This document shows, piece after piece, positions 1 to 64,000 of a stretch of 64,000 nucleotides of DNA. The translations under genes were made by a program, and so were the position numbers. The DNA comes from Chiloscyllium plagiosum (Eukaryota). The notes beneath the pieces are model-generated. The model saw only the letters and a list, made by a program, of their open reading frames with translations. It did no database searches and was not told the DNA's origin. The stretch lies in contig NC_057719.1 in assembly GCF_004010195.1 (NCBI RefSeq), positions 57,637 through 121,636 on the forward strand, read 5' to 3'. How positions within the stretch are numbered: position 1 is the stretch's first letter; each line of letters opens with the position of its first letter.

Positions 1-240
1 GCCTATCACCCTCACCTTAACCTCCTTCCACCTATCACATTTCCAATGCCCCTCCCCCAAGTCCCTCCTCCCTACCTTTTATCTTAGCCTGCTGGACACA
101 CTTTCCTCATTCCTGAAGAAGGGCTCATGCCCGAAACGTTGATTCTCCTGCTCTTTGGATGCTGCCTGACCTGCTGCGCTTTTCCAGCAACACATTTTCA
201 GCTCTGATCTCCAGCATCTGCAGTCCTCACTTTCTCCTCC
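1..240 (+). mobile_element. Penelope-like element family A, 3' terminus (pLTR) with hammerhead motif at 109-144
   Basis: Closely matches the termini of RT/GIY-YIG-coding copies at 33291-33669 and 54220-54371. Confidence 0.85.
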
Positions 241-413
241 ACAGAGCATAGATGGTTAGTTTAAGGCAGGTGGGGGAGAAAATGCACATCAGTAACTTCT
301 ACTGCCTGCCGAAGTATCTGAGTCCAGCCACCACCTTCAACAGAAATGTTAACTACCTGTGACTGCATGTATACAAGTGTTAATACTTCAGATCTGCAGT
401 AATGGAAAACAAT

Positions 414-727
414 TTAGATTAGATAGATTACTTACAGTGTGGAAACAGACCCTTCAGCCCAACAAGTCCACACCAATCCTCCAAAGAGCAACCCACCCAG
501 ACCTATTCCCCTACATTTACCCCTTCGCCTAACACTAGGGGCAATTTAGCATGGCCAATTCACCTAACCTGCACATTTTTGCAGTGTGGGAGGAAATCAG
601 AGCACCGGAGGAAACCCATGCAGACACAGGGAGAATGTGCCAACTCCACACAGACTGGAGTTGCCTGAGGTGGGAATTGAACCCGGGTCTCTGGCGCTGT
701 GAGGCAGTAGTGCTAACCCGTGTGCTG
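414..727 (-). mobile_element. HE1-like tRNA-derived SINE
   Basis: B box GGTTCAATTCC, (TCTAA)n tail, CR1-like 3' end; matches copies at 18714 and 42732. Confidence 0.85.
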
Positions 728-918
728 CAAGAAGAATGATAACAACAATTGAAACTGACAATGATTTTGTAATGTTTTCTGAAAACAAACAATGCTATTC
801 AAACAGAGACTCCATACTTGAACTATTGTACCACAAAATGTATAAAATATCCTGACGTGCTCAGAGAGTGAGAGGGGGCTCACAGCTGACAGCAGTGCTG
901 ACGAACATCTCTCTTCAA

Positions 919-1703
919 AGTTTGTGCGAAGATTTGTAGCTCGGGTGCTCGTTGTTGTGGTTCTGTTCGCCGAGCTGGAAGTTTTTGTTGCAAACGTTTC
1001 GTCCCCTGGCTAGGCGACATCATCAGTGCTTGGGAGCCTCCTGCGAAGCGCTTCTTTGATGTTTCCTCCGGTGTTTATAGTGGTCTGTCCCTGCCGCTTC
1101 CGGTTGTCAGTTTCAGCTGTCCGCTGTAGTTGTTGGTATATTGGGTCCAGGTCGATGTGTTGTCATCATCAGAAATATACACATAGACAAAGAAGAAACC
1201 ATGATATCTTTCGACGTGATGGCACTGTTCACTTCGATTGACAAAACCCTAGCCAGAGAAACAATAGCCAACCTACTGGACATACAGAACAGAAAACAGG
1301 ACGCTGAACCTATCAACAAAGACAGCATACTTAAACTACTGGACTTGTGCCTCACAACACACTTCACATTCAACAACCACATTTACGAACAAATCAACGG
1401 AACACCCATGGGATCACCAACCTCCGGACTCATAGCAGAGGCAGTTAGAACAAACAGTCCTACCACAAACTCAACCCAAACTCTGGGTCAGATATGTCGA
1501 TGACACGTTTGTAATCATTAAAAACACGGAAATAGAAAAAACACACCGGATCATCAACGCCACACTCACAGGAATCCGATTCACGAGAGAAGAAGAAAAG
1601 GATAGCCAACTCCCATTCCTAGACGTGATGGTACAGAGAACACCAGACGGAGAATTCACTACAAGGGTATACAGGAAAGACACACACACAGACCAAGTCC
1701 TAA
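919..1703 (+). mobile_element. Penelope-like element family B: inverted 3' terminus (919-1160, -) joined to a forward RT fragment (1161-1703, +), cut by a gap
   Basis: RT motifs ISFDVMALFTSI, QINGTPMGSP, YVDD, LPFLDV, VYRKDTHTD; hammerhead motif at 990-1029 (-). Confidence 0.85.
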
Positions 1704-2267
1704 NNNNNNNNNNNNNNNNNNNNNNNNNNNNNNNNNNNNNNNNNNNNNNNNNNNNNNNNNNNNNNNNNNNNNNNNNNNNNNNNNNNNNNNNNNNNNNNNN
1801 NNNNNNNNNNNNNNNNNNNNNNNNNNNNNNNNNNNNNNNNNNNNNNNNNNNNNNNNNNNNNNNNNNNNNNNNNNNNNNNNNNNNNNNNNNNNNNNNNNNN
1901 NNNNNNNNNNNNNNNNNNNNNNNNNNNNNNNNNNNNNNNNNNNNNNNNNNNNNNNNNNNNNNNNNNNNNNNNNNNNNNNNAACAAATGGAGCAGAGGCTG
2001 CAGAGAGGACAGTCTCCGTAAAATGGAATGAGGGAATCACTATCAGATCAGCCGTGGTCTTAGCGAATGGTGGGGCAGGATTGTGTGGACCACGAATGCA
2101 ACTTATTCAGAATTTGATGTAACAAACCATTTCAGCTGAGCTGACAATGCTTTATTCAATGTTATCATTCCTGTGATTTTACTCACAAAGATCTCACTTC
2201 TCCAGTTAGTCCCACTGCCCTGTCTTTTTCCCCATATTTCCACAACATCTTTTCAGTTAATTAACTG

Positions 2268-2363
2268 TTCGCAGGAGGCTCCCAAGCACTGATGATGTCG
2301 CCTAGCCAGGGGACGAAACGTTTGCAACAAAAACTTCCAGCTCGGTGAACAGAACCACAAGAA
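2268..2363 (+). mobile_element. Penelope family B terminal fragment with hammerhead motif (2286-2325)
   Basis: Near-exact reverse complement of ~955-1045. Confidence 0.8.
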
Positions 2364-2909
2364 CATCTCTCTCTCCCCGGAGCTCCGATTTCTTTGTACA
2401 ATAAACTCTGACTCTGAGACTGGTGATCTTCTCCACAACAGTTACATAGTATAGAAATAGGTTATTTGACCCATCATGTCTATGCCAACCAACAAACACC
2501 AAACAAACTAGTTCCATTTACCTATACTGGTTCACAGCCTGTTATGTCCAGATGTTTCTTAAACATTGAGAGTACCTGCCTACATCAGCCTCTTAAGGCA
2601 GCACATTCCATATTTCCACCATTCTCAAGGTGAAAACAGAACTTTTCAGATCTCCTCTGAAGCACTTACATCTCATCTTAAACTTATGCTGTCAGGTCTT
2701 AGACATGTCTGCCACGGGGAAGAGATTCTTACAATCTACTATCTGTACCTCTCAGAATTTTGTATATCTCAGTCAGATCCCCCTCACCTACTCTGCTTGA
2801 AGGAAAACAAAACTTAAGTCTGTGCAGTCTCTCCTTAAAACAGTCTTTTCATCCCAGGCAACATCCTGGTGAATCTCCTCTGCACCTCTCCAGTGCTATA
2901 TGTCTTCCT

Positions 2910-3870
2910 TCTAGGTGAAAGTGATCATGGGATTGGAAAGTGCTGTCTAAGGTGCCTTGGTAAATTTCTGAAGTGTACCTTGCAGATACTATATGTTGCT
3001 GCCACTGAGTATTGGTGGTAGAGGGAGTGGATATTTGTGGATGTGGTGCCAATGAAGCAGCTACTTTGTCCTGGAGGGTGTCAAGCTTCTTGAGTGTTTT
3101 GGGAAATGCACCCATCCAGGCAAGTGGGGAGTATTCCATCACATTCCTGACTTGTTTCTTGTAGATAGTGAACAAGCTTTAGGGAGTCAGGAGGGGAGGT
3201 ACTCACTACATTCCTGGCCCCTGACTTGTTTTTTGTAGCCCACTATTTATGTGGTGAGTTCAGTTCAGTTTCTGGTTAATGATAACCTCAAGGATGTTGA
3301 TAATAAGATGCTAGTGGGACTACTTTAGTTTGGGATTCTGGTCAACATGGATTGGTTAGACCAAAATGTCTGTTTTTGTGCTATAGGACTCTGAGTCTGA
3401 GTAGAGGATTCAGTGATGGTAATCTCATTGAATGTCAAGGGGCAGTGGTTAGATTGTCTCTTATTGGAGATCATCATTGCCTGCCATTTGTCTGACTTGC
3501 CACTTTTCAGTTTAAACTGGATTTTGTCCAGGTCTTGTTGTATTTGAACATGGACTGCATCAGTATCTGATTAGTAGCAAATGATGCTGAACGTTGTGTA
3601 GTCATTGGTGAACATCTCCACTTCTGATGGAGGGAAAATCATTGAAGCAGCTGAAGATGGTTTGGCGTAGGACACTATCCCTGAGGAACTCCTGCAGAGA
3701 TGTCCTGGAGCTGAGATGACTGACCTCCAACAACTACAACCATCTTCCAATATGTCAGGTATGACTCCAATTGGTGGAAAGTTTTCCCACTGATTGTAGT
3801 CTTGCTAGGTCTCCTTGATGTCACACTGGGTCAAATGTGGCCTTGCTGTTAAGGGCAGTCACTCTCACCT
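2910..3870 (-). mobile_element. CR1-group LINE, second family, RT fragment
   Basis: Translation YKKQVRNVMEYSPLAWMGA...LKKLDTLQDK; related pieces at 12160-12270, 16540-16730, 41110-41575. Confidence 0.7.
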
Positions 3871-4404
3871 CATGTCTAAAATAAAGAGTTGCCCCTTTAG
3901 GGAAGATGAGGATAATTGTTTCCTTTCAGGGTTGTATGACTTGGGAACTCCGCCTCAGAAGGTAGTGGTGGTGAAGACTTTAAATATTTTGAAAGTATCG
4001 CTAGCTATTCTTGATAGGCGTGGGAACAAAGGTTATCAGGTGTAGGTGAAAATGTGAAATATGAAATACAAACAGATCAGCCATGATTTTGATGATTAGT
4101 TTACCTCTGCTCCTATTTCTTATTTTCATATGCTCTATAGTGCATGAGGTACAAGGGATTCCTTCAAGAATATCTGGGGTGCAGGTTGAAGGAAATGGAA
4201 ATAGTGTCTTGGGATATTTTTACCATGTTAGAGGTGCTAATAAATTGTGGTAATAAACAAAGAAAAAATCTGTGATTGTACGTAAAAGTGACATTTTGCA
4301 GAAGTATCAGAAAATTAAGTATTAGGCTGTCAGTCAACGCAGTATAAATTTAATCCATCACCATGGTAGCCAACAGACAAAGCAGGATAATATACATGTA
4401 CAAT

Positions 4405-6738
4405 TATACACAAGACTGTATTATTTATTTTTTCCCTTTAAGTTCATTGCCTATGGTATATTCCTTCTTAACAAACGCTATGATACAACCACAGCAACAA
4501 TATTATTCAAAATATTTAAACAGTTGTCACAGTTACAGAATTCTAAATAAACTCACAAAAATGCTAGGTTTTTAAAATTCCGCTGTACAAAGAAAATTAA
4601 ATTATACAAAGCATCAAAAATATTGTAACAATCCTACTGCATAGTGCAGCTGTACCCATAGACAACAGTGATGTTACAAGGAACTTAATTTTTAAGTGCA
4701 AGTGTCAAAAAGCAAGAATTATACACAAGTTTTGGGCATTTAGTCACATTTCTAATTCTTATTGACTATATTTTTTAAATTCTCTCAGTAACAAGGAATG
4801 AGGAGGTGGTTTAGAACTCTATCCTGTGCTGTCTATATTATACTTTTGCCCAATAATTTTTAAAAACAATACTTAAGATCACAAGTATGGGCAGTAAGAT
4901 TGTTGCATCTATCCTTCCAAACAACAGCGCCCCCGCCTTATTTTTGAGAGCAAGAGTAAAAAGCGAGAAAGACTGAACACAATAATAACTGAGCTGGGGC
5001 CCCTCTGAGGTTGGAGGTGCAGGTCTATATAGCAAGCTGTGCTCACCACTTGCCACTTAACGTTCATTTCTTTTTCAACTCAACATTGGCTGAAGAAAAG
5101 TGATAGCACCAACAAAAAAACCCAAATAATAATAGAAAAAAATCTTCCTCTCTCCCACTCAAAATGATAAGATTGAAAAGCAGGAAGTGTTCTCTGCACT
5201 GTAGTTATGAAGTAATATTCATCTGAGTATCCTGTTATTAGCCCATTCATAACTGGGCTGTTTTTCTTCATCTCCATTCAATGGGGTTCATCTAAGTGTA
5301 AATGGTTAAGGGCGGGAGCAAGATGCTGTAGCTTGCTGATATCTGTGGGTTTTTAATGTAATGTGGTTTTACACTCAAACTAGAAGAATTTGAAATTAGG
5401 TTTTAGGATGTCAACGCCCTGGAACACCAACATCATTTACACCAGCTCTTACAGGAAAGTCAAATCTCCACTCCCTGCCCTCCCAAAAAACTGCAAGTTC
5501 TCTTTCTGCTGCATATGCTGCAGGAGTTTGCACGTTTTTGTTCTAGTGCGTGCGTGGGGGGTGAACCTTGAAATACCGAGTACATTTCTTTTATCCAGAA
5601 TTATTGGGTTTGATTGCCTGCATAGTCCGATATGAATTTAGCCCTGGGATACAATTAATCAAAATGGCTGTTTGTTTTCTTCCATAATTTGGGGGATTAA
5701 ATGTTTCCACAGCAGATTGAAGATAATTATTGCAGAATATTGGGGATGCAACATTTCAACAGGAGAACCAGAATGTTTTGCACAGATAGGTATTGGACAG
5801 TCAAATGTCCCTCCACTCATTTCCTTTCCCTGCCAACCCCTTCCACCTCCAAAGTAAACATACCCCTTTTTAATTTTCACAAAAGCTGAAACTATTTCCC
5901 ATCCAAGAGGATGTTCAGGCAAGCTGGAGCTAAGCTTCTACTGATACCAGAGCTGCATGAGCTGTGTGGCTTCGGTTACTTATCTTTTCGATGTGCTGGA
6001 TCTGTCCTGTCACTGCAGCACTGGGGCACACAATATTAGGCTGGCCCACTAGAAAAGAAATAAAAACTGGGAATGTACTATATCCCTTTGAATTAAACCA
6101 AATTATTTCTGGCAAAGGTCTCAGCAAGCAATTGTCAAGATAGTCAGTGCACAGCTAAAGAAAGTATATTATGTTTAGTCATTAAAGGCTTGAGCAATGG
6201 GCTTGGCATCATGGAAAGTTGCAGGCGCAGAAGCAAGTTCTGGGTTTCGGGGGTTGGATCGGCTTGTCAGTTACAAGTTATGTCAGTCAGGATGACAGAA
6301 TGATTATCACCCTTGCTTTGGAAACAATAAAATTAAGAATCTACAAGATTACTCTTAGAGCTGATGGGTTACAATCTGCAGTGCATCCAAGCAACAACGG
6401 TCTCAATCCCATGACCTTGCCAAACTGAGATGAGCAGCAGAATCCTCGCTGAGGCAGTCACACTATTCACACGCTTCTGTTTTTGAAAAATATATCTCCA
6501 TGCCATCTCTAAAATACATTGGGTGAATATTCTATGCAGCATCAGATCAGTCAAATTATCAGCTCACCTGAAGGATACTGTCTGTTGTATTTTTTACTTC
6601 ACTGAACAAAGTGAGACCAAAATATACAGGCAGGAAAGTGTAATGTGTAGTGAATCCTGGTTGGTTCCCAGCATTGGGAGTTCAAAGCTTCATGAACATT
6701 TCTGTCCTTTCCCGGGAAGCTGATATTTGCTTTGACAA
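4405..6738 (-). other. ATG2B: Probable ATG2B 3' UTR (~2.3 kb)
   Basis: AU-rich stretch with no recognisable repeats between the stop codon and an AATAAA signal; the 3' end is inferred. Confidence 0.6.
4424..4429 (-). terminator. Candidate polyadenylation signal AATAAA
   Basis: Plus-strand tttatt at 4424-4429; on the minus strand it has several TGTA motifs upstream and a GT-rich tract downstream. Confidence 0.6.
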
Positions 6739-6969
6739 TTACTGGTCGCTAAGACGCCACTTCTGGGACTCTTCCTGACGGGCATCTGGCTGAATCTGGT
6801 TTCGCATCCCACCGAGCACATTGGAGGTAGCCTCCGTTGCAACGATGAGTGGCTTCACCACAGCTGGTGGGATTTGCCGCAAGACACCTCCCACTGCTCC
6901 AGTCATACCCCTCTGCTCATGCTCCCGTGCTGCAGTCTCGTAGATCATGTGAGCTGTGTCCGTGAACCC
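6739..6969 (-). CDS. ATG2B: ATG2B last coding exon (GFTDTAH...QKWRLSDQ*)
   Basis: tgcag acceptor, 77 codons including the TAA stop at 6739-6741, ATG2 C-terminal region. Confidence 0.95.
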   Translation of the reverse strand, partial: GFTDTAHMIYETAAREHEQRGMTGAVGGVLRQIPPAVVKPLIVATEATSNVLGGMRNQIQPDARQEESQKWRLSDQ

Positions 6970-9900
6970 CTGCATACAAAACATAGAATCACATGCTCAC
7001 CAAGAGATGATTCTTGCCGAAATATTCCATGGCCTTGGCCCTGTCTAACCGGAAACGTTCATGGGATTCACAGCCTAAACTCCAGACTAATGTCCTGGGG
7101 ACAGGGGTTCAAATCCTACTGTGACAGAATGTGGAACTTGAATGTATTAAAAAGCAAACCTAAAGACAGCCATCTCTTACTGTCAACTATTGTTTAAAAA
7201 AAAAGTCCCATCTTGTTCACTAATGTCCTTTAGGGAAGGGAATCTGCCATCCTTACCTGATCATGCCTACACGTGACTCCAGACCACAACTATGTGCCTG
7301 GCTCTTACCTGCCCTCTGGGCAGTTAGGGATGGGCAATAAATGCTGGCCTGGACAGCCATACCCACATCCTGCAAATGTATAAGGAAAGAAATGTGAAAA
7401 ATGTAGGTCAGTGGGATTGAGGGACATGGGGAGTCGGTGGTTGATCTGACAGGAAGAGAGGGCAGTTCAGACAAACACTCTTTTGAGGTACTACACTGAA
7501 ATAAAAGGGAAGGGATTTTCTGACTATAATATCATCCATTTTATTACAATTCGTGCAATTAAAGTTCTGGGTGATATTGTGAGATCGTTCAGAAGTTCTT
7601 TGCAAATTACTGAATGTACCAGAAAACATCTCCATTCACCTCTTTTACTACATCGTATGCCTTAGCGACTCCTTCCCGCAAATCAACAGGTTGATGGGCC
7701 AATCGGTGTTGAGAGATACGCTTGGTCCTCATCAAACCGGGTGTAGTCGTGCCTGGGGAAACCATGTCATAGGCCGTCTCTGCTGCTGCCTGACAGTTTA
7801 AAAAAAAATCAGTATCAATCATCGATATTCCTTATATAAATTATAGTTGTCAATGCGTGCAATTTATGTAGATAGCTCACATTTAAACATTTTTGTTTTC
7901 ATTGCTGTTTCAGTACCTGACAGACTTGCAACTTATTTACATGTTTAAAGTACCCCCACCAATGCACTGAATATTGCCACCAATACTCAGGTGGAGATTG
8001 ATGGCTGCACTGAATTGCAAACAAACAGCAAAGAAAAGTGACAACTGGGCCTAACTAATCTGTGCTGCCGTTTACATGCCACCCAACCGCTCAGATTCTA
8101 CTTGTCTCGTCTCAGCCTTTGTGCGTGAAGCTGCAGGCCATTGACAGGATGTTAAAGGAGTACAGTGGAACCTCGATTATCCTGCATTCAATGAACCAAG
8201 CAAAATACACCCCCCCACGCCCATGTCCTTCAGATAATCGAGGTTCCTCTATAATTCACATCTGTCTTTACACTGGAAACGGGTGGATGCAAGTACAGAA
8301 TTTGAGAAGATGGGCTGTGATGTTCTTGAACAGATTGATAAGAAGCGAGGAGGCATTGGAGATTTTGGTGGATTTAGAAGTGGACAGATTACCAGGTCTA
8401 GATGAGTTGTTTCCCAGGCTGCTGTGGGAGATGAGGAAGGGAATTATAGGGGCTCTGATCCAAAGTTTCAAATTGTCTATGGCCACAGGGGAGGTGCCAC
8501 AGGACTTGAGGAGAGCTAATAGGGTTCCACCATACAAGAAAGGTGGTAGAGATAGACCAGCGGTAGGGAAACTATTGGAGAAAATAGTGAAGGAGCAAAT
8601 TAGTCTCCATTTAGCGAGGCAAGGTTTGATTAGGGATAGTCAATGTGGCTTTCTCAGAAGAGGTCATACTTAACAGATCTGGTGAAATTTTCCAGGAAGG
8701 TGACCAAGTATTTGGATGATGGTGGGACAGCTGATGTATTTTATATGAAATTCAGTTAAACCTTTCACAGGTCTGATATAGGAAATTGATAGACAAAGTA
8801 ATAGCTCATGGGATCCAGGGTAACTCGGAAAGATAGATCCAAAACTGACTTAGGGACAGGAGACCGAAGGTGGTGATAGAAGGCCTGGAGCCCAGTGTGC
8901 AGTGGGTGTACCACAGGAAATGGTGCTGGGTCCCTTATTGTTTGTGATATTCATAATGGATATAGTTGGGAATGTGATGGGAATGACAACAGAACAGAAC
9001 AGCAATCGATTGTATATTTTGAAAAATAAATGTGACAATGAAAAGGTTATAACTTGCCGTACCACCATGCCTAAATTAATGATAGACATCATAAATAAGA
9101 TGAAAAAACTGAAAGTTCATCACAGTTTAATTAATGGCTCCTGGATTCAGGCTACCCTAGAAAATGGGGCCAAGACTGCCACGCAAGGCTGAGGTGAGCC
9201 TTTCACAGTGGGACTAGATGAGTAAGTTTGCAATGACACAAAGATTGGCTAGGTGGTTGATAGTGAGCGGTGCTCCGAAAGCTAGTGCTTCCAATTAAAC
9301 CTGTTGGACTATAATCTGGTGTTGTGTGATTTTTAATTTAGTAGGATATAAATGGATTAGTCAGATAGGCAATTCAGTGGAAGTTGTAATTAAACCCTGA
9401 TAAATGTGAGGTGATGCACTTTGGAAGAAGGAACAAGACAAGAGAGTACTCAATGAATAACACGACTCTAGGAAGCTCAGAAGAAGAGTGATTGCTTGTG
9501 CACAGATCCCTTAAAATGGAAGGATAAGTTAATAGGGTAGAAAAGAAGGCATTGTTTTGGCAGCAGTTCGAGTGGGAGGAGTGACAGTGAGGACCAGAGG
9601 TCCGATGGGAAGATAAATTTTAAAAGATATAAAAGCTTATCTTATGTATAGGTGGAGTGCACACTGAGCAGGAGCGGGCATGGGACTGCTGGGTATGTGA
9701 GGCTTTATATTTGGATGGTTGCTTTAACCGGAACACAACTCAGGTAGTGTCTCCCACCCATCCTCCTCCTCCTCTAACCAAAACAAAAGATTATGTGTGC
9801 CGGATTGGTAAAGTGATTAGTTTCTTTATTTTCTTTTCAGTTTTTCAGTAGTCTCACTGGGAATTTTGAATAGTTGGAATGGAAGTTAGGGCAGTTGAAT

Positions 9901-12900
9901 GTCTCCTGTAGAATGTGGGAGGTAAGGGTCACCATTCCCTGCTGACTGCATCTGTGGGATATGCAACTCCAGCTCCTTGAAAAGTGTTAGAGAACTGGAG
10001 CGGGATGAACTTTGGATCATTTGAAAGGCGGAGGGGATTATTGGGAGGAGTTAGAGGGAGGTAGTCACACCTCAGGTACAAGAAGAAGGTTGATGGGTTA
10101 CCGCTAGGAGATGGAAAGGGAACCGGCAGGCAGTGACCGTTCCGCTCAACAACAAGCATACCATTTTGGATATTGTTTTTTGGGGGTGGGGGGGGGTTTG
10201 GGGGGAGGACTTACCAGGGTGAGCAATGGGGCACAGGTCTCTGGCACAGAGTCTGTCCCTGTTGTTCAGAGGGGAAGGGGGAAGAGGAGCAGAGCATTAG
10301 TCATTGGGGACTCCATAATTGGGGGACAGACAGGAGGTTCTGTGAGAATGAGAGAGACTCACAGTTGGTGTGTTGCCTCCCAAGTGCTAGGATTTGTAAC
10401 GTGTTGGATCGTGTTTTTGGGATCCATGAGGGGGAGGGGGGAGCAGCCCCAAGTTGTGGTCCACATACACACCAACAACACAGGTAGGAAAAGGGGATTT
10501 AAGGTAGAAATTCAGGAAGCTAGGATGGAAGCCGAGAGCAAGAACAAAAAGTTGTTATCTCTGGTTTGTGCCACGTGCTAGCGAGGTGAGGAACAGGGAG
10601 AGAGAGGAGTTGAACACGTGGCCACAGGGATGGTGCAGGAGGGAGGGTTTTGGATTCCTGGATAATTGGGGCTCAATCTGGGTTAGATAGGATCTCTACA
10701 AACAGGTATGTCTTCACCTGAACCAGAGGGGTACCAATATCCTTGGGGGAGGGGGGGGGGGGGGGGGGGGTGGAGTTTGCTAATATTTTTCAGGTGAGTT
10801 TAAACTAGTTCAGCAGGGAATGGGAACTGAAATTACAGTGCAAGCACACGTGAGGATGAGAGTAGTGAGGTCAGAACTAAGATTTCAACATCGCAAGGAG
10901 GCACCAGCAGGCAAGAATGTGGTTTGAAGTATGTCTACTTCAACGCCATGAGCATCCGGAATAAGGTGGGTGAACTTGCAGCATGGGTTGGTACCTGGCA
11001 CTTGGAATGGGACATGGGGAGAGCAGGGACAGGAATGGTTGTGGCAGGTTCCATGATTTAGATGTTTCAGTAAGGAGAGAGAAAATAGTAAAGGTGGGGG
11101 AGGTGAGGCATTGTTAGTCAAGGACAGTATTACGGTTGCAGAAAGGATGTTTGAGGACTTGTCTACTGAGGTAGTATGGGCTGAGATTAGAAACAGGAAA
11201 GGAGAGGTCATCCTATTGGGAGTTATTTTATAGGCCTCTGAATATTTGCAGAGATATAGAGGATAGGAGATGATCTTCGATAGGCGCAAAAGTAACAGGG
11301 GAGTTGTTATTGGGGACTTTAACTTTCCAAATATTGACTGGGAATACTATAGTTCAAGTACTTTAGATGGGTCAGTTTTTGTCCAATGTGCAGGAGGGTT
11401 TCCTGACACAGTATGTAGACAGGCCTACAAGGGGCAAGGCCACATTAGATTTGGTACTGAGTAATGAACCAAGCCAGGTGTTAGGTTTGGAGATAGGTGA
11501 GTACTTTGGTGATAGTGACCACAATTCAGTTATGTTTACTTTAGAGATGGAGAGAGAGAGATATATACCATTGGGCAAGAGTTATAGCTGGGGGAAAGGC
11601 AATTACGATGCAATTAGATAAGAATTAGGATGCACAGGATGGGGAAGGAAACTGATTGGGATGGGCACAGTTGAAATGTGGAGCTTATTCAAGGAACAGC
11701 TGCTGGGTGTCCTTGATAAGTATGTACCTCTCAGGCAGGGAGGAAGTTGTCCAGCGCGGGAGCAGTGGTCTACTAAGCAATTTGAATCTCTTGTCAAGAG
11801 GAAGGTGGCTTATGTTAGGATGTTCAGTTAGGGCGCTTCAGAGTTACAAGTTAGTCAGGAAGGACCTAAAGAGAGAGCTAAGAAGAGCCAGGAGGGGACA
11901 TGAGAAGTCATTGGCGGATAGGATCAAGGAAAACCCTGAGGTTTTCTGTAGGTACATCAGGAATAAAGGAATGACAAGAGTAAGATTAGGGCCGATCAAG
12001 CATAGTGGTGTGAAGTTGCGCATGGAGTCAGAGGAGATGGTGAAGCGCTAAATGAATACTTTTCGTTACTATTCACACTGGAAAAAGACAATGTGGTCGA
12101 AGAGAATACTGAGATACAGGCTACTAGACTAGATGGGATTGAGGTGCATAAGGAGGAGGTGTCAAGCTTCTTGAGTGTTGTTGGAGCTGCCCCCGTCCAG
12201 GCTGGTAGGGAGTATTCCATCACAGGCTTTGGGGAGTCAGGAGGTGAGTTACTCAAAGCAGAAATTCCGCAATCATGATACATGAGGGAAATGAAAAGCT
12301 AACATTCATAAACAGCAAAGATCACAAACAAAGATGGTGAAAGATAAAATCACTGGCAAAGTTGTTGGATATTTACCAGGATTTTAACTACAGACCTCCA
12401 TTGTTCTACATTCCATGGCCATCAGGTAATATAAAATATCAAATAAGGTTAATCCCAGCAAGAATTAGATACTGAAAAGTTGTTTCTCAGACAGCTAAGG
12501 ACAGACAGAAGTTTTTGTTTCATTTTGGGTGTGGTAACATGAATGTTGTGGGTCAAAGAGTCAAAGTCAAAGAGATATATGGCATGGAAACAGACTTTTC
12601 AGTCCAACTTGTCCATGCCGACCAGATATTCTAACCTAATCTAATTCCATTTGCCAGCACTTGGCCCATATCTCTCTAAACCTTTCCTATTCACATTGTT
12701 CATAATTCCTGGGAGGTTCTGCACATCAGTTTCCAGATGCATTTGAAATTTGAATTCAAGAAATATTGGAATTAATAGTCTAATGAAGACCACAAAACCA
12801 TTGTTGACTGTTTGAAAAAGCCTATCTGGTTCACTAATGCCCTTTAGGGAAAGAAATCTGCCATCCTTACCTGGTCTGACCTACATGTAACTCCACACCC

Positions 12901-15900
12901 AAAGTAATGTGGTTGACTCTTAACTGCCTTCTCAGCAATTAGAAATGGGCGATAAATGCTGGCCTGGTCAGTGATATCCACGTTCCACAAACTAATAAAA
13001 TAAAGAGTTCCATAAACTCTCAACCCTTAGAGAAACAATTTCTTCATCCCCATGTTAAATGCCCCTTATGTTTAAATTATTTTCCCTTGTTCTAGTCTCT
13101 CACAATGGGAAACATCCTTTCACCATCCACTCTGTCAAAATCCCCGCAGACCTCAAATATTTCAATAAGATCCATCTCCTAATCAGTAGGTAAAGCTCAA
13201 CTGGGCCAAACATTCCTTGTATCTCCCTCATCCCAGGAGTCAGGAAGAGGAACTTGTTATCGAGTCTGTAACTCTTTATGTTACAATAACTAAATTGTCA
13301 TACTTAATTAACTGTCTAAAATTATGCAAGTTAATTATGAACCTTAAGTTAAAAAAGCAGACTTTGTGAAAAATTGACAAGCAAGGTCTAATATTAAACA
13401 AACCAAAATAGAACATAGAACATAGAACAGTACAGAACAGGCCCTTCAGCCCACGATGTTGTGCCGACCACTGATCCTCATGTATGCACCCTCAAATTTC
13501 TGTGACCATATGCATGTCCAGCAGTCTCTTAAATGTCTCCAATGACCTTGCTTCTACAACTGCTGCTGGCAACGCATTCCATGCTCTCACAACTCTTTGT
13601 GTAAAGAACCCGCCTCTGACATCCCCTCTATACTTTCCTCCAACCAGCTTAAAACTATGACCCCTTGCGTTAGTCATTTCTGCCCTGGGAAATAGTCTCT
13701 GGCTATCAACTCTATCTATGCCTCTCATTATCACACCAAGATCTCTCTGTTCCTCCACACTGCCAAGAATCCTATCCTTAATCCTGTACTCAGCTTTCAA
13801 ATTCAACCTTCCAAAATGCATCACCTCGCATTTATCCAGGTTGAACTCCATCTGCCACCTCTCAGCCCATCTCTGCATCCTGTCAATGTCCTGCTGCAGC
13901 CTACAGCAGCCCTCTATACTGTCAACGACACCTCCAACCTTTGCGTCGTCTGCAAACCTACTGACCCTTCCTTCAATCCCCTCATCCAAGTCATTAATAA
14001 TAATTACAAACAATAGAGGCCCAAGGACAGAGCCCTGTGGAACACCACTCACCACAGACTTCCAGGCAGAATATTTTCCTTCTACTACCACTCACTGTCT
14101 TCTGTTGGCCAGACAATTCTGTATCCAGACAGCTAAATCCCCCTGTATCCCATTCCTCCTGACCTTCTGAATGAGCCTAACATGGGGAACCTTATCAAAT
14201 GCCTTGCTGAAGTCCATATACACCACATCCATAGCTCGGCCCTCATCAACTTTCCTAGTCACATCCTCAAAGAACTTCATAAGGTTTGTGAGGCATGACC
14301 TGTCCCTCACAAAGCCGTGTTGACATGGGGAACCTTATCAAATGCCTTGCTAGAGTCCATATACACCACATCCACAGCTCGACCCTCATCAACTTTCCTA
14401 GTCACATTCTCAAAGAACTTCATAAGGTTTGTGAGGCATGACCTGCCCCTCTCAAAGCCGTGCTGACTGCATTTAATCAAGCCATGCTCTTCCAGATGGT
14501 CATAAATCCTATCCCTCAGAATCCTTTCTAACACCTTGCAGACGACAGACGTGAGACGTGAGACTGACTGGTCTGTAATTGCCGGGGATTTCCCTATTTC
14601 CTTTCTTGAAGAGAGAAAATGTCTCCCTTCTGTGGAAAGAAATGCCGTCAGAGAGAATCTCTTGCTCTACTGGATTTACTTGGGGGTATAAATATTAAAA
14701 AATCAAAATACATGTTCAATAACTGGACTTTTAAATAAATATAAAATCAGTAAAAGATTCCACAAATAATACAGGAGCCTATAATAGTAATATTGAAAAC
14801 TTGGCTTAAAAGTCATAGAAGTTGAAGTTCAATACAAACATTTGAGGAAATGATTAGCTAATTTCAAAGTGACCATGGAGTTGTCAGACTATCGTTAACA
14901 ACTCTATTGTTTCCTTTATTAAAGAAGGAAATCTAGCCCAAAAACTGGAAGAACATCATCTAGTTTTCAACCTTCAGGACTGAACATCGAGTTCACCAAC
15001 TTCAGGCCATGAACACTGTCCTCCATTTTGATTAACCCCACCCTCAGCACCCATGTCTTGCTGGCTTTGCTCTTTGCTGAGCTGGTCTATTTTCTCCTAT
15101 TCACACCTCTCATTAATACATAGTTTACATCTCAATTGTTCATTTACCAACATTAGCACGCCCTTCATCAGGGTGCCTTCCACTCGCTCCTCCATGCCCT
15201 TGGTCAGTAACATAAACATCACTTCAAAGCCCTTTCAGTTCCAAAGAAAAGCCAGAGGACTCAAAACATCAATTCTGTTTCTCCCTGCACAAATGCTGTC
15301 AGACCTGCTGAGTTGTTCCAGCATGCTCTGTTTTATTTCAAACCACCCTGTTTAATCAGTCTGGCTTTTGTATTACTCCAGTCTGACATTAATTGCCCTC
15401 TGATCTATGTCTAACAACACACACATTTTGAGGCAGCTAGGAATGTGTAATAATCTCCAACTTTGTCAGTGATGCTCTTATCGAAGAATGAATGAAGGAA
15501 GAAAAATTACACAATTCGCAGCTTCACCAATAGATGATCCACAAAGTAGAATGCCCAGCGCAAACTGGACAAACTGAGGACAATGACTGCCACTTCCATA
15601 GACACTCTCCTGTTGGAAGAAATGCATGCTACCTGTATGGTCTGTACAAGGCGATTTGTCAGCTCTAATGCAGCCATAGCAGTGGAGGTTCCGAACGAGG
15701 CTGCTCCGCGTTGGAGGCCTCTCACAATGCGGCCATCCCGGCGATACTGCTCTATGGGCAGCCAGACCAGATCCTTCAGTCCTTGAACTAAGCAAAGAAA
15801 GGAAAAGTCACCTGGTTGAATATTCTGTAACCATTTCCCATTTACTGCAGAGTTTAAAATTTCCTACCTGCTCTACTGACATAAAATATTAATCCAAATC

Positions 15901-18900
15901 CCCTTTCCATCCATTGTGTTTTTTTATTCATTCAGGGGATGATCGCTTCACTGGCTAGGCCAGCATTTATTGCCCATTCCAGCAGGAAGCTAAAAGTCAA
16001 AAGTCAACAACATTGCTGTGGGTCTGGAGTCACATGTAGGCCAGACTGGGTAGGGATGGCAGATTCCTTCCTTAAAGGACATTAGTGACCCAGATGGGTT
16101 TTTTCAAACAATCGACAATGGATTCATGGTCATCATTAGACTCTTAATTCCAATTTTTTTTTAAAAATTGAATTCAAATTCCACCATTTGCCGTGGGTCT
16201 CTGGTTTAACAGATAATACCACTAGGCCATAGCCCCACCATATAATTAGCTGTGAATCATACAGCTTCAAACAGTTCATAAAAAGAACTGGAGATTATTC
16301 AATTGCCTTCAAAATTTACATTACTTCATATACAGGGTCACCTTCCCTAATTGAATACCATTTCCCTGTTTTCTTGTTCCAAAGAACGCAATGGTATGTG
16401 TTAACGAAGCAGCTTACTCTAGATGATGTCATGCTTCATAAATACTATTGGAGCTGCACCTATGTTGTCAAGGGGATAGCGACGCTCACTGACCTGTATG
16501 CGCCTCAGAGGCCCACATAGCTGTTAAGAGAATGAGAGGAAACACTGGTGGGGAGTACTCCATCACACTCCTGACTGTATCTTATAGATGGTGGTCATGA
16601 GGTGACCACTCGCCACAGAATTCCCAGCCTCTGACCTGCTTTCATAGCCACAGTACTTATATGGATATTCCTGTTCAATTTCTGGTGATTAGTAACCCCT
16701 GGGCTATTGATATTGGGGGATTACATTGGAGTTTGAATCCATTCCTTACACGGTTAGTGACTGCTTCAGCGTCATTGGGTGTAAATTAAAAACAGGCAAC
16801 ATTGACCACCTCAGGAGATAGTCAGTTCTCTGGACCTGAAAATAAGGAACCATGATTCCCTGTACTACGTGAGTCAGCTGTTCAGCATCATTGGTATTGC
16901 CAACACTCACCTAATTGCACCAAGGAATGCATGGGTCCCACACCGCCGAGAATACCGGGCAGCTGATTTTTCTTGATGTCAGTCAGCCACTCATTCAATG
17001 CATAGGAGATGAGCTTGTCCACTCCCAGCAATCTGCAGAACAAACCAGACAGGTTCAGTGATGGATATGACTGGGTGGGTCGAGAGTGTGGTGCTGGAAA
17101 AGCACAGCAGGTCAGGCAGCATCCGAGGAGCAGGAGAATCAACGTTTTGGGCCGGAGCCCTTCATCAGGACTAAGGCTGGGAGCTTTGAGGGTGGAAAGA
17201 TAAATGAGAGAGGGGTGGGGCCGGGGAGAAGGTTGCTAAGAGTGCAATAGGTGGATGGAAGTGGGGGTGAAGGTGATGGGTCGGAGAGGAGGGTGGAGTG
17301 GATAGGTGGGAAGGAAGATTGACAGGTGGGATAGGTCACGAGGATGGTGCTGAGCTGGAAGGTTGGAACTGGGGTAAGGTGGGGGAAGGGGAAATGAGGA
17401 AACTGGTGAAGTCCACATTGACGCCCTGGGGTTGAAGGGTCCTGAAGTGGATGATGGGGCATTCTTCCTCCAGGCGTCGGGTAGTGAGGGAGTGGTGATG
17501 GAGGAGGCACAGGACCTGCAGATCCTCAGCAAAGTGGGGAGGGGGGAGTTTAAATGTTCGGCCACGGGGCAGTGGAGTTGATTGGTGCGGGTGTCCTGGA
17601 GGTGTTCTCTAAAACGCTCTGCAAGAAGGTGTCCATTCTTCCCACTGCAGAGGAGATCACATCGGGGCGCAGGTTTTGCAATTCCTGTGGTGGTAGGGGA
17701 GTGTGACTTGTTAGGGGCGTGGACCTGACCAGGTAGTCACAGAGGGAACATCTTTGTGGAAAGCGGATAGGGGTGGGGAGGGAAATATATCTCTGGTGAT
17801 AGGGTCCATTTGTAGGTGGTGAAAATGTTAGCAGATGATACGATTAATGCGGAGGTTGGTGGGGTGGAAGGTGAGGACCGGGGGAATTCTGTCCTTGTTG
17901 CGGTTGGAGGGGTGGGGTTCGAGGGCAGAGATGCGGGACATGGATGAGATGTGTTGGAGGGCATCTTCAACCACGTGGGAGGGGAAATTTCAGTCTTTAA
18001 AGAAAGAGGCCATCTGGTGTGTTCTGTGGTGAAACTGGTCCTCCTGGGAGTAGATGCGACAGAGGCGGAGGAATTGGGAATATGGGATAACATTTTTGTA
18101 GGAGGTAGGGTAGGAGGTAGGTAATCCAGGTAGCTGAAGGAGTCGGTGGATTTGTATAAAATGTCAGTGTTGAGTCAGTCCTCATGGATGGAGATGGAGA
18201 GGTCTAGGAAGGGAATGGAGGTGTCAGAGATAGTCCAGGTGAATTTAAGGTTAGGTTGGAACGTGTTTGTGAAATTGTGGGAGCACGAGGTGGCGCCGAT
18301 GCAGTCATCAATGTAGCGGAGGAAGAGGTGGGAATGGTGCTGATGTAACTCTGGAAAATGGACTGTTCTATGTAACCGACAAAGAGACAGGCATAGCTGG
18401 GGCCCATCTCTAGCCCCAAAAGGAAAAGGAAGGATTAATGAATTCCAAATTCCAGTTGGAAGCTTGAGTTGGGAATCACGCAGGTTGAAGACAGTTGATG
18501 GAGGCTGTGCTGTGTTGGTCAACCTAAAAGGTGATGTTGGGGCTTCTTGACCCTACAATTTCCACCATTGCATAGATGACTGACTAATACCACAATGCAA
18601 AAACGTCCTCAAGAAGCACATTAGACGCACAAAGGTACCCATAAAGAGTCACTACCATCTCCTCCACATCGCAAAGATCCACAAAAAAGGGAGTTAGAGG
18701 GTTTTGTTCTTTATTAGATTAGATTACTTTACAGTGTGGAAACAGGCCCTTCGGGCCAACAAGTCCACACCGACCTGCTGAAGCGTAACCCACCCATACC
18801 CCTACATTTACCCCTTACCTAACACTACGGGCAATTTAGCATGGCCAATTCACCTGACCTGCACATCTTTGGACTGTGGGAGGAAACCGGAGCACCCGGA

Positions 18901-21900
18901 GGAAACCCACGCAGACACGGGGAGAACGTGCAAACTCCACACAGTCAGTCGCCTGAGACGGGAATTGAACCCGGGTCTCTGGCGCTGCGAGGCAGCAGTG
19001 CTAACCACTGTGCCACCGTGCCGCCCACTATCCTAGCCAAGAGGCAGATCTGGGCACTGAGAGATTAATTCAGAATGGCGACTCAGTATTAGACTGGAGT
19101 GATTTTATTTGGACACGCTGCACTCTTACCCATGTCTGTAACACAACCTCTTCAACTTCAACTCCGAGCAGTTCAGTTGGGCCAGTCCAATTAGGATCCC
19201 TGCTAAGGTACCCTGAAAATAGAAACATGGAGACAAGAATTTTGTGGACTTTGTGATCAGGCTGCATTAAACCCAAAGCCCATTTCAGAAGCTTTTGCCC
19301 AGGAGTGAGTTGGTTCCAGTGAGTACAGCTACAGTTCACATTCCTCTGCCTCAGTGATCAGGGAATGCTGTACAAGGTGTTTGCTTCCAGCTTTATATTG
19401 ATCAGAAGATTAAACTAAGCAAATAGCAAATTCAGGGTTAAACTGATATATTTTGGGAGGAACAATGAGGAAGGGTAACATAATAAAGAATACAGATCCA
19501 AATGGGGGCCAGGGGTCTAAGGTCTAAGAGCACAAATTGTTCAAGATGGCAGGGTAGGTTGCGATTGTGGTTAATGAGTCAAACAGGATCCTGGGCCTTA
19601 TAAACAGAGAAAGATTGATAAAGGCACCCAAATTATGGTGAACGTTTATAAAACAGATTCAGCCTTGACTGGAGTATTATGTACAATTCTCTGCATCACA
19701 CTTCAGGAAGGATGCGAAGGCATTAGCAAGTGTGCAGAACAGTTAACAAGAATGGTTCCTGAGAGAAGTAGCTTCACTTATATGGATAGAATGAAAAAGC
19801 TGGATATGTTCTCCTTAAAGAGAAGGCAGAGAAGAAATTTGACAAATGGGTTTAGCTAAATCATTCCCATTGGGAGAATTGAGAACCAGAATACTCTGAT
19901 TTAAAGCAATTCTTAAAGGAACCAAAGGAAATTTCTTTTCATTCAATGAATAGTTAGGATCTGGAATACATTGCCTGACTATGGTTGAGGAAGATTTAAT
20001 CTTAGGTTTCAAAAGATAATTTGCTAATTATCTGAACAGGAAATATTTTCCAGGCATATTGAGAAAAGACAAGGCAGTGACATTAACTGAGTTACATTTT
20101 TGCAGAGACTCTGCAGGGACATGATGGACTGAATGGCCTCCTTCTGTGCTCTAACCATTGTTCTAACTCATTCTTTCCCATGTGCAACCATTCACTTATT
20201 TAATCAGCTCAGTAGATTGCATCCCAAAGGGATTGAAGGTAGTGAATTTAAGCTCCATCTCAGGTGACACTCATCCCAGTGCTGAGATAGTACGGTACCA
20301 CTGAAGGTGCCATCCACTAAATGACACCAGGTGCAAGCTGCTTCCTCAGGTGGATATAAACTGCAGCATCTTGAAGAGGAGCAAGACAGTTCTCCCTAAT
20401 TTCCCAGTCAATATTTATTTCCCAATAAACATCAGCAAAAACGGATGAACTGGTTATTTATCTGGGTGTGCAGGTCCACAGATCATTGAAGGTGGCAGCG
20501 CAGAAAGATAAGGGAGTGAAAAAGGCCTATGGCATGCTTGCCTTCATTTGAAAGTGCACTGAGTATAAGGATAGACACGTTATGCTGCAGCTCTGTAGAA
20601 CTTTAGTTAGACCACACTTGGAATATTGTGTAGAGTTCTGGTCAGCACACTACCAGAAGGACGTGGATGCTTTGGGGAGGATACAGAAAAGGTTTACCAG
20701 GATGTTGTCTGCTATGGGGGATTTTAGCTAAGAAGAACTGTATTGTTGAAGAGGAGAGTGTGATACGGACTGGTAAGCTAGAGGAGATACTTGTTAGGAA
20801 GGAAGATGTGTTGGACATTTTGAGTAACTTGAGGATAGACAAGTCCCCCGGGCCTGACAGGATATATCCTAGGATTATGTGGGAAGCAAGAGAGGAAATT
20901 GCAGAGCCGTTGGCAATGATCTTTTCGTCTTCACCGTCAACAGGAGTGGTACCAGGGGACTGGAGAGTGGCGAATGTTGTGCACCTGTTCAAAAAAGGGA
21001 ATAGGGATAACTCCCTATATAATTGTTTCTCAATTCCCTTCTTACTATTGGGGGAGCGATAGTACAATCCCATCAAAGTTATCTTTCCTTTATTTTTTGT
21101 AATTTCTACCTATATATTTTCACTGGACGATTTTTCAGAAATATTTTCCATAGTTACAGCAGTAATGTGTTCCTTAATCAAAAACACCAACTCCTTCCCC
21201 TCCCTACTTGCCTCCATTTCTCAGCCAAGTTTCTGTCATAACTTGGCTGAGAAATGGAGATGATACGAAGATAGGTGGAGTTGTGGACAGTGAGGAGGGC
21301 TGTTGTCGGCTGCAGAGGGACTTAGATATGATGCAGAGCTGGGCTGAGGAGTGGCAGATGGATTTCAACCCTGCCAAGTGTGAGGTTGTCCATTTTGGAA
21401 GAACAAATAAGAATGCGGAATACAGGGTTAATGGTAGGGTTCTTAGTCAGGTGGAGGAACAGAGGGATCTTGGGGTCTATGTACATAGATCTTTGAAGGT
21501 TGCCACTCAGGTGGATAGAGTTTGTAAGAAGGCCTATGGAGTATTATCGTTCATTAGCAGAGGGATTGAATTCAAGAGTCGTGAAGTGATGTTGCAACTG
21601 TACAGGACTTTGTTTAGGCCACATTTGGAGTACTGTGTGCATTTCTGGTCGCCTCACTTTAGGAAAGGTGTGGAAGCTTTGGAGAGGGTGCAGAGAAGAT
21701 TTACCAGGATGTTGCCTGGAATGGAGAATAGGTCGTACGAGGATAGGTTGAGAGTGCTAGGCCTTTTCTCATTGGAACGGAGAAGGATGAGGGGTGACTT
21801 GATAGAGGTGTATAAGATGATCAGGGGAATAGATAGAGTCGACAATCAGAAACTTTTTCCCCGGGTACAACAGAGTGTTACAAGGGGACATAAATTTAAG

Positions 21901-24900
21901 GTGAAGGGTGCAAGGTATAGGGGAGATGTCAGGGGTAGGTTCTTTACCCAGAGAGTGTTGGGGGCATAGAATGCGCTGCCTGTGGGAGTGGCAGAGTCAG
22001 AATCATTGGCGAACTTTAAGTGGCAATTGCATAGGTACATGGATGGGTGCTTAAGCTAGGACAAATGTTCGGCACAACACCGTGGGCCGAAGGGCCTGTT
22101 CTGTGCTGTATTGTTCTATGTTCTATGTTCTAAGAAACGTTAGCTAGACTGGATTTGCTGAGGGGCGACCTGATAGAAGTTTATAAGATAGTAAATGGCA
22201 TGGAAAGAGTGGAAAGGGTGAAAGGGTCAATTACTAGAGGACAGGTTCAAGCTGTGGCTGGGGGAGGGTGGGGGTGCGGAGTTTAAAGGGATGTTTTTCA
22301 CACAAAGAGTGGTGCGTGCCTGGAGTGCACTGCCAGAGGTGGCGGTGGAGGCAGGCACAACAGTAGCATTCAAGAAGCACCTGGACAAATACATATGAAT
22401 AGGAAGGGAATAGTGAAGATAGTTTTAGCATGGAAGGGTAAAATATGTTGGTGCAGGCTTGGAGGGCTGAAGGGCCTGTTCCTGTGCTGTATTGTTCTTT
22501 GTTCTTACCTCACTGTAGTTTGTAGTGGATCTTCCTGTGCGCAAATTGACTAGATTGGGACATCATATTTTTCAAAGATAATTCACTGACTGATAAGTGC
22601 TTTACAATATCTCTATCATGGAAGGTGCTAAAATGGATACTGTTTAGTCCGTCAAGTCTGCTCTGCCATTCAATGAAATGAAAGTTGATCTATATCACAG
22701 GAGTGTTCTGGCACAGGAGGAGGTCATTCCACCCATCATGCCTGCACTGCCTTACTAAATAACAATTATCAAGGGCAAATCTCCTGCATTCTCCCGATAA
22801 CTTTCTAATACATGACATCTTTTGCCCACCGACACAGAAAAGGATGGAAAATTGTTGGGGAAGGCTGTGGTCTCTGTTTGCTCTTGGGAGCAAAGGGATC
22901 GGAATTGTCACCTGCAGCTACTGTGGTGGTGACATCAGATCTCGAATTGTAGATACATTTCCCTGCTGAATAGTACAAATTAGAAACACTTAATAATCTC
23001 AAATGCAGTGGATGAGACTGAACTACTCTTGTTCCACATCTGTTCAACAAATGAATTTTGCCAGACAAACAGTACAAACTAGACATTAGTCCCTAAATTC
23101 TCTCAACTTACTTGATCCATGGACATGTGCTTGCCATGGTAATCCAGTCGGATTGGCACTTCTGATGTGAAGCGAAATTCCCTGAAATGAAAATGAAATT
23201 CACTGTCAGTGAATATGGTTCAAGCCTTTGAAAATAAACAGCCAAGTTTCATACTCAATTTCAGTTAATAAGAGTAAGGGGTGATTTGGTTGAAACACAC
23301 AAGATCCTGAGGAGTCTTGACAAGGTAAATGTCGGAAGGAAATTTCCTCTTTGGGAGAATTTACAATTAGAGGCCATTGTTCAGGGGTCATCCATTTAAT
23401 AGAGATGAGGAGAAAGTCTTTCTCTCAGATATCATGAGTCTTTGGAACTCTCTTCTCTGAAGGTGATGGAAGTAGAGTCCTTGAATATTTTAAAGCAGGT
23501 AGATTCTTGTTAAGCAAAGGAGTGAAAGGTTATCAGGGGTAGGTGTGAATGTTATTTTGAAGTTACAATCAGATCAGTCATCATCTTATTGAATGGCAGA
23601 GCAGGCTCAAGGGGCTAAATGGTCTAGTCCTGCTCTGGATGTGTATGCCTCAAAAGCCAGTAGGTTAACAGAGACACACTGTCTCTCACACACAAGCATG
23701 CAAACAATCAAGTATGATGCCTAAAATGTATCTCTTCACAGGGCTGTTTAATTGAAAGACAAGCACAGAACTAGAATGGCACTATGAAAGACTACTAGCA
23801 GATCATCCTTAGAATTTTCTTCCAAAGAGCCCAAGCACAAAACTAGAAGACAAAGGAGCGGATGTATGCTATTAGGCCGAGTGAGTCTGCTTCACCATTC
23901 AATGAGCTTCTGGCTGATCCAAAATCCTCAACTCCACTTTCCTGTCTTTTCCCAAACCTCTTGATTCCCTTAATGATTAAGGATCTGTCTTTCTCATCTG
24001 TGAATGTCTTTAATGACCCATTCTTGACAGCTCTTGCAATAAAGAATTCAACAAATTCACTACACTCCGAGGGAAGAAATTACTCTCATCTTTGTTTTAA
24101 ATGCACAACTCTTTATTTCAGAACTATACCCTCTGGTCCCAGATTCTCCCACAAGGAAAAAGCAACTTCTCAGCACTTACAAGATTCTTACGGGATTTGA
24201 CAAGGTATGTTTCAATAAGGTCCCCCTATTTTTCCAAACTTCAGTCAGTACAGGCCCAATACTCAACCTTTCCTCATTAGACAAACTCTCTATACCCAAT
24301 ATCAACCAAATGAACCTTCTCGAGATTGCCTCCAATGCCAGTATGTCTTTTCTTAGATAACAGGCACAAACCGTTCACAGTATTCCAGCTGTGGTCTGAC
24401 TAGTTCCTTACATAGTTAGCAAGACTTCCCTTTTTTTATACCCCATTCCTTTTAAGGCCAACATTCCATTTGCCTTCCTTTTAAATCGTTGAATTTGGAT
24501 GCTACTTTTTGTAATTCATGGACGAGGACTCCCAAATGCCTCTGTGCTGTAGCTTTCTGAAATCTTTCTCTACTTAAACAATATCAGCTCCTCTATTTTT
24601 TCTGCATTATCTCACATTTCCTCATATTATATTTAATCCTCCAAGTTTTTGCTCACTCACCTTAACCTATTTAAATCCTCTGCAAACTCACTCTGTTATC
24701 CTCACTACCTGCCTTCAAACCTATTTTTCCGTCATCTTCAAACTTGGCAACAGTACATTAATGTTTCTCATCCAGATCATTGACATTGTAAGCAACTGTG
24801 GCCCAAGCACCAATCTCTGTGGGGCTCCCCTAGCTATAGGTTGCCATCCTGAAAATGCTCGTCTTTCTCAAACTGTCTTCCATTAGTCATCCTTTTGAAT

Positions 24901-27900
24901 TATTTCTTGTACGCAGAGCCTCAATATGATCTTTCTAGAATGCTGATCAGAATTACAAGATGGAGCATCTAAGCAAGATTCTGTACAAGTCTAACATAAG
25001 GTCTCTGCTTTATAATTCTCTTTCTCTAGAAATGAGTGAGCATGGCCAGGTTAATGAACACAGCAGGACAGGTGGTCTGAAATGTAATTATTTTAATGTA
25101 AGGAATACAACAACTAAGGCAAATGAGGTTAGAGCCTGGATTTGTGATAAACTGTGTGAAGGCTAATTACAACGATTTAGGCAGGATTTGGAGAGATTAG
25201 ATTAAGGGCAGATGTTTGAGGTGTTTAAATCCACATCTGACGTGGGAATCTTTTAAAGGCCAGTTTATTTGAGTTCAGGACTGGCATGTTCCTGTGAGGA
25301 TGAAAGAAGAGGATGGTAAGATTCAGTAACTGAAATCAAACAACGCTCTCCAATTGTATAAAGGAAGCAGAAAAGAAGCTAAACAAGAAAGGAGGGGGGT
25401 TAGGATGGCCAGGAAATGTCCTTGCCAAGTATGATATTATATACATATGTTAGGAGCAACAGGTTGGCTCCTAACAAAGAAGGAAATTTACACATGGAAC
25501 CAGAAGAAATGGGCAAAGTTCTTAATGAATACTTTACATTCACCAAGGAGGAGGACATGGATGATGGTAAGATTAGGGAGGGATATGTTGATATTCCATT
25601 GCATGTCAATATTATGGAGATGGTGGTGTTAGATGTCTTGAAAATCCTTAAAGTTTTAAAGACCCCAGGGCCTATTGGGATCTATTGCAGGAGGCTAAAG
25701 GAGGCAAAGGAGGAGATTGACAGAGATTTCTGTATCCCCTTTAGCCGGCGAGGTCCAGAAGACTGGAGAATAGCCCTTGTTGTTCCTTTGTTTCAGGACA
25801 ACAACAGGGATAATCCAGGAAATTATAGGCCGGTGAGCCTTACGTGAATGGTAGAGAAGTTACTGGAGAAGATTCTTAGGAACAAGATTGACTCGCACTT
25901 GGAGAAGAATGGATGTATTAGGGATCGTCAGCATGGCCTCTTACGGGGGAGGCCTTGCATCACAGGCCTGGTTGAATATTTTGAGGAAGTATCAATGATT
26001 GATGAGGACAGTAATGTCATCAGGGATGTAGTCCACATGGACTTGATTACAGCATTTGACAAGATCCCTCATGGTCAGCTGATCCAGAAGATTAAGTCAC
26101 ATGGGATCAATGGTGATTTGGCAATTGACTTGATCATAGAAGACAGAGAGTAGTTGTGAAGGGGTGTTTTTCTGACTGGATGTCTGTGACTAGTGGTGTT
26201 CCACAAGGATCAGTGCTGGGACCTCTGTTCTTTGTTATATATATTAGTCTGATTAGTAAGTCTGCAGATGACAAAAGTTGGAGTTGTGGATGGCTATGAA
26301 AGGATACAGCAGGATATGGACAAGTTAGAACGTTGGGTGAAGACATGGCAGTTAAATGCAAGAGGAATGTATTCAGTAAATTACAGGACCCTTGGGAGTA
26401 TTGATACACAGAGGAATCTTGGGGGGTAAGTTAATAGCTCCCTAAAAGTGACAACAAAAGAGGATAAGGTGATAAACAAGGCATACAGGACACTTGTCTT
26501 CATTAGTCAGGGCACTAAGTATAGAAGTATGCAGAGCATGTTGCAGCTATATAAGACTTGAGTTAGCTTGGAGTACTGTGTGCATTTCTGGTCATCACAC
26601 TGCAGGAAAGATGCAGAAGCTTTGGAGAGAATGCAAAAGAGGTTTACCAGGATATTGCCTGAACTGGAGTGTATTAGTTATAAGGAGAGGTTGGACAAAC
26701 ATGGATTGTTTTCATGAGAGTGTCAGAGGCTGAAGGCGACTAGATAGAAGTATATAAAATTGTGACAGATGGGACAGATAGTCAGAGAGTTTCTCCTAGG
26801 GTGGAAACGTCAAATACTAAGGGGCTTAGGTTTAAGCTGCGAGGGATGTGTGAGGTAAGAATTTTTACACAGAGGGAGGCAGATGCCAGGAATGTGCTGC
26901 CAGATGAGGCGGTAGAAACACAGACAACAGCAATGTTTAAGAGACACTTCGGCAGACACATGAACAGGCAGGGAATAGAGGGATACAGACCAAGTACAGG
27001 CAGGCAGATGGGATTAGTTTACAATGGCATTATGGTTGGCACAGAGCAGGATGAACCCAAGGGCCTGTTCCTGTACAATTTTATGTTCTATTGCTTGGCT
27101 TGATTTCTCTTACAGCTTAGTACTAAAACAATAAGAGAATGAGGAAGGCTTACCGGAAGAAGATTGGCTGATCCCTGAATGGCACTGAGACAGCCTCTGG
27201 CTCGCTGACTGGCACCCTGCTAGCAGCAGTTAAAGGATCCGGCCTGTGTTTGCTGTGACCCGGCAGAGTAATAATGGGGCCATGGTCTGCAGCAGTGGTT
27301 CCATTTTTGGAAAGGCTGCTGCTGGTGTCAGTTCCAGGAGTTTTTCTCACTGGGGACAAGAGATGCAGTTCATGTAATAATAGTTACACAGGCTGCTTTC
27401 CCAATATCTCAACTACATGAATCTCAAATAATATCCCTAAGCTGCATGGTGATAAAATGAGAGGGCAGCCAAGAAAATATGGACATAGATCTATTCCCAC
27501 CAGATGCTTTGTTTTTGCCTCTTGGTCTGTCCAATACTCAGCAATCTGAAGCAGGAAGCCAGTCAGATTTACTTGCACTAACACCCTCCCCTCGCCACCA
27601 ACCTTTGCACCATCTTCAGCTCATTTTCTGGCTGTGCTAAGCTTAAAAGAATCACACAGAAGCCTTTTAAAAAAACAAATTCTCAGGATGATGGCAGCAA
27701 TAGTAAGGTCAGCATTCAATGCTCATTCCTCATTAACTCAACTTGGTGGTTTCCTTCAGAGGGCAGTTAAGAGTGAACCACATTGGTGCAGGGACCAAAG
27801 TCAGTTATGGTCCTAGTCTGGGTAAGTACAACAAATCCCTTTTCCTAAAGGACATAAATAAACAACTGCATTTTACAACAATCTAAAAGCTCCTAGCAAG

Positions 27901-30900
27901 ATAAAAGTTTAAGAAAGTGAATTAAAATTAAGATGAGATCTGAATTTCCATTCTCTGGATTTGAAATCCAGGCATCAGCGCAACTCTCTGAGGTGTATGT
28001 AAGGCAAGGAACATGCATTCATGAAGCAGCTACAGCCTTGAGTGGTGCTTCATATTATGAAAATGGAGGACAAGCAGTTGTACGAGCAGAATTAGTGGAA
28101 CAACAGAAAGAACAGGTAGGTTTAGGGAGCATTCTGGATTAGTGGTGCTGGAAGAGCACAGCAGTTCAGGCAGCATCCAAGGAGCTTCGAAATCGACCTT
28201 TCGGGCAAAAGCCCAGAGCAGACTCAGTGGAGGGAGAAGGGTGTGGAGTGGCCTCCAGGGAAACAGTTCCAAAGAATTCTGAAGGCCCTGAAACTGAACG
28301 TGGAGCAGAATGGGTGGGGTTAGGCCTCAGTTGAGAGAGTTAAGATCACAGACAAGTCCTTGAAGCAGGGTGAGGATGTTGAATTGAACGAGTTGGAGAA
28401 AGGGATTCAGTGAAAGGTTTTAATGGGCACTTACTGTACATCCTATATTACAATGGCAAATACATTCAAAACACTTCATTAAGTTTAAAGCAGCTTTAGG
28501 ACATCTGACATACAAGTTTTTTTCCCTCTCCTCCACCCCATTTTCATTCCTGACAGCTGTGTTTAGGAACTCTGACTCTAATCCAACTGCCAGATATTGA
28601 TACTCACCCTCTTGTATAGGATCTGGAGGAATTAACAGCTCTACCTCGGTAGCCAGGCTGGTAAAATAGTCCTTCAAGAAAAACAGTGCATCCTAAATGT
28701 AGAAAGAGGGAAATCAAAAATCCATCAGAGTGCTTACAAAACAAAAATCAGGAGGATCAAAAAAGAATTCTGCGTGTATTTCAGAAAGAAAACCTCAGAT
28801 TTGTTTCACAAACAATTTTCTTTCACAACTACAAAGGTCAGGGTGACACCAGGTCAATATGACTTTACCAAAATAATTTATTCCAAGGGCACTGATCCTT
28901 ACTGGGATTTTGAGTCTCTCAGCACAAACCCTCACTGATAATGTGGGATTTACAGGCACTGCTTTATTAGAGGATGGTCCAATAAGGAATGAACTTATTT
29001 TGGTTCTGACTGCCAGAGATCTGATTTCCTTCCAATACTTAACCACTTGGACATTGGAGGGAAGCTCAAACACATTTCGAGTCTGTTAGCATCATTGTGG
29101 GCAAGAACTGGCGGACATCCCGATCCATAATCCTACACACAACTGTTGTGTATGGACTGGCCATTCAGGGTCAAGCTGGTGAACTCAGGGACTTTATATT
29201 GGTTCAGGAAAACCTTCCTGATAGTTCAGTTCAGAATGAACTCAGATATGATTTGGTGGAAAGGACAGGATTAGGGCACAGGCATGACTCCCCTCCCATT
29301 TTTACTAACCTGATCGATGTTTAATCGAAGGGGCATTAGTGTGATGCGTAAACAGCACTCACGAGGCATCTGAGTGGAATCTGGACTCACGTGTAATGCC
29401 TTAATAGTTAGCTGAAGAAGAGATAGTGAAAGGTTACTATCATTCTTTAAATTACAAAGGCAATACTATGTGCATAAACATCGCTTACATTCTCTCAGTG
29501 TAGAAGACTGAAAGATCTTCTAATTAAGGTACACAAAATGTTAAAAAGGATTCAAACAGGACTACTGTTTCAGAAACAGAGTTCAAATACCATCATGGCA
29601 ATTGAAGGAATTTAAATTCAATTAATAAATCAATCCAGAATTCATTGTGATCATAAATTAACAGATTGTCATTAAAAACTCATCAGTTCACTAACATGCC
29701 TAAGGGACGAAAATCTGCTGGCCTTACTGGCCTTACATGTGACTCCAGTCCCACAGCAATACGGCTGATTCTCAAACAACCTCAGAAATATCTCAATGAG
29801 TACTGAGTTCTAGGCTGCTCCCTCACACCAGCTCAGTGGCAATTAAGGATGGGCAACAAGTCCGGGCCATATCAGTGACATTCGTGGACCAAGAAGGAAT
29901 TATTTATTAAAAATCAGGCACCTGTTTTTGCTAAAGCGCTGGAGGCTGAGGCGCCACCTGATAGAAGTACATAAAATTATAAGCAGCACAGTAAGGAGAA
30001 TAGGCAGTGTCTTTTTCCCAGGGGGTTAATGTCAAATACTAGAGGTCATAGGTTTAAGGTGAGAGGGGAAATTTTAAAGGAGGTGTGAGAGGAAATTTAC
30101 TTTTTACATAGGTGTATAGAATCCACTGCTAGCGGAGGTAGTAGAAGCAAATACGAAAGCAACATTTAAGAGCATTTAAACTGACATATGAACAGGAGTG
30201 AATAGAAGATAATAGACCACCGCAGGCAGGTGGGATTAGTTCAGAATGATAGTAAGCACAGAAATGGTGGGCCGAAAGCCCTGTTCCTGTGCTCTACTGT
30301 TCTTTTCTTTATTCACTCGTGAGACATGGGACGTGTGAGTCACTGGCTGGTCAGCATTTTATTGCCCATCCCTAGATGCCCTTGAAAGTGTAGTGAGCTG
30401 CCTTCTTGAACCGTTGCAGTCCATATGTTCACCTTCCAAAAGATCGCTGTTTCCACACAAAGGGTAACAGAAATCAAGAACGCTCTCTTTCAAAAGACTG
30501 TGAATGCTATGGGTCATTTGGAGCTTTCAAGACTACGTAGGACAGATTGATGTAATAAAATTATTATATAATTGATTCCTGGGATGGCAGGACTGACATA
30601 TGAAGAGAGATTGAGTTTGTTACAACTGTATTCACTGGAATTTAGAAGAATGAAGAGGGATCTCATAGAAACCAAAGAATTCTAACAAGACTAGATAGGT
30701 TAGATGCAGCAAGGGGAGTCCAGAACCAGAGGTTATAGTTTAAGGGTAAGGAATTTAGGACTAAGATGAGGAGAAATTTCTTCATTCTGTGAGTGGAGAG
30801 TCTATGGAATTCTCTACCAGAGAAAGTGGTTGTAGAAAGTGTGTTTTCAGGAGGGAGTTAAATATGGGGGAGGCTGAGATTACAGAACTGGGCTTGATGA

Positions 30901-33900
30901 TCAGCTATGATTACATTGAATGGTGGAGTAGGCTTGAGGAACAGAATGGCCTATTCCTACTCCTGTCTATACTTCAGTGTTAAAAGTTTCAAAGAATCAG
31001 AGAAAAGCTGATTAAATGGAGTTGATCTCATTGTAGAACACAGTAGGTTTGAGGAACTGAATGAATTTCCTTTTATTCTAAGTGCTATTATGTCCTCAGA
31101 AATGTCTCAACAAGTACTCGATTCTGGGCTGTTCTTCACACCAGTTCTGGAGGTCCACTGATCATTTATGCAATGCAGGTATCCTCTTTTAAAATTCTGG
31201 TTGAGGGGGTACAAGCCCTTCAGGGACTGACTCCCCTCCCGTCAAATCTCTGGTTAAAGCTGGAATATATTCCACATAGTTAGATATTTCTGCACCTTCA
31301 CTCACAGTTACTTTGTTCATCCATGAGTGACCGAAGGATCTCAGAGTGGAGAGTGTGGTGTTGGAAAAGCACAGCAGGCCAGTCAGCATCCGAGGAGCAG
31401 GAGAATTGACTTTTCGGGCAAGAGCCCTTCATCAGGAATGAGGCTGGGAGCCAAGGGGGTGGAGAGATAAATGGCAGGAGGGTGGGGATGGGGAAACTCA
31501 TCTCCATATACCTTGATACTGTTCTATTCCTCCCTCCCCGGTCCAGGAGCTCCCCACATACATTCGGGACACCACCCACACCCTCCACCTCCTCTAAGAC
31601 TTTTGTTTCCACAGCCCCCAACACCTCATCTTCATCATGAACAAGCAGTCTCTATACACCTCTATCCACCATGACGATGGCCTCTAAGCACTCAAGTTTC
31701 TTCCTCTCCCGACATCCCCACCAGCACCCCTCCACTGATACTCTCATTCATTTGGCTGAACTGGTCTTTACCCTCAATAATTTCTCCTTTGAATCTTCCC
31801 ATTTCCTCCAGACGAAAGGTGTAGCCATGGGCACCCGCATGGGCTCCAGCTATGCCTGTCTCTTTGTCGGTTATGTAGAACAGTCCATCGTCCACAGTCA
31901 CACCAACACCATTCCCCACCTCTTTGACTGTATCGGCATCACCTTGTGCTCCCACGGGGAGGTTGAACAGTTCATCAAATTCACCAACATATTCCACCCC
32001 AACCTTAAGTTCATCTGGACCATCTCAGATGCCTCTCCCCCCTTCTGGGACCTCTCCCTCTCCATCAACGGTGACCGACTCAACACGGACATCTTCTACA
32101 AACCCACCAACTCCCACAGCTACCTAGACTACACCTCCTCCCACCCTGCCTCCTGTAAAAATGCTATCCCTTAATCCCAATTCCTCCACCTCATCTGGTC
32201 CCAGGAGGACCGTTCCACCTCAGAACAAACCAAATGGCCTCCATCTTTAAAGACCACAATTTCCCCTCCCACGTGGTCGATGATGCCCTCCAGCACATCG
32301 CATTCACTTCCCGCACCTCTGCCCTCGAAACCCCACTCCTCGAAATGCAACAAGGACAGAATCCCCCCTTGATCCTCATCTTCCACTCCACCAACCTCCG
32401 TACACATCACATCATTCTCCACCATTTCCGCCACCGACAAATGGACCCCGATTTCCCTCCCACCCCTATCCGCTTTCCATAAAGACCGCTCCCTCCACGA
32501 CTCTGTCAGGTCCACACTGCCCACCAACCCTCCATCCCCACCCGGTACCTTCCACTGCCTCGGCAGGAATTGCAAAACCTGCGCCCACACCTCCCCCCTC
32601 ACCTCCGACCAAGGCCCCAAAGGAGACTTCCACATCCAGCAGAGTTTTATCTGCACTTCCACGTGTCACTTGCATATCTGTTGCTCCCGATGCGGTCTCA
32701 TCTACATTGGGGAGACAGGCAGAGTGCTTCAGAGAACATCTCCGGGACACCTGCATCAACCAACCGCACTGCCCCGTGGCTGAACACTTCAACTCTCCCT
32801 CCCACTCCACCAAAGACATGCAGGTCCTAGGCCTCCTCCATTGCCACACTCTAACCACCCGACATCTGGAGGAAAAACGCCTCATCTTCCGCTTTGGGAC
32901 TCCCCTACCTCATAGAACATAGAACATTACAGCACAGTATAGGCCCTTCGGCCCTCGATGTTGCACCTCCCTGTCATACTAATCTGAAGCCCATCTCTGC
33001 ACCCTTTCCAAAGCTTCCACATCCTTCTTATAATGCGGTGACCAGAACTGTACATAATCCTCCAAGTGTGGCCGTGCCAGAGCTTTGTACAGCTGCAGCA
33101 TAACCTCCTGGTTCCGTAACTTAATCCCTCTATTAATAAAGGCCAAAACACTGTATGCCTTCTTAACAACTCTGTCAATGTGGGTGGCAACTTTCAGGGA
33201 TCTGTGTACATGGACACTGAGATCTCTCTGCTCATCTGCACTCCCAAGAATCTTACCATTAGCCCAGTACTTTGCATTCTGATTCCTCATGGCATCAATG
33301 GGGATTTCATCAGATTCCTCATTTCCCCTCCCCTCCACCTTATCCCACTTCCAACCTTGCAATGTGGCACTACCCTCTTGACCTGTCCATCTTCCATCCC
33401 ACCTATCCGCTACACCCACCTCTCTCACCTATCACCATTACCCCCACCTCCATCCACCTATCGCACTCTCAGCTAACTTGCCCCCCACTTCACCCCCCCT
33501 TCCCATTTATCTCTCCAATCCCTCGGCTCACAAGCCTCATTCCTGATGAAAGGCTCTTGCCCGAAATGTCGAGTATCCTGCTCCTCGGATGCTGCCTGAC
33601 CTGCTGTGCTTTGTTAGCACCACACTTTCGGCTCTGATCTCCAGCATCTGCAGTCCTCAATTTCTCCTCAAGGATATCAGAATCAACTTTGCTCCTGCTC
33701 ACACCTCACTGGGTTTACTGTCTGCTAGTCAGGCAGCATTAAAATCAATTCTACAACATTAAATGCTGGCTAGCCAGCAATGACCATATTCCATAAATAA
33801 TAAATAAAAAAAACAATTGCTGTCTTGTTTGTGATTTGCGAACAGAATGCAGATCTAATACCAGAACCCATTTCATCCCAAAATGAGCAGAAATAGCAAG

Positions 33901-36900
33901 TCATGTAACCAGTGGAATGTAGGAACAAGAAAAGGTTCCTTGAGCCTCTTCTGTCACTCAATGAGATGATGACTGATCTGTATCTCAGTTCCACTGACTT
34001 GCTTTGGTGGTACCAACCAAAAGTCTATAATCTCAGTTTTGAAATTTTCAACTGATCCTCACCAATTTGACACAGCACTTCAGATTTCAACTATAGTCTT
34101 TGTTGAGCAGAGTTTCCTGCCCCTACTTTTGAGCCACCTGCTCAAGAAGACTCTTGCAATACATCTGAACAGGTTGATCAAAAATATTTATGCAGGCAGG
34201 TGGCTATACATCAGATAATCACTTGAGCACAAATTAAGAGAAACTTCGGCCCATTGAGTCTGCTCTACCCACAAATTCTTTTAACACCTCAATTATATCA
34301 GACTTAATCTTTAACCTCAAGGGAATACAAGTCTAGTCTTTGAAAGCAACCTTAATAAGTTAACTCTTTCAGCCTCAGTATTATTCTGGTGAAACTGCAC
34401 TGTACTCCCTCCGAGGCTTAACTGCTTTGGACAACATTGACAGATACAATTTTCAGTGCACCCATTCCTTGAGCTCCATTTAGAATTCTTCCAACCAACA
34501 CCAAGAGGTTAGGTAGATGGGCTGCTGAAGTGTTCAAAGGACACCTCACCCAGTGGCTTTTTAATTGAGTTTCCTCCTTCCAAACCCGGACCTCACCATA
34601 TTAGAATGAGCCTTTCTTGGGAATTCTTTGCTCGAATACAAGTAGAGGAATTTGTTCATCTGGGATGTGGCAAGACGGTCTCTGATCTCAAGATCTTGAA
34701 CGATAAAGACTTGTCGTGAAATGGGACGCTCTGCTGAACTTGGATCTTCATGAAAATCTGTCTGAGGGTACACTTCGTGCTGAAATTTCACCTTTTAAAA
34801 AAAAACATTGACATCAAATAGTGAACTGATTTCAAACTAAACTGAAAGGTCATTTATTTGGAAGGATTGCTACTGAACTAAAATCAAGCAAAACATTTAT
34901 TTAAATAGTCGCACAGGTTGCAAAGGTGGAGTGATGGATAAAATACTGGCATTTTCATGGATTGGGAAATTGGTGAGACATCATTAAAGCTTTGTAATTA
35001 GGTTGAAAACACCCATGGTGTCTTTTTCAGACTTGAAATTCAACATACGCAATTGATGCAGAACAGCAATGAACAAATCAACAGTTCAAACAGTATAATA
35101 CAAGTCAGGGAAACCATTAAACTTTTGAGTTTAATGAGACCCAACTTCAGCAAGGTGCCCAGTTTTGATCAATCCTATGCGATGATGTTGCTCCTTTAAC
35201 AAGGTATGCTGTCTGAGGCTTTTTTTTTCCAGAGATCGTAAAAGCAGCGATTCCAAAAGGTCTAGGTTTAAAGGGTTTTAGGACCAATTTGATTATAGCT
35301 AACAGATACTGCCTCAGACAAAAAGGCTTTCAAGTTTTTAAAAAAACACTTGTACTATGAAAGGGGAGTGGCCAGTTCTCCAAGTCTTGCTTTTCTTTGG
35401 TTTGGTTTGAGCAGTCTGGCTGTTCACTGAAAGCAGTCAAGCAGCGAGAGGCTGCTGGTGCAAGAAACAGCTACATGGAAGGTGGTGTTCCAGGCGACAT
35501 CTCTCTCTCTCTCTGCTACCCCCGCTCCCCCCCCATCCCATGAGAATCTGTGTTAGAATTTTTTTTTTGCAATGGGGTGCTTATGGGGATTGTTGCAATT
35601 ATTTGGAACAGCATCATTAAATTGGGATAATCTGCTGGGTTTTCAGACAGGTTAAGTCATTCTGTATTCTGTTCTCGTTTGTTTGTGTTTCATTCTGTAA
35701 TCTTGCAAATATATTCTGTTTTGTTTGAAACCAAGTTGTTGGCCCAGCTGCATCCCTCCTGGAATATCCACTTTACACCGGCTTAAAGCAACTAGCAAAG
35801 TTAGGGTCTGGGCTACTCTCTTGAAATATTTTGAGGGGGTCTGGCCTGGTCCATAACACCTACCTGAAACCTATGATCAGTTCCAGTCACTGAGACACAA
35901 GGGTGATATTAAAGTAACAGAGGCAGAACAGAGAAGCAGCATGACTGACAGGGTCAGGGTCTGAGACTTGAGGAACCACTTGGAGAAACTTTTCTGTTTG
36001 AAAGTAAGGTGCCGTAGATTCTTAGAAGAATGGGAACAGTAAATCCAGAATATTATCTTAAATGTCAAGAACAGGGCAAAGAAGTATTGCAAACAAGTAA
36101 AATATAACTTTAGGCCTGACATTGAGAGAATGCTTATCAATAGAGCGACCAATATATAGAATGAACTCCAGATAAATGCTGCCAAGTTTGGCTCAGTGGT
36201 AGCAGCCAGTCTCTCAGTCAGGATGAAGATTGTGGATTCAAAGACTTCTCCAGAGATTTGAGCAAACAAATTCAGATTGGTACTGTTATTGCAATTCTGA
36301 CGGAGTGCTGTACTTCCAGAGGAACCCCATCTTTCAGATGAGGTATTAAAATGAGGGCCATATCTGCTATCTCAGGAGAATGTAAAAGGTACCATGGTCA
36401 CTATTGGAAGGACAGGTAGGTTACCCCCAGTCTGAACCACTATTTATCCCTCACACAACATCACACTGGGACCTGTTGTGGAAGTTTCCTTTGGTTGACA
36501 TTCACAGCTGTGTTTCCTACATTACAAGAGTTAATATCTTTTAAAGATATTTAAAACTTTCTACACTGAAATGTCATGGGGTTATGAAAAGAACAAATGA
36601 GATACCTGTTTTTAATATTGATGTAGTCTTTGTAACTATCTGTCTCACAGACTAGTTAGGCCAAATTTGGGGTGGTGGGGGGTGGCACATGGGGATTGAC
36701 AGCAATATGTCAATCTGTTAACAATAAGATAAAGCTGGCAAAGAAAGGAGAAAAGAAATGAATTATGGAAAGTTTTTGCTCTCATGTGAAGCACAATGCA
36801 ATGTGCAAGTGTTTCACAAAACATTCAGTTAGTATAGCAGCAGCAGCACCAAGTATGGTACTCACAGGTCAGAAACTGAATGATACTGATCTCTACCTTG

Positions 36901-39900
36901 CTGAACTGAATCTCCATCAGGACATCATGATTCCTCCCTGGTCCACCCTGAATACGCCGGGCAGAACGGCCATGGCGGGCTGACGACTGAGATGGCGAGC
37001 CTTGACAGGAGCTGGAAGCAGATTTAGGTCTACAAAGAAACCAGCCAGTAAGTACTTCAATTTGCATCATTGCATATTTGTTCTTTATTAACGATGACTT
37101 AAACGGAAGCATCGTGTAACAGTCCTACTTGGAGACCATAGTTTTGCCTCACAAAATTAAGACTAACACTCAGTCTCCAACTTGAACCAATTCCTTTCAG
37201 GACTCCAAATCAAATCCATCTCCCTCAACCTTCAGGAAGCAGCTATGCTTAAACAGCAGTGAATTAGTGTACATTCAATATATGTTGCCTCAACACAATT
37301 TGCTAATTACTAATTTCCTTTTATATCTTGAAAGACACTGCTTTGATCCCAGCTGATCTTATTTTTGGACAGGTCAAATCGTAGAGTTAAATCTGGCTTG
37401 ATAAATCAGAATTTTTGTTTCTTTTCTTGTTGGTTTTAACAAGGTGGTTCCTCACTGCAACATGAACACACAATGTTGCAAATTAGTTTTAAACAATAGA
37501 ATAGAAACTTCTAGACAGAAAAAAAACAGAATAAACCAAACGATTTGCTTAAAGACGGTTACATTTACTCCCATTAATCCCAAAAAGAAACTTCCTTACG
37601 GATTCCAAAAGCACCCCTTGAACAGTACTCAAAGTAGAAAGCAAAATCTTTCTCTCACCTCAATAGGCTTAATTTAAGCGTGACTTCAATATCCATGTTG
37701 AAAAATCAGGTCGCATTTTCCTAGAACTTTCACATATCTGAGTTCAAATGTTCTCCACTTCAAATAACCACTTCAGGGTTTTACCCAAAAACGTCAGGTC
37801 TGAGACTATTACTGAATTCCTTACTTCTCAGGGACATTGCCTTAAATATCCATTTTCATGCCCAAAACTAAATATCTTTTTCAAGCTATGGGTGTTTTCC
37901 TTAAGCTTTAATAAAATTCCTTACGTTTCTCACAGAAATCTTGCTCCATGACATACTCTTCCAAAGTAAATAAAACACATTAGTTCTGAAAGTGACACCT
38001 TCAAGTGGTTCTTAAAAATTTATTATGGCTACAGAAATACCGACAAGTTAATCATTAAACTCTTCAGAAACAGAAAAATGTCACATCATTAAATCAGAAT
38101 TCAAAAGTCCAAACTTAGCTGATATTAAAAATATATACAAATCATACAATCTACAATGGACACAATGATGGCTGCTATGTGGACTGTAGCTTGACCTGGG
38201 GACAATCCATTGCCTGACTGATATTAAGGTTTTAATTGGATATCAACAGAATGTTAATGATGTGGACTGGCTAGGCAGGTGCTATGGGAACTCAACATGG
38301 TAGGTCTTACTGATGTTGGTCATTTGGATCCTGATATCAGATTGGATTGTTAATTTTCCGTTATGTTTTAGACCTGCCACTGGGATTTCAAGATTGGGTT
38401 AAGTCTAGTCAGTATGTTTCATCCTTTCAACTATGCAAATAATCTAAAATAATTTAACTATTGTAAAATGTTCTGGAATTCAAAATTCAGAGAGATCACT
38501 TTCAGTGTCGAAGGACAAGTGGGTACAGACCTGTCACTGCTGATAGGAGTTTGAGGACATGATAATTACAAAACTTAAAACACATTGGTCCTTTGTGACT
38601 TTCATGAAACTACTAATACATTAAACACGATCAGCAACAGCGATGATAAAAAGACATACGTTATGCTTTTCACAGGAGAACGTGCAGACAGGGCAGTTCC
38701 GAAGTCCCTTCCTCCATAAAGGTGCCAGACAACCGAGATCTCCTTCACCACATATCGGATCTCAGGGACTGGAAGGTGCAGTGGTGATTTGCTTGTGTCC
38801 AGCTTCTTCACTGGTTGTGAGAAGTAGTCATCTTTGATGAGGATCGGTCCGGAATTCAACATCCTCACGACAGGCTCAGTCTCTCTCTGCCAGAAAGACA
38901 AATAACTCCTTTAAAAACTTCAGGCATTTTCATCTAGATGGACAGCAGATACATGGGAAAACCCACTACCTGCAAGTTCCCCTCCAAGCCACTCAACCAC
39001 CATGACTTGGAAATATATCGCCATTCTTTCTGGGTCTTTGAGTCAAAGTCCTGGAACTCCCACCCTAAGGGCATTGTGGGTCTACCAACATCACAGGGAC
39101 TGCAGCGGTTCAAGGCAGCTCACCCCCACCTTCTCAAGGGCAACTAAGACAGGCACTAAGAGCTGGCCCAGCCAGCAACACCCATGTTCCATGTTTGAAT
39201 AAAATAAATTTCAGCTGGAGTTACTTGATGGTCATCAGCAACATGAGTACTAATATTGATTCCAGTCCCTCACTCACCCTGAGGTGCAGCACTTCCGCTA
39301 CTGATCTCAGTTAGGAAAGACTTGTATTTCGATGAGTTCAGGATGTTGCAAAGGGCTGGACAGGAAATTAAGCATTTTTAAAACATCACCACTACTAGGT
39401 AAATATGAAGAACTGCAGCAGCCGCTTGTTTTAAACATTTGCTCACGAGGTGTGAGTTGGCTATGTCAGCATTTCTGTTGTCCATTCTTAATTGGCCTTA
39501 AGTAGGTGATAGTGAGTAGTTTTCCTGAGCTGTGGCAACCTATATAATGTACTAACATCCACAAATATGTATAAAAGGAAGAACTGTGGATGCTGGAAAT
39601 CTGAAACAAGCAAAAACAGAAATTGCTGCAGAAACCCTGCAGTCTGGCAGCATTCTTTAGATCTTCCTTTAAACATTAGAAGCTCCTCGCAGCGATTCTT
39701 TTTTCCCTTTCAGCACTTACCATGATCGCCATTTTTGGTGCCTCCAGGATACAGAAATCCTCACTCTCAGGTTGCTCACTGGGGAAGGTGGGGTAGACTG
39801 CATGATGTTCCGGGAAGATCATGGTGGAACTTGGGCTGTGTTCTTGTGAAGAACTTCCACTCTCATCGGGGAACAGAAACAGGTCAGACCGAGCTGGCTC

Positions 39901-42900
39901 ACGCTCGTGAATGAGGTCATCGTAGATCCCTAAAGGTCGAGAAAGACCAATTAAACTCATCATTCTTGTGTTACTTTGAAAGGTAACAGAAAAGGTCAAA
40001 AGAAGATGGTTGATCTTTGTTTCAAATGATCATGTTTAAAACAGTAAAACAAGATATGATATATTTTTAACAAAGTTTGGCACAGTTATGTGAGGAGATA
40101 GGAGGATAGGTAACTATCCGTGAGGCCAGTTTTAAGAGGTGAGAGGTAGAGGGGCTTAGGAAGAAAATTGCAGAGCAAGGACAGGTGACTGCACACTTAG
40201 CTACTTGAGGATATACAACAGATCAGAATTGGAGGAACAGAGAGATTTCAAGAGTTTGCAGGTTGGAAGATGTTATAACGAGACCAGGTGAAAGAAGTAG
40301 GCTATAAGGAGCATCATAAAAGATATCAGTTTACAGCTGACTAAACTCAGCGCCTCTTCCTGTTTAATGGTTAGCACTTGCAGCTTTTCATTTGACCCTT
40401 CTGCCTTCTCCACTCACCATTTGAGTGCTGTGAGGCTTGAGTAGTAGGAGGCGAAGACGGTGCGATATCCATCTCTTCCATCGCATCGATCATCAGGTCC
40501 CGTAAGAGCTTTTGCTCGGCTTCAGCAAGGCCGGAGGTTCGGCAGGGAGCACTGTCACCTGAACCAGCCTGAGTAGGAGACATTGCTACGGTTAATCCAT
40601 CAGGCACCAGAATGACAAAGGTTTACTGAGGTCAACGTGAAATGGGGCAAGTGTGGTTTACAGTTGAGGGATGAGGGCAGTGAAAGAGAACAAGTGACTG
40701 TGGATTTGAGGTTCCCAAACCTTGGCCTGACTGGAGGTTTCCGCCTCTTGTGTCTGGATCTGTTATATACTTGATCACTGTAATTAATCAATAACTCTGT
40801 TATCATTCTATCATGGTTCTATGGCTATACACACACGCACAAACTGGACCTGCTCACTGACACCCAGTTTGAACTAGGTCACAGTCACTCAGCTCCTGAC
40901 TCCTTTGTTTAAAAGAGCTGAATTCCAGAAATGAGGTGAAAGAGGCAGTCTTTGACAACAAGGTTGCTTTTGGCCAAGTGTGGCACCAAAAGTTCTGAGC
41001 AAAATATTGGTTCTCCTGCTCCTCAGATGCTGCCTGACCTGCTGTGCTTTTCCATCACCCCACTCTCAACTCTGATCTCCAGCATCTGCAGTCCTCACTT
41101 TCTGCTAGAGTCAGAGGGAGTCAGGGAAAACTCTCCTCTGGTTGGATATCACTCATCTGACGTCCAGGATACCCTGCAGGAGTTCCTTAGAGTAATGCCA
41201 AAAGTGGAGATTTTCACTGATGACTGCAGTCAACATTCACTCCCTCTACCACCAACACTCAGTAGCAGCAGTGTGTACCATCTACAAGATGCACTGTAGA
41301 AATTCACCAAGGTACCTTAGACAGCACCTTCCAAACTCATGACTGCTTCCACCAAGAAGGACAAGGGCGGCTGATACATGGGAACACTACCAGTTGCAGG
41401 TTTCCCTCCAAGTCACGCATCATCCTGATTTGGAAGTATATCACTGCTCCTTCATTGATGCTTGGTCAAAATGCTGGAACTCCCTCCCTAATAGCACTGG
41501 GGACCTACACCAGTGTCACAGTTCAAGAAGGCAGCTCACCACCATCTTCTCAAGGGCAACCAGGAATGGGCAATACAAAACCAAAACAAATTCTAATTTA
41601 TCAAAGCAGGTTTCAGCCTGGGACCTGACTTGTCCATCATAACAATATCAGCTAGATTCCTGTGAATAAGCCAGCTTTCTCAAAATCTTGAAGAGGGATG
41701 GGCAATTCATCCTGGCATAGCCAGCAATGCCAAACCCCATGACAGCATTGAAAATAAATTATTGTAAATATATTTTGATTACCCTGCTTCTCTGAGCTGC
41801 TGTTCCTGCAGCGGCCTGGAATTTGCAAGGTGGATGTAGGTCGCCGTAACTCGCCACATACTGGATGAGATTCATAAGGGCAGCACAAGAATCAGAACAC
41901 GTCCGGATATGGATGACGTCACTTGCGCATCGAAGCTCAAACCGGGGCTGAAATTGACAAAGCGGTAAAGTTCATTGGAGAACCCAATAAGTATGAACAA
42001 TCTGACACAGTAACAACCAAAATGCCTAAAGTCTCCCTCACCCTCTCTGCTTCTGCAGTCTGCTTTGATGCAGTTATTTGGAATTCCAGTAACCCCATGT
42101 CCAGGACACGCACGTAATCTGGAATAAATAATTTGGACTGACTGAACCTGGTGAACAGATTTTGTCTTTCATAGTAACATATTGACAGTCAGCCAATAAA
42201 AAGCTGCAAAAGTCAACAAAAATCTAACAGCAACCAAGTTCCCTGTGGTCTTCACGACTATTCAGGTTATATGTTAATGATATAGACGAAGGAACTGAGA
42301 TCACTGTTGCTAAATTTACAGATGGCACAAAAATAGATGGACGGACAGAAAGTACTGAGGAAATGGGGAGGCTGCAGAAGGACTTGTACATGCTAGGAGA
42401 GTGGGCAAAGAAGTTGCAGATAGAACACAATCTGGCAAAGTGTGAGGTTATGCACTTTGATAGAAAGAATAGAGGCACAGACTATTTTCTGAATTGGGAA
42501 AAGCTTGGAAATCTGAAGCACAGAGACATCTGGGGGTTCTAATTCAGGATTCTCTTAAGGTTAACATGCAGGTTCAATTGGCAGCTAGGAAGGCAAATCA
42601 ATGTTAGCATTCATTTCAAGAGGGCTAGAATACAAGAGCAGAGATGTACTGCTGAGGCTGAATAAGGCTATGGTCCAACCACATTTGGAATACTGAGAGC
42701 AGTTTTGGGCCCTGTATCTAAGGTAGAACGTGGGTGGCACAGTGGTTAGCACTGCTGCCTCACAGCGCCAGAGACCCGGGTTCAATTCCCGCCTCAGGCG
42801 ACTGACTGTGTGGAGTTTGCACGTTGTCTGCGTGGGTTTCCTCTGGGTGCTCCAGTTTCCTCCCACAGTCCAAAGATGTGCAGGGCCAGGTGAATTGGCT

Positions 42901-45900
42901 ATACTAAATTGCCCATAGTGTTAGGTAAGGGGTAAATGTAGGGGTATGGGTGGGTTTCGCTTCGGCGGGTCAGTGTGGACTTGTTGGGCCGAAGGGCCTG
43001 TTTCCACACTGTAATGTAATCTAATCTAAACTTGCTGGTGTTGAGGGGGTCTAGAGGACGTTTACAAGAATGATCCTGGGGATGAAGGGCTTGTTATATG
43101 AGGAGCAACTGAGGACTCTCGAGTTTAGAAGGATGAGGGGAGATCTCATTTAAATGTATAGAATATTGAGAGGCCTGGATAGAGTGGAAGTGGAGAAGAT
43201 GTTTCTACTCGCAGGAGATACTAGAACATGAGGGCAGAGCCTCAGAGTGAAGGGAAGACCCTTTAGAACTGAAATAAGGAGAAATTTCACCTGTGGAATG
43301 CATTGCCGCAGAGGGCTGTTGAGGACAAGTCATTGACTGTATACAAGACAGAATTAGATAGGTTCTTGATTGGTGAGGGAATTACATGTTACATGGAGAA
43401 GGCAGAAGAATAGATTTGAGAAACATATCAGCCATAATCGAATCGTGGAGTAGACTGGATGGGCCAAATGGCCTGATTATGCTCTGATATGTTATGGTCT
43501 TACGGTGTCCTGAGAAAATGGATTCTCACTGGGGAACAGGTCCCCCTCCTCTCTGAAGAACCCTTCCCTTTAATATCTTACATAACTGAACATATCCCCT
43601 TTAAAGCTAGATATAATTGCAATCTCACCTTTCTTTAAATTTACTGCAGATAGATGACATTTTTCAGACAAGTACAATGCAGCATCATCAATAATAATTC
43701 TGGAAAATGCAAGAGAGTTTATTACAAATAGATAATTTGCAGAAAGAGAAAGTGGTTATGTAATCTTGAAGGAGTCAGTCATTACCTGAGAGTGGAGCAA
43801 TACTTGTCCAGAACAATGTTACTGGATATTGTAAAGGTTTCAACAGTGACTAGTGCTCTAACTGGTAAATATTGTGGCCTGAAAAACAGACAGAAGCATA
43901 CACATTTTAGGTGTTAACAACATCAGCTACTCCAATTCATTCTTTCTCTGGTCTTCAAAACAGTGGAACGTATCAACCATTCATTCTCCTTTCATAACCT
44001 TCAAACTCCCGCATGACATCAACTACCTTATTTTCTTTCCTACCCTTTCAGCTTCAGCCGTGTCCATCGTTTGAAACTTCAGCTGATCAATTCCAAAAGA
44101 ACAACCACCTGAAATTCTGAGTACAAAAGTGATCCAGCTCCAGGCCTTACTCTTGGGACAGGGAACCTGATAAGCCTTTGCTGAGGCAGAGCTGAAAATG
44201 TGTTGCTGGAAAAGCGCAGCAGGTCAGGCAGCATCCAGGGAACAGGAGAATCGACGTTTCGGGCATAAGCCCTTCTTCAGGAAGGGCTTATTCAGGTTGC
44301 TGAGGCAGCCTCTTCAGAGGTATAACTGGCTAAAACTGACATCACTCTTTCTTACCAGATTTTCCTACTCAGTACAAATGGTTACCAGGATACACCCTCA
44401 AGTGCAATCAATGATGATGGAATTAATGGACATGCAGCAGTTTTACTGAGGATTGTGCAGCAACTTACAGGAACCCTAACCCTAATGACCTGCTGTGCTG
44501 TTCCAGCAATAAAGTTTCAACTTTGATCTCCTGCATCTGCAGACCTCACTTTCTCCTAACTAGTGTCACACATGTTTGCCAGTGCATTACAAAGAGAGCT
44601 TTATTCAGTATCTAATCCAATGTTGTACCTACCCAGAGAGTGTTTAATGGGGACAGTGTAAAGGGAGCTTTACTCTGTAGTCTAACCACGTGCTGTCCCT
44701 ATCTCTGTGAAGGGGTTGATGGAGGCAGTACAAAGTTTTATGCTGTATTACTTCAGCAAGGCATTTGATAAGGGTCCTCATGGTAGGCTCATTCATAAAG
44801 TCAGGAAGTATGGGATACAGGGAGATTTAGCTGTCTGGATTCAGAATTGGCTGGCTGACAGAAGGCAGAGAGCGGTTGTAGATGGAAAGTATACTGCCTG
44901 GAGGACAGTGTTGAGTGGGGTCCTTCAGATCTCTGTTCTTGGGCCTCTGCTCTTTGTAGTTTTTATAAATGACTTAAATGAGGAGGTTGAGGGGTGGGTT
45001 AGTAAATCTGCCGGTGACACAAAAGTTGGAGTTGATAGTATTGAGGGCTATTGCAGGCTGCAGCACGACATAGACAAGATGCAGAGCTAGGCTGAGAAAT
45101 GGCAGATGGAGTTCAACCTGGATAAATGTGAAGTGAAGTATTTTGGAAGGTTGAATCTGAATGCTGAATATAGGATTAAAGACAGGATTCTTGGCAGTGT
45201 GGAGGAACAGAGGGATCTTGGTGTTCAAGTGCATAGATCCCTCAAAGTTGCCACCCAAGTGGATAGGGTTGTTAAGAAAGCACATGGTGTTTTGGTTTTC
45301 ATTAACAGGGGGATTGAGTTTAAGAGCCGCAAGGTTTTGCTGCAGCTCTACAAGACCCTGGTGAGACCACACATGGAATATTGTATCCACTTCTGGTCAC
45401 TACGTAATAGGAAAGATACAGATGCTTTGGAGAGGGTGCAAAGAAGGTTTACCAGGATGTTGCCTGGAGTGGAGGGCTTGCCTTACGAAGTGAGGTTGAC
45501 TAAAGCTCAGAATTTTCTCTCTGGAGAGAAGAAGGAGGAAGACAGGTGACCTGATCGAGGTACACAAGGTAATGAGAGGCATGGATAGAGTCAATAGCCA
45601 GAGACTTTTCCCCAGGACAGGATTGACTGGCACATGGGGTCACAGTTTTAAGATATTAGGAGGAAGGTATAGAGGAGACGTCACGGGTAGGTTCTTTACG
45701 CAGAGAGTTGTGAATGCATGGAATGAGTTACCAGCAGTGGTGGTGAAAGAGAGTCATTCGGGACATTTAAGCGACTGCTGGACATGCACATGGAAAGCAG
45801 TGAATTGAGGGGTGCATAGGTTAGGTTATTTTATTTTAGATTAGTAATAATCCTTGGCATAACATTGTGGGCAGAATAAATGATATTGTATCCATTGCTC

Positions 45901-48900
45901 CTGATGCGGTCTCCTCTACATTGGGGAGACTGGACGCCTCCTAGCAGAGCGCTTTAGGGGACATCTCCGGGACACCGGCACCAATCAACCACACCGCCCT
46001 CTGGCCCAACATTTCAACTCCCCCTCCCACTCTGCCGAGGACATGGAGGTCCTGGGCCTCCTTCACCACCGCTCCCTCACCACCAGACGCCTGGAGGAAG
46101 AACGCCTCATCTTCCTCCTCGGAACACTTCAACTCCTTCATCCCCTCCCCCACTCACCTATTGTACTCTATGCTACTTTCTCCCCACCCCCACCCTCTTC
46201 TCACTTATCTCTCCACCCTTCAGGCTCTCTGCCTTTATTCCTGATGAAGGGCTTTTGCCCGAAACGTCGATTTTTTTGCTCCTCGGATGCTGCCTGAACT
46301 GTTGTGCTCTTCCAGCACCACTATTCCAGAATCTGGTTTCCAGCATCTGCAGTCATTGTTTTTACCTGTAATTTTCTATGTTCTATTTAACCCCACGCTG
46401 TGTCTTATCCTGGAGTGTTTGATGTAATAATGTGAAGGCTTTATTCTGCATTAAATCTTGTTGTATATCCCCTAATTGATGTATTCAACAGAATAAATGG
46501 TGAGAAACCTTGTCCTTAGAAGTTGTTTACCTGTAGTCCAGGGCACAACTCCAGAGATGCAGGTGAAAGGTAGTTTCATTTGCTGGATGAGCATAACCCA
46601 AAACTGGTTCATCAGCAATATTCAGAAAATCCACAAACTGTAGGGAGGGAGGAAGACAGCAATGAATCCAACAACATTAACAGGTTCTGAAGCCAATATA
46701 AATCTAGCATGGTCACAAGGTTAAATTAACAACACAATGTCAAGTTTACATGCAGCTCCTTCTCAAATACAACTGAACGATTTAATCAGATCAGAACTAG
46801 CTGGGTTCATGAACCAAAGGAACATCCTCATTGTAAAGTGTTGACAAATACAGCATCAGTACGAGGTTATTTTCTTTCTGGTATTCTGAGTTCCTGTTGC
46901 TGATGCTTCCTTCTGGCCAAGTGCTGAGTAAAAGCCAGCTGCAAGTTGGCAGACGCTAATTCTATACTTGCTTAGAGTGTCAGAGTAGCACTGGCAGAAA
47001 CAGGATACTTGCACTTCCTTCTGTGTTTTGACAAATCTGGGAAATACTGGGACATCAATACTCTTCCAAAATAAGAGGTCCTAGCGAGAGATTTTTTACA
47101 ACATGTGAAGCTAGTGAAATAGATAGCAGAAATACATTCAAATTTGCCCTACAGAGCTATCATGTAATATTTGAAAACTCTAAGGGACAGGAGGATAGTG
47201 TGGGAAAAAGGCGTCAAGGCAAAGATCAGCCATGATCCACCCGAATGACAAAGGAGGAATATAGAGTATAAGAACAAGGAGGTGATGTTGAACTCGTGTA
47301 AGACAATTGTTAGACCTCAGCTGGAGTACTGTGTACAGTGGGCACCATTATTGGAAGGATTTCAATGAATCGCAGAGGGTGCAGAGTGATTTACAAGAAT
47401 GGTTTCAGAAATGAGAAATCTTAGTGCTGAAGAATGCGGGACTGTTCTCCTGGGAAAGGAGGAGATTTGATTAAGTTTTCAAAATCATGAAAGNNNNNNN
47501 NNNNNNNNNNNNNNNNNNNNNNNNNNNNNNNNNNNNNNNNNNNNNNNNNNNNNNNNNNNNNNNNNNNNNNNNNNNNNNNNNNNNNNNNNNNNNNNNNNNN
47601 NNNNNNNNNNNNNNNNNNNNNNNNNNNNNNNNNNNNNNNNNNNNNNNNNNNNNNNNNNNNNNNNNNNNNNNNNNNNNNNNNNNNNNNNNNNNNNNNNNNN
47701 NNNNNNNNNNNNNNNNNNNNNNNNNNNNNNNNNNNNNNNNNNNNNNNNNNNNNNNNNNNNNNNNNNNNNNNNNNNNNNNNNNNNNNNNNNNNNNNNNNNN
47801 NNNNNNNNNNNNNNNNNNNNNNNNNNNNNNNNNNNNNNNNNNNNNNNNNNNNNNNNNNNNNNNNNNNNNNNNNNNNNNNNNNNNNNNNNNNNNNNNNNNN
47901 NNNNNNNNNNNNNNNNNNNNNNNNNNNNNNNNNNNNNNNNNNNNNNNNNNNNNNNNNNNNNNNNNNNNNNNNNNNNNNNNNNNNNNNNNNNNNATCTGTG
48001 TGTTACCAGGCAGCCTTCAGCCCTCCCAGAGATGACTGATGTGAAGCTAACCTGCTCATACCAACTCTGCCCTGGAGGCACATTGCGATGCTGGAGGGTG
48101 GCCCCACGCAACCCGACAGCCACCAGGATCTCCTGAAACAAGAGGGAGAGGAAAATACATCAATGTCAACTGAAAACTGCCCACTTTGATGTTTACCCTC
48201 TTCTCCTTGAACAGTCTGCATTAATATGGTTTTTTTAATGCCGTGAAATATCGCAAGACACTACACAGTAGCGCCAACAAACAAAAATTACCATAAAAGT
48301 TACCTTCATGTTGCTCTCATTTCTGTTGTGATGTACTTTCACTGCGATGGAGAGCATGTTTGGACTTTCTACACCAACTCCCACTGGTGCAGCAGCCTGC
48401 TTGGTCAGAGCACCCTCCTCAGACTTGTAGATGGTAGGTTCAACCCAAGGAGGCAGAGACTTGCTGGGGAGCTTTATATCACCAGGGGCACATACATCCT
48501 CAACTACTCCTGCAATGGACCAGAGGATAGGATGGGAAAAAAAACAGAACTAGACTGTCAGAGTCATACACACCCTTCGGTCCAACTCATCTTTGCAGAT
48601 CAGAACCCCAATCTGACCTACTCCCATTTGCCAGCACTTGGCCCATATCTCTCTAAACAATTCGTATTCATATCCCCATCTAGGTGCCTTTTAAATATTG
48701 TAATTGGACCTGCCCCCACCCCTTCCTCAGAGACAAAAACAACCCTGCAAATGTTAGAATCCAAAGTAGACAAGCAGGAGGCTGGAAGAACATAGCAAGG
48801 CAAGCAGCATCAGGAGGTGGAGAAAGCAACACCTTGTGCTGCCTGGCTTGTCCACTCCATCCATTCCTCTGGTAGCTCACTCGTTACACCCATCACCCTC

Positions 48901-51900
48901 TGCATGGAAAAAGATACCCATCAGGTCATTTTTAAATCTTTCCCCCTTCACCTTAAACTTATGCCCTCTCGTTTCAGACTTCCCCACCAGGGGAAACAGA
49001 CCTTGGCTATTCACCCGATCAAAGCCCCTCATGAGTTTATTAATCTCTAACAAAAGGGTGACCAGAACTGTACATAGTATTGTAAAGGTGGCCTTGCCGA
49101 TAGAACATAGAATATAGGACAATACAGCGCTGAACAGGTCCTTTGGCCCCCGATGTTGCGCCAACCTGTGAACTAATCTAAGCCCATCACCCTGCACTAT
49201 CCCATTATCATCATCCATGTGCTTATCTAAGGACTGTTTAAATGCCCCTAATATGGCTGAGTTAACTATATTGGCAGGCATGGCATTCCACGCCCTTACC
49301 ACTCTCTGAATGAAGAACCTGCCTCTGACATCTGTCTTAAATCTATCACCCCTCAATTTGCCCCCTTGTACAAGCTGACATCATCATCCTAGGAAAAAGA
49401 CTTTCACTGTCCACCCTACCTAATCCGCTGATCATCTTATATGTCTCTATTAGATCCTCTCTTAGCCTTCTTCTGTCCAATGAGAACAGACACAAGTCTC
49501 TCAGCCTTTCCTCATAAGACCTTCGCTTCAGACCAGGTAACATCCTGGTAAATCTCCTCTGCCCCTTTTCCAATTTTCCACATCCTTCCTATAATGGGGC
49601 GACCAGAACTGCACACAATATTCCAAGTGCAGCCACACTCGTGTTTTGTACAGTTTCAGCATGACATCACGGCTCCAGAACTCAATCCCTCTACCAATAA
49701 AACCAAGATCCTTCTGCACATCCACACTACCAAGAGTCTTTCCACTGACCCAGTATTCTGCCTTCCTGTTATTCTTCCCAAAGTGAATCACCTCACATTT
49801 ATCTGCAATGAACTCCATTAGCCACCTTTCGGCCCAGTTCTGCAGTTATCCAAGTCTCCCTGCAACCGGCAACATTCTTCCACACTGTCCACCACTCCAC
49901 CGACTTTAGTCTTTTACTAACCCATCCACTTATGCCTGCGTCCAAGTAGTTTATAAAAACGACAAACAGCAATGGTGCAAAACAGATCCTTGGGGCACAC
50001 CACAAGTAACCGGACTCTAGGCTGAATATTTTCCATCAACTACCATTCGTTGCCTTCTTACAGAAAGCCAGTTTCTAATCCAAACTGCTAAATCACCTTC
50101 AATCCCATGTCTCTGTATTTTCTCCTGTAGCCTACCATGTGGAATCTTATCAAAGGCTTTACTGAAGTCCATGTACACTACATCAACTGCCCTACCCTCA
50201 TGGTCACCTCCTCAAAAAACTCAATGAGGTTTGCGAAACACGACCTGCCCTTGAAGAATCAAATCGTTGCTTGCTAGATGATTATAAATCCTATTTCTTA
50301 TAATCCTTTCCAAACCTTTTCCTACAAGAGACGTAAGGCTCACTGGTCTATAATTACCTTGGTCATCTCTACTGCCCTTCTTGAACAAGAGCACAGCATT
50401 TGCAATCATCTAGTCCTCTGTATTAAACCTGTAGACAATGACGACTCAACGATCAAGGCTAAAGCCTCTGCAATCTCCTTCCTAGCTTCCCAGAGAATTC
50501 TCGGAAAAATCTCATCCAGCCCAGGGGACTTATCTATTTTCACACCTTCTCGAATTGATAACACCTCCTCCTTACTAGCTTCAATCCTTTCAAGTCTAAT
50601 AGCCCGTATCTCAGTTTTCTCCTTTACAATATTCTCCTTTTCCTGACTGCAAACTGATTGAGAAATGGTCGTTTTGCATCTCTCCGATCTCCACAGAGTC
50701 CACACACAACTGGCCACTTCTGTCTTTGATAGGCCCTATTCCAACTTTAGTCATTCTTTTATTCCTCACATACCTACACAAAGCTTTAGGGTTCTCCTTT
50801 ATTCTACCTGCGAAAGACTGCTCATGTCCCCTCCTTGCTCTTCTTAACTCTGTCTTAAATCCTTCCTAGCTACTCTGTAGCTTTCCTCGCTTCATCTGAA
50901 CCATCTCGCCTCAATGTCACATAAGTCTCCCTCTTCCGCCTAACAAGATTTACAATTTCTTTCGTAAACCATGGTTCCCTTACATTATCATTTCCTCCTT
51001 GCCTGACAGGGACATACCTACCAATGACACGCAATAGCTGTTCCTTAAACCAGCTCCACATTTCGATTGTCCCCATCCCCTCCATTTTGCTGCCCCATTC
51101 TATGCCTCCTAAGTCTTGCTTAATCGCATTATAATTGCCCTTCCCCCATCTATAACTCCTGTGGCATTTACCTATCCCTTTCTATCGCTAAACTAAACAT
51201 AACTGAACTATGGTCACTCTCTCCAAAGTGTTCACCTACCACTAAATCAAACACCTGGCCTGGTTCATTACCGAGTACCAGATCCAGTGTGGGCTCCCCC
51301 TTGTCGGTCCTTTGACATACTGTGTCAGGAAACCCTCCTGCACACATTGGACAAAACGGATCCATCCGTGTACTAGAGTTATAGCATTTCTAGTCAATGT
51401 TGGGGAAGTTAAAATCCCTCATAATGACCACCATGTTCCTTTCACTCCTACCCAGTATCGTTTTGCCAATCCTCTCCTCCACATCCCTGGAACTCTGCAG
51501 AGGCCTATAAAAAATTCACAGCAGTGTGACCTCTCTTTTCCTGTTTCTAACCTCAGCCCATACCACCTCACTAGACAAGTCCTTGTCAAATGTTCTATCA
51601 GCCACTGTTATACCGTCCTAGACGATAAAAGTTACACCTCCCCCTCTTTTACCACCTTCCCCGATCTTAATGAAAGATCTAAACCCTGGAACCTGCAACA
51701 TCCATTGCTGACTTTGCTCTACCCATGTCTCTGAAATGGCCACAACATCGATGTCCCAGGTACCTATCCATGCTGCAAGCTCACCTACCTTATTCCAAAT
51801 ACTCCTGGCATTGAAGTAGACACACTTCAAACCAGCTTGCTGTCTGCCAACACATTCCTGTGACCATGAAATCCTGTCCATTCCCTCCCTACTCTCATCC

Positions 51901-54900
51901 TGCTCTGAACTGGAACTACACCTCAGGTTCCCATCCCCCTGCTGAGCTAGTTTAAACCCACCCGAATAGCATCAGCAAATTTCCCACCCAGGATATTAGT
52001 ATCCCTCTGGTTCAAGTGAAGACCGTATTGTTAGTAGGGGTCCAACATTCTCCAGAATTAAGCCCAATTATCCATATATCTGAAACCTTCCCTCCTGCAC
52101 CATTCCTGCAGCCACGTGTTCAGCTGATATCTCTCCCTGTTCTTCGCCTCACTTTACGTGGCACGAGTAACAATCCAGAGATAACAACTCTGTTTGTTCT
52201 TGGTCTCAGCTTCCATCCTAGCTCCCTGAAATCCTGACTTACATCCCTGCCCCTCTTTCTACCTATGTCGTTGGTCACTATGTCCTGTACAGCCGCAGCA
52301 TGACAATCCAAACTGGGAGAAAGTGAGGACTGCAGATGCTGGAGATTAGAGGCGAGAGTTTTCCAGCACCGCACTCTTAACTATGACATCCCAACTCCTG
52401 TGCACAATGTTCTGAACAATGAAGACAAGCGTGCCAAACGTCTTCTTCACTACCCTGTCTACCTGTGCCTCCATTTTCACAGAACTGTGAACCTGTAACC
52501 ACTAGGTCTGTTTGTTCGGCAACACTCTCGAGGGCCCTCCCATTAATTCCTGCCCTGGTGTGCCTTACCAAAATGCAATATCTCACATTTATCTAAATTA
52601 AACTCCACCTGCCACTCCTCAGCCCAATGGCCCCTCTGATCATTGTACTCCGAGATAACCTTCTTCACTGTCGACTACACCACTAATTTTGAAGTCATCT
52701 GCAAACTTACTAACTAAACCTCCTATGTTTACATCTGAACACCACAACAAACAGCATGCACAGGTAACTTTTCCAGGTCCCTTCATTTTCACACAACTTT
52801 ATGTTGGAATGTCACAAATCAATTCCATAATCAACATTTTCTTACATTGAAATGAGCAGTCATTCCTTTTTAGAAATGGCACCAAGGTAAGCAGTTGAAG
52901 TTGTTAAGATGAGTTCATTGGGGAAGAATACCCCATAGGAGAAAATGAGGACTGCAGATGCTGGAGATCAGAGCTTAAAAATGTGTTGCTGGAAAAGTGC
53001 AGCAGGTCAGGCAGCATCAAAGGAACAGGAGAATCGACGTTTCGGGCATAAGCCCTTCTTCAGGAATGAGGAGGGTGTGCCAAGCAGGCTAAGATAAAAG
53101 GTAGGAAGGAGGGACTTGGGGGAGGGGCGTTGGGAATNNNNNNNNNNNNNNNNNNNNNNNNNNNNNNNNNGGGTGGTAGGGGGGGCGGAGAGGTCGGGAA
53201 GAAGATTGCAGGACAAGAAGGTGGTGCTGAGTCTGAGGGTTGGGACTGAGAAAAGGTCGGGGGAGGGGAAATGAGAAAGCTGGAGAAATCTGCATTCATC
53301 CCTTGTGGTTGGAGGGTTCCTAGGCAGAAGATGAGGCGCTCTTCCTCCAGGCGCGTGTTGCCATGGTCTGGCGATGGAGGAGTCCAAGGACCTGCATGTC
53401 CTTGGTGGGGTGGGAGGAGGAGTTTAAAGTGTTGAGCCACAGGGCGGTTGGGTTGGTTGGTCTGGGTGTCCCAGAGGTGTTCTCTGGAACGTTCCGCAAG
53501 TAGGCGGCCTGTCTCCCCAATGTATAGGGGGCCACATCGGTGCAGCGGATGCAGTAAGTGATGTGTGTGGAGGTGCAATGAATTTCTGACAGATATGGAA
53601 GGATCCCTTGGAGCCTTGGATGGAAGTTAGGGGGGAGGTGTGGGCGCAAGTTTTGCATTTCATGCGGTTGCAGGGGAAGGTGCCGGGAGTGGAGGTTGGG
53701 TTGGTGGGGGGTGTGGACGTGACGAGGGAGTCGCGGAGGGAGTGGTCTTTCTGGAACACTGATAGGGGTGGGGAGGGAAATGTATCCTTGGTGGTGGGGT
53801 CTGTTTGGAGGTGGCGGAAATGACGAAGGCCCCAAGGGATCCTTCCATATCCGTCAGAAATTCACCTGCACCTCCACACACATCATTTACTGCATCCGCG
53901 GCACCCGATGTGGCCTCCTATACATTGCGGAGACAGGCCGCCTACTTGTGGAATGTTTCAGAGAACACCTCTGGGACACCCGCACCAACCAACCCAACTG
54001 CCCCTTGGCAGAACACTTTAACTCCCCCTCCCACTCCGCCAAGGACAACACGACATCTCATCTTCCGCCTAGGAACCCTCCAGCCACAGGGGATGAATGC
54101 GGATTTCTCCAGCTTCCTCATTTCCCCTCCCCCCACCTTTTCTCAGTCCCAGCCCTCAGACTCAGCACCGCCTTCTTGACCTGCAATCTTCTTCCCAACC
54201 TCTCTGCCCCCACCCCCTCTCCGGCCTATCACCTCACCTTAATCTCCTTCCATCTATCGTATTCCCAACGCTCCTCCCCCAAGTCCCTCCTCCATACCTT
54301 TTATCTTAGCCTGCTTGGCACACCCTCCTCATTCCTGAAGAAGGGCTTTTGCCCGAAACGTCGATTCTCCTGAAGAATACCCCATGTCAAGGAGTTCTGG
54401 ATAGATGAACAAGGAGTTGACATCGACTGAGCGTTGCAGATTAGCACATTCTATGGTCCAGGACTATATGCTGAGGGATGCACTAAAGCTTGGGCAGCTG
54501 CTGCCAAGTTGCAGTGGGGAAAGACCAGTGTCTGAGGTTTGTCTGCTGAGGTTAAAAGGGGTTTGTTCAGTCATCAGACACTCCTAGTGGCTGAAATGCA
54601 TGTAAATATTGTTTTGTATGTGTAAGAGATGTCTTTAGTTTCTTTGAATAGAGTCAAACTCCAATGTTTGTTTGCTTCCTTGATATATATTGTACAGAAC
54701 TGAACTACATTTGTGATTATATATAATAAAGATATCTTTTATGAATAAAGTATATTTTTGAAACCTGGTCAGTGCTACATTAGCTAGGATTCTAGATGGA
54801 GACTGTCTAAGCTCACCTATTGTGAAAGGAGAAAAGGAGAAATGTGCTTACTAGGATGAAGATTTATGATATATTGTTATAATTTCGAAACTTTGGTTCT

Positions 54901-57900
54901 AAAGTGCAAGAACAGTATATGGGTTTAAGTTTGATTTGTATTTTTATGGTATTCATATTAAAATATTGTTGTGGTTCTGTTCGCCAAGCTGGGTATTTGT
55001 GTTGCAGACGTTTCGTCCCCTGTCTAGGTGACATCCTCAGTGCTTGGCCTCCTGTGAAACGCTTCTGTGATCTTTCCTCCAGCATTTGTAGTGGTTTGAA
55101 TCTGCCGCTTCCGGTTGTCAGTCCGAGCTGTCCGCTGCAGTGGTCGGTATATTGGGTCCAGGTCGATGTGCTTATTGATTGAATATGTGGATGAGTGCCA
55201 TGCCTCTAGGAATTCCCTGGCTGTTTTTTGGCTTGTCCTATAATAGTAGTGTTGTCCCAATTGAATTCATGTTGCTTGTCATCTGTGTGTGGCTACTAAG
55301 GGTAGCTGGTCATGTCGTTTCGTGGCTAGTTGGTGTTCATGGATGCGGATCATTAGCTGTCTTGCTGTTTGTCCTATGTAGTGTTTTGTGCAGTCCTTGC
55401 ATGGGATTTTGTACACTACATTGGTTGTATGTACACCAGCTTGTCTGAAGATTTGTTTACATGCATTTAATTAGGATCTTTAAAATCCTTGAGCTGAATA
55501 ACTCAGTCCACTAGAAAGTAATGTAGAAGAGAAAAGACGACTGCAGTTGTTTACCGATAGGAGTCCAGTATCCAAAACCATCCACAAGGTCAGCCACTGT
55601 GACATACATTTAAGGAACCTATGTTAAACACTATATGAGCAGTGTTAACAATTTAAGAATCTCAAAATAGAAATTTGATAAAACAAAACCCAGAAATTAG
55701 CCAAAAAGAAATTGATTTAGTTCTGCCAACTGAACAATGAGCTTTAAAGTGGATATAGTGTGACTCTTTACTGAGATTTAAGAATCTGTAAAGTTGTCAA
55801 GGGTAAAAGGTTTGCTTTTTTTTCCTGCTGTTTTGCAACAAGTCTGTTTCAATTCTTTTTCAGATACAAAAACTTTTTTTGTACAATAAATGTTTCTACT
55901 ATTTTGTTAAACGTACATGGATAGTGTTATGTGATTTTAGTATCTTGTATTTTTAGTATCACTTATTTTAGGTTTTGATTTTCAAATTAGAGATATGTTT
56001 TATTCTGTGCTTGAAGAGTTTAATGATTAACTTCTAAGTATTGAAGTACTGTAACCATGGTAAGTTATTTTAAAACAGCTGGAGGGCATCAGCTTCAAGA
56101 ATAATAGGGTTTTGTGCAGACTGGGAGAATTTTATGACCAAAGAAGGTAAACAAGCTCTGGAAGGTCAGGAATTATTTATTTTAAGATAAGCGGAAGTAT
56201 CCACAGCTAGGGAAAGATTTTTTAAATTTTCAAGTCAGGCCAGTTCTACAGACGTTTTTGAATAAAGATGGAGTATAAAACAGTGCTTCAGAAAAAGGAA
56301 GGAGACAGAACAAAGTTAGGGGTTTACGAATACTGCCATGCCAGAAGAGTTTGGATAAAATCCTGAAGAGGTTATTTGAAGCTGAGAACATTTTACTGTC
56401 AAGTGTATAACAACTCCAGGAAAACGTTGTTTGATTTTCCAGGCTGGAGGTTGAAGTCACAGTCAAATTAAGCCAATTGATGTCACAGAAAGAGATTCTG
56501 TTTTCTAAGTATTTTACAAGGATGCTTTTGAGTACTGAACAACATATTTTTGAGATCTAAAAAGGAGGTTTCTTTGGGATTAATGGGAGTATATATTATC
56601 TTGTGTTTCAAGTTTTTTGAAGTTTGTTTTGTAAGTAAATGGTTTATTGGTTTTTTGTTCTTTGTTTATTTTGATTAATTAAAAACTAAACTGACAGCAT
56701 TTTGTGCTTAGGTTTCAGTGTAAGATCATTCGATAAAACCATACCAAACTAAATTATGATCTATTAAGTCAGTTTTCAGTCTCACTTAGAGTCATAAAGA
56801 TGTGCACTTGTCCAGTAACATTATCAGCTGGGATCATAACACACATTACTCCGGTAACAGACTGCATTTTCAGGATAGGAAGAACCTGTTTCCCAAAGAA
56901 AGTCAGCTCAGCACCTTCAGTTTAAGAGTGGAATACCAATACCAATCTTCCTTCCATTGACTCTGTCTACAGTTCCCACTGTCTTGGGAAAGCAGCCAAT
57001 ATAATCAAAGACCCTTCCCACCTTAGTTATATTCTCTTCCACCTTCTTCCATTAAACAAAAGATACAAAAGTTTGAAAACACTAAAGATTTAAGAACAGC
57101 TTCTTCCCCATTACAATCAGACTTATGAATGGACCTCTGACATATTAGAGTTGATCTTTCTCTGCGCCTTCTCTGTAGCTATAACACTACATTCTGTTCT
57201 GTTACCATGATATACTTATGCAAGGTATGATTTGTCTAATTAGCACACAAAACAATACTTTTCACTGTATCTGGTACATGTGACAACAGCAAATCAAAAT
57301 CAATACCCAGTCAGAGTCAGCACCTTCAGAAGAGGAGGGGACCTGTATCCCAGAGACAGTCAGCACTTTCATGAAATGAGAATGTAAATTGGCTGGGAAG
57401 ATGAAAAAGCTTGCATAAGCTTTTAGTATGCTTTCCTTTATTAGTCAGAGTATTGAGTACAGGGGTTGGGAGGTCATGTTGGGGCTAAACAGGACATTGG
57501 TTAGGCCACTTTTGGAATATTGTGTGTAAATCTGGTCTGCTTTCTATCGGAAGGATGTTTTGAAACTTGAAAGGGTTCAGAAAAAATTTACAAGGATGCT
57601 GCCACAGTTGGAGAATTTGAGCTATAGGGAGAGGTGAATAGGCTGGGGCTGTTTTCCTTGGAGTGTCGGAGGCTGAGGGTTGACTTATAGAGGTTTATAA
57701 AATCATGAGGGACATGGATAGGATAATAGACAAAGTCTCTTCCCTGGGGTGGGGGAGTCCAGAACTAGAGGGCAAAGACTTGGGGTGAGAGGGGAAAGAT
57801 ATAAAAGAGAGCAGAGGTGCAACTTTTTCCCACAGAGGGTGGTACAGGTATGGAATGAGCTGTTTAGAGGAAGTGGTGGAGGCTGGTACGATTGCAACAT

Positions 57901-60900
57901 TTAAAAGGCATTTGGATAGGTATATGAATAGGAAGGGTTTGGAGGGATATGGTCCGGGATCTGGCAGATGGGACTAGATTGGATTGGGATATCTGGTCAG
58001 CATGGACGAGTCAGACCGAAGGGTCTGTTTCCATGCTGTACATCTCTATAACTCTATGTCACAAAGCATTCTTAAGCAGCAACCATGAAAGCAGTATTTG
58101 GAAATGAATTTATTATGCAGCAAGTTCTTGAAACCAGGAAGTTTAAAACAAATTCCTCTCCGCAAAAGTTTGTAGAAAATATAATCATTGCACATATTTA
58201 TAGCTGAATTCATACCTTGGTGACAAAGGAAGACTTTGCTTGTTTGGAGACAGAAATAATGCTGACCATCACAGCCTTGATACTTCCCCACAGTGAATAA
58301 GCTTCCATTTTCAATCTCCAGCCAGAATTCACCATGCTTCCCAGCTAACAGCGTGCCATCTTCACTCTGCAACAGAACACTCTCTCAGATATTTCTGTAC
58401 CTCAATTCACCTTGATGCCTTGAGATGGTGCTTGTGCATCTGTCACCTTCTTGAACACTGATGGTGATTTGACAATGTGCAATGAGATAACATATAGCAG
58501 CAGAATGAGGCTATTCAGCCCACTGAGTTTGCTCCTTCATTCAATCACGGCTGATGTGTTTCTCAAACTCATTCTCCTGTCATCTCCCTGTAACCCTTGA
58601 TCTCCTTACCAATCAAAATCCTACCTGGATCAGATCTGAGGAAGATTCACTTGAGGCAATATTAACTCTGATTTCTCTCCACAGATACTGCTAGAGTTTT
58701 TCCAGCATTTTCTATTTTTATCTGATTTACAGCATCTGCAGTTCTTTCTGTTTTTAAGATCCTAAGATTGTCTTAAATACACTCAATGATTTGGCCTCCA
58801 CAGCCTTTTGCAGCAATGGGTTCCATAAATCCACCACTCTCTGGCTGAAAAAACTCCCCCCATCAGAGTTGTGGGAGATTAAGAAATAATTGACTGTCTG
58901 CTGGAGGAGTGTTTGGATCTGGCTCATATCAGACTGCTTAGATCAGCTGAAGAGGCAGTTAGAGTCACTGAGGATCTTACAGGAGGCACAGAGTGTGATG
59001 GTTAGTAGTTTTAGAGAGATGATTATACCGCACATTCAGTCAGATAGATGGGTAACTATCAGGAAGTGTAGGAAGGTAGTTCAGAAGTCTCCTGTGACTG
59101 TTCCTCTCTCAAACAGATATACCATTTTGTTAGTGTTAAGGAGGATAGCCCCTCAGGGGAAAATAAAAGTGGCAGCCAGATCTTGGGCACCAAGAACGAA
59201 TCTTACGTTCAGCAGGGTTTGTCAAGATTCAAAAGAGTAATGAGGGACTCTCTTGGCTGGGGCACAGACAGGAGGTTCTGCGGCCGTGAGTATGAACTCA
59301 GGATGGTATGTTGCCTCCCTGATACCAGGGTCAAGGATGTCTCAAAACAGTTTGCAGCATATTGTCAAATGGGAGAGTGAGAAGCTGGAAGTTGTACACA
59401 TTGGTAAGAATGACATAATTAGGGAAAGGGTTAAGGCTTGCAGAGTAAATATAGGAGGTTAAAAAGCAGAACCTCAACGGTAGTAATTTCTGCAAAACAC
59501 CTGCTAGTGAGAGTAGGAAGACGACGACAGGGCAGATAAATCTATGGCTGAGGAGATGGTGCAGTGAGCAAGGATTCAGATTTTTGAATCATTGGGATCT
59601 CTTCTAGGACAGAAAAGACCTGTTCGAAAGGGGCAGGCTTCATTTGAACTGGAAGGAGACCAATATCTTGGCAGGGAGATTAACCAGTGCTATTTGGGAG
59701 CCTTTAAACTAGTTTTTTTGGAGTGGGGGTGGCGGTTGGGAGGATCCTAAGTAGTAGTGAGAATAGAAAGACAGATGAGGATGCTCTGAATTTTAGAAAG
59801 CGCAAGTTAGTTAGAAAAGGCAAGCAAAAGTCAGTCAGAGAACAAGGCAACTCTGATTAAATAAACTTCATTTATTTCAATGCAAGGGGTCTTACAGGTA
59901 AGGCAGATGAACTCAGGGCATGTATGGGAACAGGGGACTGCAACATCACAGCTATTGCAGAAACATGACTGAGTGAAGGACAGGACTGGCAGCTCAATGT
60001 TCCAGGGTTTAGATGCCATAAGAAGGATTGAAAGGGAGGAGAGAGAGGAGGAATAGCATTTTTGATTAATAAAACATTACTGAAGTACTTAAAAAAGGAT
60101 ATTTCTAAGTGTCTGTCCAATGTAGCTGCATGGGATGGTATTGTACTAATAGGTACCCGCAACAGTCAGACAGTAATTAAGCAGCAAATGTGTAGAGATC
60201 TCAGATTAAAAAAACAGGGTTGTAATTGCAGCGGATTTTAACTGTCCAAACATAGACTGGAGACTGCCACAGTGTTGAAGGCTTGGATGGTGAGGAAATG
60301 TGTTCAAGAATTTTTTTAAAAATCAAACCTACTAGAGATGGAACAAAACTTGATATTCTCTTGAAAAATAAGGCAGAGCAATTGACGAAAGTGTTAGTGG
60401 GGGAGCACTTTGGGACCAATGATCATAACTCTATTATTTTTTAAACAGTTATGGAAAAGGATAAAAGCTAACATTTTTAATTGGAGTAAGGCAAATTTTG
60501 ATGGTATGAGACTAGGGCCTCAGGCGACTGACTGTGTGGAGTTTGCACATTCTCCCCGTGTCTGCGTGGGTTTCCTCCAGGTGCTCCGGTTTCCTCCCAC
60601 AGTCTAAAGATGCACAGGTTAGGTGAATTGCCCGTGGTGTTAGGTGAAGGGGTAAATGTAGGGGAATGGGTCTGGGTGGGTTGCTCTTCGGAGAGTCAGT
60701 GTGGACTTGTTGGGCCAAAGGGCCTGTTTCCACATTGTAAGTAATCTAATTGATTGGAGTAGTTTATTCACAAGGAAAGGGATGACTGGCAAGTGGAAGG
60801 CTTTCAAAAGTTAGATAATGAGGTTTCAGAGACAGTATGTTCCTGTTAGAGTGAAGGGCAAGGCTGGTAAAAGTAGGGAACAATGGATAAATAAAGATAT

Positions 60901-63900
60901 TGAGGCTCTAGTCAAGAATAAGAAGTAGTCAAACATAAGATATAGTCATTTGGGATCAAGTGAATCCCTTAAAGAGTATAAGGGGTGTAGGGACATTCTT
61001 AAGAGAAAAATTCAGGAAGGCAAAAAGGAGGCATGAGAAAGCCTTGGCAGATAAGGCTAAGGATAATCCAGACAGATTCAGTAAGTACATTACGCACAAA
61101 AGAGCAATTAGGGAGGGAATAGGGTCCTTTAAAGGTCAACGAGGTTGTCTATGTGTGGAACCACAGATGAGAGAGATAATAAACAAATATATTTTACTGT
61201 AGACAAAGAAATAGAGGTGGGAGAACTCAGGAAAATAAATACTGATGTCTTGAAACATCAGTCTACATTACTGAAGAGGAAGTGCTAGAGGTCTTAAATG
61301 TGAATAAATCCCCAGGACTTGATCAAGTGTACCTCAGGACATTGTGGGGAGTTAGGGAAGAAATTCCAGGGCCCCAGCAGAGATATTTGCATCATCTACA
61401 GGTACAGGTCAGGTGCTGGAGGATTGGAGGGTGGCTAATGTTGAGCCTTTCTTTAAGAAAGGCTGTAAGGAGAAGCCTGGAAGGTACATACCTGTGAGTT
61501 GATAGTCATCATGGCTTTGTGTGTGGTAAATTGTTTTTTGAGGATGTAACCAAAACAACTGAGAGATCAGAGCAGTAGACATATGGACTTTGGTATAGTC
61601 TCTGACAGGGCTCCACATAGTAGACTATTAGTAAAGTTAGATCACATAAAATTCAGGGAGAGCTTGCCAATTGGATATAAAACATGCATGACTGTAGACG
61701 ACAGAGGATAGTGGCGGAGGGATGTTTTTCAGACTGGAGGCCTGTGACCAGTGGTAAGCTACAGGGATCGATACTGGGTCCACTTTTGTTCAGAATTCTT
61801 ATAAACAACTTACATGAGAATTTTGGAGGCATGTTAGTAAGTTTGCAAAATCAGTGGCATAATCAACAGTGAAGAAGGTTATACAAGATTACAAAGGGAT
61901 CTTGATCAATTAGGCTAATGGGCTGAGGAATGGCAGATAAGTTTAATTTGGCTAAATGTGGGGTGTTGCATTTTGGTAAAACAAACAAAGGCCATGAATT
62001 ATATAATTAATGGCACGGCCCTGGGTAATGTTATAGAACAGAGAGACCTAGAGATTCAGGTACATAATTCTTTGGAAGTTACATGATAGGTAAACAGGGT
62101 GGTTAAGACGACATTTAGAATGCTCGCCTTCTTTGCTCAGACCATTGTGTATAGGCGTTGGGATGTCAGGTTGAGGTTGTACAGGACATTAATAAGGCCA
62201 CTTTTGGGGTACTGTGTACGGTCCCGGTTGCCCTGCTATAGGAAGGATATTATTAAATTGGAGAAGGTTCAGAAAAGATTTACCAGGATGTTGTCCGGAA
62301 TAGGTGGGAGGGCTGGGACCTTTCTCACTGGAGCATAGGAGGTTGAGGGGTGATCTTATATCAGTGTCAGATCTAAAGAATCAATCCTTAACTCTGAGGT
62401 TGTACGCTTTGGTGTTAGTGTCTCTTACGAGTGGAAATATCTCCATGTTCACTTTATGCAGACCTCTCAGTTTTCTGTAAATTTAAATCAGATCCTCACT
62501 CATCCTTTTAAATTCCATCGAGTACAGACCCAGAGTTCTCAACTGTTTGTCATATCACAAGCCCTTCAGCCCCAGGATCATTCTTATAAACCTCCTCTAG
62601 ATCCCCGCAAATGTCAGCGCACATCCTTCCTCACATACAGGGCGCAAAACTATTCACAACATTACAAATGGTGTTGAACCAGAGGCTTGTACTGCTGAGG
62701 CTGTATATCTCTGCTCTTGTATTCTAGCCCTCCTGAAATGAATGCTAACATTGCATTGGACTTCCTAACTGTCAAATGAACCTGCATATTAACCTTGGGA
62801 TTCCAAGCTCAGAATTCTCCAAAGTCCCTTTGCTCTTCAGATTAATGTGAGGAAGATGATGGCATGGTGGTATTTATCACTATACTATTGACCCAGGTGA
62901 TGTTCTGGGTCCTAGGTTCAAATCCCACCATGACAAATGGCAGAATTTTAAATTCAATAAAAATCTGAAATTAAGAATCTAATGATGACCGTGAATCCAT
63001 TGTCAATTGTCGGAAAAACACATCTTGTTCACTAATGTCCTTTAGGGAAGGAAATCTGCTATTTTTACCTGGTGTGGCCTACATGTGGCTTCAGACCCAC
63101 AGCAATTTGGCTGACTCTTAACTCCCCTCTGGGCAACTAGGGGTGGGCAATAAATGCTGGCCTAGTCAGCGATACCCTCACCCTGTGAATAAAATTTTTA
63201 AAATCCCCAAAGCCTTTCCCAGTTTAGAAATTAGTCTACACGTTTAGTCTTCCTACCAAAGTGCTTAACCTCACACTTTCCCACATTGCTAGTTCCCCTC
63301 CAAGCCACTCACCATCCTGACTTGGAAATATATCGCCATTCCTTTATTGTCGCTGTGCTCTCCCTAAGGCCATTGCAGATCAACCTACAGCCTATGGACT
63401 GCAGCAGTTCAAGGCAGCAGCTCACCACCACCTTCTCAAAGGCAACTTGGACCAGGCAATAAATGCTGGCAAGCCAGCGACACTCATGTCCCACGGGTGA
63501 ATTAAAAAATAAATATTGTATTACATCTGCCACTTCTTTGCCCACTCTCCTACTCTGTCCAAGTTCCTCTGCAGCACCCTACTTCCTCAACACAATCTGT
63601 CCCTGCACCTATCTTAGTGCCATCCACAACTAAGTTAATTCTAAGACCACTGCTAAGGACAGTTAATAGTCAACCACAATAATGTAAGACTGGAATCAAA
63701 CAGGCTCAGACGAGATGAGGATAGCAAGTTTCCTCCCCTACAGAACATCACTGAACCAGTTGGGGTATTATTACAATCCAACAGATCACCTTTTCCTGAG
63801 ACCAGCCTCATATTTCTAGGTTTTAGTTATATCTGGATTTAAACACTCAGATGTTTCATGACGGCATTTGAATTCTCAATCAATGAATTACTAATTACTA

Positions 63901-64000
63901 TATATACCACATACAGGAAACTCAAACTGTGAGTTACCATCTCATTCACATACACACAATTCTCTCATATACTCTCACCTTGGTATCAGTGTATATGCTC
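6739..64000 (-). CDS. ATG2B: ATG2B (autophagy-related 2B), 3' part: 23 coding exons, 5' end outside the window
   Basis: Manually spliced exons (3,082 nt) form one open frame with GT-AG junctions. The C-terminus [13 protein letters not shown]...[41 protein letters not shown] resembles recalled vertebrate ATG2B more than ATG2A. FCIL (LIR) and YFS motifs are present. Confidence 0.95.
7080..7395 (+). mobile_element. tRNA-derived SINE family 2
   Basis: B-box-like GGTTCAAATCC, core gttcactaatgtcctttagggaagg...gactccagacc, tail gggcaataaatgctggcct. Other copies: ~12720-13003 (+), 15921-16237 (-), 29575-29910 (+), 62859-63200 (+). Confidence 0.75.
7640..7789 (-). CDS. ATG2B: ATG2B penultimate exon ([13 protein letters not shown]...[19 protein letters not shown])
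   Basis: gtcag acceptor, GAG|gtgaa donor, 150 nt. Confidence 0.95.
8300..9550 (+). mobile_element. Degraded CR1 LINE ORF2 fragments
   Basis: Translations [33 protein letters not shown]. Confidence 0.75.
9555..12160 (+). mobile_element. CR1 LINE 5' portion: 5' UTR, ORF1 (SGNH esterase-like) and ORF2 endonuclease
   Basis: ALVIGDSII (GDS block) in ORF1; [27 protein letters not shown] and GDSDHN APE-endonuclease motifs; frameshifted. Confidence 0.85.
13408..14615 (-). mobile_element. CR1/HER1-like LINE, 5'-truncated, relatively young
   Basis: RT motifs [26 protein letters not shown]; (TTCTATG)n tail; internal deletion near 13730; 143-bp tandem duplication. Confidence 0.9.
15633..15787 (-). CDS. 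ATG2B: ATG2B exon ([52 protein letters not shown])
   Basis: cttag acceptor, CAG|gtagc donor, 155 nt. Confidence 0.95.
16911..17032 (-). CDS. ATG2B: ATG2B exon ([40 protein letters not shown])
   Basis: tgcag acceptor, G|gtgag donor, 122 nt. Confidence 0.95.
17078..18412 (-). mobile_element. Penelope family A, 5'-truncated
   Basis: [12 protein letters not shown] and [12 protein letters not shown] motifs, GIY-YIG remnant, terminus with a mutated hammerhead (17137-17170). Confidence 0.88.
18714..19026 (-). mobile_element. HE1-like SINE, full length
   Basis: A box TGGCACAGTGG, B box GGTTCAATTCC, (TCTAA)n tail. Confidence 0.88.
19130..19212 (-). CDS. ATG2B: ATG2B exon ([28 protein letters not shown])
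   Basis: ttcag acceptor, GG|gtaag donor, 83 nt. Confidence 0.95.
19440..20160 (+). mobile_element. Old CR1-like LINE 3' fragment
   Basis: Degenerate RT C-terminal motifs and tail ggactgaatggcctccttctgtgct. Confidence 0.6.
20203..22640 (+). mobile_element. Nested cluster: DeuSINE/SacSINE1-like SINE (20203-20461 and 22506-22640) split by a CR1 (20462-20725 and 22132-22505), itself split by younger CR1 pieces (20726-22131)
   Basis: Outer halves rejoin by motif continuity; the inner piece has a 253-aa open RT C-terminal frame (21208-21969) and a (TTCTATG)n tail. Confidence 0.75.
23112..23181 (-). CDS. ATG2B: ATG2B exon ([23 protein letters not shown])
   Basis: ttcag acceptor, CAA|gtaag donor, 70 nt. 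Confidence 0.95.
23270..24890. mobile_element. CR1-like fragments (23270-23640 +; 23867-24890 -)
   Basis: Degenerate RT C-terminus and CR1 3' tail motifs. Confidence 0.65.
25070..27090 (+). mobile_element. Degraded CR1 LINE ORF2 with 3' tail
   Basis: [34 protein letters not shown] motifs. Confidence 0.85.
27154..27349 (-). CDS. ATG2B: ATG2B exon (VRKTPGTD...[10 protein letters not shown])
   Basis: cccag acceptor, CG|gtaag donor, 196 nt. Confidence 0.91.
28608..28692 (-). CDS. ATG2B: ATG2B exon ([28 protein letters not shown])
   Basis: tttag acceptor, G|gtgag donor, 85 nt. Confidence 0.93.
29310..29411 (-). CDS. ATG2B: ATG2B exon ([34 protein letters not shown])
   Basis: ttcag acceptor, CAG|gttag donor, 102 nt. 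Confidence 0.94.
29940..30970 (+). mobile_element. CR1-like 3' fragments with an inverted family-2 LINE tail (~30305-30425)
   Basis: CR1 tails gggccgaaagccctgttcctgtgct and aatggcctattcctactcct. Confidence 0.6.
31346..33669 (+). mobile_element. Penelope family A insertion: inverted terminus (31346-31495), RT and GIY-YIG body, terminus; interrupted by a CR1
   Basis: [26 protein letters not shown] and [15 protein letters not shown] motifs, YIGET...REHL...VAEHFN GIY-YIG; flanking aaggat(c/a)tcaga at 31334-31345 and 33670-33681. Confidence 0.9.
32914..33284 (-). mobile_element. CR1 fragment inserted into the Penelope GIY-YIG end
   Basis: (TTCTATG) tail, RT C-terminal translation, 6-bp TSD cctcat at 32908-32913 and 33285-33290. 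Confidence 0.85.
34597..34791 (-). CDS. ATG2B: ATG2B exon (VKFQHEVYP...[41 protein letters not shown])
   Basis: aaaag acceptor, ATG|gtgag donor, 195 nt. Confidence 0.95.
35178..35858. mobile_element. Solo LTR (Gypsy-like), 681 bp
   Basis: Starts TGCGATG, ends CATAACA (imperfect inverted termini, TG...CA); 4-bp TSD ccta at 35174-35177 and 35859-35862. Confidence 0.65.
36188..36600 (+). mobile_element. DeuSINE/SacSINE1-like SINE, old
   Basis: tRNA-like head tggctcagtggtagca; core ctttcagatgagg...ctcaggagaatgtaaaag...tatttatccctca; tail gtttcctacattacaa. Confidence 0.6.
36897..37029 (-). CDS. ATG2B: ATG2B exon (PKSASSS...[17 protein letters not shown])
   Basis: tgtag acceptor, AAG|gtaga donor, 133 nt. 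Confidence 0.92.
38660..38886 (-). CDS. ATG2B: ATG2B exon (RETEPVVRM...DDYFSQP...[11 protein letters not shown]...KSIT)
   Basis: ggcag acceptor, AC|gtatg donor, 227 nt. Confidence 0.93.
38925..39207 (+). mobile_element. Family-2 CR1-group LINE 3' end
   Basis: gacttggaaatatatcgcc...ccttctcaagggcaactaag...gccagcaacacccatg; also at 41110-41575 and 63290-63510. Confidence 0.7.
39721..39929 (-). CDS. ATG2B: ATG2B exon (GIYDD...[11 protein letters not shown]...[14 protein letters not shown]), contains LIR
   Basis: tttag acceptor, ATG|gtaag donor, 209 nt. Confidence 0.93.
40418..40568 (-). CDS. ATG2B: ATG2B exon (AGSGDS...[14 protein letters not shown]...HSN)
   Basis: ctcag acceptor (phase 0), G|gtgag donor, 151 nt. 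Confidence 0.88.
41783..41947 (-). CDS. ATG2B: ATG2B exon ([37 protein letters not shown]...)
   Basis: ttcag acceptor, AGG|gtaat donor, 165 nt, conserved ATG2 motif [15 protein letters not shown]. Confidence 0.94.
42042..42118 (-). CDS. ATG2B: ATG2B exon ([26 protein letters not shown])
   Basis: tccag acceptor, AGG|gtgag donor, 77 nt. Confidence 0.92.
42255..43505 (+). mobile_element. CR1-like LINE RT fragment interrupted by an HE1-like SINE
   Basis: RT C-terminal sequence resumes on both sides of the SINE; 3' tail ccaaatggcct...tatggtctta. Confidence 0.8.
42732..43029 (+). mobile_element. HE1-like SINE, full length
   Basis: A box 42735-42745, B box 42779-42789, (TCTAA)n tail. Confidence 0.88.
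43629..43699 (-). CDS. ATG2B: ATG2B exon ([23 protein letters not shown])
   Basis: tccag acceptor, G|gtgag donor, 71 nt, after an 86-nt intron. Confidence 0.93.
43786..43878 (-). CDS. ATG2B: ATG2B exon ([31 protein letters not shown])
   Basis: ttcag acceptor, AG|gtaat donor, 93 nt. Confidence 0.93.
44190..44296 (-). mobile_element. Mini Penelope-derived insertion consisting almost only of the hammerhead-bearing terminus
   Basis: 12-bp TSD ttgctgaggcag at 44178-44189 and 44297-44308; intact CTGAAGA-AGGGCTTATGCCC-GAAAC-GTC. Confidence 0.85.
44593..44706 (+). repeat. Degenerate ~67-bp tandem repeat, resuming at ~46385-46460
   Basis: Unit gagctttactctgtatctaacc...gagtgtttgatggggacagtgta seen about 1.7 times here and again after the CR1/PLE block. 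Confidence 0.6.
44707..45875 (+). mobile_element. CR1 LINE RT 3' part
   Basis: [39 protein letters not shown]. Confidence 0.9.
45878..46367 (+). mobile_element. Penelope family A-related GIY-YIG and terminus with an intact hammerhead (46237-46273)
   Basis: [21 protein letters not shown] translation; CTGATGA at 46241, GAAAC at 46261, GTC at 46266-46268. Confidence 0.88.
46237..46273 (+). ncRNA. Minimal type I hammerhead ribozyme motif (PLE family A)
   Basis: attc-CTGATGA-A-GGGCttttGCCC-GAAAC-GTC-gatt. Confidence 0.75.
46531..46637 (-). CDS. ATG2B: ATG2B exon ([15 protein letters not shown]...[13 protein letters not shown])
   Basis: tacag acceptor, AG|gtaaa donor, 107 nt. Confidence 0.93.
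48052..48132 (-). CDS. ATG2B: ATG2B exon ([27 protein letters not shown])
   Basis: ttcag acceptor, CAG|gttag donor, 81 nt. Confidence 0.93.
48304..48509 (-). CDS. ATG2B: ATG2B exon ([15 protein letters not shown]...[18 protein letters not shown])
   Basis: tgcag acceptor, AAG|gtaac donor, 206 nt, open frame, phases fit both neighbours. Not in the ORF track. Confidence 0.9.
48553..49099 (-). mobile_element. Older CR1 3' fragment carrying a small PLE-like terminal insertion (~48730-48850)
   Basis: CR1 tail cccttcggtccaactc; insert gctggaagaacatagcaaggcaagcagcatc. Confidence 0.65.
49100..52282 (-). mobile_element. Long CR1/HER1-like LINE: ORF1 esterase end, endonuclease, RT, 3' tail
   Basis: VTNDIG and VVISGLL (ORF1); [18 protein letters not shown] (endonuclease); NYRPVSLTS (RT region); (TTCTAT) tail; frameshifted. 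Confidence 0.92.
52285..52740 (-). mobile_element. CR1 RT fragment with a ~65-bp PLE-terminus insertion (52315-52382)
   Basis: RT motifs; degraded direct repeat atgacaatccaaact / atgacatcccaact around the insert. Confidence 0.7.
52937..54371. mobile_element. Fold-back Penelope family A insertion (left arm -, right arm +)
   Basis: GIY-YIG on both arms; hammerheads at 53031-53068 (-) and 54331-54368 (+); perfect 14-bp TSD gaagaataccccat at 52923-52936 and 54372-54385. Confidence 0.92.
54407..54763 (+). mobile_element. Tx1/L1-like LINE 3' end
   Basis: [27 protein letters not shown] resembles recalled Tx1-type ORF2 C-termini; ends atgaataaagtatattttt. Confidence 0.6.
54965..55428 (-). mobile_element. 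Penelope family B 3' part with an intact hammerhead (55004-55043)
   Basis: [10 protein letters not shown]...[15 protein letters not shown] endonuclease tail; homologous to 950-1160. Confidence 0.85.
55004..55043 (-). ncRNA. Minimal type I hammerhead ribozyme motif (PLE family B)
   Basis: GCA-CTGAGGA-T-GTCACCTagacAGGGGAC-GAAAC-GTC-TGC: stem I GCA/TGC, stem II, conserved core, GUC triplet. Confidence 0.75.
56948..57304 (+). mobile_element. Rex1/Babar-like LINE 3' fragment
   Basis: ataatcaaagacccttcccacc...aagaacagcttcttccc (IIKDPSHL...NSFFP-like); (AATCA)n-like tail. Confidence 0.55.
57420..58058 (+). mobile_element. CR1 LINE 3' fragment
   Basis: RT C-terminus and tail ccgaagggtctgtttccatgctgtacatctctataactctatg. 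Confidence 0.85.
58216..58366 (-). CDS. ATG2B: ATG2B exon ([21 protein letters not shown]...FLCHQ)
   Basis: tgcag acceptor, G|gtatg donor, 151 nt, KHGEFWLE motif. Confidence 0.93.
58905..62360 (+). mobile_element. Long degraded CR1 LINE (ORF1 through RT), interrupted by a SINE
   Basis: [23 protein letters not shown] (ORF1); YFNARG and IAETW-like (endonuclease); [10 protein letters not shown] and RFTRML (RT). Confidence 0.85.
60517..60750 (+). mobile_element. 5'-truncated HE1-like SINE
   Basis: Matches 42790-43029; taatctaat tail. Confidence 0.85.
62380..63630 (-). mobile_element. CR1-like RT fragment interrupted by a family-2 SINE (62859-63200, +) and a family-2 LINE tail (63290-63510, +)
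   Basis: Reverse-complement similarity to 42300-42720 continues across both inserts. Confidence 0.7.
63979..64000 (-). CDS. ATG2B: ATG2B exon, partial (...SIYTDTK)
   Basis: AAG|gtgag donor, phase 0 matches the next exon; peptide resembles human AVFTDVK. Only 22 nt visible. Confidence 0.75.

Follow-up and report, generated by a model that had tools for sequence, protein, structure and literature searches.

The window, the whole stretch of 64,000 nucleotides analysed here, contains insertions of Penelope-like elements (PLEs) that carry short hammerhead-ribozyme motifs (Table 1). Twelve motif stretches had been claimed from the sequence, and all 12 are present with coordinates and strands as described. 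A strict descriptor of the minimal type I hammerhead, defined by the core, a stem II of at least 3 bp, A15.1-U16.1 with a 15.2-16.2 pair and a stem I of at least 2 bp, matched eight times in the 64-kb window; in 200 dinucleotide shuffles, it matched 0.065 times on average and at most twice. The elements CUGANGA, GAAA and NUH stand intact in type I order in 8/12 motifs and in the family consensus lines. The copies at 17137, 28191, 31404 and 33539, described as mutated or partial in the original prediction, are indeed damaged, all four of them. Five intact motifs have the GUC cleavage triplet that had been proposed for the group as a whole, whereas those at 109, 990 and 2286 have GUU. Apart from the twelve, decayed remnants of families A and B and of three other families are also found in the window.

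Families A and B share a G10.1-C11.1 pair and an extra base between A9 and G10.1, which is A in family A and U in family B. Their palindromic 15.1-16.1 segment is ACGU with a loop III of zero length, and stem III therefore cannot form within a single motif. A scan of the window against Rfam 15 (E ≤ 10) returned ten matches, none of which is a hammerhead.

Table 1. Penelope-like insertions and hammerhead motifs in the window.
Feature	Position	Strand	Details
Family A (Neptune-type) 3' end	1..239	+	Pyrimidine-rich 3' UTR, hammerhead, tail; an assembly gap directly 5' of the window adjoins this end
Family A minimal hammerhead	109..144	+	C3 at 113, position 17 at 140 (GUU)
Family B (Poseidon-type) insertion, outward-facing ends	913..2364	both	Left part: minus-strand EN end, hammerhead and tail at 913-1162; middle: plus-strand RT fragment 1165-1702, then a gap, then a non-PLE stretch; right part: plus-strand end without tail; duplicated target 901-914 / 2359-2372 (1 mismatch)
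Family B hammerhead	990..1029	-	C3 at 1026, position 17 at 993 (GUU), ATG at A9-U-G10.1
Family B hammerhead	2286..2325	+	C3 at 2289, position 17 at 2322 (GUU)
Family A copy	17081..18419	-	Broken RT and EN, 3' UTR, hammerhead 17137-17170 with G12>A
Short family A copy	28131..28214	-	5' junction inside the hammerhead, at stem II; motif at 28191 lacks the 5' half of the core
Family A inverted pair	31341..33669	both	Two damaged hammerheads: minus-strand end with 31404-31440 (C15.2>A); plus strand with RT-EN fragment 31541-32805 and 33539-33575 (G10.1>A and C15.2>T) with tail; duplicated target 31334-31345 / 33670-33681 (1 mismatch)
Family A remnant without hammerhead 5' half	41000..41106	+	Absent from the original prediction
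Short family A copy, ~97 bases	44187..44283	-	Begins in stem I, no tail; hammerhead intact (C3 at 44280, position 17 at 44253); duplicated target of 12 bases, 44178-44189 / 44297-44308
Family A copy	45884..46370	+	GIY-YIG end, 3' UTR, intact hammerhead 46237-46273 (C3 at 46241, predicted cut after 46268), tail
Family A head-to-head inverted pair	52937..54372	both	Joined near 53825; intact hammerheads 53031-53068 (-, C3 at 53063) and 54331-54368 (+, C3 at 54335); duplicated target of 14 bases, 52923-52936 / 54372-54385
Family B copy	54963..55425	-	GIY-YIG region, hammerhead 55004-55043 (C3 at 55040, position 17 at 55007, GUC), no tail

Carrier elements and predicted cleavage

The proposed context of PLE pseudo-LTRs is confirmed by reverse transcriptase (RT) and GIY-YIG endonuclease matches, by inverted pairs with target-site duplications and by the optional tail. 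In the window, three inverted pairs and one short copy are bordered by target duplications of 12-14 bases. We consider it very probable that the motifs are minimal type I hammerhead folds located in the pseudo-LTRs of Neptune-type (family A) and Poseidon-type (family B) elements, the general structure of which is described in PMC8969392. Pfam scored no PLE fragment among the short window fragments, and longer copies from elsewhere in the genome were therefore used. The only Pfam match among 10 window fragments was an unrelated RT frame at 21178-21966.

Family A motifs in the window lie downstream of RT and GIY-YIG fragments, and the window pieces match P0001, a longer natural family A copy from another locus of the genome (L197). 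This copy shows the domains RVT_1 (PF00078, E = 2.8e-6) and GIY-YIG (PF01541, E = 6.5e-4), both below the curated cut-offs, and its nearest named relatives come from Chiloscyllium punctatum (91%), Rhincodon and Mobula, in agreement with a shark as host. A CX4CxxC linker is found in P0001 and in the window frame 53424-53861; according to PMC8557442, a CX2-5CxxC linker before the endonuclease marks Neptune and Nematis. The name Neptune for family A is thus a putative assignment, based on this linker and on reports of vertebrate PLEs, which place them in the clades Neptune and Poseidon. Long open frames were considered as a complete family A element and rejected, since they turned out to be assembly gaps; because of such gaps, no complete family A element is readable in the assembly.

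Family B encodes RT and GIY-YIG without the linker (L203). At a further family B locus (L206), two same-strand hammerheads 2,503 bases apart represent a direct pseudo-LTR pair, and a 549-residue frame opens at an ATG made of A9, the extra U and G10.1 of the hammerhead. This resembles PAc, a Poseidon element of Anolis carolinensis (Frangieh et al. 2024, PMC11167929), whose ORF likewise opens at the base of stem II and whose tail is likewise defined by two 3' ends, the first one in an AC-rich loop. Family A differs from PAc in being Neptune-type, in its ORF, the ATG of which lies 163 bases after the hammerhead core, and in its copies, which mostly begin at stem I. The 204 family A-like copies scored have either of two alternative 3' ends, separated by 35-37 bases, and this difference corresponds to the known PLE tail.

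Folding predictions differ between the families. In the main family A subfamilies, stem I consists of 2 bp, a U.U mismatch and one A-U pair (4 bp in subfamily A3), and its pair probability in the window copies is 0.02-0.07, compared to 0.76-0.95 for the 3-bp stem I of family B. Based on nearest-neighbour energies, the double-hammerhead conformer lies 8-14 kcal/mol above the dimer minimum. Minimal hammerheads are described as cutting poorly in vitro, and only as dimers (PMC4209133), and the PAc hammerhead is reported to need protein and to be dispensable for insertion (PMC11167929). Given the unfavourable dimer conformer and the barely formed stem I of family A, cleavage likely requires protein, as for PAc; the motifs are thus predicted to cut weakly and only as protein-assisted pairs. 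A same-strand partner within 600 bases was found for just 2/127 cores, and the window pairs are inverted. Hardly any genomic copy thus has a neighbour near enough to dimerise in cis, and almost every inserted copy should be inert. The genomic copies carry the hammerhead fold uncut. RNA reads from a related organism cover both strands without any pile-up of starts or ends, and the absence of RNA ends at the cleavage site parallels the report for PAc (PMC11167929); as these libraries are ill-suited to show cleavage ends, we counted the reads neither for nor against expression or cleavage.

The occurrence of such motifs in PLE ends is itself already known. It has been described since 2014 that PLE pseudo-LTRs contain minimal hammerheads, that these require dimerisation and that they occur in large numbers (PMC4209133; reviewed in PMC6765202 and PMC6155905). 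The motifs found here share with those of PMC4209133 the core, the extra base between A9 and G10.1, the G10.1-C11.1 pair, a U3-A8 variant and the palindromic 15.2-16.2 without loop III, as well as the mostly solitary copies, the inverted pairs and the presence of several families per genome. Stem I of family A is weaker than the 4-5 bp given there, and, as far as the text of that report goes, the mapping of 5' junctions is particular to the present analysis. In the text consulted and in two supplement files of that report we found no mention of sharks. Penelope is listed for the whale shark in PMC8455134. A further likeness exists to non-LTR retrozymes (PMC7229834; Li, Clavereau and Pollet 2026, 10.64898/2026.07.22.740005), which are also short, non-coding, PLE-derived type I units. 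Those are, however, described as tandem with canonical hammerheads, whereas the window copies are solitary or inverted and minimal. No tandem retrozyme units with complete hammerheads occur within the window, and a few direct dimers and trimers of 200-500 bases exist in this genome. The 2026 retrozyme survey included one chondrichthyan genome, according to the text of 10.64898/2026.07.22.740005.

Copy number, lineages and constraint

The assumption that the genome holds very many such ribozymes proved accurate. Exact matches to three patterns amounted to 116,666 in the 3.56-Gb genome (family A, 92,262; family B, 12,971; family C, 11,433), while the reversed patterns gave no match for any of the three families. 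On average, one exact family A core is found per 39 kb. For comparison, PMC4209133 gives ~4,000 copies for coelacanth and ~9,000 for Xenopus, compared to more than 116,000 here, and ~120,000 canonical motifs are reported for axolotl (PMC7229834).

The postulated minimum of two PLE lineages was also exceeded, since the majority lines, built from downstream anchors, resolve seven families. In the five families beyond A and B the fold is kept with compensatory changes, family G (8 copies) being decayed. Stem I reads C-G/U-A in family A, A-U/C-G/G-C in B, C-G/A-U/C-G in C, A-U/C-G/C-G in D, U-A/U-A/G-C/A-U in E and U-A/C-G/G-C/A-U in F. With the core retained, the palindrome of family C is AGCU instead of ACGU, and family F has U3-A8 in place of C3-G8, a swap that is also described for Schistosoma (PMC4209133). 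Several family D copies stand behind a Poseidon-like endonuclease; families C, E and G each show one or two Neptune-like matches.

We further used sampled blocks of 1.19 Mb in total, picked independently of the motif, although two of them lie in a motif-rich part of C1. The downstream anchor occurs at 255 sites in these blocks, 204 of which extend into family A-like sequence, and 46/204 of the latter have an intact core and stem II. According to the original prediction, a core no better conserved than its flank across copies would speak against it. This is what we observed among copies, as non-CpG core positions mismatch at 3.5% and the 3' flank at 5.0% (p = 0.10; 103 copies). Core positions in CpG mismatch at 24% in the same 103 copies, and the catalytic G12, which lies inside a CpG, is changed in 29/118. 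No selection on single inserted copies was found in these sets of 103 and 118, and their decay is neutral. Because the inserted copies are dead, the outcome refutes nothing; between lineages, constraint is seen. The evidence of constraint on the fold resides in the changes between lineages, not in single copies.

Where the inserted copies begin

Junctions were mapped by anchoring downstream of the hammerhead and extending upstream, and 12 of the 204 copies were dropped since they adjoin gaps. Of the resulting 192 family A junctions, 115 fall within 12 bases of C3, including 20 at A(-4), the A that opens stem I and precedes C3 by four bases; only two lie at the cleavage site. The junction rate near C3 is 0.038 per base versus 0.006 and 0.009 in the flanking zones, the latter value being reached again upstream of -12. 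The junctions are not confined to a single base but spread over a shoulder between -9 and +9.

A genome-wide search for copies with four non-consensus bases before a 29-mer, a pattern that random flank passes in 35% of cases, gave the same picture, with 2,629/24,047 junctions at A(-4) and 106/31,097 at the cleavage site, a 32-fold difference. At a control site three bases beyond the cleavage site, 60 were counted, so that the cleavage-site count is 1.8 times the control, a raw count without its own denominator. Two microhomology classes account for 42 of 100 cleavage-site rows among those listed. Based on these genome-wide patterns and the rows listed, ends at the cleavage site do not exceed what microhomology explains; a small cleaved fraction may nevertheless exist among the templates.

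The base before A(-4) is G in 1,120/2,629 junctions (43%), versus 27% expected and 14/60 at the control site. Reading the first 40 listed junctions, with head-to-head palindromes left out and a rough classifier that mislabelled some rows, we found bases explained by neither target duplication nor an inverted partner in 18/40; 13 of these 18 end in G, and 10/24 junction Gs are templated by target duplication or an inverted partner. Untemplated G in L1 and SVA insertions has been attributed to copying of the cap (PMC3287187).

The peak at A(-4) is kept in subfamilies with differing upstream sequence, and this A sits in the word YYANWYY, which we take to be the initiator consensus. Family C shows a similar pile-up (33/51 between -14 and +15); the upstream tract is C/T-rich in family A and not pyrimidine-rich in family C. 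In family B, no pile-up at stem I was found among 35 core-selected copies. Among the 30 loci that hold the family A ORF start, 13 have a core upstream, and by our own reading of the loci nine of these 13 begin within 12 bases of the core. Many of the ORF-start loci are internally deleted direct dimers whose second unit likewise starts at stem I. In runs from three related organisms, joints and loose ends are again found at this base. We rejected a splice acceptor at A(-4), since the element lacks an AG at this position, as well as a hammerhead cut at this base, where stem III cannot pair.

Start sites inside pseudo-LTRs have precedents. Penelope of Drosophila virilis has an internal promoter and a start inside the pseudo-LTR (Schostak et al. 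2008, PMC2377424), located ~120 bases upstream of the end of an intron that abuts helix I; the start suggested for family A is, in contrast, the first base of helix I itself. Pseudo-LTR start sites are also described for Chlamys, and rotifer elements are known to have initiator-like words as well as solo pseudo-LTRs (PMC3846280). We found no earlier report of a 5' junction pile-up at stem I, nor of a capped-start and run-off reading for shark Neptune-type elements, in the openly accessible papers that our searches covered.

Template, cleavage and alternative explanations

Taken together, we favour an explanation in which the hammerheads are carried by PLEs, the insertion template is capped and uncut, and cleavage acts on a side pool of element RNA, and we assign it a probability of roughly 0.6. 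The family A hammerhead would probably comprise bases +1 to +36 of a capped transcript begun at the initiator-like word. As in the case of PAc in vitro, the RT of the element would initiate internally, at one of the two tail boundaries, which lie ~95 and ~131 bases from the 5' end. By running off this end it would give rise to the many copies of 100-140 bases, to head-to-head pairs and to template jumps. The short family A copies would then be run-off cDNAs of uncleaved RNA. That a capped hammerhead at +1 to +36 and an internal RT start together yield such strong-stop-like cDNAs, integrating alone, paired head-to-head or after template jumping, is in our view an evenly balanced proposition. 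Long copies would result from transcript initiation in the downstream pseudo-LTR. Unit-length RNA would carry two hammerheads, one per end, which would pair through ACGU with the help of protein and then cut. As the cut linear RNA would not be the insertion template, cleavage would most likely act on a side pool of element RNA, either by taking off the cap or by supplying RNA for circularisation through ligation, and such a ligated circle may serve as template for long copies. For the ribozyme itself, we tentatively propose this role of paired two-hammerhead cleavage acting on the side pool, at somewhat less than even odds.

One competitor is the rolling-circle scheme proposed in PMC4209133, in which two hammerheads excise a unit-length RNA, the ligated circle is the main template and the pile-up has another cause. 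Ligation would restore an intact hammerhead, which is compatible with the absence of cleavage-site ends. The scheme also fits some upstream pseudo-LTRs that continue far beyond the core in the 5' direction (L215, L236) and the existence of short dimers and trimers in direct orientation (L223, L231). However, a circle would offer no end at A(-4), where more than half of the copies terminate, with an extra G. Most of the direct dimers, moreover, have their joint in or close to stem I and differ in their internal breakpoints, which is the pattern that template jumps would leave. We therefore regard a circle as the main template as unlikely. To the same degree, we doubt that the pile-up reflects stalling of the RT, or a bound protein, at the upstream pyrimidine tract of a long uncut RNA, with the extra G due to terminal addition or microhomology. 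The shoulder around C3, the C/T-rich tract of family A, the many templated junction Gs and the absence of a start site in the reads of the related organism agree with stalling. It would not explain why the peak falls on the A of YYANWYY in subfamilies that differ upstream, why family C behaves alike behind a tract that is not pyrimidine-rich, or why the junction rate drops again upstream of -12.

It could further be argued that the element retains the fold because it serves as a promoter or binding signal, and that family A cleavage is vestigial. The stem I of 2 bp and a U.U mismatch in the most successful subfamilies points in this direction, as do the overlap of the motif with the likely start site in family A and the start codon in family B, and the good proliferation of PLE clades that lack hammerheads (PMC8557442). 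Against this, the family consensus lines have lost none of the catalytic positions, the U3-A8 and palindrome swaps make sense only for a hammerhead fold, and the PAc hammerhead is active in cleavage, with the double change C3G/G8C acting as a rescue (PMC11167929), so that we consider vestigial cleavage improbable, clearly more so than the circle or the stall. In favour of the capped, uncut template, the junction result is strong as a count, and the mechanism read from it is likely. The observation behind the original prediction is real and its reading supported, with catalysis itself being a prediction from sequence.

The role of the ribozyme for PLEs has been called unclear (PMC8557442). The copy number in this genome suffices to read template ends from DNA alone. 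Hardly any sign of cut linear RNA is seen among them, while the likely transcript start stands out clearly at the first base of the ribozyme. This narrows the models to an uncut capped template versus a circle. The data also reveal a large, unannotated ribozyme-like repeat, undetected by Rfam, in a shark-like genome. If the preferred explanation is true, this repeat would be a SINE-like family with hundreds of thousands of uncut hammerhead copies, and it would document, on the scale of a whole genome, that PLEs do not use linear RNA cut by the hammerhead as their template for insertion.

Predicted stems at the 3′ ends of families A and B

In family A, the Neptune-type PLE, the tail (an optional 3′ extension) is predicted to form a stem with a conserved block 3′ of the hammerhead (46282-46352 and 154-222 of the window, both +). 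A similar predicted stem surrounds an AC-rich loop in the Poseidon-type family B, and the first of the two alternative 3′ ends falls in that loop. The stems could possibly represent an RT start signal.

Upstream region of family B and other repeats in the window

A TATAAA-like word is located about 50 bases 5′ of the family B core (genomic copies L051-L080), and 6/35 family B junctions lie 28-38 bases upstream of the core, close to a short palindrome. In the family B insertion, the RT fragment is followed, before the right end is reached, by non-PLE DNA at 1981-2267. This stretch, partly hidden by the assembly gap, falls within the duplicated target and may represent a nested insertion or captured DNA.

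A further RT-bearing repeat, probably CR1-like judging from its motifs, occurs in many fragments (13492-14467, 20634-21969, 44686-45549); one fragment showed a weak RVT_1 score, and the first of these stretches includes a 143-base tandem duplication (14180-14467). At 21194-21280, the window also contains an inverted repeat whose arms match perfectly over about 20 bp; its matches to Rfam microRNA precursors were weak and far under gathering scores.

Further hammerhead families and family A multimers

In family F (seven copies in 1.19 Mb of fetched genome blocks), the core is the U3-A8 variant, and stem I is 4 bp long and self-complementary. Within the window, four decayed remnants of other families were absent from the original prediction. 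Family A additionally forms internally deleted direct dimers and trimers with a unit length of about 210-320 bases, which resemble retrozymes and constitute the best natural substrates for testing the predicted cleavage.

Positions of further hammerhead-bearing copies in the window and in other loci of the shark genome
Feature	Position	Strand
Family C remnant, decayed	window 9250-9322	+
E-like family remnant, decayed	window 15240-15313	+
Family G remnant, decayed	window 48790-48825	-
Family E remnant, decayed	window 58630-58745	+
Family F example copy (L034)	G000:C1 near 3,027,900	-
Family A direct dimers/trimers, internally deleted	L223:1100-1700, L231:1300-1900, L227:1200-1700, L234:1300-1700
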